NCBI GenBank assembly: GCA_947476735.1
Contig: CANJRZ010000001.1
Location: 17,288-81,287, forward strand
Length of the DNA stretch: 64,000 nt
Reading direction: 5' to 3'
DNA from: Sphingomonadaceae bacterium
GTDB taxonomy: Bacteria; Pseudomonadota; Alphaproteobacteria; Sphingomonadales; Sphingomonadaceae
Position numbers and translations under genes: made by a program
The notes under the pieces: generated by a model
Told to the model about the DNA's origin: nothing
The model's database searches: none
The model's input: only the letters and a program-made list of their open reading frames with translations
Shown: positions 1-64,000 of the stretch, in pieces
Layout of the letters: the number at the start of each line of letters is the position of its first letter
How positions within the stretch are numbered: position 1 is the first letter of the stretch

Positions 1-702
1 TGCGGGCGTAAAGGGATCCGTGTCGCCTCCATGAAAGCCGTAAAAATAGGTAAAGCCTTGCCCAGTAGGCCAGCGATCAAACGGCCCTGCAGCGCTCTGC
101 TCCCATTCCGGCGTGATATGCCACTTGCCGAAGGCACCAGTCGTGTACCCATTTTGCCGCATCGTCTCGGCGATCATCCCTGTCGACTTTGGAATAACCG
201 ACGTATAGCCCTCATATCCAGTTGGCAGGTTGTTGAGATTGCCCATATTTACGTTGTGGGGTTCGCGCCCGGTAAGCAGTGCCGCTCGCGTAGGCGAGCA
301 TATAGCGGTCGTGTTGAACTGATTATAGCGCGCGCCTCGCGATGCCAGGGCTTCGACTGCGGGTGTCGGAATAAGGCCCCCGAATACTGTGCTCGATCCA
401 AACCCTTCATCGTCGGTCATGATGAGCAAGACGTTTGGCGCTCCCGCGGGAGCCACTGGGCTCTGCGGCCACCGCGCAGGGCCCGATTCCGCTGCCGTCC
501 GCCCCACATCGGTCTGGCCCGTCGGTTCGGCAGGCGGCAAGACCCTCTGGGCTGAGGCTCCCGAGGCACTCATGAAGAGTACCGCCAGACCAGTTAGACC
601 GAATATAGACGAGCCTTTTCCAAGCCAGACCATGATACGACGCTTTTGGAGTCCAATGGCTTCTTCTTGAGGGCGGATCGCGGGCGTTTTTTTATTCTTC
701 AT
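1..702 (-). CDS. Arylsulfatase (type I, Cys-type), N-terminal part; runs off the window edge
   Basis: Hand translation of the minus strand from ATG at 702 (SD GAGGAG) is open to base 1. It reads ..APNVLLIMTDDEGFG..NTTAICSPTRAALLTGR..FGKWH..RWPTGQGFTYFYGF. The CxPxR formylglycine motif has its Cys codon at 298-300. Absent from the ORF track because its stop is outside the window. Confidence 0.93.
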   Translation of the reverse strand, partial: MKNKKTPAIRPQEEAIGLQKRRIMVWLGKGSSIFGLTGLAVLFMSASGASAQRVLPPAEPTGQTDVGRTAAESGPARWPQSPVAPAGAPNVLLIMTDDEGFGSSTVFGGLIPTPAVEALASRGARYNQFNTTAICSPTRAALLTGREPHNVNMGNLNNLPTGYEGYTSVIPKSTGMIAETMRQNGYTTGAFGKWHITPEWEQSAAGPFDRWPTGQGFTYFYGFHGGDTDPFTPA

Positions 703-867
703 GGTTCGCTCTCCTCTTCGAGCAAGCATCAATGTCCAACCCGAGTCACCGCCGCTGATCATCTTGATAGAGGCCGAAGACCCGTCGTCATCAGGCTCCC
801 GCCAAGCCGCTCACTCGCAAAAGAAAGCTTGCCTGTCAATATGATTGGTATATTGAATATATTATTG

Positions 868-888
868 ATAGTTTATAATGATTACTAT
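868..888. promoter_or_regulatory. Candidate operator ATAGT-N11-ACTAT in the AT-rich divergent sulfatase/TBDR promoter
   Basis: atagtttataatgattactat; the 19-bp core matches 14/19 to the reverse complement of the site at 14777-14795. Confidence 0.55.
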
Positions 889-932
889 TATGCAGATGTG
901 CAGATTCCAGTGTGCCACGCTTGATTTAGGGG

Positions 933-3341
933 ATGCGACCGATGAAACGCCTTAGCCTCAATGACTTTCTGACAAGCTGTGCGTTTGTGGCGTTAGCCGC
1001 TGCATCGCCGGGGTTCGCTCAAACATCTGCTGCAGAGATCACCCCGGTGGCAGTGGGTGATGATGTGGGCGATATCGTGGTGACTGCGAACAAGCGCGAG
1101 GAGCGCTTGAACAGGCTCGGTTTGACGGTGACGGCGATTTCTGGTGCGGCACTTGCGGAAAGAAGGATCACCTCGCTTCAGGACGTTGCGGCCGCAGTAC
1201 CAGGTCTGACGTTCGCGCAGAGCGCGGCCAACACGCCGATCCTGTCGCTGCGCGGCATCGGTTTCAACGAAAGTTCGCTCGGCGTTTATCCGGCGGTCAG
1301 CGTCTATGTCGACCAGGCGCCGCTGCCCTTCCCCGTGCTGGCCAGCCACGCCGCTTTCGACCTCCAGCGCATCGAGGTGCTCAAAGGTCCCCAGGGCACC
1401 CTGTTCGGCCAGAACTCCACCGGCGGCGCCATCAACTATATCGCCGCCAAGCCTACCCAGGAGTTCAAAGCCGGCGGCGACATTAGCTATGGCCGCTTCA
1501 ACATGATCGAAGGCAATGCCTTCATCAGCGGCCCCATCGCCGAGAATGTCCGCGCCCGCCTTGCCGTCTCAGGCCTCCGGGCCGACGGATGGCAGATCAG
1601 CAACAGCCGGCCCGACGACCGCAACGGCAAGCAAAGCTATGTCACCGGCCGCTTCCTGCTTGATTGGGACCCAAGCGAGGCCATCCACCTCTCGTTCAGC
1701 CTCAATGGCTGGCGTGACACCTCCGAACCGCAGGCCGGCCAGTTTATCCTGCTGCGGGGGCAGACACCCGCCGACGTGCAACCCCAGGAACTGGTCCAGC
1801 CGTTTTCGCCAGAAAAGCCCCGCGCCGCGGACTGGTCGACCGGCGTCGGGACGCCTCGCAGCAATCGTAAATTCTATCAGCCAGCCTTCCGTGCGGACGT
1901 CGAGCTCAACGAGAGCCTTACGCTCACCTCGCTGACATCCTATGCTCATTACACGCAGGATCAGACCACTGACGGCGACGGCTCGCCCCTGGTGGTCAAC
2001 AATTTCCAGCAAGATAACGGCTATCTTCACTCGTTCAATCAGGAGCTGCGTATCGCAAACGCTACCAGCTCGGCTTTCCGCTGGGTGCTGGGTGCCAACT
2101 ACGAGAGGAGCAACACCTTCCAGCGCCAGTTGCTCGTCTACAGCGATAATTCGAGCAATGCTCCTTCCAAGCTGTTCCTGCAGCGAAACTTTCAGCAAGG
2201 GCAGCAATCGATACGCAACTATGCGTTCTTCGGAAACGCCGAGTTCGACCTTACCCCCGACATCACCCTGAAAGCGGCCGCGCGCTACACCGATTCCCGC
2301 AACCGCGCCGCGATCTGCGGTTATGACGCCGGCGACGGCAATGCCGCTAACTTTTTCAATTTTCTCGGCACCCGACTTGGCACTGTGCCATTCACTCGCG
2401 TTGGATCGTCGGGCTCCGCCGATGGAAACTGCTTCTCGCTCAACGGGAACAATGTTCCAAGCGGCGTGCCCTATAAAAATACTTTGAGCGAGGATAATGT
2501 TTCCTGGCGCGTCGGACTCGATTACCGGCTCAATCCAGCCGTGTTGCTCTATGCAAACGCCTCGCGCGGTTACAAGGCCGGCAGCTATCCGATCCTCGCT
2601 GCGGCGTCGATCTCACAGTTTATGCCCGTAACCCAGGAATCAGTCACTGCCTTTGAGGGTGGCTTTAAGGTAAAATTGTGGGATAGCCGGATCCAGATCA
2701 ATAATGCAGCTTTTTATTATAAATATAAAGACAAACAAGTACTTACGAAAGATAGATTTCTAGTTTTCGGAGTTCTTGACATACTTCGAAACATCCCCAA
2801 ATCTCGGGTACTCGGATTGGAGAGCGAGTTCACGATCAGACCAGTCGCCGGGCTGACCATGGCGGCGGCCATCACCTATCTTGATACCAAGATTCAAAGA
2901 TATCTGGGCGTCGACTACATCGGCACCAATCGCAACTTCGCTGGCGAGCCACTCCCGTTCGCGCCAAAGTGGAACTATAGTTTTAACGTCGACTATCGTT
3001 TAAAGACGAATGGCGGCGGCACTCCATTTGTCGGAGTCAGCGTGAATGGCCACTCCTCGTCCGACACCGTGCCCGGCGGCGGCACGATCCCCGTCACGTC
3101 GGCGCCCACAACACGAATCTTGCCTGGCTTAGCCTTTCCGTTTCGTACCAACTCCTACACCACGGTCGACGGCAGACTGGGTTATGAGGCTCCCGGAGGC
3201 CGCTGGAGGGCGATGGTGTGGGGTAAGAATATCTTCAACAGATATTACTGGACCAACGTGGTCACGCGGGCGGACTTCAGCTCTAGATATGCTGGAAAAC
3301 CCGCCACCTACGGCCTAACGATCGGCTTCAATATTGAATGA
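933..3341 (+). CDS. TonB-dependent outer-membrane receptor
   Basis: Signal peptide, TonB box region DIVVTANKRE, plug motif RIEVLKGPQGTLFGQNSTGGAIN, 802 aa, terminal aromatic residue (..GFNIE). Confidence 0.95.
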   Translation: MRPMKRLSLNDFLTSCAFVALAAASPGFAQTSAAEITPVAVGDDVGDIVVTANKREERLNRLGLTVTAISGAALAERRITSLQDVAAAVPGLTFAQSAANTPILSLRGIGFNESSLGVYPAVSVYVDQAPLPFPVLASHAAFDLQRIEVLKGPQGTLFGQNSTGGAINYIAAKPTQEFKAGGDISYGRFNMIEGNAFISGPIAENVRARLAVSGLRADGWQISNSRPDDRNGKQSYVTGRFLLDWDPSEAIHLSFSLNGWRDTSEPQAGQFILLRGQTPADVQPQELVQPFSPEKPRAADWSTGVGTPRSNRKFYQPAFRADVELNESLTLTSLTSYAHYTQDQTTDGDGSPLVVNNFQQDNGYLHSFNQELRIANATSSAFRWVLGANYERSNTFQRQLLVYSDNSSNAPSKLFLQRNFQQGQQSIRNYAFFGNAEFDLTPDITLKAAARYTDSRNRAAICGYDAGDGNAANFFNFLGTRLGTVPFTRVGSSGSADGNCFSLNGNNVPSGVPYKNTLSEDNVSWRVGLDYRLNPAVLLYANASRGYKAGSYPILAAASISQFMPVTQESVTAFEGGFKVKLWDSRIQINNAAFYYKYKDKQVLTKDRFLVFGVLDILRNIPKSRVLGLESEFTIRPVAGLTMAAAITYLDTKIQRYLGVDYIGTNRNFAGEPLPFAPKWNYSFNVDYRLKTNGGGTPFVGVSVNGHSSSDTVPGGGTIPVTSAPTTRILPGLAFPFRTNSYTTVDGRLGYEAPGGRWRAMVWGKNIFNRYYWTNVVTRADFSSRYAGKPATYGLTIGFNIE

Positions 3342-3846
3342 TGTAATCTCCTACCGGCCGCGCCACTGTGATGACCCGCTCCATCGGGGCGTCCTACCGG
3401 TTGAATTGCAATCCAGTTGGCCGGCCGCTTCGACCAGCTAACTCAAGGATCTGAAGCGTCCCGTCATCCTGTCGTCGAGGCAACTAAACCTCGAGCTGCC
3501 AGGATGATGGCGCTGCGGCGGATGCCGGAGCACAAATCTGAATCGCTTTGGCGTACGGCCCAGTGGCTTGCTGCCGCGCCCGGTGGTGTGACATTTACCC
3601 TGGCGGCAATCGGCTGAGGTAGGCTACGACCGCGCATTCGCCCTGCGAGAACGGAAGAGAAGCCACCGGTCTTACACCGTCGGCGAGTAGCACTACCGCC
3701 TTCACCGGTGACTTCCAAGTTGCTCAGCCGATAGATGGTCGCTCGAAACCCTGGTTAACCCGCCGATGTGGAGAATCGCGACGGTGCCTGGCGCCTCTCG
3801 GCAAGCTATCGAGGTCGCCCTCCGTTCATAACTCGCCTACCTATAC

Positions 3847-4782
3847 TTACGGATCAAGGCGAACAATGCAGCGGAAGCCGAGGTGTGATGTGGACGTATC
3901 CTCGGGCTGGGGGTAACGGGCTGCTGGGCGGTAGCGCGCGCAATAACTGGGCGCGCAAAGATGCGAGCCGCCCTTGATAACCATCGTGCGGACCGTGACG
4001 CCCGATGAAAGAGCATCAGGATGAATCTGATCGCCGAATTGGCAACAGCCCCCCACCGCATCGCTTCCACCGTAGAGTTCTCGAGTCCATTCCCAGACGT
4101 TGCCAATCATGTCGACAAGTCCATACCGGTTGGGCGGATAGGTTCCTACAGGTGAGGTCCGCTTGAGCGGACCGTCGTCTTCTGCGTGGCAGGGAAAGAT
4201 TCCGTGCCATATATTTGCGGGCACGCGACCAGCGACCTCCCTGCGATTTCCCCAGGCATAATCCTTTGCCTTGAGCCCGCCCCGCGCCGCATATTCCCAT
4301 TCGGATTCGGTGGGAAGCACCTTGCCAACCCACTTGGCGTAGGCCTCGGCATCCCGAAGGGCGACGTGAACAACAGGGTGGTGTTCTAGGCCGAGCAGAG
4401 AACTCCCCAGTCCGAGCGGCCGGTGCCAGCACGCGCCTTCGCAGAGCTTCCACCACTGGAGCGGATCGCTGAGAGATATCGGGCGGGGGGCGGGGAAGAA
4501 GACGAGTGACGCGGGGCGGATCAGCTCAGGCCGGATGCCGGGATAGTAGGCAGCTTTTGGTTCCTCCTCGGCCAGCGTCACATAGCCGGTCGCCTTCACG
4601 AACCGGGAAAACGCTTCGTTCGTCACCGGCGTCTCGTCGATCCAGAATGGCGCGACCGCAACCTCGCGCACCGGCGCTTCGTCGGGATAGTGCCTTTCGG
4701 ATCCCATGCGGAATGTGCCGCCAGGTAGAAGGCGCATGCCGTGAGTCATGACGGAATCTGGTGTTATAGAAGAGGCAGTCAC
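3847..4782 (-). CDS. Formylglycine-generating enzyme (SUMF1/FGE-sulfatase domain)
   Basis: GTFRMGS, LPTESEWEYAARGG, GNVWEW, KGGSHLCAPSYCARYRPAAR, GFRC motifs. Start set at GTG 4782 with GGAG SD. Confidence 0.9.
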   Translation of the reverse strand: MTASSITPDSVMTHGMRLLPGGTFRMGSERHYPDEAPVREVAVAPFWIDETPVTNEAFSRFVKATGYVTLAEEEPKAAYYPGIRPELIRPASLVFFPAPRPISLSDPLQWWKLCEGACWHRPLGLGSSLLGLEHHPVVHVALRDAEAYAKWVGKVLPTESEWEYAARGGLKAKDYAWGNRREVAGRVPANIWHGIFPCHAEDDGPLKRTSPVGTYPPNRYGLVDMIGNVWEWTRELYGGSDAVGGCCQFGDQIHPDALSSGVTVRTMVIKGGSHLCAPSYCARYRPAARYPQPEDTSTSHLGFRCIVRLDP

Positions 4783-4860
4783 TCTATCTCCATGGTGAGG
4801 CCGTTGCCGACAAAAGCTGTATGGTCCATGTCCGCGAATCACCCTGTCATTGTCCGCCGA

Positions 4861-5307
4861 TCAGCCGTCGACGATCGCCTGTAGATTGGCTTCCATTTTC
4901 TGCAGCGCGGAAATGGCATGTTCCAGCTCTTCAGTCGTGATGCCCGCGAGCGCCGCGTCCTGGACATCGGTGCTCGACTGCCGGATTTGCTCGACGACAT
5001 GACGCCCTTCGGCGCTCAGGTGTACGCGCTTCATGCGGCGGTCGACGGCATCGATCTTGCGCTGGATCAGGCCGGTCTTTTCCAGCCGATCGATCAGCCC
5101 TCCCAAGGCGACCTTGCCCATGTTGAGTTCGTCGGCCAATTCGCCTTGCGATTTGCCGTCATGCAACGAAATATAAGTGAGTATCCACCATTGGCCGCCG
5201 GTGATCCCCAGCGGCTTCATCACCTGGTCGATCGCCTTTCGGCGGACGCGTGATACCTCATGCACCAGAACGCCGAAAGAAAGCTTTCTGCTTAAACCTT
5301 TAGCCAC
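4861..5307 (-). CDS. MarR-family transcriptional regulator
   Basis: 148 aa, wHTH with LIDRLEKTGLIQRKIDAVDRR. Confidence 0.92.
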   Translation of the reverse strand: MAKGLSRKLSFGVLVHEVSRVRRKAIDQVMKPLGITGGQWWILTYISLHDGKSQGELADELNMGKVALGGLIDRLEKTGLIQRKIDAVDRRMKRVHLSAEGRHVVEQIRQSSTDVQDAALAGITTEELEHAISALQKMEANLQAIVDG

Positions 5308-5398
5308 CCGTTATTTTCCATATCGAACTGTTGAGCTGTCATTACCGAAAAGATCGACATATTTCCAGCCGCTTCCACGCCGGCATTGCGCGCGGCTG

Positions 5399-6328
5399 TT
5401 AGAAACCCACCCGGTCGCCTCCCTTGAGCAGCAATATCGCGCGTGCCTCTGCCGGTGTCGCGATCGTCAGGCCCAATCCCTCGACGATCTTGCGCACACG
5501 CCGCACCTGTTGGGCATTGGTCTGTGCCAGTTCGCCCTTTCCAATCCACAAGGAATCCTCGAGCCCGACGCGGACATTGCCACCCAGCGCGGCGCCAAGG
5601 GCGGCGACGCGCATCTGGGCCGCGCCGGCCCCCAGGACCGACCACTGGAAATCACTCCCGAACAGGCGATCGGCCGTCCGCTTCATGACGAACACATCAT
5701 CGGCATGATTGCCGATGCCGCCCAGGATACCGAATACACTCTGGATGAAGAAAGGCGGCTTGATCAGGCCGCGGTCGACGAAATGCGACAGCGTGTAGAG
5801 ATGGCCGATATCATAGCATTCCACCTCGAAGCGAGTGTCGTTTTCGCTACAGCTGCGCAGGATATCTTCGATATCGCCCAGCGTATTCCGGAAGAAGCCG
5901 TGGCGCGTGCCTTCTAGATATTCGCGCTCCCAGCCATCAAGGCCACGATAGCGTTCGAGCATCGGATAGAGGCCGAAGTTCATCGTCCCCATGTTGAGCG
6001 ACGCGATCTCAGGCTTGAATTCCACCGCCGGGCGCAGGCGATCCGCGATGCACATTGTCTGCGAACCGCCGGTGGTAATGTTGAGCACTGCGTCAGACCG
6101 CTGGCGGATAGCCTGCAGGAAGGGCTTGAACAACGCCGGGTTCTGGTCCGGCTGACCGGTTCCGGGATTACGCGCATGAAGATGGATGACGGCGGCGCCC
6201 GCCTCCGCCGCGCCGATAGCGGCCTCGGCGATCTGTTCCGCCGTGACCGGCAGATGGGGCGACATCGACGGTGTATGGATGCTGCCGGTCACCGCGCAAG
6301 TGATGATGACTTTGCCTGACTTGGCCAA
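5399..6328 (-). CDS. BKACE / DUF849 beta-keto acid cleavage enzyme
   Basis: VIITCAVTGSIHTPSMSP, IHLHAR, SLNMG, VRVGLED motifs. Confidence 0.92.
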   Translation of the reverse strand: MAKSGKVIITCAVTGSIHTPSMSPHLPVTAEQIAEAAIGAAEAGAAVIHLHARNPGTGQPDQNPALFKPFLQAIRQRSDAVLNITTGGSQTMCIADRLRPAVEFKPEIASLNMGTMNFGLYPMLERYRGLDGWEREYLEGTRHGFFRNTLGDIEDILRSCSENDTRFEVECYDIGHLYTLSHFVDRGLIKPPFFIQSVFGILGGIGNHADDVFVMKRTADRLFGSDFQWSVLGAGAAQMRVAALGAALGGNVRVGLEDSLWIGKGELAQTNAQQVRRVRKIVEGLGLTIATPAEARAILLLKGGDRVGF

Positions 6329-6344
6329 AGTGAGTTCCTTCAGT

Positions 6345-7274
6345 TCACAGCAGGCGGGCGGGAAGCCCCGCCTGCTTCAGCTTGCCCGGCAGGGGATGCC
6401 CGACGATATGTTCGGCGAGACGTGCCGCCTCGATCAGCGCCGGGATATCGAGGCCGGTCTCGATCCCAAGCTCCGCGCAAAGATAAGCTAGATCCTCGGT
6501 GCAGAGATTCCCGGCCGCCGGCCGATTCCCGGCAAAGGGACAGCCACCGAGACCGCCGATCGAGGTGTCGAACCGAGCTACGCCCAGTTGAAGGCCGGTC
6601 AGCGCGTTGGCCATTCCGACACCCCGTGTGTCATGCAGATGTAGGCCGAGCGGCAGTTCAGGCCAATGGCTGCGGACCTCGGCGATGACGCGTTCGATCG
6701 TCGGTGGAGATGCCGAACCGATGGTGTCGCACAGATAGACCACTTCCGGATCGGGAATGACCGACAGCAGGTCCTCGATCGCGCCGATCACCAGCGTGGG
6801 GGCTATCTCGCCCTCATAGTTGCATCCGAAGGCCGTGAAGACGTAGGCCGCGAAAGCATCGATGGCGGCATCGCGGTAATCGCTCATCAGGCTCTGCTGC
6901 CCCGCAAGCATTTCCGCGCGGTTGCGATTGTTGTTCTTGATCCCGAAGGTCTCCGAAGCGCTGGCGACAACGAGGCCGGTCAGATCGAGCGGCGTCGCCC
7001 TGGCGCGCGCGAAACCCGACGCATTAAGCCACAAGCCGGTATAGCGTACCCCTGCGCGTTTGCGCAGCCCGGCGGCGACCTCCTCCGCATCGGCCATTTG
7101 CGGGACATATTTTGGGCTGACGAATGAGCAGCAAGCAATGTCGCCCAACCCGGTCTCAGCCAGCGCATCGATGAGCTCGATCTTCGCTGCGGCAACTATG
7201 CCGGGGGGTTCGCTCTGGAATCCCTCGCGCGGCCCTTCCTCGCAAATCCGTACCGTGCTGGGCAGGTCGCTCAT
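6345..7274 (-). CDS. HMG-CoA lyase-like (DRE-TIM) acyl-CoA lyase
   Basis: EEGPREGFQ, LHLHDTRG, GLGGCPFA. Confidence 0.88.
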   Translation of the reverse strand: MSDLPSTVRICEEGPREGFQSEPPGIVAAAKIELIDALAETGLGDIACCSFVSPKYVPQMADAEEVAAGLRKRAGVRYTGLWLNASGFARARATPLDLTGLVVASASETFGIKNNNRNRAEMLAGQQSLMSDYRDAAIDAFAAYVFTAFGCNYEGEIAPTLVIGAIEDLLSVIPDPEVVYLCDTIGSASPPTIERVIAEVRSHWPELPLGLHLHDTRGVGMANALTGLQLGVARFDTSIGGLGGCPFAGNRPAAGNLCTEDLAYLCAELGIETGLDIPALIEAARLAEHIVGHPLPGKLKQAGLPARLL

Positions 7275-7278
7275 GATA

Positions 7279-8097
7279 TTAACGGCCGGTCCACCGGGGC
7301 GGGCGCTTTTCGTTGAATGCTGCGATGCCTTCGATGGAATCCTCGGTCAGCGCCAGGGTCGCCAGCTGCGTTTCCATGAACGAGATCGCCTGTTCTATCG
7401 TCATGTTCCGCGTAGCCCTCAACGCATGTTTGCCACGGCGGATGGCAGTGGGTGATTTGCCGACCAGCCGGTCGATCAGCCAGTCAGTCCTGGCGTCCAG
7501 TTCTCCGATCGGCGTCACATAATTGACAAGGCCGATGTCCAGCGCTTCCGCGGCGCCAATCGGTTCGCCGGTCAGGCACAGTTCGGCAAATTTGCGGCGC
7601 GAGATAAGGCTCTGCAGCAAGGCGGAGACTTGCATCGGAAACATGCCGATCTTGACTTCCGGCAGGCCGAAAAGCGCATTATCACTCGCGACCGCCATGT
7701 CAGCCATGGTCAGGAGCCCCATGCCGCCGGCCATGCAATGGCCGTTTATGCGCGCGATGATCGGCAAATCGCAGCCATAAGCGGCGCGCAGAAGGTTGCC
7801 GAGAGGCGTGGTGGGCGCCGAGTGATCGAACTCGAAAGTCTTCGAATCGGGCTTGAGGTCGCCGCCGGCGCAGAAGGCGCTATCGCCCGCCCCGGTGAGC
7901 ACGATGGCGCGCAACCCGCTCACTTCGCGCGCGCTGACGATCCCGACGGCAAGCCGGGTCAGGACGTCATCGTTGAGCGCGTTGCGAACCTTCTCGCGAT
8001 TGATCGTCAACCAGCGGACAATGCCGCGATCCTCGACCAGCACGCTGTCGTCGGCCGGGCCGGGGTGGGGAATGATAGGGGCCGGTGTCGCGGTCAT
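7279..8097 (-). CDS. Enoyl-CoA hydratase/isomerase
   Basis: AFCAGGDL, GHCMAGGMGL, FGLPEVKIG. Start moved to ATG 8097 to avoid overlap with the upstream ACAD. Confidence 0.9.
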   Translation of the reverse strand: MTATPAPIIPHPGPADDSVLVEDRGIVRWLTINREKVRNALNDDVLTRLAVGIVSAREVSGLRAIVLTGAGDSAFCAGGDLKPDSKTFEFDHSAPTTPLGNLLRAAYGCDLPIIARINGHCMAGGMGLLTMADMAVASDNALFGLPEVKIGMFPMQVSALLQSLISRRKFAELCLTGEPIGAAEALDIGLVNYVTPIGELDARTDWLIDRLVGKSPTAIRRGKHALRATRNMTIEQAISFMETQLATLALTEDSIEGIAAFNEKRPPRWTGR

Positions 8098-8110
8098 GGC
8101 GCTGCCCGGT

Positions 8111-9277
8111 CTAATAGGATCGTGGCAGGCCGAGCACATGCTCGGCGATCTGCGCCAGGATCAGGTTTTCGGAAATCGGCGCGATCCGCATGAGGCGCGC
8201 CTCACGGAAGAGCCGCTCGACATGGAATTCCGCAGCATAGCCATAGCCACCATGGGTCTGGACGGCGCGGTCGGCTGCCTGGAACCCGGCTTCGCCGGCG
8301 AGAAACTTCGCGGTATTTGCTTCGGTCCCGCAAGGGTAACCATTGTCGTACAGCCAGGCCGCTTTTTCGGCCATCAGTTCGGCGGCGGTAAGGCGTGTAT
8401 GCGAATCCGCCAGTGGCAGCTGAATGCCCTGATTCTGGCCAATGGGCCGCCCGAAAACGCGCCGGTCGTTGGCGTAGCTCACCGCGCGGGACAACGCTGC
8501 GCGACCGACACCGATCGCCTCGAAGGCGACGAGGATACGCTCGGGATTGAGACCGTCGAGCAGATAGTGGAAGCCTCGACCTTCTTCGCCGACCCGGTCC
8601 TCGACCGAGACATGGAGATTGTCGAAGAAGACGTCGTTGGATGCGACGGCATGCCGGCCTAGCTTGCGGATCGGATTGATCGTGACGCAGGCGGGGTCAA
8701 GGTCGGCGAGGAACAGGGTCATGCCGTCGGTGCGCTTCTTGCAATCCTGCAGCGGCGTCGTACGGGTCAGCAGGAGAACCTTCTGGCATTGCGCCGCCTT
8801 GGTCAGCCAGGTCTTGCGGCCATTTATCACATAATGATCGCCGTCGCGCACAGCGCGTGTGGTGATACGGGTGGTATCTGTGCCGGCATCGGGCTCGGTC
8901 ACGCCGAAGCAGATGTTCAGCTTTCCGGACACCACCTCGGGCACATATTTGTGCCTCATCGCATCGCCGCCATGTTTGATCACGGGGTTGATGCCGAACA
9001 TGCTCAGATGGACAGCGCTTGCGCCGTTGAGGCCCGCGCCGGTCTCGCACACGGTTCGCAGGACGATGCCGGCCTCGGCAATCCCGAGGCCGGACCCGCC
9101 GAGTTCCTCTGGAATGGCGATGCCGAGCAATCCGGCTTCCGCGAAGGCATCGTAGAAAGCGGCAGGATATTCGTGCTTTTCGTCGACCGACAGCCAATAG
9201 TCGTCGGGAAAGGAGCGCATGAGCGCCTTCACCGTGTCTATGATGGCCTCGTGGTCGGGGTTCGCGCTAAAATCCAT
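8111..9277 (-). CDS. Acyl-CoA dehydrogenase
   Basis: FGVTEPDAGTD, INGRKTW, QTHGGYGY; start ATG 9277. Confidence 0.92.
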   Translation of the reverse strand: MDFSANPDHEAIIDTVKALMRSFPDDYWLSVDEKHEYPAAFYDAFAEAGLLGIAIPEELGGSGLGIAEAGIVLRTVCETGAGLNGASAVHLSMFGINPVIKHGGDAMRHKYVPEVVSGKLNICFGVTEPDAGTDTTRITTRAVRDGDHYVINGRKTWLTKAAQCQKVLLLTRTTPLQDCKKRTDGMTLFLADLDPACVTINPIRKLGRHAVASNDVFFDNLHVSVEDRVGEEGRGFHYLLDGLNPERILVAFEAIGVGRAALSRAVSYANDRRVFGRPIGQNQGIQLPLADSHTRLTAAELMAEKAAWLYDNGYPCGTEANTAKFLAGEAGFQAADRAVQTHGGYGYAAEFHVERLFREARLMRIAPISENLILAQIAEHVLGLPRSY

Positions 9278-9366
9278 GGGATACCTTGATCTGGCATGAG
9301 GCGCGCTGTCTCGCGGCCCCGGGGAGCACAAATAAAAAAGGGCTATGAAACTGTCAACAATATAAT

Positions 9367-9385
9367 CTATAAACATTGATTACTG
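9367..9385. promoter_or_regulatory. Weaker copy of the 19-bp motif in the divergent ACAD/CaiB promoter
   Basis: ctataaacattgattactg; shares TGATTACT with the 868-888 site, while the left half is degenerate. Confidence 0.35.
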
Positions 9386-9400
9386 ATTTGGAGAGATGGA

Positions 9401-10633
9401 ATGTCCGCTGGCCAATGTGATCCTGGGGCTGAGCTCCCCCTCACCGGTATTCGCGTTCTCGATATCAGCCGGGTGCTGGCCGGCCCATTATGCACGCAGA
9501 TGCTGGGCGACCTGGGTGCCGATGTCATCAAGGTCGAGCCCTGCGAGGGGGACGAAAGCCGGGGATGGACACCCAGGCGGGGCGACACCGGCACGGCCTT
9601 TCTGTCGGTAAACCGGAACAAGCGGAGCATGACCATCGACCTGCGCAATCCTGCCGGGCTGGACATTGTGCGCCGGCTGGCAATGGATTCGGATGTGTTC
9701 GTCGAGAGCAACAGCACCGGCGCGAGCGAGCGACTGGGCCTGGGTTTTGAAAGCCTGCGCGCGATCAACCCCGCTTTGGTCTATTGCAGCATCACCGGCT
9801 TCGGCGCGGAGGGGCCGCTCAAGGAGGCAAAGGGCTATGACCTCATGCTGCAGGCCTTTTCGGGTATTCTCGATCTGACCGGTGAGCCGGGCGGTGCGCC
9901 TGCGCGGAGCCCTTTCTCGCCGATCGACCAGGCGACCGGCCACCATGCCACGATCGGTATCATGGCCGCGCTGATGCGTCGGGTGCGTACGGGCAAGGGC
10001 GGGCTGGTCGAGGTGTCTTTGTTCGAGAGCGCGGTCCAGTTCACCTCTTATCTGCTGCAATCCTATTGGGAAACCAGAAAGGTCCCGCCCAAGGTCGGCT
10101 GCGAACATCCGTCGCTGGTTCCTTATCAGAGTTTCAGGACAGCCGATCACAATCTGCTGATCGGCATCGCAAATGATTCGTTATGGCGCCGCTTCTGCGC
10201 GGCCTTCGGTATGGATGACCTTGCCCACGATCCGCGCTTCGCGTCGAATCAATCGCGCGTCGAGCGCCGCGTGGAGACGGTGGCGCTCGTCCAGGACGCA
10301 GTGGCGAACTGGTCGTCCGAGGCGCTTCTGGCACGGTTGATCGAGATTGGCGTTCCCAGCGCGCCGATAAACAGCATCGCCGATCTCGCGGCCCATCCGC
10401 ACACCCACGCCCGGGGGATCGTCGCCGACTATATCCACCCACAGCTCGGCGCCCTGAAGGCCGTTGTCCAACCCGTGCAGTTCGACCGCCGCGTACGAAA
10501 GGCGGGAGCGCCGCCGCCCGCGCTCGGCGAGCATAACACCGAGATACTGCTTCAACTCGGTATGTCGAATAACGCGATTGAGGAGCTGCTCCAGTCCGGC
10601 GCACTGGGACGAAAGAGTCTCGCCGATGGTTGA
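9401..10633 (+). CDS. CaiB/BaiF class III CoA transferase
   Basis: GIRVLDISRVLAGP..LGDLGADVIKVE, NRNKRS, catalytic Asp in SPIDQATG. Confidence 0.93.
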   Translation: MSAGQCDPGAELPLTGIRVLDISRVLAGPLCTQMLGDLGADVIKVEPCEGDESRGWTPRRGDTGTAFLSVNRNKRSMTIDLRNPAGLDIVRRLAMDSDVFVESNSTGASERLGLGFESLRAINPALVYCSITGFGAEGPLKEAKGYDLMLQAFSGILDLTGEPGGAPARSPFSPIDQATGHHATIGIMAALMRRVRTGKGGLVEVSLFESAVQFTSYLLQSYWETRKVPPKVGCEHPSLVPYQSFRTADHNLLIGIANDSLWRRFCAAFGMDDLAHDPRFASNQSRVERRVETVALVQDAVANWSSEALLARLIEIGVPSAPINSIADLAAHPHTHARGIVADYIHPQLGALKAVVQPVQFDRRVRKAGAPPPALGEHNTEILLQLGMSNNAIEELLQSGALGRKSLADG

Positions 10634-11651
10634 TCAGTCTGCCAGCGCGGCCGTGAACCGGCAGATCGTCTTTTCATCGATCCCCGATGGTCTGCCCACG
10701 CTCGACAATTTCACATTGGTCGAAAGCCCCGTTCCCGAGCCTCAGGACGGCCAGATACGCGTCCGGCATCTGTTTCTGGGCCTGTCCCCCTCGGCCCGGC
10801 TGCGCATGGCGGGCGACAGCGATTATGGCGCGGGCATGCCTCTTGGAAAGCCGGTTCAGGGTCAGGCCGTCGGTGTTGTCGATATATCGCGTAACCCGGC
10901 CTTTCAGCCGGGCGATCATCTCGTGGTTAACGGTGGCTGGCAAAGCTATTCGGTCACCAGCGGGCGAGGCGCGACGCGCGTCGATGCCGATCTGGCGCCG
11001 CCCTCCTGCGCGCTGGGCCTGCTCGGGACTTCTGGTATGACCGCCTACGTCGGAATGCTCGATATCGGACTGCCAAAGGCCGGAGAAACCGTCGTCGTCT
11101 CGGCAGCATCGGGGTCGGTCGGCTCGGTTGCCGGACAGATCGCCAAATTGAAGGGATGCCGCGTGGTCGGCGTCGCCGGAGGCGCGGAGAAATGTGATTA
11201 CGTCACCAAGACACTGGGCTTCGACGCCTGCGTCGACCATCGTGCTCCGGGCCTGCCACAACGCCTCGCCGCCGCCTGTCCCGAGGGCATCGACATATAT
11301 TTCGAGAATGTCGGAGGTGCAGTACGCAGCGCGGTATGGCCGCTGTTCAATGATTTTGGGCGTGTGGTCCTTTGCGGGATGATCTCGGACTATCAGAATC
11401 GTGAGGGCCTGACGGGACCGGACTGGTTCCCGATCCTGACCCACCGGCTCACCATCCGTGGCTTCCTGCTGCGCGATCACGCCGATCGTCGTGATGCGTT
11501 CCTGGCCGACATGGCCGATTGGTATCGTAGCGGCATGGTTCGCTACCGGGAGGACGTTGCCGATGGGCTGGAGCAGGCGCCCGCGGCCTTCATCCGGCTG
11601 CTGCGGGGGGATAATTTTGGCAAGACACTGGTGAGGCTGGCCGATGGCTGA
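10626..11651 (+). CDS. NADP-dependent alkenal/enone reductase (CurA/PGR-like MDR)
   Basis: GTSGMTAYVG, VSAASGSVG, GIDIYFENVGG, NFGKTLV; start ATG 10626 overlaps the previous stop. Confidence 0.9.
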   Translation: MVDQSASAAVNRQIVFSSIPDGLPTLDNFTLVESPVPEPQDGQIRVRHLFLGLSPSARLRMAGDSDYGAGMPLGKPVQGQAVGVVDISRNPAFQPGDHLVVNGGWQSYSVTSGRGATRVDADLAPPSCALGLLGTSGMTAYVGMLDIGLPKAGETVVVSAASGSVGSVAGQIAKLKGCRVVGVAGGAEKCDYVTKTLGFDACVDHRAPGLPQRLAAACPEGIDIYFENVGGAVRSAVWPLFNDFGRVVLCGMISDYQNREGLTGPDWFPILTHRLTIRGFLLRDHADRRDAFLADMADWYRSGMVRYREDVADGLEQAPAAFIRLLRGDNFGKTLVRLADG

Positions 11652-12366
11652 CACGCATACCGACATCGACGGCGCAGTCGCGACCGTCACCATCGACCGG
11701 CCCCCGGTCAATGCGCTCACCATCGACAGTTATCGCGAGATAACCGGGGTTTTCAAGGTATTGGGGGCTCGCGAAGACATAGGGTGCATCATCCTCGTCG
11801 GCGCGGGCACGCGCGCCTTTTGCGCCGGCTTCGATTTCCGCCAGTTCGCGGCGGCAGGCGCCAAGGAAGACGATCCTGCCCGCCCGGCGATATTGCGCGG
11901 CATGTTCGAAGCGATCCGCAACGCACCGGTGCCGGTCATCGCGGCCGTCAACGGTCCTGCGATCGGCGCCGGCTGCGTTCTGGCGGCGGTGTGCGATATC
12001 CGCATCGCAGTCGAGACCGCCCGTTTTGGCCTGCCGGAGATCGATTTCGGCCGGATTGGCGGGGCGGCCTATCTGGCTCCGCTGCTGTCGTCCGGTTGCC
12101 TGCGGCGCATGGTCTTCACCGGCCAGCCGCTGTCCGCCCGCCAAGCCCTGCAGGAAGGACTGGTCGGGGAGATCGTCGCACCCGAAGCGCTGCTGGAAAC
12201 CTCGCTGTCGCTGGCGACCGTCATCGCCGGAAAGGCGGGGCCTGCGGTGCGGCAGATGAAGGCTGCGCTCGATGGGCTTGCCGGTCTGTCGGTGACCGAG
12301 GGATATCGCCTCGAGCAGGAACATTCGCTGCGATTGCGCGATGCGCTGTCGGGTGGAGCCGCATGA
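11644..12366 (+). CDS. Enoyl-CoA hydratase/isomerase
   Basis: AFCAGFDF, GPAIGAG, FGLPEI. Confidence 0.85.
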   Translation: MADTHTDIDGAVATVTIDRPPVNALTIDSYREITGVFKVLGAREDIGCIILVGAGTRAFCAGFDFRQFAAAGAKEDDPARPAILRGMFEAIRNAPVPVIAAVNGPAIGAGCVLAAVCDIRIAVETARFGLPEIDFGRIGGAAYLAPLLSSGCLRRMVFTGQPLSARQALQEGLVGEIVAPEALLETSLSLATVIAGKAGPAVRQMKAALDGLAGLSVTEGYRLEQEHSLRLRDALSGGAA

Positions 12367-13487
12367 TGCTCGCTGGCATTCGCGTGATAGAGATGGGCCA
12401 GAATGTCGCCGGGCCGCATGCCGCGCAGATTCTCTCCGATCTCGGCGCCGAGGTGATCAAGGTGGAGCGCCCCGGCGGCGAGGAGGGGCGCAAGCTCGGC
12501 CCTCCCTTCGTCGGCGACGACGCGGCCTGGTTCTACCAGATCAATCGCGGCAAGAAATCGGTGACGGTCGATCTCAGGGATGCCGCGGATCTCGCGCATT
12601 TTGTCGATCTCATCGCCGGTGCGGATGTGTTCGTCCACAATATGCGCCCCGGCGTGCTGGCGGGATTCGGCCTTGACGCCGCGACGTTGCGGGGACGTTT
12701 TCCGCAGTTGATCTACGCCGACATCGGAGCCTTTGGAGGCCATGGCCCGATGGCCCGGCGGCCGGGCTACGAACTGCTGATGCAGGCTTATGGAGGGTTG
12801 ATGAGCATCACGGGCGGTGCCGATGCGCCGCCCACACGGATGGGCCCGTCCATCGTCGATCTCGGCACCGGGATGTGGGCCGCGATCGGGATATTGTCGG
12901 CGCTGGTGCGGCGGGGCGCGACCGGTCAGGGCGCGCATGTCGAGGCGTCTTTGCTGGAGACGGCGCTGGGCTTTTCGGGAATCCACATCGTCAATTATCT
13001 CGCCGCCGGCACGATGCCCGAACGCAGCGCCGATGGTTTTGCCGGGCTGGCACCCTATGGCGGCATGCAATGCGCGGATGGGGTGTTGATCGTCGGCGCG
13101 GGCAATGATCGCCTGTTCGCGAAGTTGGCCGACCTGATCGAGCGCCCCGACTGGAAAAGCGATCCGCGATTCGCGACCAACGTGGCGCGGGTCGCGAATC
13201 GTGCGGAGCTGCATGCGGAACTGGACCCCATCTTCGCACGCGGGGCGGTCGCCGACTGGGCGGCGCGCTTGGAGGGCGCCGGAATACCCAATGCTCCCGT
13301 CCGAACGATCCCCGAACTTGTCGATGACGAGCAGGTTCTTGCGCTCGGAATGATCTCGCGGCTGAATCAGGCGGGAAATCCGGCAGTGCTGGGCCTGCCG
13401 CTGTCGTTCGACGGCGCCCGTCCAGCGCTCGATCAACCAGCGCCTCGTCCCGGCGAGCAGAATGACGAGCCGTGGGGCCATTCCTGA
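12363..13487 (+). CDS. CaiB/BaiF class III CoA transferase
   Basis: GIRVIEMGQNVAGP..DLGAEVIKVE, NRGKKS, SIVDLGTG; ATGA-coupled start at 12363. Confidence 0.92.
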   Translation: MMLAGIRVIEMGQNVAGPHAAQILSDLGAEVIKVERPGGEEGRKLGPPFVGDDAAWFYQINRGKKSVTVDLRDAADLAHFVDLIAGADVFVHNMRPGVLAGFGLDAATLRGRFPQLIYADIGAFGGHGPMARRPGYELLMQAYGGLMSITGGADAPPTRMGPSIVDLGTGMWAAIGILSALVRRGATGQGAHVEASLLETALGFSGIHIVNYLAAGTMPERSADGFAGLAPYGGMQCADGVLIVGAGNDRLFAKLADLIERPDWKSDPRFATNVARVANRAELHAELDPIFARGAVADWAARLEGAGIPNAPVRTIPELVDDEQVLALGMISRLNQAGNPAVLGLPLSFDGARPALDQPAPRPGEQNDEPWGHS

Positions 13488-13535
13488 TCATAACCTCGAT
13501 CAGTCAGGCTGATCGCGATTGCCTTGTAACTCATA

Positions 13536-13554
13536 AAGTAATATATACGAACTA
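13536..13554. promoter_or_regulatory. Candidate 19-bp operator upstream of the ADH gene
   Basis: aagtaatatatacgaacta; 13/19 to the reverse complement of the 14777 site; AT-rich intergenic region. Confidence 0.45.
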
Positions 13555-13637
13555 ATAACGATGCACTGCATGCTGGGGACACCGCAAGGTTACTGTCCCT
13601 CGAGCAGGCTGGGCAGTGGCGAGGAGATGCACCGGAC

Positions 13638-14732
13638 ATGAAGGCAGCCCTGGTAAAACAGCTCGACGGAATATTCCGCGTCGAAGACGTCGAAATCGCG
13701 CAGCCGATCGGGAAGGAGGTTCTCGTCCAGGTGCGGGCGAGCGGCCTCTGTCATTCGGACCTGCACCTGGCCCAAACCGACTTCGGCATCCCGCTGCCCG
13801 CAGTCTATGGCCATGAGCTGTCGGGCGTGGTGGAGGCGATCGGCCCCGAGGTCACCGAGTTCCAGGTCGGCGACCACGTCGTCGCATCGCTCATCCAGTT
13901 CTGCGGCCACTGTTTTCCGTGCCATGACGGCCGCACCTATCAGTGTGACCACCCGCACGAAACCGTGCGCGACGAGGCCGCCGCGCCGCGCCTGCGCTAT
14001 CAGGACAGTCCACTCGGCCAGGCGTTCGGCACGGGCGGCTTTGCCGAGAAGGCCCTTGTTCACCAGAACCAGCTCGTTGCCATTCCTAAGGAAATGCCCT
14101 TTGCGCAAGCGGCGCTGCTGGCCTGTGGAACGGTTACAGGCGCCGGCGCGGTTCTCAACACGGCCAAGGTAAGGCCCGGCGAATCGGTGGCGGTCATCGG
14201 CATCGGCGGTGTCGGTCTGAACGTCATTTCGGGCGCTGTTCTGGCCTCGGCGGGGAGGATCATCGCGATCGACAAGCAACCGGCCAAGGAAGCCCTCGCC
14301 CGTAAGTTCGGCGCGACCGATTTCATCAACCCGGATGATGGCGATCCCGTAGCAGTCCTGAAAGACCTGATCCCGCGTGGTGTAGACCACGCGTTCGAAG
14401 TAATCGGGCTCAAGTCGACTGCCGAAATCGCCATCAAGATGCTGCGCACCGGAGGCACGGCGTATATGATCGGCGCGCACAAGCCGGGGTCGGCGATCGA
14501 CCTCAATGTCCAGGACGACCTCGTCGGACTGCAGAAATCGGTTCGCGGCGTTTATATGGGGTCCTCGAACTTCAAACACGATATTCCAATGTACGCGAAC
14601 CTCTATCTGCAGGGCCGGCTCAATCTCGATGATCTCCTGTCGCGCGAAATCGACATCTCGGAAATCAACGACGCCTATCGAGAGCTTGAAAGTGGCATGA
14701 TCGCCCGCAGCGTGATCACGTCTTTCCGCTAG
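13638..14732 (+). CDS. Zn-dependent alcohol dehydrogenase
   Basis: GLCHSD, YGHE, structural-Zn cysteines (CGHCFPC..C), GIGGVG. Confidence 0.93.
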   Translation: MKAALVKQLDGIFRVEDVEIAQPIGKEVLVQVRASGLCHSDLHLAQTDFGIPLPAVYGHELSGVVEAIGPEVTEFQVGDHVVASLIQFCGHCFPCHDGRTYQCDHPHETVRDEAAAPRLRYQDSPLGQAFGTGGFAEKALVHQNQLVAIPKEMPFAQAALLACGTVTGAGAVLNTAKVRPGESVAVIGIGGVGLNVISGAVLASAGRIIAIDKQPAKEALARKFGATDFINPDDGDPVAVLKDLIPRGVDHAFEVIGLKSTAEIAIKMLRTGGTAYMIGAHKPGSAIDLNVQDDLVGLQKSVRGVYMGSSNFKHDIPMYANLYLQGRLNLDDLLSREIDISEINDAYRELESGMIARSVITSFR

Positions 14733-14776
14733 TCATCAAGGCCGGCAGGAGCGTGTTATCCCTTGCCAAAAATATA

Positions 14777-14795
14777 TAGTACGTATTATGTACTA
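14777..14795. promoter_or_regulatory. Palindromic candidate operator TAGTAC-N7-GTACTA upstream of the LLM gene
   Basis: tagtacgtattatgtacta, with perfect 6-bp arms, next to TTGCCA at 14763. Confidence 0.6.
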
Positions 14796-14852
14796 ACTGA
14801 ATCCGGCGGGACCGATAGAGACCGTGCGCCACGAACAGGAAAAGGACTGCAG

Positions 14853-15965
14853 ATGACCATCAATCTCGGAATGTTTGCGATGCCGGTCCATGCGCCCGGA
14901 AAGGATTATCAGCAGTCGCTGCGCGAGGATCAGGAATGTGTAATCCTGGCCGATCAGCTAGGCTTCACCGAATTCTACATGGGCGAGCATCACACGTCCG
15001 GTATCGAGACGGTCACCAGCCCGCTCATCTTCTTCGCCAGCATCGCGCGCCTTACCAAGAATATCCGGCTCGGCAGCGGCGTGCTCAATCTGCCGCAGAT
15101 GCATCCGATCTCGGTCGCCTCGAACGTGGCGATGCTCGATCAGATGACCGACGGCCGCTTTATATTCGGTGGTGGTCCCGGCACGCTCGTCACCGATGTC
15201 GAGGCGTTTGGATCGGTGCCGATGGACGTGCGCGGGCGGATGGTCAAGGAATCGATGGATTTCGTGAAGAAGCTCTGGACATCCGAGCCTCCGATCGAGC
15301 TCAAGGGCGAGTTCTGGACGATCAAGATCAAGGACAAGGTTATTCCGAAATTCCGCGTCGGCTGGATGCCGAAGCCGAAGCAGCAGCCGCATCCGCCTTT
15401 CGCGTTGACCATGGTGTCGCCCAATTCATCGACCGCCAGAGCGGCGGGCGCGGAAGGGTGGATCCCGATCTCGGCTAACTTCGTGAACCGGCGCTATCTG
15501 CGCGGGCATTGGGAATCTTATGCCGAGGGCTGCGAATCGGTCGGTCGAAAGGCCGATCCCTCGACCTGGCGCGTTGCCCGTTGCTGCCTCGTCACGGAGA
15601 GTGACGCCGAAGCGGAGGACTATATCGCGGATCCCGACAACGGCATCAGCTTCTATTATTCGTTCATGCGGCACATCGCCGAGGTCGGTCGCGGTGCGCT
15701 GTATATGCTCAAGCCCGATCTCGACATGACCGACGAAGAAGCGACGGTCGACAAGATCGTGCCGTCCCAGGTAATCTATGGCAGCCGCAAGACGGTGCTC
15801 GAAAAGCTTGTCGCTCTGCGCGAGGAGATCGGTCATTTCGGCACGCTGATCATGACGGCGCATGATTGGGATCGGCCCGCCATGTGGCGGAGGTCGATGG
15901 AGATGATGGCGCAGGACGTGATCCCGCAATTCTCGGAGCATGTGAGGGACAGCGTGCCGGCCTAA
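14853..15965 (+). CDS. Luciferase-like (LLM) flavin-dependent monooxygenase
   Basis: FYMGEHH, IRLGSGV, LDQMTDGRFIFGGGPG; start ATG 14853 with AAGGA SD. Confidence 0.9.
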   Translation: MTINLGMFAMPVHAPGKDYQQSLREDQECVILADQLGFTEFYMGEHHTSGIETVTSPLIFFASIARLTKNIRLGSGVLNLPQMHPISVASNVAMLDQMTDGRFIFGGGPGTLVTDVEAFGSVPMDVRGRMVKESMDFVKKLWTSEPPIELKGEFWTIKIKDKVIPKFRVGWMPKPKQQPHPPFALTMVSPNSSTARAAGAEGWIPISANFVNRRYLRGHWESYAEGCESVGRKADPSTWRVARCCLVTESDAEAEDYIADPDNGISFYYSFMRHIAEVGRGALYMLKPDLDMTDEEATVDKIVPSQVIYGSRKTVLEKLVALREEIGHFGTLIMTAHDWDRPAMWRRSMEMMAQDVIPQFSEHVRDSVPA

Positions 15966-16032
15966 CCGGCAAGCCAGACGCCCGCATCCCTGCGCCTCGC
16001 CGCAGAAAGCCGGCCCATGACAGGACATAGCC

Positions 16033-17559
16033 GTGACAACGCATATCACCCGACCGGATATCTCTATCGCCCATGCCGACCGCTTCTTCATCGGGGGCGA
16101 ATGGGTGGATCCGTCGAGCTCGGCGATGATCGAGGTCATCAGTTCATCGACCGAAGAGCCGATCTATCGGGTCGCGGAAGCGCAGGTCGCCGACATAGAC
16201 CGTGCGGTAGAGGCGGCGCGCACCGCTTTTGACAGCGGCCCCTGGACTGAGATGACCCACCGGGAGCGGGCTCGCCATCTGCGTGCGATCGGTGCCGGAG
16301 TTCGTAAGCGTGCCGCCGAACTCGGCGCCATCTGGGCGGCCGAGATGGGCGTGACTTATGCGATAGCCGAGGCGATGACGCTTGGGGTGGGCGACGTGTT
16401 CGACTATTATGCCGGCCTCGGAGACAGTTTTCCGTTCATCGAGCGCCATAAACCGGCGGGCGGCAATGTCGGGTATCTGGTGCGTGAGCCGGTCGGCGTG
16501 GTGGGTGCGATCATCCCCTGGAACGCTCCGCTAACGCTGCTCAGCTACAAGGTGGCGCCGGCTCTGATCGCGGGCTGCACAATCATTCTTAAGGCCTCGC
16601 CGGAGGCCCCCGGCGTCCCGCTCGTGTTCGCCGAAATCTGCAAGGCGGCGGGCCTGCCCGATGGGGTGATCAACGTCCTTACCGCGGATCGCGAGGTCTC
16701 GGAAGCGCTTGTTCGACATGCTGGGGTCGACAAGATCGGATTCACCGGCTCGACCGCCGCAGGCCGGCGCATCGCATCGATATGTGGCGAACGGATAGCG
16801 CGCTTCACGCTCGAGCTCGGTGGCAAGTCCGCCGCCGTGGTTATGGACGATTACGATGTCGGCGCGGCGGCCGACGCCATATCGAGCATGGCTTCGCTGA
16901 TGACCGGTCAGGTCTGTTCGTCGCTGACCCGGGTGATCGTCTCGCAGAATCGCCATGACGCGATGGTCGAGGCGCTGGCCGCGTCGTTCAGCCGGACCAG
17001 GGTCGGCGATCCATTCGATCCTGCGGTGCAGATGGGGCCGCTCGCGATGGAGCGCCAGCGTGACCGGGTCGAGCAGTTGATCGCCCGCGGCTGTGCAGAT
17101 GGCGCGACACTCGCGACGGGGGGAGCGCGTCCTGCGCATCTCAACCGCGGCTATTATATCGAGCCGACAGTGTTCGGCGGCGTCCACAACGACATGGCGA
17201 TCGCCCGCGAGGAGTTTTTTGGACCGGTGCTGAGCGTAATCCCGGTGACGGGGGAGCACGAGGCGATCTCGATCGCAAACGACAGCATTTACGGCCTCAA
17301 CGCGTCAGTGTTCACGCATGATAATGATCGCGCCTTCGCGGCGGCCCGAAAGCTTCGCTCGGGAACGGTGGGACATAATATCTTCCGTACCGATTTCAGC
17401 ATTGCGTTCGGAGGGTTCAAGCAGTCGGGCATGGGCCGCGAAGGCGGTGTCGAGGGCCTGCTGCCCTATCTCGAATCCAAGACGGTCATCCTCGATGGGG
17501 AGCCGTCGACACTTCGCGAAAGCCTGGCCCCGTCATCGGGCTGGGCTGACGGCGGATAA
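16033..17559 (+). CDS. Aldehyde dehydrogenase
   Basis: IIPWN, FTGST, LELGGKS, catalytic GQVC, EEFFGPV. Confidence 0.93.
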   Translation: MTTHITRPDISIAHADRFFIGGEWVDPSSSAMIEVISSSTEEPIYRVAEAQVADIDRAVEAARTAFDSGPWTEMTHRERARHLRAIGAGVRKRAAELGAIWAAEMGVTYAIAEAMTLGVGDVFDYYAGLGDSFPFIERHKPAGGNVGYLVREPVGVVGAIIPWNAPLTLLSYKVAPALIAGCTIILKASPEAPGVPLVFAEICKAAGLPDGVINVLTADREVSEALVRHAGVDKIGFTGSTAAGRRIASICGERIARFTLELGGKSAAVVMDDYDVGAAADAISSMASLMTGQVCSSLTRVIVSQNRHDAMVEALAASFSRTRVGDPFDPAVQMGPLAMERQRDRVEQLIARGCADGATLATGGARPAHLNRGYYIEPTVFGGVHNDMAIAREEFFGPVLSVIPVTGEHEAISIANDSIYGLNASVFTHDNDRAFAAARKLRSGTVGHNIFRTDFSIAFGGFKQSGMGREGGVEGLLPYLESKTVILDGEPSTLRESLAPSSGWADGG

Positions 17560-17637
17560 AGATAGATCGCGATAATGGTTTAGTTCGGATCCCTGCGGTG
17601 GCCATCCAACCCCGCCGATCCGATGATGGAGATAGTC

Positions 17638-18930
17638 ATGACTGAGACCACGGCTGTTTTTGATGTTCCGAAAGCTCCCAAATCCGTCGTCGCAACGGTG
17701 CTCAATCCGGAATGCTACGCGGATGATCGCATTTACGAGGCTTATGCCTGGCTGAGGGCAAACAGCCCCGTAGCCTTGGTTGAGCATGACGATTTCGATC
17801 CATTTTGGATCATCACCAAATATGACGACGTGCGCGCCGTCGAACTCAACAGCACCGTATTCCGCAACAGTGTCCGCTCCTACAATCTGTGCGATCGCAA
17901 GAGCATCGAACATGTCCTAAAGATCAATGATGGCAGCCCCAATCTGATCGCGTCGCTCGTCGCGATGGATGCACCTCAGCACTCGGTCTACCGCAGGCTG
18001 ACCCAGAACTGGTTTCAGGGCACCAATCTGAAGAAACGCGAAGACGAAATACGCGTGATCGCCAGGCAGGCCGTCGCCAACATGATCGCCATCGGCCCGG
18101 AAGTCGATTTCGTCAGCGACCTCGCAACCGAATATCCGCTGCGCGTGATCATGAATATTCTGGGCGTCCAGGAAGCCGACTGGCCGCTGATGCTGCGGCT
18201 GACACAGCAGAATTTCGGCACGAAGGATCCTGAACTCAGCGGCGCCGCAGAGCCGCTGAAAGAAGAGCATTATGCCAATTTCATGCACGACATGGTCAAG
18301 GCATTTTCCACCTTCTTCACCGAGGTCAGCAACGACCGCCGGCGCAGCCCAAAGGAAGATCTCAGCTCAATCATCGCCAACGCCACGTTCGACGGTGCAC
18401 CGATCCCTTATGATATCGAGATGGGCTATTATATCACCATTGTTACCGGCGGGCATGACACGACGTCCTCCGCGACAGCGACGGCGGTGTGGCAGCTGGC
18501 TGAAAAGCCTGAGCTTCTGGCACGGATCAAGGCCGACCCGACGCTGATCCCGCATCTGGTGGACGAAGCGGTCCGGTGGAGCAGCCCGGTCAAGCATTTC
18601 ATGCGAACCGTTGGTGAAGACGCGACCATTGGCGGCCAGCCGGTCCGCGTGGGCGATTGGGTCATGCTGTGCTATGGTTCGGCCAATCGCGACGAGGATG
18701 TCTTCCCGCCGGAATTCACCGTGGAACGCACGCCGAACCGCCATCTCGCCTTCGGGATCGGGCCGCATCTGTGCCTGGGCCAGCATCTCGCAAAGATGGA
18801 AATGCGGATATTGTTCGAAGAGTTGCTGCCGCACATCAAGTCGATCAACCTGCGGGGCGTCCCCAAGCAGAGCGTCGACTGGTTCGTAAATGGGCCCAAG
18901 ACGGTGCCCATCACCTTCGAATACGAATAG
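17638..18930 (+). CDS. Cytochrome P450, CYP108-like
   Basis: I-helix GGHDTT, EAVRW, heme motif [10 protein letters not shown]. Overall resemblance to P450terp is from recall. Start at ATG 17638 with GGAG SD. Confidence 0.92.
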
Positions 18931-18967
18931 GCGGCGGGTGCCGGATTTTGCCCGTGCGGGTCAAGGC

Positions 18968-19765
18968 ATGAGCCGCTTCGCGGGAAAGGTCGCGATCGTG
19001 ACCGGCGGCGCATCCGGAGTTGGCGAAGCGCTCGTCAGCCTGATTGTGGCGGAAGGTGGCGTCGTCGCCGTCGCCGACACTAACCCGGAGCGTGGCGATG
19101 CCCTCGCCGAATCCCTGGGGACCGACCGTGTCCTGTTCGATATCTGTGATGTCGCCGATGAGACGGCGGTATCGCACTTCGTCGATATGGTCGGCAAACG
19201 CTGGTCGGGTGTCGACTATCTCGTAAACAATGCCGGCGTCGTCGGGATGGGCTCCACGATGGATGTCGATGCATCGGCTTGGCGCCGCATCATCGATGTC
19301 GACCTCTCGTCGGCCTTCCATTTCTGCCGGTCGACGATACCGCTGATGGCAGGCCGCGATGGTGCGTCGATCGTCAATACCGCGTCGGTGTCGGGGTTGT
19401 TCGCCGACTATGGCATGGCCGCGTACAATGCCGCGAAGGGAGGGCTCATCAACTATAGCCGGAACCTGGCGCTTGATCTGTCCAGGCACGGCATCCGGGT
19501 CAATGCCGTCTGCCCTGGCGCGGTCGATACGCCGATGTTCGACGGCGTTCGCGCGGTCCCTTCGTTGCATGATGCCTATGTGCGGGCGATCCCGCTGGGG
19601 CGTCTCGGCCGTGCGGAGGAAGTGGCGAACGTGATTGCCTTCCTGTTGTCTGCCGATGCCTCCTATGTCACCGGAGCGGTGATCACCGTCGATGGCGGCA
19701 CGACCTGCGGCACATCCTTCCCAGACCTGAACGCCCACATGGCTGCGCTCAGAGAGAGCTATTGA
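18968..19765 (+). CDS. SDR oxidoreductase
   Basis: [17 protein letters not shown]. Confidence 0.92.
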
Positions 19766-19780
19766 TATGGAGCGGTTGAG

Positions 19781-20551
19781 ATGAGGTCTGTTGCACTCGT
19801 TACCGGGGCCGCTGGCGATCTGGGCGCCGCCAGCGCCGTTGCGCTTGCCCGGGCGGGCTTCGCGGTCGTCATGACCGATTTGAACAGCGACGCTGTTCAG
19901 CGGCTGTGCGCTAGTCTGCCCGGCGACGGCCACAGCGCGTTCGCTCTGGACGTCACGTCTGAAATGTCTGTCGCCGATGTCTTCGGCCGAGTCGAAGAAC
20001 AGGTCGGGCCGGTCAGCGTGCTGGCACATCTCGCCGGGATCATCGACGGCGCGGGCCCCATGAACGGCATCCTGGTCGCCGATCTGGACATGGCCGTCTG
20101 GGACAAGGTGTTTGCAGTCAATGCGCTCGGCACCTTCCTGTGCGTGCGCGAAATGGTGCGCCGTCGGCGGCACCTTGCTGTCGAACATGGGCGGATCATC
20201 GCCTTTTCCTCGCTCGCCGGGCAGATGGGTGGCTATGTTGCGGGCGCGGCTTATGCTGCGTCGAAGGCTGCGATCATTGGCTTCACCAAGAATATCGCAC
20301 GCGAAATCGCGCCGCTTGGCATTACTGCCAATGTTGTCGCGCCCGGGGCCATCGATTCGAGCATGAACCGCCTGGCAATTGGGGCCCCCCGCGAAAGCCC
20401 CGCAGGGAATTCGGCGGGTGTCGGCACTATCCCGATGGGCCGTAAGGGCACTTCTTCGGAGGTCGCTGACCTGGTCGCTTTTCTCGCGTCTCCGCAAGCA
20501 GCCTATATTACCGGTCAGACGCTCGCCATCAATGGCGGCAGCTATATGTAG
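19781..20551 (+). CDS. SDR oxidoreductase
   Basis: TGAAGDLG, YAASK. Confidence 0.9.
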   Translation: MRSVALVTGAAGDLGAASAVALARAGFAVVMTDLNSDAVQRLCASLPGDGHSAFALDVTSEMSVADVFGRVEEQVGPVSVLAHLAGIIDGAGPMNGILVADLDMAVWDKVFAVNALGTFLCVREMVRRRRHLAVEHGRIIAFSSLAGQMGGYVAGAAYAASKAAIIGFTKNIAREIAPLGITANVVAPGAIDSSMNRLAIGAPRESPAGNSAGVGTIPMGRKGTSSEVADLVAFLASPQAAYITGQTLAINGGSYM

Positions 20552-20709
20552 CGGTCATCGGCACCGGAAAGCGAAACTGCCGATAAGAAGGGAGTCTGAG
20601 CGACAGTGATATTGCAGGACAGTTCCGCGCCGCTCCGAGGCCTGTCGTTCGGCGGCAAGTCCATCTGCTCCGGCGGCTTCGGTCCATTGGGGAGTCGCTG
20701 AGCACCGCC

Positions 20710-21465
20710 ATGGCCGACCTATTGAACCTGGCGGGTAAAACCGCCTTCGTTACCGGTGCGTCGGGCGGCCTCGGCGCGCATTTCGCGGCGGTACTGGCAA
20801 GTGCGGGCGCTGCGGTGATCGTTGGCGCGCGGCGCGAGGACGCGCTGGCCGATGTGGCTGCGCGGATCCGAGCGGCGGGCGGCGCATGCACGACCGCGAC
20901 GCTCGACATATCGAGCGCCGCGAGCATCACCTCAGTCGAGCCGCTGCTGGCGAAGGTCGACATTCTCGTCAACAATGCCGGCATCGTGATCGAGAAGCCG
21001 TTCCTCGAACAGAGTGAGGCCGATTGGGACGCCGTGGTCGATACTAACGCCAAGGGCATGTTCCTGCTGACCCAGGCGGTCGCGCGGGCGATGCGAGCGC
21101 GGGGCGCCGGTGGATCAGTGATCAACATCGCCTCGATCCTGGGACTGCGCCAGGGCGGCATGGTAATGACCTATGCAGTGTCCAAGGCGGCAGCGATCCA
21201 GTTCACCAGGATCGCGGCGCTTGAACTGGCCCGCTTCGGAATCCGCGTCAACGCGATCTGTCCCGGCTATATCGCCACCGACCTCAATAGCGCGTTCTGG
21301 GAGACCGAATCCGGCAAGGCGATGCTGAAGCGCATCCCCCAGCGGCGCCTGGGCGCATTGCCCGAACTCGACGGCCCGCTGCTGCTGCTGGCCTCGGACG
21401 CCTCGTCTTACATGACCGGATCGGTGATCGTTGCCGACGGCGGCCATCTCGTCAGCACCCTGTGA
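20710..21465 (+). CDS. SDR oxidoreductase, LvaD-like (candidate 4-oxoacyl-CoA reductase)
   Basis: TGASGGLGAHFA, YAVSK, C-terminal LDGPLLLLASD..DGGHLVSTL resembling LvaD (recall). Confidence 0.85.
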   Translation: MADLLNLAGKTAFVTGASGGLGAHFAAVLASAGAAVIVGARREDALADVAARIRAAGGACTTATLDISSAASITSVEPLLAKVDILVNNAGIVIEKPFLEQSEADWDAVVDTNAKGMFLLTQAVARAMRARGAGGSVINIASILGLRQGGMVMTYAVSKAAAIQFTRIAALELARFGIRVNAICPGYIATDLNSAFWETESGKAMLKRIPQRRLGALPELDGPLLLLASDASSYMTGSVIVADGGHLVSTL

Positions 21466-21478
21466 ACGGAGAGATATT

Positions 21479-22630
21479 TTGAGCGAACGGGCTGAGGCGA
21501 TTGCCGCGAAGGTCGAGGCCTTCGTCCGCGAGACAGTCTTCCCCTATGAGAAGGACCCGCGCGCGACGTCGCATGGCCCGACCGACGAACTGGTCCAGGA
21601 GATGCGGGCCAAGGCGGGGGCGGCGGGGGTGCTGACCCCGCATATCCTGTCTGACGGATCGCACCTCAACCAGCGCGAGACCGCGATCGTTCTGAAGAAG
21701 TCCGGACTGTCCCCGCTGGGGCCGCTCGCGGTGAACACCATGGCGCCCGACGAGGGCAATATCTACCTGCTCGGCAAGGTCGGGACGCCCGAGCAGCAGC
21801 GCCGCTTCCTCGACCGGCTCGTCTCGGGCGAGAGCCGCTCGGCCTTTTTCATGACCGAACCGGCGAGCGAGGGTGGCGCGGGCTCCGACCCATCGATGAT
21901 GCGGACGACCTGCCGGCTCGACGGCAATCACTGGGTGATCGACGGGCGCAAGGCGTTCATCACCGGGGCGCAAGGCGCGAAGGTCGGCATCGTTATGGCG
22001 AAGGCCGAGGAGGGCGCGTGCATGTTCCTCGTCGATCTGCCCGATCCGGCAATCCGGATCGAGCGGCTGCTCGAGACGATCGACAGCTCGATGCCGGGCG
22101 GCCATGCGGTCGTCGCGATCGACAATCTGCGGGTGCCGGCCGACCAGATGCTTGGGGCGGCGGGCGAGGGCTTCAAATATGCCCAGGTGCGGCTGAGCCC
22201 GGCGCGGCTGTCGCACTGTATGCGCTGGCATGGCTGCGCGACCCGGGCACAGGAGATCGCGACCGACTATGCCTGCCGGCGCGAGGCCTTCGGCAAGAAG
22301 CTGGTCGACCATGAGGGGGTCGGCTTCATGCTCGCCGAAAATCTGATCGACCTGAAGCAGGCCGAGCTGATGATCGACTGGTGCGCCGATGTCCTCGACA
22401 GCGGGTCGCTCGGCACGGTCGAAAGCTCGATGGCCAAGGTGGCGGTGTCGGAGGCGCTCTACCGGGTGGCCGATCGCTGCGTCCAGGTGATGGGCGGTAC
22501 CGGCGTCTCGGGCGACACGGTGGTCGAGCAGATCTTCCGCGAGATACGGGCGTTCCGGATTTATGACGGGCCGACCGAGGTCCACAAATGGAGCCTCGCC
22601 AAGAAGATCAAGCGGGATCACGCCCGGTGA
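21479..22630 (+). CDS. Acyl-CoA dehydrogenase, LvaC/ACAD10-11-like
   Basis: DPRATSHGP, APDEGN, FFMTEP..GSDP, RIYDGPTEVH; TTG start at 21479 with GGAGAG SD. Confidence 0.9.
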   Translation: MSERAEAIAAKVEAFVRETVFPYEKDPRATSHGPTDELVQEMRAKAGAAGVLTPHILSDGSHLNQRETAIVLKKSGLSPLGPLAVNTMAPDEGNIYLLGKVGTPEQQRRFLDRLVSGESRSAFFMTEPASEGGAGSDPSMMRTTCRLDGNHWVIDGRKAFITGAQGAKVGIVMAKAEEGACMFLVDLPDPAIRIERLLETIDSSMPGGHAVVAIDNLRVPADQMLGAAGEGFKYAQVRLSPARLSHCMRWHGCATRAQEIATDYACRREAFGKKLVDHEGVGFMLAENLIDLKQAELMIDWCADVLDSGSLGTVESSMAKVAVSEALYRVADRCVQVMGGTGVSGDTVVEQIFREIRAFRIYDGPTEVHKWSLAKKIKRDHAR

Positions 22631-23688
22631 GCGGGACCGGGCAAGCGGAGAATGAGGGCACGACTCCGGTCCGCCCGGGCTTCGCTTTCGACGAGGCGAG
22701 CCTCGCCAGCTGGATGTCGGAGCATGTACCGGGCTTCGAAGGGCGCTTGAGCGTCGAACAGTTCAAGGGTGGCCAGTCCAACCCGACTTACAAGTTGCTG
22801 ACGCCGCGGAGGACATATGTGCTTCGACGCAAGCCGCCGGGACAGCTTCTCAAAGGTGCCCATGCCGTCGAGCGCGAGGCGCAGGTGCTGACCGGCCTTG
22901 AGAAAGCGGACTTCCCGGTGGCCCACGTCCACGCCCTGTGTACCAACGATGCGGTGATCGGTAGTTGGTTCTATGTGATGGACATGGTCGATGGGCGGGT
23001 GTTCTGGGACGCCGCCTTGCCGGATGTGCCGCGCGAACATAGGGCCGCTTATTACGACGCGATGAACGCGACGATCGCGGCGCTTCACAGGGTCGATTAT
23101 GAAGCGGTGGGGCTCGGTGACTACGGCAAGCCCGGCAATTATTTCGAACGGCAGATCGCCCGCTGGTCCAGGCAATATCTCGACGATGCCGAAGCGGGAC
23201 GGGATGTGAACATGGACCGCCTGATAGAATGGCTCCCCGCCAACGTCCCACCCGGTGACGATACCAGCATCGTCCATGGCGACTTCCGTATCGATAATAT
23301 GATTTTCCACCCGACCGAGCCGCGCATCCTTGCCGTCCTCGATTGGGAACTCTCAACGCTCGGTCATCCGCTCGCCGACTTTGCCTATCACGCTATGATG
23401 TACAGAATGCCGCCGCATATCGTCGCCGGTCTGGGCGGCGCTAACCTTTCCGACCTGAGCCTTCCGAGCGAGGGTGACTATGTCGCCGCCTATTGCACGC
23501 GCACGGGGCGGGACGCGATCTCGAATTACAGCTTCTATCTCGCTTTCAATTTCTTCCGCCTCGCGGCGATCTTCCACGGCATCAAGGGCCGGGTGATCCG
23601 AGGCACTGCGGCGTCGGCGCAGGCGGCGGAACGCGCCGCTCTTTTTCCGGAACTGGCTGCAATCGCGTGGTCGCAGGCTACCGCATAG
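22627..23688 (+). CDS. APH-family phosphotransferase, ACAD10/11 kinase-domain-like
   Basis: GGQSNPTY, VLRRKPPG..AHAVERE, VHGDFRIDN, LDWELSTLG; GTGA overlap with the ACAD stop. Confidence 0.92.
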   Translation: MSGTGQAENEGTTPVRPGFAFDEASLASWMSEHVPGFEGRLSVEQFKGGQSNPTYKLLTPRRTYVLRRKPPGQLLKGAHAVEREAQVLTGLEKADFPVAHVHALCTNDAVIGSWFYVMDMVDGRVFWDAALPDVPREHRAAYYDAMNATIAALHRVDYEAVGLGDYGKPGNYFERQIARWSRQYLDDAEAGRDVNMDRLIEWLPANVPPGDDTSIVHGDFRIDNMIFHPTEPRILAVLDWELSTLGHPLADFAYHAMMYRMPPHIVAGLGGANLSDLSLPSEGDYVAAYCTRTGRDAISNYSFYLAFNFFRLAAIFHGIKGRVIRGTAASAQAAERAALFPELAAIAWSQATA

Positions 23689-23759
23689 CCTACGTGGCCT
23701 GCGCTCGAACTACCGTCGTGGCGGGTGTACGAAAATACCACGAGATAGATCGGTGCAAC

Positions 23760-23963
23760 CTAATCGAGTAGCGAACCAGCTTTGAGCCCCAGCGGTCGCG
23801 CCAGCTTCTCGACAACCGCGATCGTTGGATTTCTGGCGCCGCGCTCGATATCGCTGACGTACGTCCGATGGATGCCGGCCTCGTCGGCATAGGCCTCCTG
23901 GCTCCAGCCCTTCTCCTCGCGGAGACGGCGAACATTCTTCCCCAGGTGCTCTCGGATATCCAC
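23760..23963 (-). CDS. XRE-family HTH protein, restriction-modification controller (C-protein)-like
   Basis: 67 aa; GIHRTYVSDIERGARNPT recognition-helix motif; GTG start with no SD. Confidence 0.88.
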   Translation of the reverse strand: MDIREHLGKNVRRLREEKGWSQEAYADEAGIHRTYVSDIERGARNPTIAVVEKLARPLGLKAGSLLD

Positions 23964-23986
23964 GCCCAGCTAAAGACACTCGTGTC

Positions 23987-24012
23987 GACGATCGATCTAC
24001 AGACGATCAGTG
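23987..24012 (-). promoter_or_regulatory. C-box-like operator CACTGATCGTC-TGTA-GATCGATCGTC
   Basis: Two 11-bp boxes with a central TGTA spacer, ending 23 nt before the HTH start; matches the established C-protein operator layout. Confidence 0.65.
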
Positions 24013-24058
24013 ACAATAGAGTTGACTGTCCGCCTCTTCAGAGCATTGGTCGCGTCAC

Positions 24059-25097
24059 TCACCGTCGGATGCATCTCCAGTTCGCTGCCCCGCGTCGCCG
24101 ACATCGAGCTGATCCCGGCATAGTCCCAGACATTGGTGCGATATCGTCCGGTGTCCCCCAACCCGAAGCTGTTGGTGTGCTCGGCCGTCCCCTGCTTGAA
24201 GACGAAGATCAGCTCGTGTTTCGAGCGATAGAAGGACCCCATGCCCCCATTGGTCTTGTTCCACACCACCAGGTTCTGAGCTCGGTGAAGGCCGCCTTCC
24301 CTGCCGCGAGCAACTCGCCCATGTGGCGCCAGTCCATGCACACGAACGCGATCGCCCCGTCCCGCATCACCGACGACATCGCCGACAATGTCTCGGTCAG
24401 GAAACCGGTAAATTGGCTTTCGCTCACCTCACCGCTCGCGAAGGCGAACTCGCGGTGCTGGACCTTGCCATGTCCCGAGACATGACCATCGATTGGGACA
24501 TTATAGGGCGGATCGGTGAAGATCAGGTCGGCGCGCTCGTCGCCGAGGAGCGTGGCGTAGTCGCGCATCGCCACAGATTAGCTTGTGGCGCCCCAGAAGC
24601 CATAGATCGCCACGCCGCGAGACCGCATGGGCGGCCATGGCCGGTACCGCGTCTTCAGGCGCATCCGAACCATCAGGATCACTGTCGCCGGCTTCGTCGA
24701 GCGCGAAGTCGATCTCGGCGAGACTGAAGCCGGTGACCGACATATCGAAACCCAGGTCGATCAGGCCCTGGAGTTCGATCGCGAGGATCTCGCGGTCCCA
24801 GCCAGCATTCAGCGCGAGCTTGTTGTCGGCGAGGACATAGGCCCGTCGTTCGGTCTCGGACAAATGCGAGAGCGCGATCGTCGGCACCGACTTCATGCCG
24901 AGCAGGCGAGCCGCCTCGACCCGACCATGGCCGGCAATGATTTCGCCTTCGTCCGACACCAGCACCGGGTTCGTGAAGCCGAAGCGTTCGATGCTGTCGG
25001 CGATTTGTCGGATCTGTTTCTTGGAGTGTGTGCGCGCATTGCGCGCGTACGGTTTCAGCGAAGAAACGCTACGATCGAGCACTTGATACAAATGCAT
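24059..25097 (-). pseudogene. ParB/Srx-domain plus amino-DNA methyltransferase fusion, with two frameshifts and a truncated 3' end
   Basis: Three consecutive frames: ParB domain (IIAGHGRVEAA) to LICGDAR; shift near 24563 to FTDPPYN..AFTEL; shift near 24277 to NLVVWNK..MHPTV. Homology then stops before the expected FxGSG SAM-binding motif. Confidence 0.88.
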
Positions 25098-25263
25098 GGG
25101 GACCCCCCATAACAATGGTTTCCCTCCACTGACGATCTTAGCAAAAAGGCGCGCTCAGCGCAAGAACAGGCCGGGAACGAACCTGTGCAAAACCTTCCGG
25201 TTGGGGGCCGGGCAACGCCGCGATGGTGAGGCGCTGTACCGAGGCTGAGCGTCCGTCGGATCG

Positions 25264-25516
25264 CTGATACAGCAATCCGAAGTCCCTGATACGGACCTGA
25301 TACATCCCTGTTCGGTGGATCTAATTTCCCTGTTATCTGCGCAGGGAATTTCGCTGATAAAATGGCTGAAATCTGGGGATAATTGGGGATCTAAGGCGGT
25401 GGCAGATGGCCACAAAATGGAATTTTCCCTGTTAATTCCCTAAAAACAGGGAATTACAGGGTGAGACCCGTTCGCTCCGGACTGCCCCCCGCACCACCCA
25501 GTCCCTGATTCAGGGG
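25264..25516. repeat. Array of about 10 CCCTG(A/T)T / A(A/T)CAGGG motifs in direct and inverted orientation
   Basis: ccctgatac 25284, cctgatac 25296, ccctgttc 25306, ccctgtta 25328, cagggaatt 25342, ccctgtta 25427, aacaggg 25445, tacaggg 25455, palindrome ccctgattcaggg 25503-25515. Confidence 0.75.
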
Positions 25517-25739
25517 CTTTCAGAGACACTTGGGTAGCTCTCCCCGAAAGTCCCGCGCTTCCGCGGGATTCTCCGGCCCGACCTCGAAATGTGTGGCCAG
25601 AGACCGCTCCGTCTCGGGCCATTTCTCCGCTTTTTGAGCCTAAGTCTCAAATGCCGAAATCAGTGGCCACAGATTTGAAATGCCCGAAAAGATGAGGCAC
25701 GCCGATGGCGCGCCTCGTAGTTCTCGATGGTAATGCTGG

Positions 25740-27410
25740 TCAGGCGAAGCCGAGCTGGCGTCGCTGCTGATCCCACTCGACGGGCAGGTCAGCCATCCGC
25801 AGCAAGGAGCGAGTGGTAAGTTCGACCGGCTGGCGACCTTCAAGGATCGCTGTGACAATGTCTGGGGCCAGGAAGTTGAGGCGCGCAAGCCGGACCGTCT
25901 GTCGCCTCGTCTCCCCGACAGCTTTCCCGGTGAGCAGTTCCTGATAGGCCGACCGGCCCTGCGCCAGGATCTGGATCAATCGATCGTCGCGAGCGGCCGG
26001 TCGCGCTTCGGGCGCTGCATAGACGAGCTTCAGCTCATGCCCCCGCCGTCGCAGCTGCACCTCGATATTGATCGCTATCGGCTCCTCCGAGGCTGCCGCA
26101 CCATCACAGGCGATCAGGCCGAGCAGCTTCGAAGGCTCGATGAGGATGGAAATAACCTCCTGGCGTAGGATGATCCGTGCGCTAAGGTCACGGAGGAGCT
26201 TGCTCAATGATGCGGGATCATTGGCAAGCTCCGACAGCTGGCCAGCGGCACTTTCGAAGGCCACATTTGCCTTCAGCGCGTCACCCAGTTCCGCCGACAC
26301 ACGCAGCGGATCATTCAAGAAGCTCTTGAGACTTTTCTCGATCATCCCCTCCAGGTCCGGCGCAGGGATGCGCCAAGGCGCTTCGGCGTGGTCTGCGTCG
26401 TCGCGCGAGACATAATAGCGGTAGCGGCGATTGCCGCGGTTGCCATGAGCCGGTGCCATCATGCGGCCCAGGCCATCTTCGAGAAAACCGTTGAGCGGGC
26501 TCGGCAGGCTTTTCCTTGGGCGCGGAGCGTTGGTGGCCTTGCTGAAGAGCAGCTGGTTCGCGTCCCAGAGTTCCTGGGAGATGATCGCTTCATGCTCCCC
26601 CTGATATATCTGGTCGCCGTGGCGGATGAGACCGATGAAGATGACGTTGCGCAGCAAGTAGGCGAGGGCACCGTAGTTGTAGGGCGTGCCGCCTACGACC
26701 CGCCCATCCTGCATCATCCTGACCTTCGACCGGATACCCTTGACGGCAAGATCCTCGACCAGCTCAGGGATGGATCCAAGCTCGACATGGCGCTCGAATA
26801 TGTATCGGACGGTTGCCGCTTCTGTCTCATTGATCAGGAGCTTCCGCTCATGAAGGTCGTAGCCCACCGGGACGGGACCTCCCATCCACATGCCCTTCTT
26901 CTTCGAGGCGGCGATCTTGTCGCGGATGCGCTCGCCGGTCACCTCGCGCTCGAACTGGGCGAAGGACAGCAGCACGTTGAGCGTCAACCTTCCCATGCTG
27001 GTCGTTGTGTTGAAGGCTTGGGTGACCGAGACGAAGCTCACGCCATGTCTGTCGAGGATCTCGACGATGCGAGCAAAGTCCGACAGGGCGCGGGTCAGCC
27101 GGTCGACCTTGTATATGACGATCACTTGGATACGACCGCTCTCGACATCCGCAAGCAGCCGCTTGAGGGCAGGGCGCTCCATCGTCCCGCCGGAATAGCC
27201 ACCATCATCGTAGAAGGTCGGGTCCATCTCCCAGCCCTCGTGGCGCTGGCTGGCGATATAGGCAGCGCATGCCTCTCGCTGGGCGTCCAGACTGTTGAAC
27301 GCCTGATCAAGGCCCTCGTCGGTCGACTTACGGGTATAGACGGCGCACCGCACTTTACGGGCGCCTGTGGGGCTCGCATTGGCGAGCGTCCTGGGTCCAC
27401 GCTTAGCCAT
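25740..27410 (-). CDS. Large serine recombinase
   Basis: Catalytic AVYTRKS, DDGGYSGGTMERPAL, VYKVDRLTR, FAQFERE, followed by a recombinase domain; 556 aa, uninterrupted. Confidence 0.95.
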   Translation of the reverse strand: MAKRGPRTLANASPTGARKVRCAVYTRKSTDEGLDQAFNSLDAQREACAAYIASQRHEGWEMDPTFYDDGGYSGGTMERPALKRLLADVESGRIQVIVIYKVDRLTRALSDFARIVEILDRHGVSFVSVTQAFNTTTSMGRLTLNVLLSFAQFEREVTGERIRDKIAASKKKGMWMGGPVPVGYDLHERKLLINETEAATVRYIFERHVELGSIPELVEDLAVKGIRSKVRMMQDGRVVGGTPYNYGALAYLLRNVIFIGLIRHGDQIYQGEHEAIISQELWDANQLLFSKATNAPRPRKSLPSPLNGFLEDGLGRMMAPAHGNRGNRRYRYYVSRDDADHAEAPWRIPAPDLEGMIEKSLKSFLNDPLRVSAELGDALKANVAFESAAGQLSELANDPASLSKLLRDLSARIILRQEVISILIEPSKLLGLIACDGAAASEEPIAINIEVQLRRRGHELKLVYAAPEARPAARDDRLIQILAQGRSAYQELLTGKAVGETRRQTVRLARLNFLAPDIVTAILEGRQPVELTTRSLLRMADLPVEWDQQRRQLGFA

Positions 27411-27852
27411 GGGCCTGTCCTCCTCGCGAGGGTGGGCTCGGCCTTCGCTTCAATCCGAAGAAGCGCGGGCCTGACCAATGCGATCCGGTGATCTCGCGGG
27501 CGATGTGCGACAAGGACGCGAAGCGGCGACCGTCAAAGCTGAAGCCGTCGTCATCGACCATGACAGTGTGAATCTTGCCATTCCATTCGCGCAGCAGCCG
27601 CGAGCCCGGCTTCAGGCGAATAGGAGCATCGGGCAGGGGCGTCACACCATCCGCGATGATGTCGAGCATCCGAAGCGCCGACGCTGGCAAGCCGCCAAGC
27701 ACTACTTCTTGCAGCCTATAAGCGATGACCCGGCGTAGCATCGAAGCTGGGAAATCGGGTGCGCCCTCTCCGAAGCTGCTCTGCCACTCCTCGCGCAGCT
27801 GGGGTGGCGACATCGTCGCCAGCCCAGCCAGTTTCTCATCGAGCTTGCCCAT
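27403..27852 (-). CDS. DUF2924-like protein
   Basis: LKPGSRLLREWNG, SLSHIAREITGSHWSGPRFFGL; overlaps the recombinase start. Confidence 0.88.
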   Translation of the reverse strand: MGKLDEKLAGLATMSPPQLREEWQSSFGEGAPDFPASMLRRVIAYRLQEVVLGGLPASALRMLDIIADGVTPLPDAPIRLKPGSRLLREWNGKIHTVMVDDDGFSFDGRRFASLSHIAREITGSHWSGPRFFGLKRRPSPPSRGGQAHG

Positions 27853-27854
27853 GA

Positions 27855-28382
27855 TCAGGCGGTGACCGCGATCTGGTAGCGGGTGATCCCGTCCACCTTG
27901 GACTTCTCGATGTTGTGGCCCTTCTTGCGGAGGCCCGTCAGTGCCGCACGCGAGGTGTGCGGCAACCAGCCGGTCGCGTTCACGACATCTTCCAGGGTCG
28001 CACCGCCGTCGCGCTTGAGGAGGTCGATCAGCATCGACTGTTTGGTGGCCGGTCCCGGGGCAGGCGGCGCGGCTTGCCCATCCGCTTCCTTCCCCGTCCT
28101 ATCCTCCGCCCCGGCGTTGGGGCCGGCGGGCGGGTTGATGATCGCGCGGCCGGCATCGGTGACGACGACGCCGATGGTGAGGTCGCCATCGGTCCGCCAG
28201 ACCTGCGCGGCGGTCATTCCCTCCTGCTCGGTAGCGAGGCCCTTCTTGATCAGGGCTTCGACCGCTTTTCGGATGCGGTCAGCCTGATCGCCGAGGCTCT
28301 CGGGCGGGGGTAGCAAGCTACCGTCTTCGCGCTGGCAGGCGGTGGTGAGCAGTACGAGCTGCATGTCGGTCAGCTTGGTCAT
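27855..28382 (-). CDS. DUF3489-like winged-helix protein
   Basis: MTKLTDMQLVLL N-terminus; C-terminal TKQSMLIDLL..GATLEDVVNATGWLPHTSRAALTGLRKKG; ATG 28382 with AAGGA SD. Confidence 0.85.
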   Translation of the reverse strand: MTKLTDMQLVLLTTACQREDGSLLPPPESLGDQADRIRKAVEALIKKGLATEQEGMTAAQVWRTDGDLTIGVVVTDAGRAIINPPAGPNAGAEDRTGKEADGQAAPPAPGPATKQSMLIDLLKRDGGATLEDVVNATGWLPHTSRAALTGLRKKGHNIEKSKVDGITRYQIAVTA

Positions 28383-28600
28383 ATGGGTGGTCCTTTTCTG
28401 GGCAAGGGCGCCATTGCCCCTCCCACCACCCACAGCCCCGCCGGTTGCCCGGTCGGGGTATGCGCCGGTTCGTTCCACCGGTGCGATTCACACGAGCACC
28501 AATGCTTGGTGTCGCAACCAAGTCGAGCAAATAGTGCAGGAAAATGCTCGGTCTGGACTGTTCTGGCGCTTCCCGCCTTGGTGTCGGTCGGAGGTGGCCC

Positions 28601-28819
28601 ATGGACCAGGAGGAACGCGCGGATCTTGTTGCCAGGCTATTCGCGCTGATGACGAGCAAGCTCGAGGACGCGGCTCACGAGGCCATGGAAGGGCAGCGCA
28701 AAGGCTTGGAGGAGAGCGATCAGATAGCGCGAGCCGAACGGATTGAAATGGCATCCCGCGACATCGGTCTGCTCGCAGAAGCGGTGGCGGCGATATTGCG
28801 CTCTCAACTCGCCGGCTGA
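28601..28819 (+). CDS. Hypothetical 72-aa, probably helical protein
   Basis: Strong SD GGAGGT before ATG 28601; amphipathic-helical composition; divergent from the DUF3489-like gene. Confidence 0.65.
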   Translation: MDQEERADLVARLFALMTSKLEDAAHEAMEGQRKGLEESDQIARAERIEMASRDIGLLAEAVAAILRSQLAG

Positions 28820-29008
28820 ACTTCCTTCGTTGCATTGATGCTCTCCGGTCGATGAAAACACCTTATCTCGGTGTCCATCAAACCGGCAGCAGCTCAGAAG
28901 GCCATCGCAGACGCGATGCAGATCCCTTGTCTGTTGATCGACGGGAGCGCCTGGCGCTACGCGCAGTCATCGTCGGAGAGGCTTGGCTGAGATTCGAGGA
29001 GTGGCACT

Positions 29009-29812
29009 ATGACCGAGGCACCGCACCTTTTGGTGAGCGAAGATAACGGCATCCTGATCGCCACACTCAACCGCCCCGAAAAGCTTAACGCGCTTGGCTC
29101 GCAACTCATGAAAGGGCTTGGCGAAGCGGTTGAGATTTTCCGCGATACGCCTGACCTCAAGGTGATGCTGATCAGAGCAACCGGGCGCTATTTCTCGGCC
29201 GGTGCCGATCTCAAGGAAGGGGGAGAGGGTAGCGCGATGCCCACGACCGGTTCGGGGATCAGGGAAATGCACCGCCGCCTGCCCAACCGGATGCGGCAGA
29301 TCTGGGACGAGATCGAGCATATCGAGAAACCCTTCGTCGTCGCCCATCAGGGCATGTGCGTCGGCGGAAGTCTCGAACTGTCGCTCTCCTGCGATTTCCG
29401 CCTTGCCGCGACAAGCGCCGGCTATGCCTTTCCGGAAGCCAAATTCGGCCTCCTGCCTGCCACCAATGGCGTCAGCAGACTGACCCGGCTGGTGGGACCG
29501 CACTGGGCGCGGCTGCTGATCATGGCCAATCTGCCTGCCACCGCTGCGGAAGCTTACAATATGGGCCTTGTCCACAAGGTCTTCGCCGATGAGACCTTCG
29601 AAAGGGATGTCATGGACTTCTGCCATCATCTGGCCCGCCAGAATGGCGAGATGATGGGTGCCGCCAAGATTGCAATCGAGCTCGCAGCCGATCTGGGGGC
29701 CGAGCAGGCCGCCGCGGTGGAGCGAATGGCCAACAGCTCGCTGATGCTGATGCCATCCTATCAGGAAGGCATGCGCCGACACCTCGCCACAATCGGCAGC
29801 AAGAAGGACTGA
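29009..29812 (+). CDS. Enoyl-CoA hydratase/isomerase
   Basis: YFSAGADL, CVGGSLEL, FPEAKFG; GAGGAG SD. Confidence 0.92.
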   Translation: MTEAPHLLVSEDNGILIATLNRPEKLNALGSQLMKGLGEAVEIFRDTPDLKVMLIRATGRYFSAGADLKEGGEGSAMPTTGSGIREMHRRLPNRMRQIWDEIEHIEKPFVVAHQGMCVGGSLELSLSCDFRLAATSAGYAFPEAKFGLLPATNGVSRLTRLVGPHWARLLIMANLPATAAEAYNMGLVHKVFADETFERDVMDFCHHLARQNGEMMGAAKIAIELAADLGAEQAAAVERMANSSLMLMPSYQEGMRRHLATIGSKKD

Positions 29813-29996
29813 CGCGAGGTTCGATCCGCCTGCGCGATACCCAAACAACCGCGCCCGCGTCGACCTCAATGGGCTCTCATATCCTCAGCAGGCAGGTGTT
29901 CTCAAGGCAGCAGGGCAGTCGTCGTGAAAATCCGGCCAAGCTGAGGGTCCAATCGCGACGGTGCATCGTCCTCACAGAACCCCATGCACACTTGTT

Positions 29997-30866
29997 TCAG
30001 TCGCACGCATTAAAAGAAGGCATGGGGTTGCCGGCGACGCAAGCGTCGAATGCGAACAGTCCCCCGGCGAAAGGCTGATGCGCGAGTTCGGCCACATCAA
30101 GTCCGGTACGCGCGGTAGTCACATAGGCGGTGCGCAAATCCGGTCCACCGAAGGCGATCTTGGTTACACGAGAGCACGGCAGGGCGACCTCAAGAATCAG
30201 CGTGCCGTCGGGCGCATAGCGCCTTACCCCCCAGCCGTCCCACAGCGCGACCCAGAGGCAATCCTCGCTGTCGAGCACGATACCGTCGGGATAGCCATCG
30301 GCTTGCCCAAGCTGGAGGAACAGTTCGGGAGAGGCGATTTCCGGGCCGTCGGTTACCGCATAGCGCCAGATTCGACGTCCGGCAGAATCAACAAAATAGA
30401 GAGTGCGCGCGTCGACGGTAACAGCCGGGCCATTCGTGACGATCGCGGTTGCGGGCATGGCGTGGAGATCACTCCTGTCGAGGCAGTATAGCCGACCGGT
30501 TTCCCGCGCCTCATTATCATCCATCGTTCCCAGCCACAGTCGTCCCATCGTGTCCACCGTCGCGTCATTGGTTCGGTTATGAGCCGGCATGGCAATTGTC
30601 GCGATCCGGTCGCCCAGCTTGTCGTCGGTCAGCCGGTGGATGGTGCTTTCAGAGCCGACAATCTTGCCGCCGCCTGTTGCCGGCACGATGAAGCTCGGCT
30701 TGCCACTCGTGTAGAAGCTGTCGCCCTTTCCCGTCTCGGGAAAATAGCGGTGGATCATGCCGCCATTGATATCGACAAACCAGAGAGCCTGCTCGGCCGG
30801 GCTCCAGAGTGGCCCTTCGCCCAACGCCGCGCCGACATCCCAGACAAGCCTGACCGGGGGGCTCAC
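29997..30866 (-). CDS. SMP-30/gluconolactonase family lactonase (likely pentonolactonase)
   Basis: LGEGPLW, RTNDATVD, NGPA, GYPDG; divergent from the sugar operon. Confidence 0.9.
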   Translation of the reverse strand: MSPPVRLVWDVGAALGEGPLWSPAEQALWFVDINGGMIHRYFPETGKGDSFYTSGKPSFIVPATGGGKIVGSESTIHRLTDDKLGDRIATIAMPAHNRTNDATVDTMGRLWLGTMDDNEARETGRLYCLDRSDLHAMPATAIVTNGPAVTVDARTLYFVDSAGRRIWRYAVTDGPEIASPELFLQLGQADGYPDGIVLDSEDCLWVALWDGWGVRRYAPDGTLILEVALPCSRVTKIAFGGPDLRTAYVTTARTGLDVAELAHQPFAGGLFAFDACVAGNPMPSFNACD

Positions 30867-31012
30867 GCAGGGGTTTTGGCTGTGGTGCCCGAAGGCAGAC
30901 CGTGGTGCCGATGGCGTTCGCAGGGCGCCGCGCGGAAGTGGTCATTTCGTGGATCCGCAGCGGAAGTTTCCGTCGCCTGTGAAGAACTTGCCATTTTCAT
31001 AGCTCCGGCCTG

Positions 31013-31038
31013 TTGCCATTCTATTAGTAGGAGTATAC
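31013..31038 (+). promoter_or_regulatory. Putative promoter (TTGCCA...GTATAC) overlapping a candidate GntR/FadR operator ATTAGTAGGAGTAT
   Basis: AT-rich pseudo-palindrome at 31023-31036 between divergent sugar genes; a FadR gene ends the operon. Confidence 0.4.
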
Positions 31039-31155
31039 CGCGATCCGGTCAATCAGCGGGGTACGCGGATCATCATAGGATTCCAGCGAGCCTCACAGCG
31101 AATCCCGAACGTGCGCAGTATCGCGCCCTGGAAATATGCGGACAGGAGCAGGAAC

Positions 31156-32832
31156 ATGGCAGTCAGGTTGTTCAGGCATGCGGTGGCAGGAATGGCGCTG
31201 GCGGCGTCAGCCACGGCATTTGCGCAATCAGCTGCGGTGCCGGCCACCGCGGAAGTCGGTTCGCTCACCGTCGATGCCAGCAAGCCCGGCCCGGTTATCA
31301 ATCGCGACATCTTCGGACAGTTCGCGGAACACCTTGGCAAAGGCATCTACGGCGGCGTCTGGGTCGGAAAGAACTCGAAGATTCCGAACGTGCGCGGTAT
31401 TCGCAGCGATGTCGTGAGCGCTCTGCGAGCCATCAAGGTGCCCGTCGTGCGCTGGCCGGGCGGCTGCTTCGCCGACGAATATCATTGGCGCGATGGCATC
31501 GGTCCGGCAAGCCGGCGCAAGGTTACGATCAACACTAACTGGGCGGGTGCAGTCGAACCAAATAGCTTCGGTACACACGAATTCATGGATTTTGCCGAAC
31601 AGATCGGCTCGGAGGCGTATATCTCGATCAATGTCGGTTCGGGCACGGTGCAGGAAGCTGCCGACTGGATCGAGTATATGACGGCAGTCGCGCCATCGAG
31701 CGCTGCGAAAGAGCGGGCGGCTAATGGTCGCAGCAGGCCCTACAGAGTGAAGTATCTCGGACTCGGCAACGAGATGTGGGGCTGCGGCGCTCCCTACACC
31801 GGTGAAGAATATGTCACAAAGATGAAGGTCTTCGCGCACTTCGTGCACAATCATAATCCCGAGCAGGCACCGCCTCGCATAGACTTTGCCGCCATCGCGA
31901 AGGACCTGATGACCGGCAAGCCGATGGATTCGTTGCCCAGCAATCCCAATGGCATGCGGCGGATCGCAGCTGGTCCGAACAGCGCCGACCCTTCCTATAC
32001 CGAAGTCATCATGAAGGCCTGGAAGGCGCGCAGCCCGATCTATTGGGACATCGATGGAATTTCGCTGCACCAATATACTTGGGGGTCGATGCCTTTCAAC
32101 GAACCATCTACCGGCTTTGGCGAGAAGGAATACGCCACCGTCCTGATGCAGACGCAGTGGATGGACCGCACTCTCACCAAACATTCCGAGATCATGGACC
32201 GGTATGATCCGAAGAAGCACGTCGCACTGGTCGTGGACGAATGGGGTGTCTGGCTGAAGCCCAACGAAGGCACCGAGCAGATGCACCTCATCCAGCAGAA
32301 CTCACTGCGAGACGGCATTGCTGCGGCCATGAACATCAACATCTTTTCCCGCCATGCGGACCGGGTGCGCATGACCAATATCGCGCAGATGGTGAATGTG
32401 CTGCAGTCGATGATCATGACCGACGGGCCGAAGATGGTGCTGACGCCCACTTACCACGTCTACAAGATGTACGTGCCGTTCCAGGATGCGACTTTCCTGC
32501 CCGTAACGTTTGAGGCCGGCCAGTATCGGTTCGATACCATCACCCTTCCCAAGATCGATGCCCTGGCAGCCCGCGGCAAGGACGGCAAGGTGTGGCTAGC
32601 GCTTGTCAACCTCGACCCGAACGCCGAAACCGAGGTGACGGCCAACGTGGCCGGCATCGTCGCCGGCAAGGCCCAGGGCGATGTATTGACCGCGCCCGGT
32701 TTTAACACGGTCAACACAGTTGGCGCGCCCGATGCGGTCGCGCCCAGGCCGTTCAGCGCCAACGCCGTCGACGGCAAGCTGGTCCTGCGCCTGCCGCGCC
32801 ATTCGGTAACCGTGGTTCGTCTCGAGCCGTAG
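31156..32832 (+). CDS. abfA: GH51 alpha-L-arabinofuranosidase with signal peptide
   Basis: FGQFAEHLG..IYGG, RWPGGCFADEYHW, LGNE, DEWG, NIAQMVNVLQ. Confidence 0.92.
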   Translation: MAVRLFRHAVAGMALAASATAFAQSAAVPATAEVGSLTVDASKPGPVINRDIFGQFAEHLGKGIYGGVWVGKNSKIPNVRGIRSDVVSALRAIKVPVVRWPGGCFADEYHWRDGIGPASRRKVTINTNWAGAVEPNSFGTHEFMDFAEQIGSEAYISINVGSGTVQEAADWIEYMTAVAPSSAAKERAANGRSRPYRVKYLGLGNEMWGCGAPYTGEEYVTKMKVFAHFVHNHNPEQAPPRIDFAAIAKDLMTGKPMDSLPSNPNGMRRIAAGPNSADPSYTEVIMKAWKARSPIYWDIDGISLHQYTWGSMPFNEPSTGFGEKEYATVLMQTQWMDRTLTKHSEIMDRYDPKKHVALVVDEWGVWLKPNEGTEQMHLIQQNSLRDGIAAAMNINIFSRHADRVRMTNIAQMVNVLQSMIMTDGPKMVLTPTYHVYKMYVPFQDATFLPVTFEAGQYRFDTITLPKIDALAARGKDGKVWLALVNLDPNAETEVTANVAGIVAGKAQGDVLTAPGFNTVNTVGAPDAVAPRPFSANAVDGKLVLRLPRHSVTVVRLEP

Positions 32833-32864
32833 TCAGCGCTCTAGGTAACGGAAGAGATCGTCCG

Positions 32865-34004
32865 ATGAAGTACGCTAACGCGACCGTTTTCACAGCCGCA
32901 ATGTGGCTGGCAGCGGCCGCATCCACCCATGCTGCAAACGTCGAGCGTTCGTCCGCCGGCACGCTGCGCAACGGCACCGATGTCGAAGCCGTCACACTGC
33001 GCAACGGCGCCGGGGTTGCAGCGCGCATCATCGCTTATGGCGCGACCCTGCAATCGCTGATCGCGCCTGATCGCAAGGGTCGCAAAGCCGACATCGTGCT
33101 CGGGCACGATACGGCCGCGGAATATGAAGCCAGGCAAGATTTCTTTGGCGTCACCGTCGGCCGCTTCGCAAACCGGATTGCCAGGGGCAGGTTCACTCTG
33201 GACGGCAATGCCTACCAACTGCCGCTCAACAACGGCGTAAACACCCTGCATGGCGGTGGGAACGGGTTTGACCGGCAATTATGGACGATCGTGTCCGTCA
33301 GCAATGGTCCGATTGCCTCGGTCGTGCTTTCGCTGATCAGTCCGGATGGCGATTCCGGTTATCCCGGCGAAGTGCGCTCGACCGTGACCTATTCGCTCGA
33401 CGAAATGAGTAACCTCACCATCACTTTTACCGCGACAACCACCAAGCCGACGATCATCAACATGACCAACCACGCGCTGTTCAACGTGGCAGGTCATTGC
33501 GCGCGTGAAGGCGCGATGCACCAGCGGCTGACCATTCCCGCCAGCCGTTACACGCCGGTTGACGAGACACTCATTCCGACCGGTGAACAGGAGCCGGTGA
33601 AGGGTACGGTGTTTGATTTCACAAGTGGCCGCGTGCTGGCCGATGGACTACGCGAAGGTACCGATCTGCAAATCCGCATCGGGCGTGGCTATGATCACAA
33701 CTGGGTGCTCGACAAGGGCCAGACTGCACAGCCGCAGCTTGCCGCCCGGGTCGTCGATCCCGCATCGGGGCGGGTTCTTGAAGTCCTTTCCACCGAACCC
33801 GGCTTGCAGATGTACACGGGTAATTTCCTTGACGGCTCCAATATCGGCAAGGGCGGCTGTGGCTACCGGATGGGCGATGGCTTCGTCCTCGAACCGCAGA
33901 AGTTCCCCGACACGCCCAATCGCCCCGAATTCGGCTCGGCTCGGCTCAATCCGGGCGAGACCTACCGTCACACAATGATCCTGCGCGTAAGTGCCGGGAG
34001 ATGA
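32865..34004 (+). CDS. galM: Aldose 1-epimerase (mutarotase) with a predicted signal peptide
   Basis: [30 protein letters not shown]. Confidence 0.93.
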
Positions 34005-35785
34005 CCAGGAAGCTTCGATCGGCGGCCTGGTTCGACCACCCCGACAATATCGACATGACGGCGCTCTATCTGGAGCGCTATCTCAACTTCGGCCTGAGCC
34101 TGGAAGAACTGCGTTCCGGCAGGCCGATCATCGGCATCGCCCAGACCGGGAGCGACCTTAGCCCATGCAACCGCCACCATCTGGTGCTGGCGGAACGGGT
34201 GCGCGAAGGCATTCGCGAGGCCGGGGGCATCGCGCTCGAATTTCCGGTTCATCCGATTCAGGAAACCGGCAAGCGGCCCACCGCCGGGCTGGATCGCAAC
34301 CTGGCCTATCTCGGCCTTGTCGAAGTGCTGCACGGTTATCCGCTCGATGGCGTGGTGCTCACGATCGGCTGCGACAAGACCACACCCGCCGCGCTGATGG
34401 CGGCGGCGACGGTGAACCTGCCCGCGATTGCCCTCTCGGTCGGACCCATGCTCAACGGCTGGCACAAGGGAGAACGCACCGGCAGCGGAACCATCGTATG
34501 GAAAGCGCGCGAAATGCTGAGCCGGGGCGAGATCGACGACATCGGCTTCATCAAGCTCGTCGCCAGTTCTGCGCCATCGACAGGCTATTGCAACACGATG
34601 GGCACAGCCACCACGATGAATAGCCTGGCCGAGGCGCTTGGTATGTCGCTGCCCGGTTCGGCGGCCATTCCTGCTCCCTATCGTGACCGGCAGGAAAATG
34701 CCTACCGCACCGGCAAGCGTATCGTCGATATGGTCCGAGAAGACCTGAAGCCCTCGGATATCTTGACGCGCGAAGCGTTTCTCAACGCCATCGTCGTCAA
34801 TTCAGCCATTGGCGGTTCGACCAATGCTCCGATCCATCTCGCCGCGATTGCCCGTCACATGGGCGTCGAGCTCAGGCTCAGCGACTGGCAGGAATATGGC
34901 CACCAGATACCTCTGCTAGTCAATCTGCAACCTGCCGGGGAATATCTGGGTGAGGATTACTATCGTGCCGGCGGTGTCCCGGCGGTGGTGAATCAATTGA
35001 TGTGTGCGGGATTGATCCGTGAAGGTGCGCTCACCGTTACGGGTCGGGCCATCGGCGACAATTGCCGCAACGCGGAGATTGAGGACGAGCGGGTCATCCG
35101 CCCCTTTGCCCAGCCCCTGCTGGCCGAAGCGGGCTTCATCGCCCTGTCGGGCAATTTGTTCGACGCGGCGATCATGAAGACCAGCGTCATCAGCGAGGAC
35201 TTCCGCGCGCGCTATCTCAGTAATCCCGCCGATCCTGGCGCCTTCGAAGGCAAGGTCGTCGTGTTCGACGGTCCGGAGGACTACCATGCCCGCATCGACG
35301 ATCCTCGGCTCGATATCGACATCAACACGATGCTGGTCATGCGCGGCGCCGGACCGATCGGTTACCCCGGCGCGGCCGAAGTGGTGAACATGCGCGCGCC
35401 GGTCTATCTGCTGCGCGAGGGGGTGCGTGATCTACCGTGCCTTGGTGATGGCCGGCAATCGGGCACGAGCGCCAGCCCCTCGATCCTCAACGCCAGCCCC
35501 GAAGCGGCCGCTGGCGGTGGTCTGGCGCTGTTGCGAACGGGCGACAGGGTCCGCATCGACCTGGAGCGCTGCACGGCCGATGTGCTGCTGTCTGAAACGC
35601 TCCTCGACGAGCGGCGCGCTGCGCTTGGGGCATCCGGCGGTTATGCCTATCCGCGATCACAAACGCCGTGGCAGGCCATCCAGCGCTCGCTGGTCGGGCA
35701 GCTCGACAGCGGGGCGATCCTCGAAGGCGCGGAACAATTTCAGCGCATTGCCCAGACCACCGGCCTGCCGCGCGACAATCATTAG
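34001..35785 (+). CDS. IlvD/Edd-family sugar-acid dehydratase (likely L-arabinonate)
   Basis: SDLSPCN, GCDKTTP, GHCN-type [18 protein letters not shown]; substrate inferred from context. Confidence 0.88.
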
Positions 35786-35827
35786 ACGAGGCGCGCCCGA
35801 CTGCGGCGCCTGACAGGGAGTTCGAGA

Positions 35828-37405
35828 GTGTTAATCGATGGATCTATCTTGATCGGCAGACGAAGTGTCCGGCGCGATCAGTCATTCCAGGCGATTGAGG
35901 CGGCAACGGGCAAATCCCTTGGCCAGGCCTTCGGCGAAGCAAGCGCCGAAGACGTTGCCGAGGCTTGCGCGCTCGCGGACACGGCATTCACCGCCTTTTC
36001 CAACCTTCCGCCAGAAGCGCGCGCCTCATTTCTGGAAGCTTTGGCCGACGCGATCGTCGCTATCGGGGATGTTCTCATCATGACGGCCATGTCTGAAACC
36101 GGCCTCCCCCGGGCCCGGCTGGAAGGCGAGCGTGGACGCACTTGCGGGCAACTGCGGATGTTCGCGACTGAGTTGCGCAAGGGCGAGTGGCTCGACGTCA
36201 CGATCGATCCTGTGCGGCCTGAGCGTGTGCCGCCGCGTGGCGATCTCAGGCGTATGAATGTTGCGCTTGGACCTGTGGCCGTGTTCGGCGCATCCAATTT
36301 CCCGCTCGCTTTCTCCGTGGCCGGAGGCGACACGGCCTCGGCGCTGGCGGCAGGTTGTCCGGTCGTAGTGAAGGGCCATCCGGCCCACCCCGGTACTGGG
36401 GAACTGGTCGCCCGGGCCATTCTCTCGGTCGTGGACGCGCGTGGCCTCGCCGAAGGCGTGTTTTCCTTTCTGCCGGGGACATCGAATGATCTCGGCGCGG
36501 CGTTGGTGGCAGACCCGCGTATCAAGGCGGTTGGCTTTACCGGCTCGCGTGCGGGCGGGCTTGCGCTGGCCGCCGTGGCCGCGGCGCGGGACCAGCCGAT
36601 CCCGGTCTACGCCGAGATGAGCAGCATCAACCCCGTAATCCTGCTGCCGGGCGCGCTCGCATCGGACGCAGAGGCTTTGGGCAGCGGGTTCGTCGGATCG
36701 CTGACGCTGGGAGCAGGGCAGTTCTGCACCAATCCAGGCGTGGTGATCGCGATCGACGGACCGGATCTCGACCGCTTCGCGACAGCCGCAGCCGAAGCTA
36801 TTGCGGGAATCGAACCACCGGTCATGTTGACCTCAGGAATCCACAGTAGCTATTGCTCCGGTGTTGCCGCACTGGAAACCAATCCCGCCGTGCGCGTCAT
36901 TGCTCGGGGGCAGGCAATGCCGGTAGCTGCCCGCTGTGTCGCGGCGCTGTTCGAAACCGCGGCCGCCGACTTCCTTGCCGACGGCACCCTGGGTCAAGAG
37001 GTGTTCGGCGCCGCATCGGTCCTCGTGCGCTGCGCGGACTTCAAAGCAATGGCGCGCGTTGTTGCCGGACTGGAAGGCCAGCTTACAGCAACGGTGCACA
37101 TGAGCGCCGCTGATAGCGATGCTGCTGCCATATTGATGCCGTTGTTGCGGACGAAGGCTGGTCGGGTGCTCGCCAATGGCTGGCCTACCGGGGTCGAAGT
37201 TTGTCCAGCCATGGTCCATGGCGGGCCTTTCCCTTCGACCAGTGACGGACGAAGCACATCGGTGGGGACGCTGGCCATCGGGCGCTTCCTGCGCCCCGTC
37301 TGTTATCAGGATATCCCTGAGACATTGCTACCTGCTGCGCTTCAGACCATCAACCCGTGGAATCTGCCGCGTACGATCGACGGTAGAAGGGAAGTGCAAA
37401 GATGA
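35828..37405 (+). CDS. Alpha-ketoglutarate semialdehyde dehydrogenase (NADP+)
   Basis: VFGASNFPLAFSVAGGDTASA, EMSSINP, GQFCTNPG, HGGPFPSTSD. Confidence 0.9.
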   Translation: MLIDGSILIGRRSVRRDQSFQAIEAATGKSLGQAFGEASAEDVAEACALADTAFTAFSNLPPEARASFLEALADAIVAIGDVLIMTAMSETGLPRARLEGERGRTCGQLRMFATELRKGEWLDVTIDPVRPERVPPRGDLRRMNVALGPVAVFGASNFPLAFSVAGGDTASALAAGCPVVVKGHPAHPGTGELVARAILSVVDARGLAEGVFSFLPGTSNDLGAALVADPRIKAVGFTGSRAGGLALAAVAAARDQPIPVYAEMSSINPVILLPGALASDAEALGSGFVGSLTLGAGQFCTNPGVVIAIDGPDLDRFATAAAEAIAGIEPPVMLTSGIHSSYCSGVAALETNPAVRVIARGQAMPVAARCVAALFETAAADFLADGTLGQEVFGAASVLVRCADFKAMARVVAGLEGQLTATVHMSAADSDAAAILMPLLRTKAGRVLANGWPTGVEVCPAMVHGGPFPSTSDGRSTSVGTLAIGRFLRPVCYQDIPETLLPAALQTINPWNLPRTIDGRREVQR

Positions 37406-38382
37406 TCCGGTCGCTGATCCAGTTCACGAAGAATGGCCAACGCGGCGTCGCGGCGCTCAATGCGCAGACCCAACCCCTGGTATTGCAGGGCGTCGAAACA
37501 ACGCTGCATCTGGCGCGGCAGGCCCTGTCCGCCGGGTTACCCATCGCCGTCCTGGCGGAGAACAGCTTGGGAACACCCATCGATCTGAATGCCGTCACAC
37601 TTCTGACCCCCATCGATCATCCGGATGCGTCCCATCTCATTGTGTCCGGTACGGGTCTTACCCATCTCGGCTCTGCCGAAGGGCGCGACAAGATGCACAA
37701 AGCGGCTTCGAGCGGAGAGTCTCTGACCGATTCGATGCGTATGTTCCTGATGGGCCAGGAAGGCGGCAAGCCTGCTGCAGGCTTCGTCGGGGTGCAGCCC
37801 GAATGGTTCTACAAGGGCGATGGCTCTATTCTCCTCGCGTCCGAAGCGTCCTTCGCAATGCCCGCCTTTGCGGAGGATGGCAGCGAAGAGCCCGAGATGG
37901 CCGGGGTCTATCTGATCGGCGATGACGGCATGCCGGTGCGGTTGGGATTCTGCATGGGCAATGAGTTTTCCGATCATGTAACCGAGCGCGGCAATTATCT
38001 CTGGCTGGCGCATTCGAAGCTGCGGCAGGCAGCCCTGGCGCCAGAGCTGCGGTTGGGCGAGCTTCCGGAAGATGTTCGGGGCATCAGCCGGATTCTTCGC
38101 GACGGAACGGTAGTCTGGGAGAAGCCGTTCCTCTCCGGAGAGGCGAATATGTCCCACTCGATCGCCAATCTCGAGCACCACCATTTCAAGAACAATTTGT
38201 TCCGGCGACCCGGTGACCTGCATGTACACTTCTTCGGCACCGCCACCCTGTCCTTTTCTGATGGCCTGCGAACGCAGGAAGGTGATGTTTTCGAGATTGA
38301 GTGCGATGCATTCGTTCTGCCTCTGCGCAATTCGCTGCGGCGCGCAGGGGATGAAGGCTTGATCTCGGTGAAGCAGTTATGA
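37402..38382 (+). CDS. AraD1/GguC-like FAH-family protein (candidate 2-keto-3-deoxypentonate dehydratase)
   Basis: SGTGLTHLGSA, QPEWFYKG, GNEFSDH, HFFGTATLSF. Confidence 0.85.
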   Translation: MIRSLIQFTKNGQRGVAALNAQTQPLVLQGVETTLHLARQALSAGLPIAVLAENSLGTPIDLNAVTLLTPIDHPDASHLIVSGTGLTHLGSAEGRDKMHKAASSGESLTDSMRMFLMGQEGGKPAAGFVGVQPEWFYKGDGSILLASEASFAMPAFAEDGSEEPEMAGVYLIGDDGMPVRLGFCMGNEFSDHVTERGNYLWLAHSKLRQAALAPELRLGELPEDVRGISRILRDGTVVWEKPFLSGEANMSHSIANLEHHHFKNNLFRRPGDLHVHFFGTATLSFSDGLRTQEGDVFEIECDAFVLPLRNSLRRAGDEGLISVKQL

Positions 38383-39314
38383 GCCATGCTATCCGCATGG
38401 GGCTCGTTGGGCTGGGCAAAATCGCCCGCGACGAGCACCTGCCCGCCATCGCGTTTACTGAGGGAGCGGAGCTGGTCGCCATCGCCAGTCGAAATGCAGA
38501 AGTGGAGGATGTGGCCAGTTTTCCCGATTTGACGGCGATGCTGGCGGGCCGGCCGGATATCGAGGCGGTGATCCTGTGCCAGCCGCCGCATGTGCGCTAT
38601 GAAGCCGCTCGCGCGGCATTGCTAGCGGGGAAGCACCTTTTTCTGGAAAAGCCCCCGGGCGCCACTCTTTCGGAAGTCGAGGCGCTGATCCGGCTGGCTC
38701 GGCAGCAAGGAGTTTCTCTCTTTGCCAGCTGGCACTCGCGCTATTCCGCTTCGGTCTCGTGCGCGCGGCAATGGTGTACGACTCGCCGGCTAACCCGTGT
38801 CCAGATCGACTGGAAAGAGGATGTCCGCCGCTGGCATCCAGGGCAGGACTGGATCTGGGAAGCGGGCGGCTTCGGCGTGTTCGATCCCGGTATCAACGCC
38901 TTGTCGATCCTGACCGCGGTGCTCGACGATAATGTTCGCCTGATTGATGCGACACTGCAGGTTCCCGCCAATCGAGCGACTCCGATAGCAGTGGATATGG
39001 CGATGGCGACCGCTGGAGGCATCCCGGTTGCCGCGACATTCGACTGGCGTCAGACCGGCCCGCAAATCTGGCAGATCATGTTCGAGGCGGGGGATGAAAC
39101 CTATCGCTTCGTTCAGGGTGGTGAAGATGCGGCGCACACGCTTGCGGGCCAAGAGTCGGCGCTGACCCAGGAATATCGCGCCATGTATCGCCGCTTTGTC
39201 GATCTGGTGCGATCTGGTGAAAGCGATGTCGATGTTGCACCGCTGCAGCTCGTGGCCGATGCTTATCTTCGCGGCACGTCCCGCACCATTGAGCTGTTCG
39301 AAGATTGGAAATGA
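38379..39314 (+). CDS. Gfo/Idh/MocA sugar dehydrogenase (L-arabinose/D-galactose 1-dehydrogenase-like)
   Basis: GLGKIARDEH, LEKPPG, WKEDVRRWHPGQDWIW, FDPGINALS. Confidence 0.88.
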   Translation: MSHAIRMGLVGLGKIARDEHLPAIAFTEGAELVAIASRNAEVEDVASFPDLTAMLAGRPDIEAVILCQPPHVRYEAARAALLAGKHLFLEKPPGATLSEVEALIRLARQQGVSLFASWHSRYSASVSCARQWCTTRRLTRVQIDWKEDVRRWHPGQDWIWEAGGFGVFDPGINALSILTAVLDDNVRLIDATLQVPANRATPIAVDMAMATAGGIPVAATFDWRQTGPQIWQIMFEAGDETYRFVQGGEDAAHTLAGQESALTQEYRAMYRRFVDLVRSGESDVDVAPLQLVADAYLRGTSRTIELFEDWK

Positions 39315-40054
39315 ACCGACGACGAGATACTCGCGACTTGACCGAAAGGCCGACCACACGCGGCACCGGACGCCGGCATCATGGAGCGATTGCGCAGAAG
39401 CTGGGAATCGCGATTCTGTCAGGCGAATATACTCCTGGGCATGTTCTCGATGCGGAGGTAATCGCTTCGGAGGCTCTCGATGTTTCGCGTACCGCCTATC
39501 GCGAAGCGGTGCAGGTCCTGACCGCCAAAGGGCTTGTTGAAAGCCGACCGAAAACGGGAACACGGGTGCTGCCCCGTGATCGCTGGAATCTGCTCGACCC
39601 TGATGTGCTCGCCTGGGCCTTTGTCGGCGAACCGGACATCGAGTTCATTCGGGGGCTGTTCGAACTTCGGGCTATTGTAGAGCCGGCCGCAGCCGCGTTG
39701 GCCGCAGTGCGCCATGACGATAGCGATGTGAGCCTCATGGGGCAGGCGTTGGATGCGATGGAGCGGCATACGCTGGCCAGCGAAGAAGGCCGTGCAGCCG
39801 ATCGTGATTTCCACACCGCGATCCTGCGAGCGACCCGCAACGATGCGCTCATTGTGCTGAGTTCCAGTATCGGCGCTGCGGTCAACTGGACAACCCAGTT
39901 CAAGCAACGTGCCCGCGCGCTACCTCGCAATCCCGTGCCGGATCACCGCCGTGTCTATGACGCCATCGCTGCCCGTGACGCCGAGGGAGCGGGCCGGGCG
40001 ATGCGCACCCTCGTTGATCTCGCCCTCGACGATACCAGCCGGTCGATGAAATAA
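39311..40054 (+). CDS. GntR/FadR-family regulator
   Basis: VSRTAYREA..GLVESRPKTGT wHTH plus FCD domain; ATGA-coupled start at 39311. Confidence 0.92.
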   Translation: MNRRRDTRDLTERPTTRGTGRRHHGAIAQKLGIAILSGEYTPGHVLDAEVIASEALDVSRTAYREAVQVLTAKGLVESRPKTGTRVLPRDRWNLLDPDVLAWAFVGEPDIEFIRGLFELRAIVEPAAAALAAVRHDDSDVSLMGQALDAMERHTLASEEGRAADRDFHTAILRATRNDALIVLSSSIGAAVNWTTQFKQRARALPRNPVPDHRRVYDAIAARDAEGAGRAMRTLVDLALDDTSRSMK

Positions 40055-40253
40055 GACCGCATCGTCCCCGCCGAGACTGCGATCGAGCCTGCAACCGATC
40101 TGGGGGCGGGCAGGCCGCTGCGGTGTATCAGGAAGGCATGCGCCGACACCTCGTCACCATCGGCAGCAATGGGAGCCGACGCGCGCGTCAGTTCCCTCGG
40201 TATTCGAGGACGTGGGCGCGCGGCCGTTCTTCCCTTCCGCAACGACCATGTCG

Positions 40254-41924
40254 TCAGCTGGATGCCAGTATACTCTTTGCCGCAACATAGCCCCAAACGA
40301 ATGACGGCCCGACGCTCGCTCCAGCTCCCGGATAGACGCGACCCATCACCGACGCCGTGGAAATACCAGTCGCGTAAAGCCCGGGGATCACGGTCCCGTC
40401 CTCGCGTAACACGCGCGCAAGCGGATCGGTAATCACACCGCCATAGGTGCCGACATCGCCGGGTAGCACCGGCATTGCATAGAAGGGGCCTTCGGAAATC
40501 GTGCCGAGGCTGGCATTGTCCGTCTTATAAGGATCGCCGAGCCAGCGATCATAGGCGCGCTCCCCGCGCTGATAGTCATCATCGCGGCCCTGGGCGACGA
40601 AGCCGTTGAACCGGTCGACGGTCCCGCGCAGGGCCGAAGGGTCGAGGCTGATTTCGCGTGCGAGTTCCTCAAGCGTATCCGCCTTTCGCAGAAAGCCCTC
40701 GGCAAACCACCGCTCAGGTTTCTTGGCCCCTGGCATGGTCCCGGCCAGCATGTAGCTTCGGATGAACTGGCTGTCGAAAATAGCCCAGCTCGGTACGGCG
40801 GGGATTTCGCGGTTCCGCTCCAGCATGCCCTTGCAATACGCCATATAGGAGCCAGCTTCGTTCATGTAGCGCGAGCCCGACTGATCAACCAGAATGCAGT
40901 GCGGTGCCGCCGTGACGCCCTGCACGACCGGCTTGATCGCCACGTTTTCCATCCCGGGTGGGATCGCGATCTGGTTGCCTACCATCTCCTCCATCTGGCC
41001 GATGGCTGCTCCGTGGCGCATCATTTCCAATATCATCTCGCCGGTGTCGCCCTCGGCGGTGAGCGACCAGTTTGTATCGGTGCCAGGTTGGTACTCGTCG
41101 CGCATCTTTTGGTTGCGGGCGAACCCACCGGCATTGATGAGCACGCCATATCGCGCGCCGATCCGGCGGGGTTCCCCATTGGCAAAGGCCACGACACCCT
41201 TCACCGCGCCGCCCTCGACAATGAGTTCGTTGACGGGGGTATCCGTGAGGAATTCGACACCAGCCTTGAGCGATGCGTGCAGCATTCGCCCCTGCAGTGC
41301 GCCGCCGGCGGTGACATAGTGCTTGCCCGTCAGCTTGGCGCCGATGGTTCGCAGCACTAGCCGGATCGCGATCTTCTTCGATTCCCAGGACTGCTTGATG
41401 AAGCGCAGCTTCAGCATGTCCTCCAGTGAGCCCATGATATCCAGGAAGTTGGGACGCAGCTTGCTCTTCCAAGGCCCCAGCTCGTTGACGTTGAACAGTT
41501 CGGCAACCACCGTGCGCCCCTGCTCGGAGCTACCGGGCTGCTCGTCATAATAGTCCGGCCAATACGAAACGCGGTTGAGCTTGATCCCCTGGTCGACCAG
41601 GAAATTGATCATGTTTGGACCTTCGGTGAGGTAGGTTCGACGACGCTCGCGCGTGGCACCGGGGGAGTCATTGCTGTCGCCCACGACATTGTCGAGATAG
41701 GTCGTGGCCTGCTCGAGGCTATCCGCCACCCCGTCGCGGCTCATGAAGGGATTATTGGGGATCCACATCACCCCGCCAGAACGAGCGGTCGTGCCTCCGA
41801 TCAGTGGAGTCTTTTCGACGATCAGTACCGTCTTCCCCGCCTCGCGCGCGACCAGCCCGGCACACATCGAGCCGCCGCCGCTGCCGACGACCACCAGGTC
41901 GTAGATTTCATCAAATGCGGTCAT
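40254..41924 (-). CDS. FAD-dependent oxidoreductase, 3-ketosteroid-delta1-dehydrogenase (KstD)-like
   Basis: VVGSGGG, GGTTARSGG..WIPNN, WPDYY, GDVGTYGG, YPGAG. Confidence 0.85.
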   Translation of the reverse strand: MTAFDEIYDLVVVGSGGGSMCAGLVAREAGKTVLIVEKTPLIGGTTARSGGVMWIPNNPFMSRDGVADSLEQATTYLDNVVGDSNDSPGATRERRRTYLTEGPNMINFLVDQGIKLNRVSYWPDYYDEQPGSSEQGRTVVAELFNVNELGPWKSKLRPNFLDIMGSLEDMLKLRFIKQSWESKKIAIRLVLRTIGAKLTGKHYVTAGGALQGRMLHASLKAGVEFLTDTPVNELIVEGGAVKGVVAFANGEPRRIGARYGVLINAGGFARNQKMRDEYQPGTDTNWSLTAEGDTGEMILEMMRHGAAIGQMEEMVGNQIAIPPGMENVAIKPVVQGVTAAPHCILVDQSGSRYMNEAGSYMAYCKGMLERNREIPAVPSWAIFDSQFIRSYMLAGTMPGAKKPERWFAEGFLRKADTLEELAREISLDPSALRGTVDRFNGFVAQGRDDDYQRGERAYDRWLGDPYKTDNASLGTISEGPFYAMPVLPGDVGTYGGVITDPLARVLREDGTVIPGLYATGISTASVMGRVYPGAGASVGPSFVWGYVAAKSILASS

Positions 41925-42010
41925 TTTTTACCCCTTCACGAAAGTCTTGTGAGCATGGGCGCCGGCGGTTCGCCCTGACGAGGCGCGGCAGCAATTCGAT
42001 AGGTTCGAGG

Positions 42011-44224
42011 TCAGCCGGCTGCCCGACTGCGAGGCAGCCCCAGGCGCCGTTCCGCGACCATGCTGCGGAGTACCTCGCTGGTGCCGCCATAGATCGAGGT
42101 CGCAGTGGAGTGGCGATAGCCCTTCTCAATCACGCCCAGCCCGGTCTTGCCACGGACTAGCGATCCAGGTGCAGCCAGGTCGACCAGGTCGGCCGAGAGG
42201 TCGATGAAGGACTGGGTCGAGAAGATCTTGGATGCCGGCCCATAAGCGAGGTCCTGCTCTCCAGCCAGCCGGGTCCACAGCGCACGCGCGGTCAGCGCTT
42301 CGCTGATACAGGCCGCAGTGTAGACGCGGGCAAGTCGCGCGAGGGTCGACGGGTGCTCGATCAGCGGCTGTCCATCGCGTTCCTCGCCGCGTGCCCATTC
42401 GGCCACGGCGTCGATCATTTCGCGCATCTGATAATGGTAATAGCTGCCGCCCTGTTCCATCGACAGCGCGGCCGACATCGCCTTGACTCCGCTATTGACC
42501 TCGCCGAGCCGGTAGCGGTCGGGGACGCGAACATCGGCGTAGAAGGTGGCGTTGGTACGTTCGTCCATGAAGGTGTGGACGGGATGAATTTCGACGCCGG
42601 GAATGTTCAGCGGTACGAGGAACAGCGTTAAGCCCTTGTGCTTCGGCGCGTCCGGATCGGTGCGCGCAAGGAGCAGCACATAGCTGGCAAGTTCGGCACC
42701 CGAGGTGAACATCTTCTGGCCGTTGATGATCCAGTCTTCGCCATCGCGCACGGCACGCGTCTTGGCGGCGAACACGTCGGACCCGCAGGAAGGTTCGGTG
42801 AAGCCGAGGCACGATGTCGCATCACCCCGGGCAAAGCGCAGCAGGACCTCGGTCTGCAATTCGGGCGTCCCCATGAGCTGCACCAGCACGCCCGCCATTC
42901 CGGTAACCCCCCGCGCGAAACCGGCATAGCCCACTTCCATCCACACGGCGTTCGCCGCGCGCGTCGCTTCAGTGTCGGCGCCGCGCCCGCCCCAATGTTC
43001 GGGCCAGTCGGGGAAGAGCAGGCTGGCCCGGCCCATTGCCCGATGGATGTCCCAGTCATGCGCCTCGAAATTCTGCTCGCCGATCTTGTGCCTTGCCGGA
43101 TCGAGCATGCCGGCGAACAGCGCCCGCACTTCATTGGAGAGCGCCTGATCCGCTTCGGGAGCGTTGAAGTCGACGTCGACAGTTCCAGGGTCGGGAAGGC
43201 TCGTCGTTTCGTTCAGCAGGAGGCGACGGCCGGCGCGCACAAGCTCGGCCTCGGGATCGCCCATCGCCTGTGCCCAGCTCTTGGCGCGGCGGTGGTAGAG
43301 TTGAATGTCATATTCGTTGGTCAGACCATAGCCGCCGAAGGTGTGGATCGCATGCGCGACACTGTTGGTCGCGGTGCGGCTCGCCCACCAGAAGGTCATT
43401 GATGCGACCGCTCCCGCTTCGGCCTTCCCGTCAGCGATTGAGCGCAGGGCCCACCAAAGCAGCAGCGCGCCACCGTCTGCGTCGATCGCATCGACGGCTA
43501 AGGGGTGCGCGAGTCCCTGATTGGCGCCGATGGGCTGACCGAAGGCGACACGATCGCAGGCATAGGCTGCAGCCATCGACAGGGCCTCGCGCGAAAGCCC
43601 AATCAGTGCGGCTGACGTCAGCAGCTTCCACTCTTCGACACCCGCAGCCCAGATGTGGCCAACATCGGTGTTGCTGGACAGGACGATCCGTTCGCCTTTG
43701 CCCGGAACAAGCAGGCCGACCGCGCCGCCGCCGAGCATTTCGGGCGCATCGAGAGGCGTCGCCGGGATTTCGATGGCGAGTTCGGTGCCATCAAATACCA
43801 GCACGCCGACGGCAACTGCCGCGCCGGGGACGAGCTGGATTTGCCCATTTCGCGCCTGCCGCAGGGCAAGCGTAAGCAGGTTCTCGCCATTGCGGACCTT
43901 GTCGATCCAGCCTGCCGCCACATCGCCGCCCACTTCGCCAAGGATACGGAGCGCGACGATTGTTTCCGCCAGCGGAACGGAGGCAAGGCGCCGACCGGCC
44001 TCTTCCATCACCAGGCAAGCATCGAACAGGCTCATGCCGCCACCACCGGCGTCAGGTGCGACCCGCATGAATGGGATATCGAGCGCCACCAGCTCTCGCC
44101 ACAGCTCCGAATCGAAGCCGACCGGTTCGGCGGCGCGGACGCGCGCCATGGTCGATTCAGCAGCGAAAAAGCGCTCGAACATTTCCTTCAGGGGGACGCT
44201 GTCGTTTGGCAGACTCAGCTGCAT
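42011..44224 (-). CDS. Fused two-domain acyl-CoA dehydrogenase (FadE34/ChsE3-like architecture)
   Basis: 737 aa. The N-terminal ACAD-like half lacks the TEP motif but has VAFGQPIG and HTFGGYG. The C-terminal half has GFTEPSCGSD, INGQKMFTS, SIYGGTSE. Confidence 0.88.
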   Translation of the reverse strand: MQLSLPNDSVPLKEMFERFFAAESTMARVRAAEPVGFDSELWRELVALDIPFMRVAPDAGGGGMSLFDACLVMEEAGRRLASVPLAETIVALRILGEVGGDVAAGWIDKVRNGENLLTLALRQARNGQIQLVPGAAVAVGVLVFDGTELAIEIPATPLDAPEMLGGGAVGLLVPGKGERIVLSSNTDVGHIWAAGVEEWKLLTSAALIGLSREALSMAAAYACDRVAFGQPIGANQGLAHPLAVDAIDADGGALLLWWALRSIADGKAEAGAVASMTFWWASRTATNSVAHAIHTFGGYGLTNEYDIQLYHRRAKSWAQAMGDPEAELVRAGRRLLLNETTSLPDPGTVDVDFNAPEADQALSNEVRALFAGMLDPARHKIGEQNFEAHDWDIHRAMGRASLLFPDWPEHWGGRGADTEATRAANAVWMEVGYAGFARGVTGMAGVLVQLMGTPELQTEVLLRFARGDATSCLGFTEPSCGSDVFAAKTRAVRDGEDWIINGQKMFTSGAELASYVLLLARTDPDAPKHKGLTLFLVPLNIPGVEIHPVHTFMDERTNATFYADVRVPDRYRLGEVNSGVKAMSAALSMEQGGSYYHYQMREMIDAVAEWARGEERDGQPLIEHPSTLARLARVYTAACISEALTARALWTRLAGEQDLAYGPASKIFSTQSFIDLSADLVDLAAPGSLVRGKTGLGVIEKGYRHSTATSIYGGTSEVLRSMVAERRLGLPRSRAAG

Positions 44225-44435
44225 GAGAAATCCTTTCCGCCACCGTTCTCGCGAGGCCGGTGGGTTGTGAAGATGATCATCTAATGGGCGAGGTTGAGCG
44301 GCAACGGTGAGAAGAGATCGCGCAAGAGGCGATCAAGCATCAGTTTGACTTCGGAATGCTGGTCGAGCGATGCAAGCAGCATGACTAGCATCAGAGCATC
44401 AAAGCTCAGCCGAACCGCAGGTTGCGGCGCTACGG

Positions 44436-45236
44436 TCATGCGCGGAGCCTCATTCTGACCAGTTCGCTATGATCACCGAGATCATCGCGGCCGGCGCGAT
44501 CACAGGCCCTTTCGGAGAGCTTCCGAAGAAGCCTGTCCTCATCGACTGGCATCGTAGCAGGGAACACTGCGCCCAGCGCCAAGGGTGGAGCGTTCAATTC
44601 GCATGGCAGAAGGGTTGTCACGACACGACAATCGTTAGCGAACCCGGCTTCGCCGATGGCGTGACGTTGGCGGCGGTATTGTTCGATCCGTTCGCGAATT
44701 TCGCCATGGTTGAACTTCAGCTCTGCCGGAGCCTCCGCATTGAGACGCCAAAGGATCCGGTTGGCCTGAACCGGGCCATAGGTGGAAAGCATCAGCAGAC
44801 CGGCAGTCGAGCTGGAAAGCAGTTCCGACGAACCGCAGCCGATTGTCCTTGCCCAGTCTTGTCCGTCGTCCGACCAGCGGAATATTTGAACGCGCATGCC
44901 AACCATCCCGAACAACGCGATCCCGCAGCCGCTCGATCGGGCCAGCCGATCCATGAGATCGAACAGCCGGCCATCGCGGATTAGTGGCGGTTGCGCCGAG
45001 GTGCCTAGCGCCGCGAGCCGCGGCGTCGTGAAGAAGGCGCGCGTATGCGGGTCCCGATAGAGCAGGCCCATGTCGACGAGGCTTGCAAGCAGCTCTGAGG
45101 TGCTCGACTGCGGCCGGCCGAAAGATCGTGCGATGTCGGTTACAGTTGCCTTGCCGCCATTGCGGTCGAGAAATTCGAAAACCTCGATGACACGCCTCGC
45201 GTTCTTGGCCTTGATGGGATCCGGTTTCGTAGCCAT
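44436..45236 (-). CDS. IclR-family regulator
   Basis: ARRVIEVFEFL..PQSSTSELLASLVDMGLL HTH plus C-terminal effector domain. Confidence 0.85.
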   Translation of the reverse strand: MATKPDPIKAKNARRVIEVFEFLDRNGGKATVTDIARSFGRPQSSTSELLASLVDMGLLYRDPHTRAFFTTPRLAALGTSAQPPLIRDGRLFDLMDRLARSSGCGIALFGMVGMRVQIFRWSDDGQDWARTIGCGSSELLSSSTAGLLMLSTYGPVQANRILWRLNAEAPAELKFNHGEIRERIEQYRRQRHAIGEAGFANDCRVVTTLLPCELNAPPLALGAVFPATMPVDEDRLLRKLSERACDRAGRDDLGDHSELVRMRLRA

Positions 45237-45290
45237 GCCGCTCCTGACGCTTCTTTTTCTCCGCCTGCTGATCTCGTCGCCCGGTTCAGC

Positions 45291-46349
45291 TTATTCGGCG
45301 GCTACCAGGGCGTCTCCGACGCCCCTTGCCTCTTCCTTCAGCCTGCGTTTGAGGATGCGGCGAGCCATGACGCCGGCGGCATCGGCCTTCAGGATGATCG
45401 GGTGGTGTTCGAGGAAATCGGTGCTCGCTCCCATGTCGGCCTGCTGAGCCTCGACCATCGGCCCGTCCTGGGTTTCGAAGACGGCCTTCATCATCTGCGC
45501 CGTTCCCGCGCTCATGGCTTCGTTGTGGATGTCGAAGGTCCGACCGGATGCCCAGAAATAGTGGGTCGTGAATTCGGTCTCGGGTGTGAGCAGGTGCGCC
45601 GAAGGCGTCTCGACGCTCCCGGGTGCCTCGAGGCTCTTGCCGTGCTCCCATAGCGCGGTATCGACGAGGAGAACGCCGGGGACGTCCCAGCGCGAGTGGC
45701 CCTGACCCTCGACTTCTGCCGGCAGGCCCATCATGTGCTGGCGCTTCTCATCGAGCGCATAGCGGTGCCGCCACAGCATCGACCAGACGGTGTCGCCGTC
45801 GAGTTTGACCTTGTTGGTGAAGGCCGAGAAGTCCGACCCTTCATGGATATGCGGGTGCAGGTAATGAACATGGCTGAGGTCGAGCAGATTGTCGGCAATC
45901 AGCTGGTAGTTCCCCTTGATGTGCGAATATCCTTGGCACGACCCGAATTTCTCCTTGTCGCTGAGGAAGGTGAAGGCCGGGATACTGTCCGGATTGGCTA
46001 GTTCAGATTGTCCCATCCACAGCCAGATCACCGCATCGCGCTCTACCGCCGGATAGGCCTTGATGCAGGCTCGGGCTTTCTGGCTGTCATCGTCGTTGGG
46101 AGCTTCGACGCAAGCGCCGCTGCTGTCGAAGCGCAGGCCATGATAACCGCACGCCAACGTGTCTCCTACGCGCTTGCCCATCGACAGCGGCACGAACCGG
46201 TGGGGGCAGCGATCCGCGAGCGCCGCAATTTCGCCGGTGGAGGTTCGGTACATCACGATCTGCTGGTTGCAGATCTTCCGGCTGACCATGCCCTCGTCGA
46301 GCTCATAGGCATTCGCCGCTACGTACCAGGTGTTTTTCAGGAAAGGCAT
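45291..46349 (-). CDS. Rieske non-heme iron oxygenase alpha subunit (VanA/DdmC-like)
   Basis: Rieske CPHR..CGYHG; mononuclear Fe motif DNLLDLSHVHYLH; C-terminal QD. Confidence 0.92.
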   Translation of the reverse strand: MPFLKNTWYVAANAYELDEGMVSRKICNQQIVMYRTSTGEIAALADRCPHRFVPLSMGKRVGDTLACGYHGLRFDSSGACVEAPNDDDSQKARACIKAYPAVERDAVIWLWMGQSELANPDSIPAFTFLSDKEKFGSCQGYSHIKGNYQLIADNLLDLSHVHYLHPHIHEGSDFSAFTNKVKLDGDTVWSMLWRHRYALDEKRQHMMGLPAEVEGQGHSRWDVPGVLLVDTALWEHGKSLEAPGSVETPSAHLLTPETEFTTHYFWASGRTFDIHNEAMSAGTAQMMKAVFETQDGPMVEAQQADMGASTDFLEHHPIILKADAAGVMARRILKRRLKEEARGVGDALVAAE

Positions 46350-46612
46350 GGTGCTTCCGATACTCTCTCTGTGGCCCGGATCGGCCGCAGGTCAGCGGCA
46401 GTCTTCGGGCTCGTTCTGCATTGTCGGCCGCAGTTCTGCCGCGGTCATCCGTCAAATAGCACGCCTCGAAGCCGCGCTAACAGCGCGTCGGAGACCGTGT
46501 ACTTCTACCCGATCAGGGTTCCGGCCTGATTCAGGTCAGACCCTTCTTCAGCTATTGATCCGGTCATCCGCGACACACTTCACTATTTTCATGGATCAAT
46601 CTCTACAACCGT

Positions 46613-46647
46613 GTCCAATATCAATGATGCCGTATCTGATATTGGAC
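46613..46647. promoter_or_regulatory. 35-bp palindrome GTCCAATATCA-N13-TGATATTGGAC, with a third half-site at 46658-46668
   Basis: Perfect 11-bp arms in the divergent Rieske/SDR promoter; recurs at 54968 and 57681. Confidence 0.8.
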
Positions 46648-46763
46648 GGATATGGTTGGATATTGCACTAGTCGGTTGCGAACGGTGCCATCTGAAGTTT
46701 CGATGGTCCGGTTATATTGTCATCCGGCCCGTCCGGTGCGGCGTTGTGGGGGAATTTGGGAGC

Positions 46764-47519
46764 ATGGCCCATATCGGTGCGGGCGCCGTGATCCTCGTGA
46801 CCGGCGCGACCGGCGCGATCGGTTACGAGATCGCGGCACAGGCGGCTGCCGACGGTGCTGTCGTGGCCGTGCATGGTTCGCAACGCCCCAATGTCGAATC
46901 CGCGATGGCCCGTTTGCGGCGGCGCGTGCCGGGCGCGCGACTGATCGCCGCAGAGGCAGATTTCCGTCAGGTCGATGAGATTGAGGCGATGGTCTCGAAG
47001 GTTGCCGCGGAGGCCGGGCGGCTCGATGCGGTGATCCATTGCGGCATCGCTGGCGCTCAGGGGGTTGGCGGCTTGCTGGCCAACACCGACCCCCACAAGC
47101 TGGGCGAGCATGCCGCGCTCGTTCTCGGGAGCTTCCAGCGGCTCTGTCTCGCCGTGCTGCCTCACCTAACCGTGCGGGGAGGGACGATAATCGGTTTCGC
47201 ATCGGATTCGGGGCGTTTTGCGGCTACCAGGCAGTCGGTGATCGGGGCTGCCTTTGCGGGCATCATGACCTTCGTGCGCAATCTGGCGGTGGAAACGGCG
47301 CGTAATGGCGTACGGGTTCACTGCATCTCGCCCAGCTTCGTCGCAGAGACACCGGTTTACGCGGCGCATGCCGCTCGCGCCGGCGCGGCGCGCGACCGTG
47401 CTGGCCTCGGCCTGCCGACACCTGCCGATATTGCACCGATGGCACTGTTCCTGTGTGGACCGGGCGCGGCGAAGATCACCGGTCAGATTATCAGTATCAA
47501 CGGTGGCCTGAATGCCTGA
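46764..47519 (+). CDS. SDR oxidoreductase (atypical)
   Basis: TGATGAIG, GVRVHCISP; lacks the canonical YxxxK (IGAAF). Confidence 0.82.
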   Translation: MAHIGAGAVILVTGATGAIGYEIAAQAAADGAVVAVHGSQRPNVESAMARLRRRVPGARLIAAEADFRQVDEIEAMVSKVAAEAGRLDAVIHCGIAGAQGVGGLLANTDPHKLGEHAALVLGSFQRLCLAVLPHLTVRGGTIIGFASDSGRFAATRQSVIGAAFAGIMTFVRNLAVETARNGVRVHCISPSFVAETPVYAAHAARAGAARDRAGLGLPTPADIAPMALFLCGPGAAKITGQIISINGGLNA

Positions 47520-47677
47520 CGTAGCCATTCCCGATCACCAAAGTGTGACAAGGGCGCCGAGGATTTGCCAATGGCGCCCGAGGTGCCATCGTTGCGCGGC
47601 GCGTCAACACTGGACGACGTATGAATCGCTGTTGGCGCACTGCACATAGAAAAACCGATCGAGAGGACAGACAGGGC

Positions 47678-49270
47678 ATGGCAATGCAACCGGACGAACC
47701 GACAATCAGATCGGCGCACACTGCACTCGCGGGCAGCGTATTGGAGCGAGCGTCCCCCTATGCCTTTTACGCGATGACGCTGCTCATCATCGCGAACCTG
47801 TTCAATTATCTCGACCGACATATTGTCTCGGTCCTGGCCCCCGCGATCCAGGCCGAGCTCCATCTGACCGATACCGATATGGGATTCCTGCTCGGAACTG
47901 CCTTTGCCGTTCTCTACGGTGTGCTGGGGATTCCCATGGGACGGATTTCGGATGCGTTGAGCCGGACGCGGCTGATGGCCTTCGGCCTCGCCCTGTGGTC
48001 CGCCATGACGGCCATTTCTGGCGTGGCGACCAGTTTCCTGGGCCTCGCCAGTGCGCGTGTCGGCGTCGGCGTCGGAGAGGCGACGGCCAGCCCGGTCTCG
48101 CATTCGCTGCTGTGCGATTACTTCCCGGCGCGAAACCGATCAGCGGTATTGGGCTGCTATCTGGCAAGCGTGCATCTGGGAATCGGTGCCGCTTTGGTGC
48201 TGGGCGGATTGCTGATTCAGCATTGGGACAGCTGGTGCACCAGCTGTCCCAGTGGCGCATGCGGACTGACCAACTGGCGCGCGGGATTTCTGCTGGTCGG
48301 TACGCCGGGGATCGTGGTCGCCGTACTGATTGCCTTCCTGCGCGAGCCCGCCAGGCCAAAGGGGACTGTTCGGATACCGGCGGGAAGGGTCATCCTTCGA
48401 GAGCTGACCTCGTCCATTCCGCCCTTCACCCTGTTCAGCCTCGGCCGGCTCGGCGGGCGCCGGGCGGTGGCGGCCAATCTAATCTTCGCGGCTGTACTGG
48501 CCCTTGTCGCTTTCGGTCTGGGCAAGGCAACGGGCGATTGGGCGCAGTGGATCGCGGTGGCAATCGGAGTGTATTCGGTAGCGACATGGGCGCAGGTGCT
48601 CAAATATCTCGACAAGCCGCTGTACAGCCTGACATTCGGTTGCCGCTCCTTCATGTACACGACGTTCGGTGGGGCATTTCTGACCTGTTTCGTGGGAACG
48701 ATCGCTATTTGGGCGGCGCCTTATGCCATTCGAACGCTTGACGCCGGCGCCGGAAAGGTCGGCCTGGCCCTTGGTGCTGCCCAGCTGGGGGCCGCGGTGC
48801 TGAGTGTCATCATTGGCGGCTTTGTCACCGACATCTGGAAGCGCCGGGACCGGCGCGCACCGATTTGGCTTGCGATGATTTCCCTGGTCGTGCCGATTCC
48901 GATGCTGTTCGTGCTTCTGCGCGCTGAGACCCTTCCGAATTTCATCGCCGCATTTTGCGTCCTCACGCTGTTTTCGATGGCCTGGGCGGGGTCGTTCGCC
49001 GCTCTGGCGCAGGACCTTGTGCTGACCCGGATGCGGGGTGCCGCGGCGGCGATCTTCTCGTTGGTGATCGCCCTGACCGCGTCGGGCATCGGGCCCTATT
49101 GGACCGGCAAGGTCAGCACCCTGACAGGTTCGCTGACGACCGGGCTCTACAGTCTGCTTGCGTTCGTCCCTGCCGCAGGGGTCCTGTTGATACTTGCGGC
49201 GCGCAGAATCCGGTCGGAGACGCCGGAGTTGAGAATGGCGATCGCCCGCGCAGCGGGAGAAGCGATATGA
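47678..49270 (+). CDS. MFS transporter (spinster-like)
   Basis: NLFNYLDRH, GRISDALSR, GVGEA, multiple hydrophobic segments. Confidence 0.92.
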   Translation: MAMQPDEPTIRSAHTALAGSVLERASPYAFYAMTLLIIANLFNYLDRHIVSVLAPAIQAELHLTDTDMGFLLGTAFAVLYGVLGIPMGRISDALSRTRLMAFGLALWSAMTAISGVATSFLGLASARVGVGVGEATASPVSHSLLCDYFPARNRSAVLGCYLASVHLGIGAALVLGGLLIQHWDSWCTSCPSGACGLTNWRAGFLLVGTPGIVVAVLIAFLREPARPKGTVRIPAGRVILRELTSSIPPFTLFSLGRLGGRRAVAANLIFAAVLALVAFGLGKATGDWAQWIAVAIGVYSVATWAQVLKYLDKPLYSLTFGCRSFMYTTFGGAFLTCFVGTIAIWAAPYAIRTLDAGAGKVGLALGAAQLGAAVLSVIIGGFVTDIWKRRDRRAPIWLAMISLVVPIPMLFVLLRAETLPNFIAAFCVLTLFSMAWAGSFAALAQDLVLTRMRGAAAAIFSLVIALTASGIGPYWTGKVSTLTGSLTTGLYSLLAFVPAAGVLLILAARRIRSETPELRMAIARAAGEAI

Positions 49271-49344
49271 CGCGGGTACCTTATCGGCCGGGACGCAAGA
49301 ACCGACACCTTCGCGATAAGTGAGGCTTGGTAGCCGTCCTTCAA

Positions 49345-50211
49345 TCAGGCGTGGGTACCTAGATCCTCATATTTCCATCCATCGGGATAGACGGTTCGGA
49401 CCATTGCCTGAAGCTTGCTCGGGGTGCCGTCGGGCACGGGATCCTTTCGAGCCATCTTTTTCAGAAATGCGTTCATCAACGGTTTGGCTGGCCACCGGGG
49501 CTGGTTCAGCCCGCAAGCCTTGGCAACGCGGGGGTCGAGTTCGGCCACCAGAAGGTTGTGGAACAGCGGTCGTACAGGTGCGGGAGCTAGGCCGGCGAAC
49601 CAGTTCAGAAGAACCCCAGCGAGGCGCTCATTCTGCGGCTCGTAACGCAGTTCGGTATCGAGATAGTGGTCGAAAAATGCCCTTAGCTCGGGCACCGAGC
49701 CGGGGAAGGGGCGGGTCGAGCCGAACGCGCGCGCCTGATGATTATAGAACAGGCGGACCGCTTCCTTTTCTTTCTCGGTCACCTGGCGCCAGCCAAAGCG
49801 CTCGGCGAGATCGAGGGATCCGATTGCTTCCTCCGCACCGACCGCGACGAAATCGTCGGGATGGATATCGTAGCGACTGTGCATGGCGTTGACCCGGCGT
49901 GCCGCCTCCCTGCCGGGCGACTCCTTGAATCCGTTCTGCATCACCGCGCTTGCCAACAAATTAGTGTCGACGATCCGTTTCAGGATACGCTGCTCAAGCT
50001 CGCCTGTCTGGCTCAGAATTTTTGAAATTCTGGGTGCCGCAAAGGTGAACATGAAGCCGTGTATCGATTTCATGAACATCGTGGACTGGAAGTCCCCGTA
50101 GAAGAGCAGCGTGATCTCGCGATATTCGGTCGCGAGGTCCAGGCTTTCGATTTTCCGCAGACGGGCATAGTGATCAGGTGTGTCGAGCCACCGCGCTTCT
50201 GGGCGTGTCAT
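49345..50211 (-). CDS. DUF2236 / MpaB-Lcp-like oxygenase-domain protein
   Basis: TFAAPRISKIL..TGE..KRIVDT, RVNAMHSRY pattern. Confidence 0.72.
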   Translation of the reverse strand: MTRPEARWLDTPDHYARLRKIESLDLATEYREITLLFYGDFQSTMFMKSIHGFMFTFAAPRISKILSQTGELEQRILKRIVDTNLLASAVMQNGFKESPGREAARRVNAMHSRYDIHPDDFVAVGAEEAIGSLDLAERFGWRQVTEKEKEAVRLFYNHQARAFGSTRPFPGSVPELRAFFDHYLDTELRYEPQNERLAGVLLNWFAGLAPAPVRPLFHNLLVAELDPRVAKACGLNQPRWPAKPLMNAFLKKMARKDPVPDGTPSKLQAMVRTVYPDGWKYEDLGTHA

Positions 50212-50297
50212 TCTTTCACTTTCAATATTGATCTTGCGCGAAGCGGGCGAGCAGATGACTGCCGCTGTCGGTGGTCTCCACCCGTTTCGGACGTCGT

Positions 50298-51797
50298 TCA
50301 GTCGGTAGTGCCGAAGGCCTCCTGGAAAAGGCTGATGACAGCTGGCCGATCCACCTTCAACGAAACGGTTTTGGGCAGTTCGTCGAGAAACAGCCAGTGA
50401 ACCGGGATATGCGTCGCTAGCAACAGGTCGCGGACATACGCTTCCAGTTCGGCTGACGCAGGTTTCTCGACACCGGGCTTCAACTGCAGGGCGGCCACCG
50501 GGATCTGACCCAGCCGGCGATCCGGAAGTCCAACCACGGCTGCGGCGGAAATCGCGGGATGTCCAAGTAGCGCCCGCTCGATTGATTCCGGCAGAAGCTT
50601 GAAGCCGCCGCGCATGATGGCGCCGTCAGCGCGGCCACGCAGGAAGAGGAAGCCGTCCTCATCGATCACGCCAAGATCCGACGTGTGAATCCAGTCGGGC
50701 CCCATCTTCGGCGAGATGACCTCGATCAACCCCTCCTGCCCGGCCGGAAGTTCAGCGCCGGTTTCAGGATCGACGATGCGCAGCTGGGCGCCGCCGAACG
50801 TCTTGCCGACGCTGCCGAATTTAGACTGGCCGAATTCGGCATAAAGCTCCGGCGCCATTACTGTCACGGGGCCGCCAAATTCGGTCGCCCCGTAGGACAG
50901 CAGGACCGGGATGCCATAGCGATCTTCGAAAGCGCGCTGCACGCGCGGATCGAGCGGTGCTGCCCCAGTGCTGAAAAAGCGCAGCGATACCAGATCCTCC
51001 CTAGGGATGTCGGCATCGAGGATCATCTGCACGGCCGCTGCGGGCGTTCCGCTCGCGACCGGCCTGTAACGCACGATATAGTCGCGCCAGCCCTGCACGC
51101 TGAACCGATCGAGTACGATCAGCTTGTGTCCGTTGAGCAAGGCGGGAATCGTGCTGAAGAGCCCCGAGATATTGCCAAGCGGATAATAGAGCAGGGCGGG
51201 CAGGGGCTCGGCCGCTTCCTTCTCGCCGCCAAATATCTTGGCCGTGGAGCCGGCGAAATGCTGTGCGAGCATCTCATGGCGAACGGCAAAGGGCTTGGGC
51301 TTGCCGGTGGTGCCGCTGGTGAGAATCTCGATCTGCGGCTGGGCAGGCAGGTCTTGGGGCAGCGACGCTGTCGACCGCGAGAAACCCGGAAGCGGGTGTG
51401 CTTCCATCTCTGCGATCACGATGGCCGCTGCGCCCTGTTGGCGAATCGCGGCTTGCACCTCGTCGCCGAAATCCCGCGCCGCGGCGACGACGATGGCCGG
51501 CTCGAGCCGGGCGATGTCGCGGGCGATGCCGGCCGGTGATTGGAAGGCATAGACCATGCGGATCGTGCGGCCTGACCGAAGCAGTGCCATAAACGCGACA
51601 ACGGCGGCTGCCTGACTGCGCGCGATGAACACGACCGGTCCGCCGGTCTTCGCTTCACTGGCATCGATCAGTTCGGTGATCTGGTTGGCGAGGGTCCGGA
51701 CTTCGCGCCAGCTGTACCATCGACCTTCATACTCGATCGCCTGATCTACCGTGTCGCGCTCAAGTGCCTGTGCCGCCAATTGCGAAAGCTTGTTCAT
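50298..51797 (-). CDS. Acyl-CoA synthetase (ANL family)
   Basis: LTSGTTGKPK, YGATE, HTSDLG, GRADG..RGG, LPKTVSLK. Confidence 0.9.
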   Translation of the reverse strand: MNKLSQLAAQALERDTVDQAIEYEGRWYSWREVRTLANQITELIDASEAKTGGPVVFIARSQAAAVVAFMALLRSGRTIRMVYAFQSPAGIARDIARLEPAIVVAAARDFGDEVQAAIRQQGAAAIVIAEMEAHPLPGFSRSTASLPQDLPAQPQIEILTSGTTGKPKPFAVRHEMLAQHFAGSTAKIFGGEKEAAEPLPALLYYPLGNISGLFSTIPALLNGHKLIVLDRFSVQGWRDYIVRYRPVASGTPAAAVQMILDADIPREDLVSLRFFSTGAAPLDPRVQRAFEDRYGIPVLLSYGATEFGGPVTVMAPELYAEFGQSKFGSVGKTFGGAQLRIVDPETGAELPAGQEGLIEVISPKMGPDWIHTSDLGVIDEDGFLFLRGRADGAIMRGGFKLLPESIERALLGHPAISAAAVVGLPDRRLGQIPVAALQLKPGVEKPASAELEAYVRDLLLATHIPVHWLFLDELPKTVSLKVDRPAVISLFQEAFGTTD

Positions 51798-51906
51798 TGG
51801 TCCTCACAAGATCATGCCGGGCTGACGCCCGCTCTGATATATTCCATGTGAATCCTGCGGGCTCGGTTAGGCGGAGAGCTCCGAGCGAGCACAGTTTTTG
51901 AGGCAG

Positions 51907-53115
51907 CTACTGCGCCAACTTGCGGGCTTTCAGCTCCGAAAGCTGCGCGCTGGTGTAGCCAATTTCAGTTAGCAGACCATCGGTATGCTCGCCCATTGCC
52001 GGCGACCCCGTGGGCTGGGCCGGCCCAGCGCGGCCATCAAATGCCGCCGGCCCAGCAACCACCCTCACATTGGTTTCCCCGACCTGCATGTTGAAGATCA
52101 TCTCATTGGCATGTACCTGCGGGTCCTCACACACATCGTCGATCGTACGAATGAGTTCCCATGGCGCATCCCATGCATCGAACACCGGCTTCCACTCGGC
52201 CCAGTCCCTCGCGATTATGCGCTCTTCGATCTGGCTTACCAGTTCCTTGCCGTTTTTCATCCTGGCGATATTGTCCGCAAAGCGCGGATCGTCGATCAGC
52301 GCCTCCAGTCCGACCAGCTCACAGAACGATCGCCAATGCGGTCGGGGATCAAGCAGCATCAGCTGGATCAGGCGTCCGTCCCGCGTGCGATAGACGCCCA
52401 TCAACGGGAACTTCCATCCGCCCTCGGGGTGCAACGTATAGCCGGGCACCTGATTGTAAGTGATGTCGGACGACAACATCCACACGGCGGTAGACAGTAA
52501 CGAGGTTTCGACCACGGTTGTTTCGCCGGTCATCGCCCTCTTGTAGAGGGCTCCGGCGATACCGAAGGCCAGGGCCATCGATCCGGAATGGTCGCCAAAG
52601 GCAGGGCGGGGTGGAGTTGGCTTGTTGCCGGGGAGCGTGAAGGCGTGCGACATGCCGCCACGTGCCCAGAAGGACGATGCGTCAAAGCCAGGCTTGTCGG
52701 CCTCGTCGCCCCGGAAGCCGAGCCCGTTTCCGCGGGCATAAATCAGGCGTGGATTGCGTGCCCGCAGATCGTCGATGTCCAGCCGCAGCGAGCGCAGCGC
52801 TTTTGGCCGCAGGCTTGTCAGGAATACGTCTGCGGTCTCGACCAGCTTGAGAAAGGCCTCGCGGCCTTCTTCCGATTTCAGGTCAAGCGCGATGCTCTTC
52901 TTACCGCGATTATTCTGCTCCATGGCGAGATTGGTCGTGCCGACCTCGCGACCATCTCCTACCTTGAGCGTCCGGTAGGGGTCGCCCGTTCCGGTCGATT
53001 CAACTTTGATGACTTCAGCTCCCTGGTCGGCCAGCAGAACACCGGCGCCGGGCACGAAGACATATTGGGCCAGTTCAAGAACTCGCACGCCTGAGAAGAT
53101 ACCCTTCTCGCTCAT
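51907..53115 (-). CDS. CaiB/BaiF class III CoA transferase
   Basis: GVRVLELAQ..ADQGAEVIKVE, NRGKKS, AFGDHSG; start ATG 53115. Confidence 0.92.
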   Translation of the reverse strand: MSEKGIFSGVRVLELAQYVFVPGAGVLLADQGAEVIKVESTGTGDPYRTLKVGDGREVGTTNLAMEQNNRGKKSIALDLKSEEGREAFLKLVETADVFLTSLRPKALRSLRLDIDDLRARNPRLIYARGNGLGFRGDEADKPGFDASSFWARGGMSHAFTLPGNKPTPPRPAFGDHSGSMALAFGIAGALYKRAMTGETTVVETSLLSTAVWMLSSDITYNQVPGYTLHPEGGWKFPLMGVYRTRDGRLIQLMLLDPRPHWRSFCELVGLEALIDDPRFADNIARMKNGKELVSQIEERIIARDWAEWKPVFDAWDAPWELIRTIDDVCEDPQVHANEMIFNMQVGETNVRVVAGPAAFDGRAGPAQPTGSPAMGEHTDGLLTEIGYTSAQLSELKARKLAQ

Positions 53116-53208
53116 TTCAATCCTCCCGCCATCGCGCGATGCGATGGTTCGTTGTGTTGGCTTCAATAGCAACCGCAGCCTAGGCTCCGATTGCTGCATT
53201 CAATTTGA

Positions 53209-54804
53209 TCAGGCGGCATCTTCCAACATCATCGCCGCGCCCTTTTCACCGACCATGATCGCCGGCGCGTTCGTGTTGGCCGAAGGCATGATCGGCATGA
53301 TCGAAGCGTCCGCTACGCGCAGGCCATCCACGCCGCGCACCTTCAGGCGCGGGTCGACGACCGATGCTGCATCTCCGCCCATCCGGCAGGTGCCGACAGG
53401 ATGGTAGCCGATCCCGCAACCGGAACGCAGGGCCTGTTCCCAATCGGCGTCGGTCTGCGGCGATTGTGGGGGAAGGATCTTGCCCTGGACATGCCGCGCC
53501 AGAGCGGGCGAACGAAAAATCTGCTCGACCTGTTTGGCGCCCCGGATGAGCGCAGCTACATCCTCGGGATCGCCTAGCAGACGATGGTCGATGACCGGCT
53601 TGTCAGTGGGTTCGGCGCTCCGGAGCCGGATTTCGCCGCGGCTGCGTGGTTTGGCGACATTCGCGAACACGGTAACGCCTGGGCGCTTGTGCGGGCCGCG
53701 CCTTTCGGGATCGAAGGCCACCGCACCAAATTGAAGCTTGATGTCAGGCTCGGCGAGATCGGGCTGCGAGCGGAGAAACGCCATCGCCTCTACCGGGACG
53801 ACGGTCATCACGCCGCGGCGGAACAGGAGATATTCGATCAGATTCCGGACCATCCGGACCGGTCCGAGCATAGTGTTATAGGTCGCCACATCGACGAAGC
53901 AGCTGGTCGCAAAGCTCGCATGTTCCTGGAGATTGCGACCGACTTCGGGGGCCTCGACAACCACGTCGATACCATGGGCCTGCAGTTCTGCCGCAGGACC
54001 AATTCCCGAGCGCAGCAAGATAGCTGGCGATTGCATGGCGCTTGCGCTCACCACGACTTCGCGCCGGGCGCGGGCAATTCGGGCTTCCCCGTCCTTGAGG
54101 TAGCGCACTCCGCAGGCGCGGCCATTTTCGACCAGCACCTTGTCGACCAGGGCACCGGTGATCACCTTGAGGTTCGGGCGCTTCATCGCGCCGTCGAGAA
54201 ATGCGTTTGCCGCGCTTGATCGTTGTCCGTTCCGCTGCGTCACGAGGTTGGCAAACGCGCCATCAATGTCGCCTTCGCAATAGTCCTCGACGTTGCGCAG
54301 CCCATGCTCCTTGCATGCTTCGACGAAGGCCATGGCAAGCGGATGCCGTTTGCGCGGTGGCGCGACTCCCAACGGCCCCAGCGCCGAATGCGACTGGCTT
54401 GGCGGTCCCTCATATCCCTCGGACTTCTTGAAGTAGGTCTGGACCTCGTCCCAGCCCCAGCCGGTGCACCCCTGCTCGACCCATCCATCATAATCGGCAC
54501 GGGAGCCACGAATGTAGACCATGCCGTTGATTGCCGACCCGCCGCCCAATGCGCGCCCCGCGGACCACATCACCTGGCGACCGAGCAAGGACGGATCGGG
54601 CTCGGCCATATAGAGCCAGTCAAATTCAGGCTTGCCCAGCAGTGTGTACGCGCCTGTCGGCATCGTGACCCGAAAAATATCGCTGGAGCCACCTGCCTCG
54701 AGCAGGACGACGTTGTATTTTGGGTTTTCCGACAGGCGGGCGGCCAGCACGCATCCGGCGCTGCCGCCGCCGGCGATCACGAAATCGGCTTCTTCGATGG
54801 TCAC
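53209..54804 (-). CDS. GMC oxidoreductase (choline dehydrogenase-like)
   Basis: IAGGGSAG, GGSAINGMVYIRG, YHPVGTCRMG, SANTN; GTG start at 54804. Confidence 0.93.
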   Translation of the reverse strand: MTIEEADFVIAGGGSAGCVLAARLSENPKYNVVLLEAGGSSDIFRVTMPTGAYTLLGKPEFDWLYMAEPDPSLLGRQVMWSAGRALGGGSAINGMVYIRGSRADYDGWVEQGCTGWGWDEVQTYFKKSEGYEGPPSQSHSALGPLGVAPPRKRHPLAMAFVEACKEHGLRNVEDYCEGDIDGAFANLVTQRNGQRSSAANAFLDGAMKRPNLKVITGALVDKVLVENGRACGVRYLKDGEARIARARREVVVSASAMQSPAILLRSGIGPAAELQAHGIDVVVEAPEVGRNLQEHASFATSCFVDVATYNTMLGPVRMVRNLIEYLLFRRGVMTVVPVEAMAFLRSQPDLAEPDIKLQFGAVAFDPERRGPHKRPGVTVFANVAKPRSRGEIRLRSAEPTDKPVIDHRLLGDPEDVAALIRGAKQVEQIFRSPALARHVQGKILPPQSPQTDADWEQALRSGCGIGYHPVGTCRMGGDAASVVDPRLKVRGVDGLRVADASIMPIMPSANTNAPAIMVGEKGAAMMLEDAA

Positions 54805-54967
54805 TCTCAACATCCTCTGTGCCAGCGGCAGCACATTCGACGCGCTATGTAATCCCCGAAGAGCCCGGGCAGACGAGCTCAAGCTTTCGCCAACTTGCCC
54901 ATCGCCATCCCGAACGCTTCGAGCGCCACGTTCACTCGGCATCCCTTAATGGTGACGCGCAATATCC

Positions 54968-55002
54968 GTCCAATATCAATTGGGCAGCTATTAATATTGG
55001 AC
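54968..55002. promoter_or_regulatory. Second copy of the 35-bp palindrome, GTCCAATATCA-N13-TAATATTGGAC
   Basis: Lies in the divergent GMC/cupin promoter; same 13-bp spacer. Confidence 0.8.
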
Positions 55003-55047
55003 GCAGAAGTGTTGCATGATCAACTGTCCTAATAATGGAGGAGCACT

Positions 55048-55485
55048 ATGCCGCATTGCAAACCCGAAGATTTTCCGAATGGCGGCAAGCGCTGGCCAGC
55101 GATCGGATATGAAGGCTTCCGGACGGTCCATTGGGGCGACATGGAGCTCGGCTACACCACCGTCCATGAGCCGCTCGACTGCACCGAGTCTTACAAGTTC
55201 GGCGGGCTTCCGGGCGGCGTATGCCCCTGTCCGCATTATGGCTATGTCTTCGAAGGCCGGATGCGTGCGCGCTTTCCCGGCTCGGATTGGCCTGACGAGG
55301 TGATCGAAGCCGGCGAGGCCTATTTCATCCCCTCCGGTCACGTTCTGATCTACGAGGAACCGAGCCGCGTACTCGAACTCAATCCCGCACATGCGCTGCA
55401 GATGGTCATGGACGCGATGCAGCGGTCGATCGAAAAGACCGGTCATGCGGCACCGAAGCCGACCGAGGACTCAGGCGCGGAATGA
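55048..55485 (+). CDS. Cupin-like protein
   Basis: GGAGGAG SD; CPCPHYGYVFEG and YFIPSGH cupin-like motifs. Confidence 0.75.
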   Translation: MPHCKPEDFPNGGKRWPAIGYEGFRTVHWGDMELGYTTVHEPLDCTESYKFGGLPGGVCPCPHYGYVFEGRMRARFPGSDWPDEVIEAGEAYFIPSGHVLIYEEPSRVLELNPAHALQMVMDAMQRSIEKTGHAAPKPTEDSGAE

Positions 55486-56558
55486 CGGCCGGCCCGGCTG
55501 TGGTTGCTCCGGAAATCGTTGCACCGCAAGTCAGGAACCTCGCCAGCCTGGCCGATAGCTTGTCCGGCTGGCTGGCTGGTCGCCTGCCCGGAGCCCGGGA
55601 TATTCGCGTTTCGAACCTTAGCTATCCGCGCGGCGCGGGTATGTCGCATGAGACGATATTGTTCGATGCGGACTGGCGCGAAGGGGCTTTCGGTCGGTCT
55701 CGGGCAATGGTGGTGCGCATCAGGCCAATGCGGAACACCGTCTATCTAGACGACCTGTTCGACGCACAATTCCGCCTGATGCAATTGATGAGCGAGAGCG
55801 TCGTCGTGCGGGTCGCGCGACCGCTTTGGTTCGAAGCGGATGCGTCCATTCTCGGCGCGCCCTTCTTCGTCATGGAAAAGGTCTCAGGGCGTGTGGCGGT
55901 AAGCTACCCGCCCTATTCGAAACAGGGCTGGCTCGTCGAAGCGTCACCAGCAGACCGCAGGATCATGTGGGAAGACGCAGTGGGTCAACTCGCCGCGATC
56001 CAGCGCGTCCCGGTGTCCGAAGCCCGCTTCCTCGAACTGCCTGGAGGTGCGGACGGCTTCGACCAGGAGGTCGATCGATGGCGACGTTTCGTGAATTGGG
56101 TCGATCCCGATGGTCGGCAAATGACTTTGCGCGGCACCTTCGATCGGCTGATGGCCGTCGGCCCGGCCAATCGCCCAGAAGGTATCGTCTGGGGAGATTC
56201 CCGCTTGGGCAACATGATGATCGGCGCCAATTTCAAGGTGGCGGCGGTAATGGATTGGGAACAGCCATCGCTCGGCGGCGCATTGCACGATCTTGGGTGG
56301 TGGCTCCAGATCGATCACGCCCAGACGGCAGGCCAGGGGATCGTACCGCTCGCAGGCATGGGGTCGCGGGATGAAACGATCGCGCTCTGGAGCGAATTAT
56401 CAGGGAAATCCGCTGCCGACATAGCATGGTACGAAGCGTTCGCCTGCTTCAAGATGGAATGCCTTGCGGTCCGCATGGTGGCGATCCGCGACATGCCCGC
56501 GAATGTTGCCTTGTCGGTGCCCGGCAGCCGTACGGCTGTTCTGCTGGATCGCCTCTGA
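55482..56558 (+). CDS. APH-family phosphotransferase
   Basis: LGAPFFVME, WGDSRLGN, MDWE; ATGA overlap with the cupin gene. Confidence 0.88.
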   Translation: MTAGPAVVAPEIVAPQVRNLASLADSLSGWLAGRLPGARDIRVSNLSYPRGAGMSHETILFDADWREGAFGRSRAMVVRIRPMRNTVYLDDLFDAQFRLMQLMSESVVVRVARPLWFEADASILGAPFFVMEKVSGRVAVSYPPYSKQGWLVEASPADRRIMWEDAVGQLAAIQRVPVSEARFLELPGGADGFDQEVDRWRRFVNWVDPDGRQMTLRGTFDRLMAVGPANRPEGIVWGDSRLGNMMIGANFKVAAVMDWEQPSLGGALHDLGWWLQIDHAQTAGQGIVPLAGMGSRDETIALWSELSGKSAADIAWYEAFACFKMECLAVRMVAIRDMPANVALSVPGSRTAVLLDRL

Positions 56559-56571
56559 AGCGCCATGTTGC

Positions 56572-57621
56572 TCAGACGTCAAGCAAGTCGAATGCCTTAA
56601 GGTCATCCACCGCGGTGCCCAGCCTCCTGACGAACTCGTTTGTGATCTCGGGTTCGACCTTTCGAGTGATCGCCCAGAGAAAATAGCCGTAGACCGTTGC
56701 GACGCGATAGCTCTGCCATGCCCCGTCGGGCGCCAACTCGGGCCCTCCCAGCGCTTTCAGCCGATCGCGATAGGCATCCAACAGGGCTCGCTCGTGCGTC
56801 CGCCGATCCTCGGGCAAAAGAACCGCGGCGAGATGATAAGCTACATCCTGCGCCCAGTTGCCCTTTTGCAGGATCTGCCAGTCGACCAGGCCGAGCCGAC
56901 CGTCGGATTGACGATAGACATTGCCGGCATGGGCGTCGCCATGGACGAAGCAGCGCGGACCCTTGCTGACTGCGGTGGCCAGTCGCTTGAGCGCTGCCTG
57001 CAATCGAGTGGCGTCACGGATCGCGGGTGGCAGGGCCGCGCCGCGCGGGCCATCGAGCAGGTTCTGCAGCATATCAGGGGGCATCACCGGTCTGCGCGAG
57101 ATCTGGTCCAGAAAGTTGCTGACCCATGGCGTGTCGAAGCTGCTTGTGCCCTCCCACGTGGCGACATGCAGCCGGGCGAGCTGGTCCAGCCCGTCGAGCG
57201 TCTGTTCCGGCGTAAACGGTTCGAGCGCGGTGCCGAACGCGCCGCCGGCGGCGATGACATCGCGCATTACGATCACCCCGCAGCTGGCTTTGGCGTTCAG
57301 GCTGGCATGTATGCATTCGGGCACGCGCACCGGGATCTGGGCAGCCCCTTCGCGATAGAACATCGTCTCGACGATCGATGCCGCAGGGACCGCGCCCGTA
57401 TCGGTGAGGACGCCCTTGATGCAAATCCGCGCGGGTACATCGCTGCCGCCACCATCCACGGTCAGCGCAAGCCGCGCCTTAGTCGCCTGCGTAGCCTGTA
57501 CTTCGACGATTTCGACATCCCGCACATGTGCGCCGGGCCAGCGTGGGGCAAGCATCTGACTCAGCCAGTCCGGGGTCACGACATCAGCCAGGGTGTCCGG
57601 CGCAGGATTGAAACTTGCCAT
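56572..57621 (-). CDS. Phosphotransferase (EcKinase/APH-like)
   Basis: HGDAHAGN, VDWQ, DVAYHL; start ATG 57621. Confidence 0.85.
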   Translation of the reverse strand: MASFNPAPDTLADVVTPDWLSQMLAPRWPGAHVRDVEIVEVQATQATKARLALTVDGGGSDVPARICIKGVLTDTGAVPAASIVETMFYREGAAQIPVRVPECIHASLNAKASCGVIVMRDVIAAGGAFGTALEPFTPEQTLDGLDQLARLHVATWEGTSSFDTPWVSNFLDQISRRPVMPPDMLQNLLDGPRGAALPPAIRDATRLQAALKRLATAVSKGPRCFVHGDAHAGNVYRQSDGRLGLVDWQILQKGNWAQDVAYHLAAVLLPEDRRTHERALLDAYRDRLKALGGPELAPDGAWQSYRVATVYGYFLWAITRKVEPEITNEFVRRLGTAVDDLKAFDLLDV

Positions 57622-57680
57622 CTGGCTTCTAGTCTCCAAGATTGCACGACCGCGTCAGGATGGGCGAGTTGGTGCAGGCA

Positions 57681-57715
57681 ATCCAATATCAATCCGGCCC
57701 CGTGTGATATTCGGA
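57681..57715. promoter_or_regulatory. Third copy of the palindrome, ATCCAATATCA-N13-TGATATTCGGA
   Basis: Lies between the divergent kinase and IclR genes; same 13-bp spacer. Confidence 0.72.
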
Positions 57716-57811
57716 AGGCGTATCGTGACGCTCGGGTTGACCGAAATGGCGGCCGGTTTATTGCCGACAGGATAACTGCGAAGCAGGCGAGCGAGAGGGT
57801 ATCAGGGCACT

Positions 57812-58636
57812 TTGGACGAGAGTAAGCAAGGCGGAACCGGCCACCCATCCGCGGTGGTCAAGGTCAAGCGGCCGGGAGAACGCCGCAGCCTGTCGCGTTC
57901 GGCGACACGTGCGCTCGATGTCCTGGAACTGTTCGGCGTGGTCCGGCGCCCGTTGAGGGCCATTGAGATTGCCAAGGCGTTGGAGTTGCATCCCTCGAGC
58001 ATGGATCAACTGCTCAAGACGATGGTCGAGTCGGGACACCTGACCTTCGATGCGTTGCCCAAAACCTACCTGCCTTCTCCTCGATTGGTCCAGTTCAGCG
58101 GCTGGATGTTGGCCAGCTATGGCGGTGACGAACGATTTCGGAGCCTGATGTGTCGGTTGAATGCGGCGAGCGGCGAAGTGGTCACGCTGACCACACCCAA
58201 TGACTTGTTCATGCAGGTGCTCGATGTCGTCGGGATTGAGCCGACCGCGGAATCTGCGGAGCGTGGTCTGCGCGTATCGATCTTCGGTTCGACAACCGGA
58301 GCTGCCTATCTTTCGACCTTGCCGAAGTCGGAGCTTCACCGACTGATCACGCGGGCGCGGATCAGAAACGAAGATGCCCCGGCCATTCTTGCGCACATTG
58401 CTTGTGTACGTGAGGCGGGCGTTGCCGACGGCCCGAGCGCGGACGGCCGATATTGGTCGGTAGCGATGCCCCTCCCGGTAGGGTCCTCCCTGGCGCCGCT
58501 CATTCTGGGGTTGGCCGGACCGACGGAGCGGGTCACGACGAACCTCGGCCAGATGCAACTGGTCCTGCGCCGTTCGGTTGAGCAGTGGCGCTTGCATCGT
58601 GGCGTGTTGGAGCTTTCGCCAGAGCGTTCTCTATAA
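57812..58636 (+). CDS. IclR-family regulator
   Basis: SATRALDVLELF..SMDQLLKTMVESGHL HTH; STTGAAYL; ILGLAGP. Confidence 0.87.
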   Translation: MDESKQGGTGHPSAVVKVKRPGERRSLSRSATRALDVLELFGVVRRPLRAIEIAKALELHPSSMDQLLKTMVESGHLTFDALPKTYLPSPRLVQFSGWMLASYGGDERFRSLMCRLNAASGEVVTLTTPNDLFMQVLDVVGIEPTAESAERGLRVSIFGSTTGAAYLSTLPKSELHRLITRARIRNEDAPAILAHIACVREAGVADGPSADGRYWSVAMPLPVGSSLAPLILGLAGPTERVTTNLGQMQLVLRRSVEQWRLHRGVLELSPERSL

Positions 58637-59507
58637 AGCAGGCCATCGCTTCGAATGTTTCGGCGGCCCCGGGGAGGTCGACACCGCGCGTCACCGCAAC
58701 ATGCTCCATGCCCGGGATGACCTGGAGGTCGGCTGCGATTCCGGCCTTGCACAGCGCCGCATGATATTCCCAGCTATCTGCGGCGAGCACTTCGCCTGCG
58801 CCGACATTGACGAAGGCTGGCGGCAGTCCCGAGACTGAACCAAACAGCGGCGAAGCAAGCGGGTGGTTTGGCGAGACGCCCTGCAGGTAAAGTTGTGCAG
58901 CTTCGCTTGCCGCGACCCGTGAGAACAGCGGGTCAGTTGTGGCGTTTTTCTCATAAGTGACGCTGGTTACCGTGAGATCCAGCCAGGGCGAGAGCAGCGC
59001 TAGCCCTGCGAGTAGACGATCTTGCGCGGTGACTAATGCAGAGAGACTTGCCGCCAGTCCTCCACCTGCGGAATCTCCCGACACAATGAGCGGTATTTCG
59101 GTTCGATCGCGGAGAGCGTCGATCACCGCCATGCCATCGACCAGGGCCGCGGGGAAAGGGTGCTCGGGAGCGAGCCGATAGGCTGGACAGATCACGCTCA
59201 CGCGGCACCGCCGGGCAAGGGCGGATGCGAACGGTGCGACAGTTTCTGGTGCGCCGATCCGGAACGCTCCGCCGTGCCTATGCACCAGCAGCCCGCGCGA
59301 TGGCCCCGGCGGATCGAAGCGCAGCGTGCGGACAGCGCCGATCACGACCTCCTGTGGAGGCGGATCGGTCCGCCATACGCCTTGCGCAATGGCGGCGGCC
59401 AGCCCGGCACGACGCTGGGCTAGATCCTCGGATGGTGCATGGCCTGACCGTTCGGACGGCAATTGGATAGCGGCAGCCTTCATCCTTGTCGCGGAGGCGG
59501 ACACCAT
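58533..59507 (-). CDS. Alpha/beta hydrolase (HSL-family esterase)
   Basis: HGGAF, YRLAPEHPFPAA, GDSAGG nucleophile, H in GMEHV. Confidence 0.9.
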   Translation of the reverse strand: MVSASATRMKAAAIQLPSERSGHAPSEDLAQRRAGLAAAIAQGVWRTDPPPQEVVIGAVRTLRFDPPGPSRGLLVHRHGGAFRIGAPETVAPFASALARRCRVSVICPAYRLAPEHPFPAALVDGMAVIDALRDRTEIPLIVSGDSAGGGLAASLSALVTAQDRLLAGLALLSPWLDLTVTSVTYEKNATTDPLFSRVAASEAAQLYLQGVSPNHPLASPLFGSVSGLPPAFVNVGAGEVLAADSWEYHAALCKAGIAADLQVIPGMEHVAVTRGVDLPGAAETFEAMACFIENALAKAPTRHDASATAQPNGAGPVASGRGSS

Positions 59508-60307
59508 CAGGCGTCGGGTACCTTGCGACCCAGGTCGAACAGTGTGGCGGCGGTATAGCCGCCGTCGACCGCCAATGTCTCACCGGTCACATAGCTCGAC
59601 ATGTCCGACAGGAAAAATACGAGGGCGCTGGCGATTTCGTCGACCGAAGCTCGTCGGCGCATCGGTACACGGGCCATCATTCGCGCCTCGCCCTCTGCTC
59701 CGGTATGCGGAACACGGGGTGTAACGACCGCCCCGGCCGCGACAATGTTGACCCGGATGCCATGCGGAGACCACTCCTCGGCCATGCTCTTTGCGAGGTT
59801 GATCAGCCCTGCCTTGGCGGCGCCGTAGGCAGCATGGAGAGGCGCCGAGCGCAGTCCGTCGACCGAACTGACACAGGCGATCGATCCCGCAGCGCCCCGA
59901 TCGAGCAGGCAGCGGGCGACTTCGCGCGCGGCAAGAAAAAAGTACCGCAGGTTACGGCCGTGGTCGAGATCCCAGGTCGCCATGTCCATGTCGATCAGCG
60001 GGCTCCATGCTGCCATGCCGATGACCGAAACCATGCCATCCAGGGGACCGCACTCGCGTTCCACCTGACGAATTCCGGCCACCAGCGCATCGTCGTCGAG
60101 CACGTCGAATGAGTAAGGAAGCGCGGCTCCGCCGGACTTGGCGATCTCCGCCGCGACGCGCTCGGCGCGTTCGGCTTCGCGATCAACCAAGGCAACGGCG
60201 CCTCCGAGCGATGCTACCAGCCTGGCGGTCGCCTCGCCCATCCCCTGGCCACCCCCGAGCACGAGGATGCGCTTGCCTTCAAGCCCGAGCAACAAGCGCG
60301 CGGTCAT
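59507..60307 (-). CDS. SDR oxidoreductase
   Basis: GGGQGMG, YGAAK; ATG 60307 with AAGGA SD. Confidence 0.9.
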   Translation of the reverse strand: MTARLLLGLEGKRILVLGGGQGMGEATARLVASLGGAVALVDREAERAERVAAEIAKSGGAALPYSFDVLDDDALVAGIRQVERECGPLDGMVSVIGMAAWSPLIDMDMATWDLDHGRNLRYFFLAAREVARCLLDRGAAGSIACVSSVDGLRSAPLHAAYGAAKAGLINLAKSMAEEWSPHGIRVNIVAAGAVVTPRVPHTGAEGEARMMARVPMRRRASVDEIASALVFFLSDMSSYVTGETLAVDGGYTAATLFDLGRKVPDA

Positions 60308-60344
60308 AGAACTGGTCCTTTCCACTTGGCGGATGTTGCGAAGG

Positions 60345-61535
60345 CTAAAGCGACGAGTCTGCGGCGGTCAGATTGCTCTTCTCCGCTGCGTGTATCGCGT
60401 CGGCGAGGGGGCCGGCGATCTGGTTTGCGCCGCGCTTGGCCAGTTCGGGGATGACATATGTGCCGAGGAGTTCGATCGACTTCTGGACCGCTTCGTTCGG
60501 AAGATAGCCGAAGTTCAGGTAGCACAGCAGCTGGTCCACGCCGACGTCGGCATACTTCAGGCACTTCTCGAGACACTCGTCGGGCGTGCCGACGATCACC
60601 ATGTCCTCCTTGTCGAACAATTCGATGTCGAAGTCGCCGCGCGCCTGCCGGTCGAGCAGGGGGAAGGCTTCCTTCTGCTGTTCGGGCGACAGGTGCGAGA
60701 ACTCCCATTTGAGGTGGAATTCGGCGAGGCCCTTGTACCACCACCACATCGAATCCCAGACACGGTCGCGCGCGAAACTGTCGCGCGATTCAGCACAATG
60801 GACCAGCGTGTAAATGCCGACTTTGTTGGTCGCGACGCGTGTCAGCGGGACGGCACGCTCCTGCGCCGCGCGATAGGCGGCTATCAACGGTTGCAGCGTG
60901 CTCAGCGGCTGCAGAATGCTGAAGCACAGCAGACCACAGCCATTCTCGCCCGCCATGACGGCGCTGGATTGGGTCGACGCCGCCATCCAAGCGGGAGGAT
61001 GCGGATCCTGCCAAGGCTTGGGAGTCACCATTCGCTTCGGAAAGTCGAGGAATTCCGAATGTTCTTCGTAATATTGTTCTTCCCACATGCCGACCACGGA
61101 CCGTGCCGCCGCCAGCATCTTTTCCTTGCTCGTGGCGATATCCACGCCGAACGCCGCCTGCTCCATCGGTGTCGAGCGACCGAGCCCCCACTGTGCCCGC
61201 CCGTGCGACAGGACGTCGACCGTGGCGACCTTTTCGGCGACCCGCGCTGGATGGATGAATTCGTGGGGCATCAGGGAAACGCCGAAGCCGAGCTTTATAT
61301 TCCTGGTGATCTGTGAGAGCGCTCCGAGCACCACCTCGTTCGAGGGCATGTGCGAGCGATTTTCGCGGAAGTGATGCTCGACGCACCAGACGGTGTCAAA
61401 GCCCATCTTGTCGGCGAGCACTATCTGCTCGATGCATTCCTCGTAAACCTTGCGTTCGGCCATGCGCTGGCCCCAGGGGTGCTCCCCTTCCCATGGCTGA
61501 GGAACATCGAACTCATATAAAAGACCCAGATCCAT
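60345..61535 (-). CDS. Luciferase-like (LLM) flavin-dependent oxidoreductase
   Basis: WCVEHH, IKLGFGV, DVLSHGR, HPPAWMA. Confidence 0.9.
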   Translation of the reverse strand: MDLGLLYEFDVPQPWEGEHPWGQRMAERKVYEECIEQIVLADKMGFDTVWCVEHHFRENRSHMPSNEVVLGALSQITRNIKLGFGVSLMPHEFIHPARVAEKVATVDVLSHGRAQWGLGRSTPMEQAAFGVDIATSKEKMLAAARSVVGMWEEQYYEEHSEFLDFPKRMVTPKPWQDPHPPAWMAASTQSSAVMAGENGCGLLCFSILQPLSTLQPLIAAYRAAQERAVPLTRVATNKVGIYTLVHCAESRDSFARDRVWDSMWWWYKGLAEFHLKWEFSHLSPEQQKEAFPLLDRQARGDFDIELFDKEDMVIVGTPDECLEKCLKYADVGVDQLLCYLNFGYLPNEAVQKSIELLGTYVIPELAKRGANQIAGPLADAIHAAEKSNLTAADSSL

Positions 61536-61623
61536 CGCTCTCGCTCCACAATTTATCTTGCGCGTAATTTGATCTCATCGGGACCAATTGACAATCGCCA
61601 AGTATTATTTCGGAATAGATCCG

Positions 61624-61637
61624 TATATCCGGATATA
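61624..61637. promoter_or_regulatory. Perfect 14-bp palindrome TATATCCGGATATA upstream of the LLM gene
   Basis: Located in the AT-rich intergenic region 61536-61768. Confidence 0.45.
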
Positions 61638-61768
61638 TTTACGTAATTGCGGATTTCATCTTCGAGTACAGATGGCTTTGTGCATTTAACGCGTTGCGAA
61701 GGATGGGCAGCTGGCGGGAAGATCCAGATCGATCGGTTCCGCGCATCAACCGATGGAATGCGGTCCGA

Positions 61769-62167
61769 TTACTCCGGCACGAACAAGGGAAACGCGTCGC
61801 CAGCACCCGTGCGGATGCACACGCGCATCCCGCTTTTGACGGCATCGGGTGCGATGCCGACGAGGCGGGTGTGAAAATAAGGGCCTTCGTCGAGGCGCAC
61901 TACCGCGACGGTATAGGGAACCTCTGAGGCGAGCTCCTTGATATAGGCGCGGTGGAAGATCGTGAAAGTGTCGATCACGCCCGCTCCCGGCGTATCGACC
62001 CATTCCATGGCGCTCATGCCATGTGTCTGGCAGCAGGTCGCCGGCCAGTCATGGCGGCCGCAGATGCCGCAACGATGTAGCAGGAAGCGCTGATCAGAGG
62101 TCCATGCCTCCCAGAAGGGAGCATCGGGATCAGCCTTGATCAACGGCGCGATCGTATCGATGCTCAT
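61769..62167 (-). CDS. DUF35 Zn-ribbon / OB-fold acyl-CoA-binding protein
   Basis: CGICG..CCQTHG Zn ribbon, TFTIFHRA, PYTVAVVRLDEGP; coupled to the thiolase-fold gene. Confidence 0.9.
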   Translation of the reverse strand: MSIDTIAPLIKADPDAPFWEAWTSDQRFLLHRCGICGRHDWPATCCQTHGMSAMEWVDTPGAGVIDTFTIFHRAYIKELASEVPYTVAVVRLDEGPYFHTRLVGIAPDAVKSGMRVCIRTGAGDAFPLFVPE

Positions 62168-63318
62168 GGCTGCGCTCCCAGGATCAGTGTTGCGTGGGAC
62201 CAGGTGTTCTGAACGCCGCCGTTAAGGCCATGGCCGCTGACCAACGCGAACTCCGCGTCCTTCACCTGGGTCGGGCCGGACTGGCCGCGCAACTGCTTCA
62301 TGGCTTCAATGATCGGTGTGAAGCCGGCTGCGTAGAATCCGGAAATCTGACCGCCGCCGGTATTGGCCGGGATACGTCCATCAAGGGCTATGCCGCCGTC
62401 CGCGACGAATGGTCCACCCTGTCCGGGCTTGCAGAAGCCGTAATGTTCCAGCTGCATGATGATCGAGATCGTGAACGGATCGTAAAATTGCGCGGTGTCG
62501 ATATCGTCGAGCGTTAAGCCGGCTTGGGCAAAGGCGCGCGCCGCGGCCGGCGCGATGTCGTCGTGGTGCGAATAAACATCGCGACGGTGCCAGTTGCCGA
62601 TATTGTGTCCGGTACCAGCGCCATGGATGTAGATGGGGTGTATGCCGGGAAGCGACCGGGCGCGTTCGGCGCTGGTCAGCAGGAACACCGCACCGCCGTC
62701 GGTGTCACGACAGCAGTCGAGCATGCGGAAGGGATCGACCACCATCGCCGAAGCCTGATGGTCCTCGATCGTGATCGGCTGACCATAAGTGATCGCATCC
62801 GTGCGGTGCAGCGCGTGGTTGCGGAGCTGGACGGCGACGGCACCGAGGTGACGGCTGGTCGTACCGTAATGATCCATGTGCCAGCGTGCGTGCAGGGCGT
62901 GGGCGCTGGCCGCACCGATCATCCCAACGCGCGCCGGATAGCCGTAGGATAGCGAACCGAAGGATGTCTTGCCGCCAAATCCGGGCATGCCGCCCGATGA
63001 AGGTGCCATGCCATAGGCGCATGCCACCATCTCTGCCTGTCCGGACAGGATCGCGCCCGCCGCCATGATGAAGCTTGAGGGAGCGGTGGCTCCGCCCGTT
63101 TGCACCGGCCAGGAAAAGTTCGGCGATAGACCGAGATAGCGCAGATCCTCGCGTTCGTGCGAAGCGTGAATGTAACCGTCGATCGCGTCACGCTGAAGGC
63201 CCGCATCGGCGAGCGCCAGCTCGAGCGCCTGACGGCGCAGATCGACATCAAGCGTTCCGAGCGCGCGCCCCTGATGCGTCACGCCCATTCCGACGATCGC
63301 AATGCTTCCGGACTTCAT
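62164..63318 (-). CDS. Thiolase-superfamily protein, Ltp2-type (probable acyl-CoA retro-aldolase)
   Basis: GGAT where thiolases have the nucleophilic Cys; LDCCRDTDG, FYDPF, NTGGGQISGFY. Confidence 0.85.
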   Translation of the reverse strand: MKSGSIAIVGMGVTHQGRALGTLDVDLRRQALELALADAGLQRDAIDGYIHASHEREDLRYLGLSPNFSWPVQTGGATAPSSFIMAAGAILSGQAEMVACAYGMAPSSGGMPGFGGKTSFGSLSYGYPARVGMIGAASAHALHARWHMDHYGTTSRHLGAVAVQLRNHALHRTDAITYGQPITIEDHQASAMVVDPFRMLDCCRDTDGGAVFLLTSAERARSLPGIHPIYIHGAGTGHNIGNWHRRDVYSHHDDIAPAAARAFAQAGLTLDDIDTAQFYDPFTISIIMQLEHYGFCKPGQGGPFVADGGIALDGRIPANTGGGQISGFYAAGFTPIIEAMKQLRGQSGPTQVKDAEFALVSGHGLNGGVQNTWSHATLILGAQP

Positions 63319-63341
63319 GGGTACTCTCCTGCGCCTGACGA

Positions 63342-64000
63342 TCAGCCGGCAGAGCCGAGGTTCAAGACCTGAATTTCCTGGAACGCCCGAATTCCCTCGA
63401 CCCCGCGCTCACGACCGATACCACTCATCTTGTGCCCACCCGACGAGGCGTAGGCGCTGCCCATCATCGTATTGACGTTGACTGTCCCGGTCCTGAGACG
63501 CTTCGCAACGTCCAGTGCGAGGTGGGCATCCTTGCCGTGGACATAGCCTGAAAGCCCGAGCGGAGAGTCGTTGGCCATTTCCACCGCATGATCGACATCG
63601 CGATAACCGATCACGCCGATGACGGGTCCGAAGATCTCGTCCTGCGCGGCCGGGTTCTTGTTGTCGGGCAGATCAAGAATGGTTGGTTCGAAGAAGAAGC
63701 CAGGCCGATCGGCGCGTTTGCCGCCAGCTACCACCTTCGCGCCCGCTTCAATCGCCAGCAGGACATAACGTTCGCACCGCGCGACCTGTGCCGCGCTGAT
63801 GACAGGCCCCATGGTTGTCGCAGGATCGTTTGAATCGCCGATCTTTGCATAGGCGAGACTCGCCTTCATCGCGGCAAGCACCTGTGCCTTGTCCGCTTCG
63901 GGCACGAATACCCGGGTACCGAGTACGCATCCTTGGCCGGCATGGGCCATGCACACGCCGATAGCGGCATTGAAGGCCGCCTCGATGCGATCAGGCAGAA
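63342..64000 (-). CDS. Aldehyde dehydrogenase, C-terminal part; starts outside the window
   Basis: AGQGC catalytic Cys, QDEIFGPV, GIGRERG; frame open to the window end. Confidence 0.9.
   Translation of the reverse strand, partial: LPDRIEAAFNAAIGVCMAHAGQGCVLGTRVFVPEADKAQVLAAMKASLAYAKIGDSNDPATTMGPVISAAQVARCERYVLLAIEAGAKVVAGGKRADRPGFFFEPTILDLPDNKNPAAQDEIFGPVIGVIGYRDVDHAVEMANDSPLGLSGYVHGKDAHLALDVAKRLRTGTVNVNTMMGSAYASSGGHKMSGIGRERGVEGIRAFQEIQVLNLGSAG

Follow-up and report, generated by a model that had tools for sequence, protein, structure and literature searches.

Repressors of the MarR/SlyA family with palindromic operators over catabolic promoters include HpaR, CouR and its relatives (which respond to hydroxycinnamoyl-CoA) and HucR; a dyad of 19 bp is of a size that suits MarR dimers, and release of MarR proteins by acyl-CoAs rests on a few known cases. 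The alpha-terpineol (terp) operon of Pseudomonas encodes P450terp (CYP108A1), presumably together with an alcohol dehydrogenase (ADH) and an ALDH; the P450 of the island described here has both beside it as well. P450 families are delimited by a rule of >40% amino-acid identity to members. The ats-sft genes are controlled by the LysR-type regulator SftR together with sulfur starvation, and clusters of this type are marked by LysR regulators (SftR/CysB) and genes for ABC transporters. In Pseudomonas putida S-313 those genes combine an outer-membrane TonB-dependent receptor, SftP, with sulfatases and serve to utilize sulfate esters (PMC7711191), and the CYP108 family is recognized for monoterpenoid oxidation (PMC13627977).

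The window, i.e., the whole stretch of 64,000 nucleotides that was analyzed, and the DNA upstream of it contain an island of ~32 kb that is bounded by serine-recombinase modules and, judged by its genes, looks like a mobile catabolic unit for a terpenoid-like alicyclic compound. The gene order that an earlier sequence-only reading had given, namely sulfatase (-), TonB-dependent receptor (+), FGE-MarR-BKACE-HMGL-ECH-ACAD (-) and CoA-transferase ... P450 ... APH (+), was borne out by Pfam (Table 1). As with the MarR/SlyA catabolic repressors, the regulator encoded within the cluster appears from its sequence to be a small winged-helix dimer, an inverted repeat of ~19 bp covers the -10 region at several promoters within a single pathway, and release of the island MarR by a ligand is probable.

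Table 1. Sites and genes of the island. Positions without a prefix refer to the window; the prefix C1: marks contig coordinates.
Feature	Position	Strand	Details
Site S0	C1:11172		TAGTCCGTATATATTACTA; 6.1 kb upstream of window; precedes TBDR_A
TBDR_A, second TonB-dependent receptor	C1:11217-13622		Outside window
GST	C1:15503-14841		Downstream of sulfatase
Cys-type (S1) arylsulfatase, 5' part	1-702	-	PF00884
Operator S1	869-887		TAGTTTATAATGATTACTA; divergent sulfatase/TBDR_B promoter region; exact TAGT-N11-ACTA dyad
TBDR_B, TonB-dependent receptor	933-3341	+	Pfam Plug + beta-barrel
Formylglycine-generating enzyme (FGE)	3847-4749	-	PF03781, 246 bits; probable start ATG 4749
SlyA-like MarR-family regulator	4861-5307	-	PF12802, PF01047
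BKACE	5399-6328	-	Pfam; core operon
HMG-CoA-lyase-like	6345-7274	-	Pfam; core operon
ECH	7279-8139	-	Pfam; core operon
ACAD	8111-9277	-	Pfam; core operon
Site S2	9367-9385		CTATAAACATTGATTACTG; half-site CAGTAAT (minus strand), 9 bp upstream of ACAD promoter -35
CoA-transferase III	9401-10633	+	Pfam
NADPH enoyl-reductase type	10626-11651	+	Pfam
ECH	11644-12366	+	Pfam
CoA-transferase III	12363-13487	+	Pfam
Operator S3	13536-13554		AAGTAATATATACGAACTA; one-mismatch site, 84 bp before Zn-ADH start
Zn-dependent alcohol dehydrogenase (Zn-ADH)	13638-14732	+	PF08240/PF00107
Operator S4	14777-14795		TAGTACGTATTATGTACTA; best palindrome, TAGTAC-N7-GTACTA; 58 bp before LLM start
LLM (luciferase-like) monooxygenase	14853-15965	+	Pfam
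ALDH	16033-17559	+	Pfam
CYP108-like P450	17623-18930	+	Pfam
SDR	18968-19765	+	Pfam
SDR	19781-20551	+	Pfam
SDR of lva-like trio	20710-21465	+	Pfam
ACAD of lva-like trio	21479-22630	+	Pfam
APH kinase of lva-like trio	22588-23688	+	Pfam

S0, S1, S3 and S4 represent a real motif, far beyond chance: a 19-bp pseudo-palindrome, TAGTA-N9-TACTA, with the fuller consensus TAGTwCGTATATATTACTA. The 4.58-Mb genome contains just three exact matches to TAGT-N11-ACTA. They share the window's own contig, where they span <21 kb and each lie in a promoter of this single island; two fall in the window versus 0.08 expected. Among 4-mer inverted dyads with spacers of 3-15 in the intergenic DNA of the island (4.45 kb), only TAGT-N11-ACTA had three copies. 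With a leave-one-out matrix the four sites ranked between 2 and 7 among 4.57 million genome positions, and with a matrix from other genomes' sites only they took genome ranks 1-4, a cross-validation that is not fully independent since the other-genome sites had themselves been located with a matrix derived from the present genome. The sequence-only reading had reported four related 19-mers; all four are present where it placed them, and those at 869, 13536 and 14777 lie beyond chance, whereas the one at 9367 (S2), which that reading had itself marked as weak, was unsupported as a full site (genome ranks 517 and 3884 with the leave-one-out and other-genome matrices, respectively). S0 is a strong fifth site, which that reading had missed. 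A second candidate site near S1, at 846, was no better than background in the other-genome matrix ranking.

That the 19-mers are a chance likeness of AT-rich promoters is most improbable, and the statistics refute it for the four sites. Such an origin would agree with S2 and the 846 site being at background level and with the bare 8-base pattern, which is not significant at the level of the window when one mismatch is allowed (4 matches versus 2.1 expected), but it does not account for the confinement of every exact genome copy to the island, for the four top ranks genome-wide, or for the conservation of the positions in ten other loci with MarR orthologues, in which the motif is ~60 times denser than in control loci (at least 17 bits: 8 matches in 173 kb versus 1 in 1.28 Mb of high-GC controls). 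Comparison with shuffled and AT-rich sequence, which had been proposed along with the motif, also came out in its favor: none of 100 shuffles of the window reached two exact matches, and 3 of the 14 matches with at most one mismatch in AT-rich stretches (<=45% GC) lie inside the island, which has 2.4% of such positions.

The sites lie on promoters. S0 sits on a TTGACA-18-TATAGT promoter (11/12 matches) with its dyad overlapping the -10 hexamer, and the receptor promoters of two orthologous loci, L034 and L038, align with this layout (TTGACA...ATATAG plus operator); the dyad at S0 has the form of a MarR-type operator, i.e., an inverted repeat of 16-20 bp over core promoter elements. S1 (rank 3 in the leave-one-out and 4 in the other-genome matrix) is 46 bp from the TBDR_B ATG; the start of the sulfatase gene is 167 bp away. 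S3 (ranks 7 and 3) shares 17 of 19 bases with the reverse complement of S0 and overlaps, as read by eye, a TTGCCT-17-TATATA promoter; its orthologues lie ahead of ADH in L034 (19.5 bits) and in L038. S4 (ranks 2 and 1) is the one place in the genome that matches TAGTA-N9-TACTA without a mismatch; it overlaps a -10-like hexamer, TATAGT, also as read by eye. The S2 half-site and a TTGACAG block were kept in five orthologous promoters, and a perfect site is found at the ACAD promoter in more distant orthologues.

The MarR gene has no second copy in the genome. Its product belongs to the family, whose members carry a winged helix-turn-helix domain in ~140-170 aa, by Pfam score (PF12802, 50 bits, cut-off 27; PF01047, 40.6 bits, cut-off 24.6) and matched the solved structures of SlyA, PA3341 and MepR over its full length, SlyA being the closest (E 4e-14). 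Unlike the named MarR/SlyA subfamilies, it passes no NCBIfam equivalog cut-off (SlyA, 75.4 vs 120; HpaR, 43.5 vs 121; BilQ, 57.3 vs 125; Saro_0803, 41.5 vs 200) and on these profile scores is a member of an unnamed subfamily. Orthologues that were 57-82% identical, with a conserved helix-turn-helix region, were identified in ten independent loci of other organisms (L034, L038, L040-L043 and L121-L124), every one of which carries the motif, with the best matrix match in each lying in the promoter of a receptor, ADH, LLM or ACAD gene. The gene order of the core operon is the same as in the window in L034, L038, L042 and L002, the last of which has a weak half-site alone, at the ACAD promoter. 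L034 and L038 also have the same four genes as 9401-13487, the L123 orthologues of the genes of 14853-23688 are 62-80% identical, and in distant loci the lva-like trio lies directly on the operator-bearing divergent promoter.

Based on the gene tables, MarR alone among transcription factors is present in all of the MarR-orthologue loci, and as the sole regulator common to the motif-bearing loci it is probably the binder of the 19-bp operator. Binding of the palindrome by another regulator, whether the small HTH protein of about 23760-24012 or one whose gene is at some other place, is in our estimation unlikely. It would fit with the lack of a full site at MarR's own operon in the present genome and its closest relatives, but the ACAD-BKACE-MarR operon of L040, L041, L043 and L121 has a perfect site on its promoter, no regulator other than MarR was seen in L034, L038 and L123, and the length of the dyad, 19 bp, fits MarR dimers. 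Furthermore, no strong site of the genome falls outside the island, so that a global regulator is excluded.

The content of the regulon looks to be of a terpenoid type, with a CYP108/P450terp-like P450, a diketocamphane-monooxygenase-like enzyme, an lva-like trio and the core operon ACAD-ECH-HMGL-BKACE (5399-9277, -), which ends in MarR and then FGE. The P450 is 47.0% identical to P450terp (1CPT) over 415 aligned residues, a likeness to the terp operon that is above the 40% rule and so places it in the CYP108 family. The LLM resembles the camphor (cam) pathway in that its nearest solved structure is 3,6-diketocamphane monooxygenase (E 8e-33). Unlike terp and cam, the island cluster showed no gene for a ferredoxin or a reductase, and the island adds CoA-transferase, BKACE and lva-like modules, TonB receptors, MarR and the sulfatase. 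The SDR, ACAD-family and APH-type kinase trio (20710-23688) has what we take to be the domain make-up of LvaD/LvaC/LvaA of the Pseudomonas putida lva operon, and its likeness to that operon and to the ACAD10/11-type 4-hydroxyacyl-CoA route is one of domain architecture (Pfam). The BKACE passes over its full length the NCBIfam equivalog NF053538 (515.9 bits vs a cut-off of 430) and by score belongs to that group (BKACE, 3,5-dioxohexanoate:acetyl-CoA transferase). No description of the TAGTA-N9-TACTA operator and regulon content was found in the literature searched.

A reasonably likely full explanation is a MarR-operated, mobile, terpenoid-type island into which the sulfatase and FGE were spliced. 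At four promoters or more (TBDR_A, TBDR_B, Zn-ADH and the LLM-ALDH-P450-SDR...ACAD-APH operon), a MarR dimer would sit over the -10/start region, most likely as a repressor, and its release by a pathway compound would derepress them. The substrate would be taken up via a dedicated TonB receptor, oxidized at a methyl group by the CYP108-type P450 with ADH and ALDH, activated to the CoA form by the family-III CoA-transferases and opened at the ring by the diketocamphane-monooxygenase-like flavoenzyme; the lva-like SDR/ACAD/kinase trio would handle the 4-hydroxy/oxo-acyl-CoA, and ACAD-ECH-HMG-lyase-BKACE would remove the branched end.

The whole sulfatase gene, 803 aa, extends from the ATG at 702, which is preceded by a GGAGAG ribosome-binding site, to C1:15578, upstream of the window. 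Its product has a signal-like N-terminus with RR, and the PF00884 domain, the C-x-P-x-R motif (CSPTR at residue 155 of the longer reading) and an FGE partner 3.1 kb away identify it as a Cys-type (S1) sulfatase, the nearest solved relative being the P. aeruginosa arylsulfatase 1HDH (PAS/AtsA-like, E 4e-58). In the FGE, positions 3-254/255 of PF03781 are covered and the translation contains the predicted catalytic cysteine pair GGSHLCAPSYCARYR (LCAPSYC). Its gene is directly downstream of MarR, with no terminator between the two and no terminator-like site anywhere in 3300-5500. The ACAD...MarR-FGE operon has no full operator in the present genome, just the S2 half-site, so that FGE would be tied to the regulon by co-transcription with marR rather than through an operator of its own. 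For the sulfatase, the search for a promoter gave no convincing candidate.

Neither a sulfatase nor an FGE gene was present in the orthologous MarR clusters of the ten loci examined, and conversely none of 79 loci with sulfatase homologues had the MarR cluster or the motif. From this comparison of gene neighborhoods, both genes are lineage-specific insertions into a pre-existing terpenoid-type regulon, a reading to which the FGE operon without a full operator and the position of S1, nearer to the receptor than to the sulfatase, also point. In L034 and L038 the GST and receptor genes, whose products are 73-80% identical to the GST and TBDR_A of the island, form a divergent pair without a sulfatase, and in the island the first 18 codons of GST persist as a remnant opposite TBDR_A. 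TBDR_B, with 68% identity to TBDR_A and 67% to the L034/L038 cluster receptors, is a paralogue of the receptor that belongs to the regulon itself and is unrelated to the receptors linked with sulfatases in other places (24-26% identity). In the present genome only, the arylsulfatase was placed before GST, in the operon that runs divergently from TBDR_B, and FGE, the sulfatase maturation enzyme, behind MarR; these insertions probably enable the cell to import a sulfate ester of this substrate class as well and to remove its sulfate. Of the earlier proposal of one MarR regulon for a sulfated compound, the local palindrome-defined regulon held, with MarR as its likely binder given the motif shared by ten orthologue loci, and the sulfatase and FGE do sit in its operons, but the sulfated-compound purpose was not established and the ten orthologous clusters do without both genes.

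Somewhat unlikely, in our view, is that the MarR regulon is real but the sulfatase and FGE are functionally separate (sulfur scavenging or unrelated), having arrived during rearrangements that duplicated the receptor gene, with S1 controlling TBDR_B only. Their absence from the ten clusters, the adjacency of S1 to the receptor gene and the rearrangement scars in the island (ECH and GST fragments) would be in keeping with this, as would the very large and generic family of the sulfatase (7801 proteins at E<=1e-150), whose homologues occur in many different contexts; TonB receptor and sulfatase clusters for sulfur are also known, such as ats-sft with sftP in P. putida S-313 (PMC7711191). The island likewise pairs a TonB-dependent receptor gene with a sulfatase gene, but ats-sft supplies sulfur, whereas the island pair lies within a MarR regulon for carbon catabolism, and no LysR or ABC transporter gene was seen among the island genes. 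Arguing against separate functions, the sulfatase and FGE do not form a self-contained cassette: the genome's two other sulfatase-FGE pairs are adjacent genes and only the island pair is split over two regulon operons, with the divergent promoter region on one side of the sulfatase and the conserved GST on the other. The neighbors of the closest relatives of the sulfatase (receptor, GST, SDRs, flavin monooxygenase and a lactonase-like gene) fit an alicyclic sulfate ester as a carbon source; that these relatives (68-72% identical) are in TBDR-GST-sulfatase-FGE modules under a different palindrome speaks, on the other hand, against the spliced-in reading.

Under the preferred reading, of sulfatase and FGE spliced into the terpenoid-type island, co-regulation of the sulfatase within the MarR regulon is plausible. 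More doubtful still than separate functions is the far-reaching proposal that the island is a complete transferable route for growth on sulfate esters of alicyclic/terpenoid alcohols under one MarR operator, in which the substrate, once taken up via a TonB receptor, would be desulfated by an exported formylglycine sulfatase and then broken down with the CYP108, Baeyer-Villiger-type, lva-like and BKACE enzymes. If true, this would make the island the first described case in which a MarR regulon of carbon catabolism has taken in an S1 sulfatase to act on a substrate other than a carbohydrate. The island sulfatase has a C-terminal extension of ~200 aa beyond its match to 1HDH.

The catabolic block is, in its overall type, a standard arrangement of a MarR repressor and a palindromic operator on a mobile island, while neither the MarR subfamily nor its operator has been described and the insertion of a sulfatase and a formylglycine-generating enzyme (FGE) as accessory genes is unusual. 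The analysis gives an uncharacterised MarR subfamily, represented here by a SlyA-like regulator, a precise and testable operator and regulon. The block (C1:10711-42777 of contig CANJRZ010000001.1) was mapped in a draft genome of 4.58 Mb and 63% GC, of which the window covers C1:17288-81287. It is bracketed by two direct repeats of 3.2 kb (C1:7503-10710 and window positions 25491-28698) that are 90% identical and each encode a serine recombinase, a DUF2924 protein and a DUF3489 protein. The same three-gene module follows an orthologous cluster in another organism (L034).

Features of the island and of related loci (gene map based on Pfam and NCBIfam; window coordinates unless prefixed C1 or L)
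Feature	Position	Strand
Cys-type arylsulfatase, 803 aa, end outside window	<1-702	-
TonB-dependent receptor TBDR_B	933-3341	+
FGE	3847-4749	-
MarR	4861-5307	-
BKACE	5399-6328	-
HMG-CoA-lyase-like	6345-7274	-
ECH	7279-8139	-
ACAD	8111-9277	-
CoA-transferase III	9401-10633	+
Enoyl-reductase type	10626-11651	+
ECH	11644-12366	+
CoA-transferase III	12363-13487	+
Zn-ADH	13638-14732	+
LLM (luciferase-like monooxygenase)	14853-15965	+
ALDH	16033-17559	+
P450	17623-18930	+
SDR	18968-19765	+
SDR	19781-20551	+
SDR	20710-21465	+
ACAD	21479-22630	+
APH-type kinase	22588-23688	+
GST, directly 3' of sulfatase, upstream of window	C1:14841-15503	-
TBDR_A, second receptor, upstream of window	C1:11217-13622	+
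Motif 5' of receptor	L034:13417, L038:11382, L042:6513, L123:4857	
Motif 5' of ADH	L034:1736, L038:1788	
Motif 5' of LLM	L123:173, L124:7316, L122:7411	
Perfect TAGTA-N9-TACTA palindromes, ACAD/SDR divergent promoter	L040, L041, L043, L121	

Four related 19-mers that the sequence-only reading had assigned to a shared operator were confirmed at their stated positions, starting at 869 (S1), 9367 (S2), 13536 (S3) and 14777 (S4). The core dyad TAGT-N11-ACTA has two copies in the window, versus 0.08 expected, and three in the whole genome; the third, TAGTCCGTATATATTACTA (S0, C1:11172-11190), lies 27 bp 5' of TBDR_A, 6.1 kb upstream of the window, and matches the reverse complement of S3 at 17 of 19 bases. 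In a survey of all inverted 4-mer dyads (spacers 3-15) across the intergenic DNA of the island, TAGT-N11-ACTA was the sole dyad present three times, and the genome has no copies beyond these three. Leave-one-out matrices ranked S0, S1, S3 and S4 at 2-7 among 4.57 million positions. The enrichment persisted with the background limited to AT-rich stretches. The bare pattern with one mismatch allowed was not significant, and the case therefore rests on the exact copies, the matrices and the cross-genome comparison. We are highly confident that the operator is real. S2 (genome ranks 517 and 3884) was rejected as a full operator because of its rank of 517, as was a second candidate site at 846-864 (rank 1360). 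The best matrix matches outside the island were C95:4344 (18.5 bits) and C49:5956 (18.0 bits); the latter sits inside GTTCT-N4-AGAAC and resembles the TetR-type operator of another regulator more than a MarR site.

The position of the sites relative to promoters is that expected for a repressor. S0 starts within the -10 hexamer of the TTGACA-18-TATAGT promoter of TBDR_A. The receptors of L034 and L038 have promoters that align with it, showing the same order of TTGACA, ATATAG and operator but divergent flanks. Judged by eye, S4 shares bases with a TATAGT, as does S3 with a TTGCCT-17-TATATA promoter. At the ACAD promoter, the block TAGTAAT..ATGTTTATAGA....TTGACAGTT is conserved here and in the four nearest relatives, and the operator match is limited to the left half-site.

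Ten independent contexts of MarR orthologues were compared, all of them related clusters built around ACAD-(ECH-HMGL)-BKACE-MarR and joined to CoA-transferase-reductase-ECH-CoA-transferase-ADH, LLM-ALDH-P450-receptor and/or SDR-ACAD-APH blocks. The matrix from this genome's four sites had its top match at a functionally equivalent promoter in 9 of the 10 loci; L002 has a weak half-site alone, at its ACAD promoter. At a threshold of at least 17 bits there were 8 matches in 173 kb of MarR-orthologue loci versus 1 across the 1.28 Mb of control loci with high GC. A matrix built from the foreign sites only placed S4, S0, S3 and S1 at ranks 1-4 in this genome, a check that is not fully independent because those sites had been located with the first matrix; their placement at orthologous promoters is independent of it. 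MarR is the only regulator common to every motif-bearing locus, and the operator is probably bound by it. In no lineage did the motif occur in the BKACE-MarR interval.

The MarR subfamily is almost missing from sequenced isolates. Four congeneric genomes lack an orthologue, and the top homologues across 300 genomes of the family reached only 42-46% identity, none of them in the same genus and none with the motif at its locus. Orthologues in the protein database (57-82% identity) were nearly all metagenomic, their carriers being metagenome contigs and one MAG only, and the nearest relative found for the MarR locus came from a Sphingomonadaceae MAG. In the plasmid collection no MarR orthologue exceeded 49% identity, and matches to the cluster were limited to BKACE and the SDR-ACAD-APH trio (71-78% nucleotide identity). 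Sphingomonad megaplasmids such as pSA2 of N. resinovorum carry this lva-like trio too, in a region without MarR.

The sulfatase and FGE represent a recent evolutionary step, in which the sulfatase entered one operon of a pre-existing regulon and its maturation enzyme, separately, another. Both look functional: the sulfatase has a CSPTR motif, a PAS-like fold and a signal-like N-terminus, and FGE has its cysteine pair. Both are absent from all ten orthologous MarR clusters and, conversely, at the 77 species-genome loci where a sulfatase homologue occurs (at most 60% identity), the MarR cluster, its receptor and the motif are all missing. The two nearest sulfatase relatives (metagenomic, 68-72%) belong to receptor-GST-sulfatase-FGE modules whose receptor is another one (24-26% identity) and whose promoters carry another palindrome, AACAAnCGnTTGTT (L126 ~1075-1095; L125 ~7095-7115 and ~9965-9985), which is presumably the operator of another regulator. 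In L034 and L038, GST and receptor form a divergent pair; in this genome the GST (79-80% identical to theirs) is 3' of the sulfatase, and the sulfatase-GST pair faces TBDR_B. Of the two receptors, TBDR_A is the genuine orthologue of the one in the related clusters, and TBDR_B is a 67-68% paralogue. Facing TBDR_A, beside the left recombinase repeat (C1:10708-10907), are relics of an ECH2-like gene (50 codons, 86% amino acid identity) and of GST (its first 18 codons, 89%), with a sigma-70-like promoter, TTGTCA-18-TATAAT, still directed at the GST relic. These relics were left behind when a duplication or rearrangement gave rise to TBDR_A and TBDR_B. The sulfatase was thus inserted between a regulon promoter region and GST. 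FGE was inserted 18-110 bp 3' of MarR, with no terminator between them, in an operon without a full operator. No recognisable gene or relic was present in the non-coding gaps at 3342-3846 and C1:13623-14840. Unlike the two other sulfatase-FGE pairs of the genome, which are adjacent and co-directional (C278, 1730-4824; C70, 345-2815), the island genes stand apart, each inside an operon, which speaks for functional integration. The sulfatase promoter is a candidate for control by S1, and co-regulation of the sulfatase with the regulon is about as likely as not. If co-induction is true, the island would illustrate clearly how a pathway comes to include conjugated (sulfated) forms among its substrates.

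The genes outline a modular, terpenoid-type pathway carried on serine-recombinase islands. The P450 is 47% identical to P450terp, the nearest solved relative of LLM is 3,6-diketocamphane monooxygenase, BKACE scores above the equivalog cut-off for 3,5-dioxohexanoate:acetyl-CoA transferase, and SDR-ACAD-APH is a domain set of the lva type. With the ADH, the ALDH, two family-III CoA-transferases and ACAD-ECH-HMG-lyase, these suggest that a terpenoid-like compound is oxidised, activated with CoA, ring-opened and stripped of its branched chain. That the carbon substrate is a sulfated terpenoid-like compound is a tentative and rather unlikely reading. A literature search returned no report joining BKACE and MarR, or a sulfatase, a TonB receptor and a P450 in Novosphingobium, and an alpha-terpineol biosensor paper does not mention MarR, TetR, AraC, an operator, P450terp or CYP108. 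The operator and MarR are themselves a possible biosensor part for the inducer. A second copy of the ACAD of the lva-like trio (20710-23688) is on C250:5192-6346 (92% protein identity). Finally, the CYP108-like P450 had 67 tblastn matches in the whole genome, each over at least half its length, and the sphingomonad therefore appears to be unusually rich in P450s.

Follow-up and report, generated by a model that had tools for sequence, protein, structure and literature searches.

The 64-kb window, that is, the whole stretch of 64,000 nucleotides of Sphingomonadaceae DNA that was analysed, contains three tightly packed open reading frames on one strand, which code for an SDR, a protein of the acyl-CoA dehydrogenase fold (ACAD) and a kinase. 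The tight coupling of these genes, the GTGA overlap between the second and third and the motifs quoted in a sequence-only reading of this DNA were all found where that reading had placed them. The features of the locus are as follows:

20552..20709, + strand: 158-nt spacer that separates the trio from the last of the upstream SDR genes and delimits the conserved module on the left.
20710..21465, + strand: SDR gene, 251 aa, with the C-terminal end ...LDGPLLLLASDASSYMTGSVIVADGGHLVSTL.
21479..22630, + strand: ACAD gene, 383 aa, containing DPRATSHGP and APDEGN.
22627..23688, + strand: kinase gene, 353 aa, containing GGQSNPTY and RRKPPG.

The ACAD gene most likely starts at the TTG codon at 21479 rather than at position 21431, as given in the list of open reading frames; a GGAGAG motif lies 6 nt 5′ of this TTG, which is separated from the SDR stop codon by a 13-nt gap. 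The kinase GTG at 22627 overlaps the TGA stop codon of the ACAD gene. Pfam comparison assigned the SDR to adh_short (2.8e-51) as well as adh_short_C2, the ACAD to the N, M and C domains of Acyl-CoA_dh and the kinase to APH (PF01636; 1.2e-50). A scan of the spacer at 20552..20709 revealed neither a sigma-70-like promoter nor any strong promoter or terminator. A sequence at 20608, GATATTGCA, resembles a half-site of an 11+13+11 palindrome near 46613 and was considered as a shared operator, but was rejected as a lone half-site without a partner, the three matches against 0.42 expected being weak. No CoA ligase, transporter or regulator belongs to the trio module and, lacking its own ligase, it must depend on activation of the free acid elsewhere in the cell.

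Among PDB entries, the ACAD is most similar to the corresponding domain of mouse ACAD11 (8V3U; e-value: 9e-54), although the two share just 35% amino acid identity, and identities with the bacterial members of the ACAD11 subfamily, S1, are 31-34%. Residues R238, R243, H246, R249 and D363 align with R626, R631, H634, R637 and D753 of ACAD11, all five being kept, whereas the corresponding residues of canonical ACADs are N/G, R, I/V, Q/E and E. The first four are supplied by VRLSPARLSHCMRW, which comprises the HCMR motif and an upstream Arg, while D363 lies within RIYDGPTEVH, where the canonical ACAD 4U83 and the paralogues in the same genome show Glu or no match. In ACAD11, R626, H634 and R637 bind the 4-phosphate, and the roles of the active-site residues have been described (PMC12440821). 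Furthermore, the protein reads NTMAPDEGNIY, retaining the Pro of APDxGN (P463 in human ACAD11); the motif NCxAPDTGNME is given for ACAD10/11, Pseudomonas and Burkholderia in Fig. S7 of PMC11342911. The set of residues required for the 4-phosphoacyl-CoA chemistry suggested in the sequence-only reading is complete.

In a tree including canonical ACADs, the HCMR superclade received support of 87/90, S1 with mouse ACAD11 of 100/99, and a clade uniting subfamily S2 with the lva-operon ACADs of 100. The ACAD is sister to the lva-operon ACADs; it falls outside S1 (the ACAD10/11 type, with the motifs IAQGRLGPGRIHHCMR and LADGPDEVH) and within the sister clade S2. It shares 57% identity with the LvaC-position ACAD of operon L170, a complete lva operon that was recognised by its architecture in records labelled P. 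aeruginosa and that served as reference in place of the KT2440 Lva proteins (LvaC = PP_2793). The strongly conserved LvaC-type subfamily S2 defined here has at least 592 matches among species-representative genomes, with identities of 73-93% between members from Alpha-, Beta- and Gammaproteobacteria. In databases, generic names are in use ('acyl-CoA dehydrogenase', 'Butyryl-CoA dehydrogenase' and 'phosphotransferase family'), and since S2 members are labelled merely as acyl-CoA or butyryl-CoA dehydrogenases, their reassignment represents a concrete annotation fix. We infer that the ACAD is an FAD-dependent 4-phosphoacyl-CoA phosphate eliminase giving 2-enoyl-CoA.

The kinase matches the PDB entry 3DXP (e-value: 8.6e-121) and the kinase domain of ACAD11 (e-value: 6e-75; 41% identity with the mouse protein), and is of the ACAD10/11 kinase-domain type, in agreement with its earlier assignment. 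It nests in clade B2, which comprises ACAD11, 3DXP and S1-linked kinases, far from the clade linked to LvaA and DUF6285 (support 100/100). Its identity with the LvaA-position kinase, which belongs to that other deep clade, is 26%, while identities of 50-57% were obtained with kinases that accompany a Burkholderia-type ACAD (300 Pseudomonadota sampled). The HGDFRIDN motif supplies the catalytic D219 and N224, and R83/E84 and R175 are kept; in the LvaA-position kinase, the two Arg residues are replaced by Gln and Leu. D219, N224 and R175 correspond to D220, N225 and R176 of the published numbering through a constant offset of one, while R83, which has no exact match to the published R86, was taken as the Arg adjacent to the Glu of alpha-C. 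With the aminoglycoside and macrolide NCBIfam models (APH(3′), Mph), which have cut-offs of 205, 450 and 550, the kinase scored 34.1, 23 and 20.7 bits, respectively. Kinases of Pseudomonas with 35% identity (f41) were considered as LvaA candidates and discarded, their loci holding a histidine phosphatase, a kinase and an SDR, with neither an ACAD nor DUF6285; together with PDB 9O56 they constitute a third kinase group in the tree. The trio protein is probably a single-subunit ATP:4-hydroxyacyl-CoA 4-O-kinase.

The SDR contains the cofactor motif TGxxxGxG (TGASGGLG), 'ARR' after beta-2 and YxxxK, and shares 49.6% identity over 248 aa with the LvaD-position SDR of the architecture-defined Pseudomonas operon L170. 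It falls in a 21-row clade (support 99) with lva-operon, S2-linked and S3-linked SDRs, from which 13 further SDRs encoded in this genome are excluded. The resemblance of the SDR and ACAD to LvaD and LvaC noted earlier is therefore borne out by strongly supported clades as well as by identity. LvaD is summarised in PMC6692424 as reducing levulinyl-CoA to 4-hydroxyvaleryl-CoA, and the trio SDR is a putative NAD(P)H-dependent 4-oxoacyl-CoA reductase giving 4-hydroxyacyl-CoA.

The trio is present in 17/19 same-genus genomes, and homology to these 17 begins at query position ~910, corresponding to window position 20709 at the SDR start, and stops at the trio edges. The same three genes occur with equal spacing in Rhizorhabdus wittichii RW1 and Sphingobium chlorophenolicum L-1, and the arrangement is therefore not due to chance; homology with RW1 is limited to window positions 20728-23677. 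The trio is a self-contained unit. Gene content was further scored by tblastn in 80 S2 loci, leaving aside spurious 'LvaB' matches that were due to a query (L081) in which kinase and DUF6285 are fused. An ACAD-kinase pair is found in 46 of these loci and the complete trio in eight, spread over Alpha-, Beta- and Gammaproteobacteria, while the ACAD has no nearby kinase in the remaining 34/80. Such orphan ACADs were considered as a sign of kinase-independent function, which was ruled out by the presence of a clade-B2 kinase elsewhere in 12/12 genomes tested. The order SDR-ACAD-kinase is kept also in S3/DUF6285-type clusters and in some beta- and gammaproteobacterial loci. Across the whole genome studied here, no LvaB/DUF6285 (PF19802), no LvaA-type kinase and no S1 ACAD was found, and the suggestion that an LvaB helper is missing can thus be extended from the locus to the genome.

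Based on the gene structure, subfamily membership, conserved catalytic and phosphate-binding residues and gene linkage observed, we suggest, with a probability of roughly 0.78, that the trio constitutes a self-contained pathway module which feeds 4-oxo and 4-hydroxy acyl-CoAs into beta-oxidation through addition and elimination of a 4-phosphate. A 4-oxoacyl-CoA, such as levulinyl-CoA, would be reduced to the 4-hydroxyacyl-CoA by the SDR with NAD(P)H, as in the LvaD step. The kinase would then phosphorylate the 4-hydroxyl with ATP, alone and without an LvaB partner, on the model of the ACAD10/11 kinase domain and the Burkholderia pseudomallei enzyme, where a single kinase suffices. Finally, the ACAD-fold flavoenzyme, with its catalytic Asp and Arg/His/Arg cluster, would bind and expel the 4-phosphate to yield 2-enoyl-CoA, possibly part-hydrated to 3-hydroxyacyl-CoA. 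The SDR step is the least secure, since the SDR is an optional partner; of the 46 S2 loci with a linked kinase, just eight have it in the same position.

The module may have originated from an LvaD-LvaC gene pair in which the LvaA/LvaB kinase was swapped for one of the ACAD10/11 clade. The interpretation given in the sequence-only reading is largely right, with the refinement that the module is a hybrid of an LvaD/LvaC-type SDR and ACAD with an ACAD10/11-type kinase; the term 'split ACAD10/11', used in that reading, suits the kinase but not the ACAD, which is of the LvaC type and belongs to the sister subfamily. More tentatively, and with odds that are clearly against it, gamma-phospho-elimination may represent a mix-and-match toolkit, in which the LvaC-type eliminase is indifferent to the source of the kinase, an ACAD10/11-type kinase replaced LvaA/LvaB beside the ancestral LvaD-LvaC pair, and the S2 eliminase often stands alone and is served in trans. 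Were this so, 4-oxo and 4-hydroxy acids in general, including lipid-peroxidation products and lactones, would be handled by the system as a housekeeping function, and it would not be specific to levulinate.

The kinase and ACAD could also act as proposed while the SDR serves another purpose, either the inversion of (S)- to (R)-4-hydroxyacyl-CoA via the 4-oxo compound or the downstream oxidation of 3-hydroxyacyl-CoA. Its absence from most S2 ACAD-kinase loci would make the SDR an accessory, and the ACAD10 kinase domain favours the R isomer approximately fourfold (PMC11342911). Likewise, no NCBIfam model, including the equivalogs, reaches its cut-off for the SDR, and a 56% identical paralogue on contig C99, the only other SDR in the genome with more than 39% identity, adjoins a luciferase-like monooxygenase with no kinase or ACAD nearby. 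Such a role is nevertheless unlikely given the grouping of the SDR with LvaD-position proteins, the activity reported for LvaD and the retention of the gene order in S2 and S3 loci as well as in some loci of beta- and gammaproteobacteria. It is very improbable that the ACAD is an ordinary acyl-CoA dehydrogenase, translationally coupled by happenstance to an unrelated phosphotransferase for small molecules or antibiotics. Generic database names and Pfam models, which resolve the family level only, would allow for it, but the ACAD has Asp in place of the catalytic Glu as well as the HCMR/Arg cluster, in contrast to the canonical ACADs encoded in this genome, the APH(3′) and Mph models remain far under their cut-offs, and the ACAD-kinase linkage recurs across classes.

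The region upstream of the trio codes for two CoA-transferases, a Zn-ADH, a luciferase-like monooxygenase, an ALDH, a P450 and two SDRs. The trio had been proposed to serve these oxygenases, and could as such act as a final stage dedicated to this upstream gene cluster, stripping a gamma-oxo or gamma-hydroxy group which they introduce. Twelve genes between 9401 and 23688 lie on one strand, the 158-nt gap before the trio is short and lacks a strong terminator or promoter, and the CoA-transferases could cover the activation step missing from the trio. However, the junction is not conserved, with homology in the 17 same-genus genomes starting only at the SDR, and the neighbours of the trio in RW1 and S. 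chlorophenolicum are unrelated to those found here. Furthermore, no upstream gene with more than 45% identity, save one ALDH, co-occurs with the trio in the 80 loci. A mobile-element junction lies ~1.5-2 kb from the trio, and its adjacency to the upstream cluster may therefore stem from rearrangement. Since the trio is present in 17/19 same-genus genomes, with homology beginning and ending at its boundaries, a connection with the upstream oxygenases is peculiar to this genome and unsupported, and a dedicated last-stage function is unlikely, even slightly more so than a different role for the SDR.

The chemistry of the pathway, the phosphorylation of a 4-hydroxyacyl-CoA followed by expulsion of the phosphate on an ACAD scaffold, is already known from Pseudomonas putida (Lva), B. 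pseudomallei and mammalian ACAD10/11. The trio is a modest variant of this pathway, not a new kind of biology; no description of this mix of parts was found in the literature. As a natural hybrid, it suggests that LvaB is required by LvaA-clade kinases alone and that kinase and eliminase are interchangeable, and it provides compact three-gene parts for engineering the use of levulinate or gamma-valerolactone.

The levulinate operon of Pseudomonas has been described as lvaR|lvaABCDEFG (PMC6692424, summarising Rand et al. 2017), and the reference operon L170, with an lvaR|lvaABCDE..G architecture, shows the order sigma54 regulator, APH, DUF6285, ACAD, SDR, AMP-ligase and symporter. The nearest tree relatives of the trio SDR and ACAD are LvaD- and LvaC-position proteins, the ACADs share the motifs DPRxxSHGP, APDEGN, ARL(S/T)HCMRW and RIYDGP(T/S)EVH, and the predicted chemistry, from 4-oxo via 4-hydroxy and 4-phospho to enoyl-CoA, is alike. 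The trio differs in lacking the LvaA-type kinase, LvaB/DUF6285, the LvaE ligase, the LvaR regulator and the LvaFG transporter, and in its order, D-C-kinase as opposed to A-B-C-D. In the DUF6285-linked clusters of Alpha- and Gammaproteobacteria (L073-L081), the SDR, ACAD and kinase genes follow the same order as in the trio and the SDRs are of the same clade (48-58% identity), but the two-part LvaA/DUF6285 kinase is used and the ACADs, which share ARLTHCMRW, form the separate subfamily S3 (37-41% identity).

With mammalian ACAD10/ACAD11 (PMC12440821, PMC11342911; PDB 8V3U, 8V3V), the trio kinase shares the catalytic Asp and Asn, and its two Arg residues align at or beside those placed at the CoA moiety in ACAD11 (PMC12440821); as in these proteins, no helper subunit would be needed. 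The trio activities are, however, on separate polypeptides, with an additional SDR partner and no HAD domain, and its ACAD is S2/LvaC-type, not S1. The B. pseudomallei kinase Q63VL0 and ACAD Q63VL1, which are described in PMC11342911 as replacing the ACAD10 domains in vitro, are likewise split and free of LvaB. In such Burkholderia-type pairs the partner ACAD is of the S1 type, with FNCxAPDTGNME in addition to the S1 motifs given above, the genes are mostly arranged with the kinase before the ACAD, or as ACAD-kinase-histidine phosphatase-SDR, and the linked SDRs belong to another clade than that of the trio. The entry 3DXP, to which the trio kinase was matched above, is a kinase structure of the Ralstonia/Cupriavidus type.

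Three same-strand open reading frames (ORFs) occupy positions 20710-23688 of the window, which has a G+C content of approximately 62%:

20710-21465, + strand: SDR gene (251 aa; Pfam adh_short)
21479-22630, + strand: ACAD gene (383 aa; TTG start; Pfam ACAD N, M and C domains)
22627-23688, + strand: kinase gene (353 aa; GTG start; Pfam APH)

The ACAD ORF is listed from position 21431, but the TTG codon at 21479 was taken as its start, as it has a GGAGAG motif 6 nt upstream and follows the SDR stop codon by 13 nt, a gap which is identical in Rhizorhabdus (R.) wittichii RW1 and Sphingobium. The GTG codon of the kinase at 22627 overlaps the ACAD stop codon (GTGA), confirming the tight coupling described in the sequence-only reading, and every peptide string quoted there for the trio proteins was found in the ORFs. 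None of the NCBIfam equivalogs matched the trio proteins at cut-off, with the antibiotic-kinase models scoring far under theirs.

Relatives of the kinase were identified in 72 of 300 Pseudomonadota genomes searched. Those sharing 44-57% identity with it usually adjoin an ACAD of the ACAD10/11-Burkholderia type (S1), itself 31-34% identical to the trio ACAD. A search of the same 300 genomes for DUF6285 (PF19802), the family taken as LvaB, revealed seven loci ordered SDR, ACAD, distant APH kinase and DUF6285. The SDRs encoded in these loci share 48-58% identity with the trio SDR, and their ACADs, which constitute the DUF6285-cluster type (S3), share 37-41% identity with the trio ACAD and carry the motif ARLTHCMRW. 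A DUF6285 search in the genus harboring the 35%-identity kinase matches led to two further loci (L170 and L172), where a divergent sigma54/PrpR-type PAS regulator gene is followed by genes coding for an APH kinase, DUF6285 (118 aa), ACAD (390 aa), SDR (255 aa), AMP-ligase and SSF symporter. As this order fits that of lvaR and lvaABCDE..G described in PMC6692424, these loci were used as the lva reference operon, recognised by gene order. The identical proteins are assigned to Pseudomonas aeruginosa in public records, and cluster members occur in P. chlororaphis and P. putida.

Among PDB entries, the trio ACAD best matches the ACAD domain of ACAD11 from mouse (e-value: 9e-54) and human (5e-48), together with 4HR3 of M. 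abscessus. ACAD10/11 and LvaC differ from ordinary ACADs in a catalytic Asp (D753), an HCMR motif (H634, R637) and an upstream Arg (R626) (PMC12440821). By pairwise alignment, R238, R243, H246, R249 and D363 of the trio ACAD occupy these phosphate-eliminase positions. The corresponding residues are N, R, I, Q and E in 4U83, a canonical ACAD. In the ACAD encoded at 8111-9376 of the window, the first four are G, R, V and E, and the Asp site lacks an acidic side chain. The trio ACAD, representing the LvaC type (S2), carries the motifs YAQVRLSPARLSHCMRW, VNTMAPDEGN and RIYDGPTEVH, while the S1 motifs IAQGRLGPGRIHHCMR, FNCxAPDTGNME and LADGPDEVH are common to mouse ACAD11 and 4HR3. The ACAD at the LvaC position of the reference operon (57% identity) contains DPRQDSHGP, APDEGN, ARLTHCMRW and RIYDGPSEVH. 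In the ACAD phylogeny all HCMR-bearing proteins form one superclade (support: 87/90), comprising S1, with mouse ACAD11 and 4HR3 inside (100/99), S3 (99-100) and a clade joining S2 to four lva-operon ACADs (100).

The trio SDR shares 49.6% identity with the SDR at the LvaD position of the reference operon, the tail of which reads LDGALLLLASDAG...VVDGGHLCSSL. A clade of 21 rows (support: 99) unites the trio SDR, all S2- and S3-linked SDRs, the lva-operon SDRs and a paralogue from the same genome; thirteen other SDRs of this genome and those linked to S1 or B1 (see below) systems fall outside it. The proximity to LvaC and LvaD proposed from the sequence is thus borne out, for the proteins at these positions of the reference operon, by both identity and tree placement. 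The paralogue (C99:4685-5437, - strand; 56% identity) has no ACAD or kinase nearby, and is divergent from a luciferase-like monooxygenase gene (C99:5576-6643, + strand), the product of which is 32% identical to the monooxygenase encoded at 14763-15965 of the window.

In the PDB, the kinase matches 3DXP (8.6e-121) and the ACAD11 kinase domain (6e-75). In the latter, D220, N225 and Arg residues touching the CoA moiety have been described (PMC12440821); by pairwise alignment the trio kinase has D219 and N224, and R83/E84 and R175 are conserved, the HMMER index being the published numbering minus 1 for every residue except R86, which mapped inexactly. Identity to the kinase at the LvaA position of the reference operon is merely 26%. 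Two deep clades are evident in the kinase tree. Clade A contains all DUF6285-linked kinases, including that of the lva operon (100/100), and clade B is divided into B1 (PDB 9O56, kinases of Pseudomonas kinase-SDR-histidine-phosphatase loci and two S1-linked kinases) and B2 (the ACAD11 kinase domain, 3DXP and S1-linked kinases), with the S2-linked kinases, among them that of the trio, nested within B2 (100/99). The description of the trio as a split ACAD10/11 therefore holds for the kinase, but not for the ACAD, which belongs to S2 rather than S1. A split pair lacking LvaB is of an already-known kind, since the two domains of ACAD10, kinase and ACAD, can be substituted in vitro by Q63VL0 and Q63VL1 of B. 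pseudomallei (PMC11342911).

The placements of the three proteins in their respective trees indicate that the trio is a hybrid, in which an LvaD/LvaC-type pair is joined to an ACAD10/11-type kinase. As the SDR-ACAD-kinase order is kept both in the S3 clusters and in basal S2 loci of betaproteobacteria, the most parsimonious interpretation is an ancestral gene order in which the kinase was exchanged. In the predicted pathway, the SDR would reduce a 4-oxoacyl-CoA to the 4-hydroxyacyl-CoA with NAD(P)H, the kinase would convert this to 4-phosphoacyl-CoA with ATP, and the ACAD, with FAD, an Asp base and an Arg/His/Arg phosphate pocket, would release phosphate to give a 2-enoyl-CoA that could enter beta-oxidation. 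CoA activation would have to come from an enzyme outside the trio. Of the three steps, that of the SDR is the least certain, since an SDR partner is optional among S2 loci.

The best 120 database matches of the ACAD are all close homologues (83-95% identity), whose records carry no more specific name than 'acyl-CoA dehydrogenase' or 'Butyryl-CoA dehydrogenase'. At least 592 S2-like relatives emerged from a pattern scan across species-representative genomes, and the best 80 of these (73-84% identity) belong to Sphingomonadales, Rhodobacterales, Hyphomicrobiales, Caulobacterales, Acetobacteraceae, Burkholderiales and Nevskiaceae. Among these 80 loci, 46 encode a B2 kinase (≥55% identity), nearly always directly 3′ of the ACAD, 34 lack a kinase gene in the surrounding 6 kb, and the complete trio is present in the same order in eight. 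Kinase linkage switches at least 20 times along the S2 tree, and a B2 kinase is encoded elsewhere in 12/12 'orphan' S2 genomes tested.

Several catabolic genes are located upstream of the trio:

9401-10633: CoA-transferase
11784-13487: CoA-transferase
also upstream: Zn-ADH, luciferase-like monooxygenase, ALDH, P450 and two SDRs

The suggestion that the trio serves the upstream oxygenases is not supported by conservation. The SDR gene is found in 17/19 same-genus genomes, and their homology with the window at the DNA level sets in where this gene starts (query ~910, window 20709); homology to RW1 is limited to 20728-23677. The trio is flanked in RW1 by Gcw_chp/porin genes on one side and a GAF-guanylate cyclase gene on the other, and in S. 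chlorophenolicum it adjoins beta-oxidation and TetR genes; apart from one ALDH, none of the upstream genes accompanies the trio at more than 45% identity in the 80 best S2 loci of at least 592. In this one genome the trio and upstream cluster may nevertheless be co-transcribed, given the shared strand and a 158-nt gap in which neither a promoter nor a terminator could be clearly recognised. On its right side, the trio is followed by a small gene of the HTH type, a ParB-like gene and the junction of a serine-recombinase island. The string GATATTGCA occurs at 20608-20616, 46659-46667 and 47427-47435 (three matches; 0.42 expected); the copy at 20608, upstream of the trio, is similar to one half-site of the 11+13+11 palindrome spanning 46613-46647 and has no palindromic partner. 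An operon at 5399-9376 (- strand), coding for an ACAD, enoyl-CoA hydratase, HMG-CoA-lyase-like protein and BKACE, is divergent from the CoA-transferase/oxygenase cluster, and the entire left half of the window gives the impression of a single catabolic region, acting on some alcohol, ketone or branched acid.

A second S2 ACAD, 92.7% identical to that of the trio, is encoded in the same genome (C250:5204-6364), with no SDR gene upstream and a SnoaL-like gene in place of the kinase. Two longer related metagenome contigs (L175 and L176) show a Gcw_chp gene followed by ACAD, SnoaL, P450 and two amidohydrolase_2 genes, with a guanylate cyclase nearby. Since these flanks are those surrounding the full trio in RW1, the C250 locus may be the native one, having lost its SDR and kinase, and the window may hold a full copy that was relocated or acquired. 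C250 may otherwise derive from a co-binned strain (contamination 3.5%).

Other arrangements of these families were observed. Five B1 loci of Pseudomonas encode kinases 34-36% identical to the trio kinase and ~52% to PDB 9O56. A histidine phosphatase gene comes first in these loci, separated by ~0.8 kb from the kinase gene and the SDR gene after it, and the surrounding 5 kb contain no ACAD gene; they resemble 'lva cluster 2' of P. citronellolis, in which a histidine phosphatase replaces LvaB. Kinase-region open frames of 733-741 aa in three genomes of one alphaproteobacterial genus (G040, G104 and G180) suggest a bacterial kinase-ACAD fusion like ACAD11, and in one locus (L081) an LvaA-type kinase is fused to DUF6285 (486 aa). 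The P. putida proteins have been given as Q88G01 ('LvaA'), Q88K54 ('LvaC') and Q88EH6 ('LvaE'), with FNCSAPDTGNMET printed as the 'Pseudomonas LvaC' motif (PMC11342911). This motif is of the S1 type, in contrast to that of the ACAD encoded within the lva-type operon identified here, which reads LNIHAPDEGNIHL. The three accessions are, we presume, far apart in UniProt numbering, although lvaA-E are adjacent genes. The proteins compared may as such not be those of the operon itself, but paralogues picked as best BLAST matches.

DUF6285, an LvaA-type kinase and an S1 ACAD are all absent from the trio's own genome (assembly 94% complete), in agreement with the earlier description of a module without an LvaB helper, and the trio is therefore the sole system of its kind there. 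Homologues of lvaABCD in Alpha-, Beta- and Gammaproteobacteria were already noted by Rand et al., as cited in PMC6692424. A search of the accessible literature found no mention of DUF6285 or '4-hydroxyacyl-CoA kinase' by name, and the lva papers found do not include this hybrid. The pathway and both enzyme families are already known, and the sequence evidence supports the trio well as a variant of this known pathway.

Follow-up and report, generated by a model that had tools for sequence, protein, structure and literature searches.

A probable attP-type junction between two head-to-tail serine recombinase islands at a tRNA-Thr gene in a Sphingomonadaceae genome

Large serine integrases are prized in genome engineering, where short att sites and protein-only directionality factors are thought to be enough. 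The sites of the canonical enzymes (phiC31, Bxb1, TP901-1 and A118) measure 40–50 bp, function without accessory DNA and are seldom found at tRNA genes; to our knowledge, these enzymes are textbook non-users of tRNA genes, and we know of no accessory DNA sites for any large serine recombinase. The attP site of phage lambda is large, and on either side of its crossover lie phased, closely spaced boxes, some direct and some inverted, that are separate from the core sites; the arms hold Int arm-type sites, the Xis sites X1, X1.5 and X2, and IHF sites, and Xis itself, a small protein with a winged helix, bends the arm when bound to its head-to-tail boxes. The res sites of Tn3 and gamma-delta resolvase serve a serine recombinase and have accessory dimer sites beside the crossover, sites II and III reusing the motif of site I.

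Serine integrases were not known to target tRNA genes in the Islander study of 2014. The ssrA-specific islands of Dehalococcoides, with their DsiB/DsiA serine recombinases (McMurdie et al. 2011, PMC3146451), resemble the locus described here in that a large serine recombinase inserts them into the 3' portion of a tRNA-like gene, short direct repeats delimit their tandem arrays, and the integration module lies beside attL, reads towards it and includes ParB-domain and DNA-methylation genes; they likewise carry a conserved 15-bp motif beside each repeat. They differ in that their recombinases belong to a CcrB-like clade, a second small recombinase stands where DUF2924 and DUF3489 stand here, and the target lies within the tmRNA T-loop and gives a 20-bp repeat; a phased multi-box arm has not been described for them. 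The temperate phage AcaML1 of Acidithiobacillus caldus encodes a homologous recombinase (50% identity over residues 7–373) preceded by the 148-aa Gp4, assigned by position to the place of DUF2924, and likewise inserts itself where ssrA ends in CCA, flanked by a 10-bp direct repeat (PMC3826726). It differs in being a 59-kb phage whose recombinase is split in two genes and whose ends, where IS5 is found, are without TCCCTG boxes or the half-site pattern described below.

The window analysed here is a 64,000-nucleotide stretch of the genome of a Sphingomonadaceae bacterium, and our interest lies in the interval 25115–25740, between a methyltransferase pseudogene and the gene for a large serine recombinase. 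An earlier note, made from the sequence, had described this interval as free of credible genes and as holding about ten helically phased copies of CCCTG(A/T)T. Its open reading frames of 42–86 aa are indeed without any Pfam match, and a BLAST comparison of its 624 bp with a plasmid collection gave no match. The copy number stands for the five-nucleotide core: CCCTG or CAGGG occurs at 25284, 25306, 25328, 25342 (inverted), 25427, 25447 (inverted), 25457 (inverted), 25503 and 25511 (inverted), that is, nine times in 235 nt against a mean of only 0.58 per 235-nt window, making the array the densest of 12,753 sliding windows over the 64-kb stretch. For the full motif the number is too high, since exact CCCTGWT occurs six times in the interval, compared with 21 times across the other 63 kb, and the copy at 25296 is degenerate (ACCTGAT). 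The phasing is real and cleaner than the earlier note had it, with TCCCTG starting at 25283, 25305, 25327 and 25426, hence at spacings of 22, 22 and 99 nt, each divisible by 11. A second motif set is equally present, with GAGAC at 25463, 25523 and 25600, GTCTC at 25611 and 25644, TGGCCACA at 25407 and 25664, and the dyad GGACTG-N14-CAGTCC at 25479–25504; all named motifs lie within 1 nt of where they had been placed.

Altogether, comparison of the interval with its paralogs and relatives supports a model whereby it is probably an attP-type junction (P arm, core, P' arm) between two islands that lie head to tail at tRNA-Thr(GGT). Homology in the interval breaks at 25491–25500 (GCACCACCCA), the breakpoint falling at 25491 against copy B and at 25500 against copy C. 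From 25491 rightward through the recombinase and its two companion genes to 28698, the window is 90% identical to C1:7503–10710, a paralog that lies 35 kb upstream along this contig, immediately next to the CCA end of tRNA-Thr(GGT), whereas a third copy, on contig C14, has only the left 106 nt in common. The layout is thus tRNA-Thr, module B (C1:7503–10710), P arm and module A (window 25498–28698), all in a single orientation, which is that of a tandem array: a tRNA gene followed by at least two elements, each with an integration module, with an att-type junction between them. Such junctions recur in the family, a full recombinase lying downstream of 5 of 38 arm loci and a C-terminal remnant downstream of three more. 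In our model, both islands are driven by paralogous modules of DUF3489, DUF2924 and a large serine recombinase, and island B would begin at the CCA end of the tRNA gene, at C1:7510 and some 10 kb ahead of the window, and finish at window position 25497, so that the roughly 35 kb of catabolic genes left of 25497 would be island cargo; we have redrawn the map of the window in this sense. The array would then not belong to the element of the adjacent recombinase, as the earlier note had it, and would lie across the att junction from it, at the distal end of the upstream island that starts at tRNA-Thr; likewise, the site would not be internal to an element and would mark exactly its edge, the P|P' boundary. 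True copies of the half-site box in this genome are confined to the window and the end of C14, where a P arm is joined to the P' of copy C. The 496-contig metagenome-assembled genome yielded no further such box or TCCCTG cluster and no terminal attR, and when the ends of islands A and C were sought in it with a relaxed half-site pattern, TCCCTG clusters and GACTG-N-CACCA, nothing beyond the known site came up. Placing the flanks of empty tRNA-Thr sites on the assembly by blastn and tblastn failed because the flanks in relatives are themselves variable islands. The distal arm of island A and the chromosomal flank (B') were not found in the fragmented assembly, and therefore the tandem model at this locus rests on analogy with the family.

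The last 215 bp of island B would constitute the conserved distal arm of the family, in the order distal cluster, 99 nt, triad, half-site and a 6-nt copy of the tRNA end, GCACCA. The distal box cluster (25283–25348, plus strand) contains TCCCTG at 25283, 25305 and 25327 with a 22-nt period, the degenerate copy at 25296 and an inverted CAGGGAA at 25342. It is followed by an AT-rich spacer of conserved length (25349–25423; GC down to 0.47; 99 nt from the box start at 25327 to that at 25426) and by the proximal triad (25424–25461, plus strand), in which TTTCCCTGTTAATTCCCTAAAAACAGGGAA precedes TACAGGG, giving a pair of direct boxes at a distance of 9 nt, of which the second is degenerate, and a single inverted box. 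The half-site box GAGACCCGTTCGCTCCGGACTG (25463–25484, plus strand) matches a pattern found across family genomes, and the att core CCCCCCGCACCA (25485–25504, including the start of P') ends as the tRNA-Thr 3' end (GCACCA) and lies inside GGACTG-N14-CAGTCC. To the left of the array, a leader or promoter region (25116–25282) that is not conserved across arms includes a weak terminator-like hairpin on the minus strand (25150–25162) and separates the boxes from the start of the pseudogene (24209–25115, minus strand), in which ParB_N (24501–25115) and N6_N4_Mtase (24209–24574) are matched by Pfam in different frames. This frameshifted methyltransferase gene is the last gene of island B and reads away from the att junction; intact ParB-methylase homologs flank eight other arms, that of locus L149 among them.

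The segment 25283–25497 matches a distal arm known in 38 independent copies, with the half-site GAGACNGGTTCGCN4GACTG and a box triad 8–12 nt from it. The pattern GAGACNNGTTCN6GACTG had 46 matches in 20 genomes holding homologs, compared with one for the reversed control. IS6-family ends match the half-site pattern as false positives and were excluded. TCCCTG/CAGGGA hexamers number 3.6 per 260 nt in the 38 arms versus about 0.12 expected, and they lie at fixed positions with spacings of 11, 21–22 and 97–99 nt. Relative to the half-site, the family boxes stand at −180, −160 and −140 (forward) and about −120 (inverted), and those of the window at −180, −158, −136 and −121, so that the window fits every consensus position; in the 38 arms, 28 forward TCCCTG boxes fall at −40 to −31 and 17 inverted ones at −20 to −11. 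Half of the arms (19 of 38) keep the spacing of 97–99 nt without conservation of the sequence in between; shared descent could partly account for such conserved spacing. Variant arms switch all their boxes together, to TTTCCCGTTT in L028, to GTCCCACTT four times in L041 and to TTCGCTG/CAGCGAA in the triad of L110. The arms are separated from the recombinase by 7–58 kb, are oriented as expected and close with a copy of the last six bases of the target tRNA, GCACCA for Thr or CCGCCA for Ser, before a T-rich flank.

The target itself is evident from the other end of the islands. Beyond the recombinase stop codon, at a distance of 165–404 nt (median 241), 55 of 80 homologous loci have the 3' end of a convergent tRNA gene, and the family therefore integrates at tRNA ends. 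The array had been expected to recur next to homologous recombinases; taken literally it does not, a tRNA gene being found there in these 55 loci, and it is instead conserved at the opposite end of the islands, in the 38 independent arms. Among 20 genus members, the orthologous tRNA-Thr reads GCACCA|TTTTTT when empty and GCACCA|CCCAGTC followed by the recombinase when occupied. Distal ends read P arm-GCGCACCA|TTTTT. These are the hybrid attL and attR ends of a large serine recombinase system, and empty attB sites exist in relatives. From the sequences we infer that the crossover falls within 25491–25497. As with the canonical integrases, the hybrid ends come without long duplication. The core may be an imperfect dyad of about 55 bp: the GAGAC at −34 is mirrored by a GTCTC at about +20 in eight relatives, though not in the window. 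A tRNA or tmRNA remnant in the left flank was considered and discarded, as ARAGORN found none in the window and the 'GTTCGC' box lacks T-stem complementarity and is 3 nt off the position of a real T-loop.

From the core, island A would continue with its P' half-site, a GAGAC…GTCTC dyad at +103/+147 and then the gene of the recombinase, preceded by its terminator. The P' half-site (25498–25527, plus strand) comprises the hairpin AGTCCCTGA/TCAGGGGCT with TTT and the GAGAC at 25523; paralogs and relatives have hairpins of other sequence at the same place, and at occupied sites the hairpin probably also replaces the tRNA terminator. The accessory dyad (25587–25676) is made up of TGGCCA-GAGAC (25594–25604), GTCTC (25644–25648) and TGGCCA (25664–25669), with an extra GTCTC at 25611. 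GAGAC stands at +100 to +109 from CCA in 40 of the 55 tRNA-adjacent loci (+103 in the window), and in all 55 sequences a GAGA…TCTC dyad aligns with its halves 44–45 nt apart. The intrinsic terminator of the recombinase operon (25694–25716, minus strand), with a ten-pair GC-rich stem and a T-run, begins 24 nt after the stop codon. The family conserves about 400 bp (−215 to +180), unlike the short canonical sites, and this box conservation would argue against a short att site being sufficient.

The recombinase of island A (25740–27410, minus strand) is, with 556 aa (>400 aa) and Pfam Resolvase (1.1e-37) and Recombinase (1.3e-10) domains, a large serine recombinase like the canonical integrases, and by sequence it matches the TP901-1, SPbeta SprA, phiC31 and A118 integrases in the PDB. 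Pfam detected no Cys4 zinc ribbon in it and gave no match for its C-terminal 127 / 266 residues. The sole Rfam match at E ≤ 1 in a 6.5-kb scan, a weak RsmV (26343–26374), falls inside this gene. DUF2924 (149 aa; 27403–27852, minus strand; Pfam 1.6e-41) is encoded directly upstream of the recombinase in all 77 homolog loci; its AF2 model (pLDDT 83.6) has a helical N-domain and a small beta-barrel and found no significant fold match in the PDB by Foldseek. DUF3489 (27855–28478, minus strand; 207 aa as the longest ORF; Pfam), detected in only 61 of 77 loci, is modelled by AF2 (pLDDT 88.7) as two winged-helix domains, and its Foldseek matches, each of them weak by itself (E 4e-4 to 0.1), fall mostly on proteins of the winged-helix type, among them the MarR, ArsR, MecI and PadR regulators; it has a conserved helix, ATGWQPHSxRAALTGLRKKG. 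No enrichment of TCCCTG boxes was found upstream of the three genes, and there is therefore no autoregulatory footprint pointing to DUF3489.

In our model, recombinase dimer pairs would bind the core dyad and exchange strands within GCACCA, while the TCCCTG boxes would be accessory sites for a protein encoded by the element, in favour of which speaks the joint change of all boxes in variant arms. Judging from its modelled fold, the tandem winged-helix protein DUF3489 is possibly this protein and the best candidate, with DUF2924 or the uncharacterised C-terminal region of the recombinase as alternatives. The bound protein would wrap the P arm on one helical face and, together with the P' dyad, would control synapsis or the direction of recombination, as do the arms of lambda attP or the accessory sites of res. 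The earlier proposal that the array is a binding platform for the recombinase and its DUF partners thus holds in so far as the array is conserved and tied to the DUF3489–DUF2924–serine recombinase module; that any of these proteins bind it is what we infer. The lambda system differs in its enzyme: Int belongs to the tyrosine recombinases and has a domain devoted to binding the arms, whereas a large serine recombinase acts here. The P' dyad GAGAC-N39-GTCTC, like the accessory sites of res, reuses the pentamer of the core half-site, but res spans about 120 bp with three sites of one motif and serves a small resolvase in an intramolecular reaction, while here the TCCCTG boxes have a motif other than that of the core, and an island is integrated at, and excised from, a tRNA gene. 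A res-type site was accordingly set aside, given the 556-aa enzyme, boxes that differ from the GAGAC/GACTG core motifs and a span of about 400 bp. Of the res-like, origin-like or attP-like roles suggested earlier, the last fits best, res serves as an analogy and the origin has no support.

The rival that deserves most attention, although we consider it unlikely, is that the boxes are chiefly an operator or promoter with which a winged-helix repressor or activator switches the ParB-methylase operon, a role that could coexist with an att function. A ParB-methylase lies beside nine arms, including that of the window, with the distal cluster 170–235 nt upstream of its start, and DUF3489 resembles MarR/ArsR-type regulators. 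In minimal relatives the arm stands upstream of a whole operon of ParB-MTase, DUF5681, TerL, DUF3489, DUF2924 and recombinase, so that there the operator role is inseparable from the att role: six co-oriented genes start just past the arm of L148, apart from an inserted IS, and in L149 the arm-adjacent ParB-methylase and DUF5681 are co-oriented with the recombinase trio. Yet the arrays are equally intact in arms beside an unrelated gene or an IS, every box is in place here although the methylase is a pseudogene, and the triad keeps its 8–12 nt from the recombinase half-site, which an operator would not need; nor was a sigma-70-like promoter found on the minus strand. The same minimal relatives have genes for TerL (Terminase_6C) and for one or two DUF5681 proteins beside the arm, and the sites that terminases recognise typically contain phased repeats, for instance the lambda cosB R sites and the P1 pac hexamers, all of which would suit a pac site at which small terminase-like DUF5681 and TerL package the excised element into capsids of a helper phage or gene transfer agent. 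This reading is very unlikely, since TerL accompanies the trio in just 7 of 59 loci and is missing from 9 of 20 searched genomes, six of which have matches to the half-site box; one such genome has 13 copies of that box, and the nine of these copies that were read carry TCCCTG boxes. In the genome studied here, too, neither TerL nor DUF5681 was found while the array is intact.

Two further readings have little to recommend them. A role in replication of the excised circle, as an iteron-type origin, or in its partition would fit the 22-bp period of direct repeats, the AT-rich spacer, two DnaA-box-like 9-mers at 25374–25392 and the adjoining gene with a ParB_N domain. However, this domain is fused to a methylase, genes for Rep, ParA or a true ParB were not seen in the two annotated elements, L148 and L149, DnaA-like boxes lack both significant enrichment in the 38 arms (10 observed versus 4.3 ± 2.2 in shuffled sequences) and a fixed position, and the array is locked to the att half-site, all of which makes the idea highly improbable. 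Least probable of all is a structured RNA or sRNA with the inverted repeats as stems, for which several inverted repeats and the hairpins at 25427–25453 and 25500–25518 might speak: Rfam gave no family match for 25116–25739, and RNAalifold on 55 P' sequences returned −0.02 and −2.07 kcal/mol, the sole pairs being those of GAGA with UCUC, which are invariant and show no compensatory change. Moreover, direct repeats vary in concert with inverted ones in the variant arms, which fits protein sites rather than stems. The attP-type junction that we favour accommodates arrays that stay intact in arms without an adjacent ParB-methylase and in genomes without an element-type terminase.

Placing the array in an attP-type junction suggests that this tRNA-targeting recombinase family uses a large, multi-protein attachment site and not the usual short one. 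We speculate, while leaning somewhat against so complete a picture, that a widespread alphaproteobacterial clade of large serine recombinases has a lambda-like intasome with an attP of about 400 bp, in which DUF3489, perhaps with DUF2924, would occupy 11-bp-phased boxes and a second recombinase-type dyad 100 bp into P' would help set directionality and restrict integration to tRNA 3' ends; if true, a system of DNA-bound accessory sites would be described for the first time for a large serine integrase. The minimal six-gene forms (trio, TerS-like protein, TerL and ParB-methylase) may also be satellites of phages or gene transfer agents. The family spans Sphingomonadales, Hyphomicrobiales, Rhodospirillales and related groups, and brings together tRNA 3' end targets, tandem island arrays with catabolic and other cargo, and a rigidly spaced multi-box arm with a second dyad. 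If the boxes are functional, DNA-bound accessory factors would be a new control logic for serine recombination, two DUF families would gain functions, and the half-site box with its TCCCTG triad would be a signature that marks island ends precisely in alphaproteobacterial genomes.

Between the stop codon of the large serine recombinase (25740, minus strand) and the gene that begins next on that strand (25115) there is no credible ORF, and all of the motifs that the earlier note had listed there are present. With nine CCCTG/CAGGG cores at 25283-25517 against a mean of 0.58, no other among 12,753 sliding windows of 235 nt is as dense, and exact CCCTGWT occurs six times in the interval versus 21 times across the remaining window. 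The TCCCTG hexamers start at 25283, 25305, 25327, and 25426; their spacings of 22, 22, and 99 nt are all multiples of 11, and the description of the array as helically phased is therefore correct. The interval also contains a GAGAC/GTCTC set (25463, 25523, 25600, 25611, and 25644), the TGGCCACA pair, a GGACTG-N14-CAGTCC dyad, and the strong recombinase terminator (25716-25694).

In a search of the remaining assembly, a MAG of 496 contigs, window 25491-28698, which spans the right third of the interval and the entire trio of DUF3489, DUF2924, and recombinase genes, is a 90% paralog of C1:7503-10710 on the same strand and contig (C1), and this copy lies immediately against the CCA terminus of a tRNA-Thr(GGT) gene. 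A third module, 72% identical, lies on contig C14, and the genome has three intact trios plus two fragments. At the breakpoint only GCACCACCCA is common to all three copies; we therefore place a recombination junction in the interval at ~25491-25500. Left of 25500, the sole part shared with C14 is 106 nt at that contig's end (C14:30137-30242), which is 100% identical to window 25395-25500 and joined to the P' arm (the recombinase side of the core) of the third module. Because the identical arm sits on a different P' arm, the assembly graph branches exactly at the att core: either the arm is present twice, or the sample contains a recombinant subpopulation. The far end of island A, which starts at 25498, and the chromosomal flank were not found in the MAG.

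The recombinase family targets tRNA 3' ends. Among 80 homologous recombinase loci (44-59% identity, mostly from Sphingomonadales and other Alphaproteobacteria), 55 have a convergent tRNA gene downstream (Thr, Ser, Phe, Met, Gln, and others), with 165-404 nt (median 241) from the recombinase stop to the tRNA 3' end; in the window, stop and junction are 243 nt apart. We compared the orthologous tRNA-Thr across the genus (all 20 genomes): empty sites read ...GCAGCACCA|TTTTTTC, and in occupied sites ...GCACCA|CCCAGTC precedes a homologous recombinase. P arms, the conserved distal arms, end in GCACCA in Thr-targeting islands and CCGCCA in Ser-targeting islands, followed by a T-rich flank. As this flank matches that of empty sites, attB is tRNA...GCACCA|TTTTT and attP is arm...GCACCA|CCCAGTC, the arrangement seen in the interval, in line with the attP-like option among those raised earlier. 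Each element puts a hairpin of different sequence plus TTT directly 3' of the tRNA CCA (window 25500-25521; C1:7511-7532; C14:30138-30119; loci L134 and L135), where the native flank is a plain T-run; this hairpin probably takes over as terminator of the tRNA gene. In the P' arm, 40 of the 55 tRNA-adjacent loci have a GAGAC at +100 to +109 relative to the CCA (+103 in the window), GAGA and TCTC are 44-45 nt apart in 55/55 aligned sequences, and in eight relatives a GTCTC at about +20 mirrors the GAGAC of the P box, the half-site box of the P arm. This pattern suggests an att core of roughly GAGAC-N12-GACTG-N14-CAGTC-N12-GTCTC.

The left part of the interval is the family's distal arm and here terminates island B, whose start lies at the tRNA-Thr 35 kb leftward. 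Homologous loci without a tRNA share the layout of the window, with short repeats, a conserved GAGACNGGTTCGCN4GACTG box, 8-12 nt ending in ...CCA, and the recombinase side. In 20 genomes with homologs, the P-box pattern had 46 matches versus one for a reversed control, and seven genomes have the box at a distance of 7-58 kb from the recombinase, oriented as the far end of an island should be. At their right ends, IS6-family elements carry GAGACGAGTTCGCGTTAGACTGacagcacc, which mimics the P-arm box plus core and gives false positives for the pattern (C70:322-343; C452:1685-1706; L101 and L117 in genome G070). Across 38 arms, TCCCTG/CAGGGA hexamers occur at 3.6 per 260 nt versus ~0.12 expected and hold fixed positions relative to the P box, with forward boxes at about -40, -30, -140, -160, -180, and -200 and inverted boxes at about -17 and near -120. 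The distances between boxes fall mainly at 11, 21-22, and 97-99 nt, the last a spacer conserved in length and not in sequence, and the proximal triad stays 8-12 nt from the recombinase half-site. With boxes at -180, -158, -136, -121 (inverted), -37, -28 (degenerate), and -16 (inverted), the window arm is a textbook member of the family. A full recombinase abuts 5 of the 38 arms and a C-terminal remnant three more, so tandem junctions recur. Contig C333 carries a second ParB-methylase gene (C333:3460-5015; 75% nucleotide identity to the window's pseudogene) with GTTCCCTGTTTT and AATCCCTGTAAT boxes upstream, 23 nt apart, and stops before any half-site box could appear.

What do the boxes do? A structured RNA is less well supported, as the interval matches no Rfam family and RNAalifold gave no consensus structure for the 55-sequence P' alignment. 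The same holds for an origin or partition site: neither rep nor parA turned up in two annotated elements (L148 and L149), and DnaA-like boxes are not conserved in position across 38 arms. In the window's arm spacer (25374-25392), two such 9-mers, TGGGGATAA and TGGGGATCT, lie 10 nt apart, and AATTGGGGATC recurs in the same-genus arm L008. Minimal relatives encode ParB-methylase, DUF5681, and TerL beside the arm, as might be expected of a packaging site, but this reading too has less support: only 7 of 59 loci have TerL next to the trio, and the gene was not found in the window's own genome and is missing from 9 of 20 searched genomes, six of which carry P-box matches (13 in one). The boxes may also act as an operator, given that methylase or terminase genes lie downstream of the arm. 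Against this, arrays are equally intact where the neighboring gene is unrelated or, as in the window, decayed, and the triad keeps its distance to the half-site.

Variant arms alter their boxes in concert (TTTCCCGTTT in L028, GTCCCACTT in L041, and TTCGCTG/CAGCGAA in the L110 triad), which points to a binder encoded by the element rather than a host factor. No genes outside the trio are common to all elements, with DUF2924 preceding the recombinase in 77/77 loci and DUF3489 detected in 61/77. DUF3489 has a predicted fold of two winged-helix domains (pLDDT 88.7) with a conserved putative recognition helix, and its Foldseek matches are mostly winged-helix DNA-binding regulators, each weak; the DUF2924 model is confident, yet a structure search gave no fold match. 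From sequence and predicted structure, we infer that the boxes are putative attP accessory sites to which one of the trio proteins, most likely DUF3489, would bind.

According to Islander (2014), tRNA genes were not among the known targets of serine integrases. Precedents are the Dehalococcoides ssrA islands with tandem arrays (PMC3146451) and phage AcaML1 at ssrA (PMC3826726), whose module is homologous to that of the present family. Large serine recombinases are rare in the Prochlorococcus elements studied at tRNA genes, and in Mesorhizobium they occur, rarely, in IMEs and one ICE. In the literature on such recombinases and islands we found no description of a phased multi-box arm, and the few mentions found of DUF2924 and DUF3489 do not address function.

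Compact members carry six genes in one orientation between P arm and tRNA: a ParB_N/N6_N4 methylase, one or two DUF5681, TerL (Terminase_6C), DUF3489, DUF2924, and the recombinase. L148 (G074:C4:1298300-1308000; 8.8 kb) contains the complete set and, in addition, an IS, and L149 (G063:C1:348500-366800; ~17 kb) has cargo in place of TerL. This organization suggests an origin as a satellite of a phage or GTA or as a tiny prophage, and in larger islands cargo is inserted between the two halves of the compact set. Relatives G004, G013, G017, G015, and G001 carry copies of the final 39-52 nt of tRNA-Thr(GGT); in the first three they lie on the gene's own strand, 1-80 kb away, the signature of a tyrosine-integrase island. 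If such islands also use tRNA-Thr(GGT), one tRNA would be common to two unrelated integration systems. Should island B extend from tRNA-Thr to 25497, the P450, SDR, aldehyde dehydrogenase, acyl-CoA dehydrogenase, and kinase genes over window 1-25115 and C1:10711-17287 would be cargo of a roughly 35-kb mobile island.

Follow-up and report, generated by a model that had tools for sequence, protein, structure and literature searches.

The window analysed here, a 64,000-nucleotide stretch of a Sphingomonadaceae genome, contains a cassette of three genes that code for a large serine recombinase (LSR), a DUF2924 protein and a DUF3489 protein. Judged by comparison with its relatives, this cassette belongs to a large, widespread and essentially unstudied family of integration modules, which we infer to use tRNA gene 3' ends as insertion sites for genomic islands. 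The copy in the window most likely belongs to the second island in a tandem series that starts from tRNA-Thr(GGT), since it adjoins a mimic of a tRNA end, not a tRNA, and a 90% identical cassette (copy 2) adjoins tRNA-Thr(GGT) 35 kb upstream. The locus as a whole is probably best explained as a tRNA-end serine-integrase module at a junction between tandem islands, in which the two DUF proteins would act as accessory proteins.

The three ORFs are intact and lie on the minus strand: the DUF3489 gene (27855..28382, 175 aa), the DUF2924 gene (27403..27852, 149 aa) and the LSR gene (25740..27410, 556 aa). Coordinates and sequence agreed with the coupled, uninterrupted arrangement predicted from the sequence alone: the DUF3489 and DUF2924 genes are separated by a 2-bp gap (TGA-TC-ATG), and DUF2924 and LSR share an 8-bp overlap (ATGGCTAA) with a GGAGGA upstream, which suggests translational coupling. 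The DUF3489 frame is open to a GTG at 28478; however, translation likely starts at the ATG at 28382, since this codon is preceded by AAGGA and the PHROG 10315 alignment begins at residue 1. Pfam matches were obtained for Resolvase (E 1.1e-37) and Recombinase (1.3e-10) in the LSR, for DUF2924 (PF11149; 1.6e-41, 142.2 bits against a gathering cut-off of 31.2) and for DUF3489 (PF11994; 4.6e-19, 68.7 bits against 29.5). Comparison with copy 2 yielded dN/dS values of 0.10 for LSR, 0.13 for DUF2924 and 0.19 for DUF3489; by this measure, all three genes are under purifying selection. The arrangement is far above chance expectation, since the genome contains at least three full copies and DUF2924 is followed by LSR in 78/80 and 30/30 loci of two samples (see below).

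The LSR consists of a Resolvase-type catalytic domain followed by a Recombinase domain, the two features by which large serine recombinases are recognised; PF07508 covered residues 195-290, and the protein aligned to the C-terminal structure of A118 integrase (182-334). Its best PDB sequence matches were TP901-1 Int (1.1e-22), SPbeta YokA/SprA and A118 Int, and its PHROG matches were phrog_95 and, at the C-terminus, phrog_14161. In an alignment of 54 sequences of the clade (mean column identity 51%), the predicted catalytic serine of the YTRKS motif (Ser29) was invariant, as were R27, D103, R104 and R107. The absence of a Cys4 zinc ribbon was likewise borne out. Zn_ribbon_recom (PF13408) did not match the C-terminal half even at E<=10; the equivalent region (PSLLAG..GR.M.P.HA.KG..RYRYYV) lacked cysteines, none of which is conserved beyond residue 48 in the 54 members, and the only invariant ones, C22 and C48, are in the catalytic domain. 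In place of the zinc ribbon come a conserved segment without cysteines (G308, D312, G315, RYRYYV) and a stretch of helix, and the clade has an extra conserved C-terminal domain (LAPDI..GRQP..LT..LP..W..QR).

The predicted model of the DUF2924 protein (pLDDT 86) had two domains, one of four helices at the N-terminus and one of a beta-sheet plus helix at the C-terminus, the latter with an invariant H-W-S-G-P-R-F-F motif, and searches of this fold against PDB and BFVD gave no significant structural match. Its C-terminal half partially matched RAMA (PF18755), with an E-value of 0.13 on its own, short of the family threshold. A relative containing this domain four times (P0070) matched RAMA at 4.3e-08 and 33.5 bits, for a Pfam cut-off of 35.2. 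The C-terminal domain may therefore be weakly RAMA-like, a link that has also been drawn elsewhere (PMC11342252). Mean column identity was 44% for DUF2924, versus 51% for LSR and 17% for DUF3489. Fusions of DUF3489 to DUF2924 and of DUF2924 to Resolvase were found only as single-contig singletons, and were dropped as evidence of physical interaction for that reason.

In the model of the DUF3489 protein (pLDDT 86), a disordered linker rich in Pro and Ala connects two winged-helix domains, and the DUF3489 profile matched the MecI/BlaI DNA-binding domain (E 7e-4, under the family threshold for the window protein), in line with the winged-helix fold originally assigned to it. From these comparisons DUF3489 is a fast-evolving tandem winged helix, and both DUF products look like DNA-binding proteins in model and sequence. 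Alignment of copies 1 (the window copy) to 3 and of Rhizorhabdus argentea delimited a conserved divergent control region with a leader (28383..28600), which contains two hairpins with compensatory changes between copies and the boxes CCCACCACCCA and TGGACTG. Beyond it, a divergent small ORF on the plus strand (28544..28819, 91 aa, or 72 aa from the ATG at 28601) is predicted to be helical and matched no family. This ORF, already pointed out in the original prediction, is genuine. Conservation was seen only in the module's nearest relatives (copy 3, R. argentea and locus L034), and the ORF is truncated in copy 2. A second tRNA mimic at 28415-28500, which would bound a 3-kb minimal element here, was considered and rejected, since the four-copy alignment revealed a conserved leader with covarying hairpins at this place.

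Linkage was examined in the 80 nearest loci and in a phylum-wide HMM sample of 30. DUF2924 is directly followed by LSR in 78 and 30 of them, respectively (108/110), and within this genome 4/4 DUF2924 and 3/3 DUF3489 matches fall inside such modules. The original prediction named inconsistent linkage of the DUF genes to the recombinase clade as evidence against itself; for DUF2924 this objection does not hold, since it precedes LSR in 108/110 loci, but DUF3489 occurred in 0/30 loci of the phylum-wide sample, where an ORF of about 60 aa stands instead. A convergent tRNA gene lies past the LSR stop codon in 50 of 67 assessable loci, at 186-358 nt in all but one (558 nt), and the tRNAs are Thr, Phe, Leu, Asn, Ser, Gln and Arg. 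This targeting of tRNA 3' ends, the defining biology of the cassette, had been overlooked in the first reading of the sequence. The bases just after the CCA were position-specific, NNCAGTCC being exact in 15 of the 50 loci and T present at +6 in 44. At the same tRNA-Thr site, two congeners contain the module and two more contain remnants of it. No exact repeats of at least 12 nt were found flanking the islands, where a degenerate T-loop/acceptor mimic is present instead. In the two congeners bearing the module at tRNA-Thr, 92 kb yielded neither a displaced tRNA fragment nor a mimic, which counts against the model proposed below. Seven loci with tRNA 3' halves, starting at the anticodon loop, at the LSR flank raised the alternative of a crossover in the anticodon loop, which was rejected. 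The best explanation of these breaks is that tyrosine-integrase islands inserted there secondarily, since in three of the seven (L012, L017 and L021) tyrosine-integrase-like genes, called by eye from R-H-R-Y-type motifs, occur on the opposite side of the tRNA fragment, no more than about 5 kb away; in this genome, the tRNA "half" goes with the upstream side of the junction, not with the recombinase, which also argues against such a crossover.

In two loci (L055 and L069) the three genes and their att sites constitute the entire element, of 3.2-3.3 kb. At 171-197 nt upstream of DUF3489 there is a mimic of T-loop and acceptor that ends in CCA (26/34 nt identical to the tRNA end in L055), and it is followed by the native downstream flank of the tRNA, conserved in Roseomonas and Neoroseomonas. 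Neither element contains a CCCTG array. The proposal of a minimal mobile module made of the DUF genes, the recombinase and a repeat array is therefore apt for the family, since trio and att sites are the whole element in two genomes, but not as regards the array, which lies outside the conserved 3.3-kb module. Nor does it apply to this locus, whose cassette forms one end of a larger island within a tandem array and is not self-contained.

The left junction was delimited by comparing the copies. Between the junction and the recombinase stop lies the element-side arm P' (25497..25739), conserved with copies 2 and 3, which contains in order CCCAGTCC, a CCCTGATTCAGGG hairpin followed by GCTTT, an AGAGAC block and a CCCGC..TTCCGCGG block; the hairpin with GCTTT was interpreted as a terminator-like replacement for that of the tRNA. 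The junction core (25479..25504) consists of an inverted repeat, GGACTG (25479-25484) and CAGTCC (25499-25504), around CCCCCCGCACCACC. Only the decamer GCACCACCCA (25491-25500) is common to all three junction types. The homology between copies 1 and 2 begins at this decamer, and the identity of the upstream segment with contig C14 stops there too, so that the crossover would fall within it. The symmetry centre of the junction is apparently GC, and a palindromic central dinucleotide is atypical for serine integrases. The upstream segment (segment X; 25457..25496, plus strand) resembles the 3' end of a tRNA, with a T-loop and acceptor mimic (..GAGACCCGTTCGCTCCGG..GCACCA); in our interpretation it is the far-end P arm of the island that neighbours it upstream. 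An RNA gene at this place was rejected, as ARAGORN found none; Rfam gave only sub-threshold chance matches to segment X, YenS (16.6 bits, threshold 80) and SpF03. That it is part of the conserved core sequence of relatives was also rejected, as it was absent from 19/19 congeners. Copy 3 has the same segment X with a different hairpin, and an identical 106-bp copy stands at the end of C14; the latter may derive from strain mixture or graph collapse, the assembly being a MAG of 496 contigs contaminated to 3.5%.

Left of the mimic, between it and the start of a gene for a ParB-N / N6_N4 DNA methyltransferase fusion, lies an array of CCCTG(A/T)T / CAGGG / (C/G)CTGAT motifs (25263..25460), partly at 22-bp spacing. 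The motif had 27 matches in the window versus 14.3 expected, clustered in this array, which is not in the module shared with copy 2, the homology between copies beginning to its right. A similar AACAGG array is present in locus L010. By ORFs and Pfam, the ParB-methylase gene (23997..25115, minus strand) is a pseudogene in three frames, and an intact 451-aa homologue in L018 aligned to all three pieces. It is accompanied by a gene for a 67-aa XRE-type HTH protein (23760..23963, minus strand), as in the related elements L010, L018 and L086, and a 90% identical homologue of this protein lies 88 kb into the R. argentea island. We interpreted the XRE gene, the broken ParB-methylase gene and the array as probably belonging to the far end of the neighbouring island.

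Besides the full cassettes, the genome contains partial copies on contigs C11, C400 and C319. The right flank of the window cassette is accessory in the genus (weak matches in 4/19 genomes), and the SDR-ACAD-kinase genes on the left are a paralogous copy outside the genus synteny. An empty attB downstream of the ACAD-kinase genes was rejected, since the relatives have neither a tRNA there nor conserved synteny. Neither the window nor the rest of the assembly revealed the far end of the window island, so that this island may be truncated or immobile.

Based on these results, the following model is proposed, in which the formation of the array, the exact crossover and the role of each DUF protein are those we infer. 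The locus would form the tRNA-proximal end of an island (island B) and serve as its integration/excision module, the cargo of the island extending rightwards from about 25500. The LSR would recombine attB, formed by the T-loop, acceptor strand and CCA of the tRNA gene 3' end plus its downstream flank, with an attP whose P arm imitates the tRNA end and whose P' arm brings the replacement terminator-like hairpin. Crossover would occur at the CCA end, give or take a few bases, leaving the tRNA intact. The sister island (island A), 90% identical, sits directly on tRNA-Thr(GGT), 35 kb upstream, and its far end (XRE gene, broken ParB-methylase gene, repeat array and T-arm mimic) would adjoin the P' arm of island B, giving a head-to-tail tandem junction instead of a tRNA junction. 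Recombination of attP with attL is not known for canonical serine integrases, which counts against the tandem-array model. DUF2924 would be the dedicated DNA-binding partner of the recombinase, since it is translationally coupled to it, evolves as slowly and is linked to it in 108/110 loci; it might act as a site-recognition cofactor, or as a directionality factor as in xis-int operons. DUF3489 would be an element-specific regulator or architectural protein, since it is a fast-evolving tandem winged helix replaced elsewhere by another small protein.

DUF2924 might tentatively be taken as the RDF (excisionase) of a xis-int-like operon, in which case DUF3489 would only be its repressor and the recombinase alone would integrate. 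A small-protein gene coupled to a following integrase gene recalls the xis-int operons of conjugative transposons, DUF3489 is similar to MecI/BlaI repressors and adjoins a conserved leader and operator-like region, and RDFs of serine integrases (phiC31 gp3, Bxb1 gp47, SPbeta SprB) are small, diverse and mutually unrelated. However, obligatory co-expression with the integrase would tilt the element towards excision, the RDFs known to us bind the integrase and not DNA, whereas the C-terminal domain of DUF2924 looks like a RAMA-type DNA-binding domain, and phage AcaML1 has a separately annotated excisionase (Gp8) besides its DUF2924 protein. It is possible, though we hold it with low confidence, that DUF2924 is an obligate site-recognition subunit that offsets the Cys-less region, reads the T-loop/acceptor end or the CAGTCC box and is needed in both directions. 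Its linkage to LSR across classes, its conservation at the level of the recombinase, the lack of zinc-ribbon cysteines in the entire clade, the conserved motifs beside the crossover and the complete elements made by the trio itself are consistent with this role; the region equivalent to the zinc ribbon is nevertheless still conserved (RYRYYV, G308, D312, G315) and may fold without zinc, and the Wolbachia WO recombinases with a DUF2924 neighbour are reported not to target tRNAs. A two-component serine integrase, whose Cys-less LSR needs DUF2924 to read both the tRNA T-loop/acceptor end and the attP mimic, is a speculative proposal. If true, small changes in mimic and DUF2924 would retarget elements between tRNAs, islands would stack in tandem because attL retains an intact tRNA end, and tandem stacking and tRNA targets, thought to be traits of tyrosine integrases, would belong to a serine integrase too.

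Other readings concern the state of the locus and the array. That the window copy is an immobile relic, its genes persisting or co-opted (e.g. as regulators) and its junction a rearrangement fossil, was judged rather improbable: the missing far end of island B, the adjacent pseudogene, the truncated small ORF of copy 2 and the partial copies elsewhere fit it, but the three genes are intact with dN/dS of 0.10-0.19, all family-invariant residues are present, and the junction core and P' arm are conserved. Still less support was given to the combined model first envisaged, here taken as a single nucleoprotein complex at attP that brings both DUF proteins together with the CCCTG array through lambda-like arm-type sites, which we regard as unlikely. 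The array is phased and directly beside the P-arm mimic, its CCCTG motif recurs in the P' hairpin of copies 1 and 2, and a comparable AACAGG array adjoins the L010 mimic; yet it lies outside the conserved module and is absent from L055 and L069, copy 3 combines the same segment X with a different hairpin, and the array is the upstream region of the ParB-methylase gene, which it may serve as an operator or parS-like site.

Serine integrases are valued for genome engineering, as short att sites are believed to suffice for them, without any cofactor. The tRNA-end integration modules described here would be a very large clade that departs from this picture, with a DUF2924 partner, no zinc ribbon and universally conserved tRNA-end targets; at 50% identity DUF2924 forms about 12,000 clusters, and 22% of the Pseudomonadota genomes sampled contain it. 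The clade could offer natural attB sites in almost any bacterium and a test case for specificity and directionality delegated to accessory proteins, for which the three-gene elements of 3.2-3.3 kb would be convenient minimal systems. For genome annotation, tandem islands would explain the mosaic of accessory catabolic genes, 35 kb and more, downstream of tRNA-Thr.

The clade shares with known large serine integrases (TP901-1, A118, phiC31, Bxb1, SPbeta SprA, TnpX and CcrA/B) the catalytic serine domain followed by a recombinase domain and the location of the gene beside its att site. It differs from them in lacking zinc-ribbon cysteines, in its extra C-terminal domain, in the DUF2924 gene that precedes it in 108/110 loci, and apparently in targeting tRNA 3' ends with a tRNA-mimicking P arm and in occurring in tandem arrays. 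Insertion of islands at tRNA 3' ends is usually credited to tyrosine integrases. Their tRNA/tmRNA islands (P4-like, Islander-type) are alike in target, in preservation of the tRNA, in forming tandem hot spots and in variable cargo, but they belong to another catalytic family, have an exact direct repeat of a tRNA fragment at the far end instead of a degenerate mimic, and place the junction in the anticodon or T loop instead of at the very 3' end. Serine-family integrases have been stated as not known to target tRNA genes (PMC4383910); a later prediction gave tRNA-Met as the site used by a serine recombinase of one Paracoccus phage (PMC6536676). DUF3489 differs from MecI/BlaI repressors in having two winged helices and in lacking the dimerisation and cleavage domain of MecI. 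The closest arrangements are those of Acidithiobacillus phage AcaML1 (Gp5-Gp4-Gp3-Gp2) and Wolbachia WO, phage occurrences of the pair in which a DUF2924 gene lies directly upstream of a serine recombinase gene (Gp4-Gp3 in AcaML1; the adjacency in WO was noted in PMC10299305). Both are prophages with full sets of virion genes and, as annotated, have no DUF3489 gene upstream of DUF2924; in AcaML1, moreover, the recombinase is split into a large and a small subunit, the latter corresponding to the C-terminal domain of the present clade.

The module comprises three genes on the minus strand of the window: one coding for a 556-aa large serine recombinase (LSR; 25740-27410), followed upstream by a DUF2924 gene (27403-27852) and a DUF3489 gene (27855-28478 as called), both identified by Pfam. 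Pfam scores were 1.1e-37 for Resolvase, 1.3e-10 for Recombinase, 1.6e-41 for DUF2924 and 4.6e-19 for DUF3489. The three genes had been described as coupled, and the same coordinates and spacing were recovered from the sequence: the LSR start and the DUF2924 stop share 8 bp (ATGGCTAA), with GGAGGA upstream, and a 2-bp gap separates DUF3489 from DUF2924. The start of DUF3489 is likely ATG 28382, which would give a 175-aa product, since AAGGA precedes this codon and PHROG 10315 aligns full length from residue 1. The divergent ORF also pointed out beside the trio is present in the opposite orientation at 28544/28601-28819 (two candidate starts); it showed no family match and is kept in the closest relatives of the module.

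Other copies of the module (3.2-3.4 kb; window copy, or copy 1, at 25491-28698) occur in the same genome. Copy 2 (contig C1, 7503-10710) lies 35 kb upstream in the same orientation, with 90% nucleotide identity to the window copy and 93% amino acid identity in LSR, and copy 3 (contig C14, 26842-30242) is 72% identical at the nucleotide level; partial copies were detected on contigs C11, C400 and C319. In a search of the genome, every DUF2924 and DUF3489 match fell within such modules. The dN/dS values between copies 1 and 2 were 0.10 for LSR, 0.13 for DUF2924 and 0.19 for DUF3489 (dS about 0.3-0.37), which indicates that all three intact genes are under selection and have been maintained as working genes.

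The original prediction linked both DUF genes to this recombinase clade, and the linkage held for DUF2924 and held in some lineages only for DUF3489. DUF2924 was used to collect 80 loci from species-representative genomes (mainly Sphingomonadales, plus Acetobacteraceae, Hyphomicrobiales, and one MAG each of Acidobacteriota, Marinomonas and "Deltaproteobacteria"); LSR was located immediately 3' of DUF2924 in 78 of them, and DUF3489 was detectable upstream in about 68. Of 301 Pseudomonadota genomes sampled evenly, 65 contained DUF2924, often in several copies; the 30 best loci of this sample all showed DUF2924 followed by LSR, and none contained DUF3489, in place of which stands a conserved, roughly 60-aa ORF (..MT.EERL.EAA.ILA.G..RL..). 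The universally linked DUF2924-LSR pair is therefore the invariant core, and the first gene is lineage-specific. In the phylum-wide loci (L147-L176), outside Alphaproteobacteria, this ORF 5' of DUF2924, to which no family is assigned, reads ..DP.RMT.EERL.EAA.ILA.GI.RL..K.E.IPLDKSP..PYG.K. Fused forms (DUF3489 to DUF2924, DUF2924 to Resolvase) occurred as singletons only and count for little. A profile run against 1.84 billion cluster representatives yielded 12,149 DUF2924 clusters at E<=1e-3, and none of the papers found to mention DUF2924 or DUF3489 addressed their function.

Copy 2 adjoins the CCA end of tRNA-Thr(GGT), and this position proved to be typical of the clade: 50 of the 67 assessable loci contain a complete convergent tRNA gene past the LSR stop, at a distance of 186-358 nt (with one exception at 558 nt), the targets being tRNA-Thr (GGT/CGT/TGT), Phe, Leu-GAG, Asn, Ser, Gln and Arg. 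The tRNA-Thr flank is core sequence in 19/19 congeners; two of these, one of them Rhizorhabdus argentea, carry the module at the same tRNA-Thr, and two more retain module-flank remnants. A hairpin of variable sequence, always self-complementary and followed by T or A runs, comes directly after CCA, and thus the element supplies a new terminator-like structure. The first eight bases past CCA show position-specific conservation, 15/50 loci having NNCAGTCC exactly and 44/50 having T at +6, and conserved blocks are found beyond the hairpin (AGAGAGACC; CCCGC..TTCCGCGG).

The limits of the element were defined by two loci, L055 (Humitalea sp., at tRNA-Ser) and L069 (at tRNA-Gln), whose elements consist of the trio alone (3.2-3.3 kb). 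The far end lies 171-197 nt 5' of DUF3489 and reproduces, in degenerate form, the T-loop and acceptor end of the tRNA; in L055 it agrees at 26/34 nt, among them GGTTCGAATCCC and ATCCGCCA, and a T-stem cannot be formed. Both elements end at CCA, after which comes the tRNA's own downstream flank, terminator hairpin included; the same flank is found after a ...CCGCCA end in Neoroseomonas and Roseomonas. These minimal elements place attB at the 3' end of the tRNA and the flank behind it, with a P arm in attP that imitates the tRNA end; the crossover lies at CCA or within a few bases of it, its exact position being hypothetical. Exact repeats flanking the elements were not found, as expected for a serine recombinase.

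A crossover at the anticodon loop was also considered, since seven loci without a full tRNA contain tRNA 3' halves beginning exactly there. The tyrosine-integrase-like genes beside these breaks and the swapping of left sides in this genome argue against it. In L012, L017 and L021 such a gene, called by eye from R-H-R-Y-type motifs, is located within about 5 kb beyond the tRNA fragment, and in L012 and L021 it is directly adjacent; the breaks therefore bear what looks like the signature of later tyrosine-integrase islands inserted into the same tRNA. In the three copies of this genome, what lies left of the junction has been exchanged without regard to the recombinase side: at 90% identity, copies 1 and 2 have unrelated left sides (X in the window, tRNA-Thr in copy 2), and at 72% identity, copies 1 and 3 share an identical X. 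Only GCACCACCCA is common to the three junctions, and we retain a crossover at the CCA end.

At the window junction (25491-25500), the 3' end of X (25457-25496, ending in GAGACCCGTTCGCTCCGGACTGCCCCCCGCACCA) is a T-loop/acceptor mimic of the same kind as the far ends of the minimal elements; no tRNA or Rfam family matched it. An inverted repeat spans the junction (GGACTG at 25479-25484 and CAGTCC at 25499-25504), and the equivalent site on contig C319 is a near-perfect 22-bp palindrome. Leftwards from X are a CCCTG(A/T)T/CAGGG array (25263-25460, spacing roughly 11 and 22 bp), a minus-strand gene for a ParB-N/N6_N4 DNA methyltransferase fusion split by two frameshifts into three overlapping frames (23997-25115) and, 34 bp from it, a 67-aa XRE/C-protein-like HTH gene (23760-23963, minus strand). 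The order LSR, mimic, ParB-methylase and XRE recurs in loci L010 and L018; the 451-aa methylase ORF of L018 is intact and occupies the same position. A second copy of the methyltransferase fusion, 70-75% identical, is present on contig C333, and an XRE homologue (90% identical) lies 88 kb into the tRNA-Thr island of R. argentea with no adjoining methylase. A hairpin with a 9-bp stem (TTCCCTGTT..AACAGGGAA), noted at the array, is found again at six places in G045, a complete genome from a different family; one of these places is about 225 bp beyond the gene of a serine recombinase.

The simplest reading of this arrangement is a head-to-tail array of tRNA-Thr, island A and island B. Island A would span 35.3 kb, from copy 2 to the XRE gene, the ParB-methylase pseudogene, the array and the mimic, and island B would begin at the window module and carry its cargo to the right, where the genes at 28.9-31 kb are accessory in the genus; its far end was not found in the window or the assembly. 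To our knowledge, a canonical serine integrase is not expected to use attL as a target, and tandem formation is at odds with this. The last 106 bases of contig C14 (30137-30242) are 100% identical to window 25395-25500, the adjoining modules being 72% alike; this X copy may represent a third mimic junction or an assembly artefact (graph branch or strain mixture), the assembly being a fragmented MAG. Under the head-to-tail reading, the window copy contributes a clear case of a tandem junction, together with a second copy, 90% identical, that sits on the tRNA. The left-hand SDR-ACAD-kinase genes (20710-23688) are a paralogous copy outside the genus synteny and may be island cargo. This cluster is about 80% conserved in 19/20 congeners at other chromosomal places, and a second ACAD copy, 88-91% identical, is found in this genome (contig C250, 5185-6345). 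The 3' end of an enoyl-CoA hydratase gene is repeated 10 kb apart (29661-29802 and 40068-40169; 85-95% identity over about 100 bp).

Structure models of both small proteins were analyzed. That of DUF3489 (pLDDT 86) contains two winged-helix domains, at residues 1-82 and 114-171, with a disordered linker between them; its profile matches the MecI/BlaI DNA-binding domain (E 7e-4), and Foldseek retrieved tandem-winged-helix proteins and the MecI, ArsR and MarR families. The protein is fast-evolving (mean column identity 17%), and its frame contains in-frame stops in L009 (R. argentea), L035 and L045 beside intact DUF2924 and LSR genes, which suggests that, of the three genes, DUF3489 can most readily be spared. 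The intergenic region between DUF3489 and orf91 is conserved, with two hairpins showing compensatory changes, and its boxes (CCCACCACCCA and TGGACTG) resemble the att junction, a hint of autoregulation by a putative att-binding protein. The DUF2924 model (pLDDT 86) shows a four-helix N-domain and a four-strand sheet and helix holding the invariant T..HWSGPRFF motif; the fold had no significant match in PDB or BFVD. Against Pfam RAMA, DUF2924 scored E 0.13 only. In P0070, a 977-aa metagenomic relative, the C-terminal half of DUF2924 is present four times in tandem and RAMA scores 4.3e-08 (33.5 bits, below the 35.2-bit cut-off); the repetition shows this half to be an independent, repeatable module. 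A DUF2924-RAMA link has also been drawn elsewhere (PMC11342252). Mean column identity is 44% for DUF2924 vs 51% for LSR, so that DUF2924 is conserved as strongly as the recombinase.

Based on these data, LSR would recombine attP with attB at the end of the tRNA, with DUF2924 as its dedicated DNA-binding partner, hypothetically a cofactor for specificity or one for directionality. An element-specific role, as regulator or architectural protein, would fall to DUF3489 or to the protein that replaces it in other lineages. The array beside the mimic may provide accessory sites, or may just as well belong to the ParB-methylase gene.

According to the Islander paper (PMC4383910), tRNA genes were not known as targets of serine-family integrases, and the later papers found offer scattered hints only: a Paracoccus phage with a predicted tRNA-Met site (PMC6536676) and a small number of Mesorhizobium IMEs that carry serine recombinases (PMC8627217). 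In the records of Acidithiobacillus phage AcaML1 and Wolbachia WO, DUF2924 adjoins a recombinase, an adjacency that is uncharacterised. AcaML1 encodes a 459-aa Gp3 ("large subunit") followed by a separate 127-aa Gp2 ("site specific recombinase small subunit"); from the position of Gp2 and the shorter Gp3, we infer that Gp2 is the counterpart of the LSR C-terminal domain, where a block matching PHROG 14161 is kept (LAPDI..AI..GRQP..LT.R.L.R...LP.DW..QR). The closest solved structures to LSR are TP901-1 integrase, SPbeta SprA/YokA and the A118 integrase C-terminal domain, and NCBIfam gave sub-threshold similarity only, to CcrB, XisF and CcrA. The predicted lack of a clear Cys4 zinc ribbon was borne out: the zinc-ribbon model did not match LSR even at E<=10, and an alignment of 54 clade members shows just two invariant cysteines, C22 and C48, both in the catalytic domain, the ribbon-equivalent segment being Cys-free (PSLLAG..D..GR.M.P.HA.KG..RYRYYV). 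In catalysis LSR is a large serine recombinase, but it differs from that family in the zinc ribbon. As an island integration module the trio is ordinary; its clade is large and barely described, with an unusual choice of target and obligatory partners.
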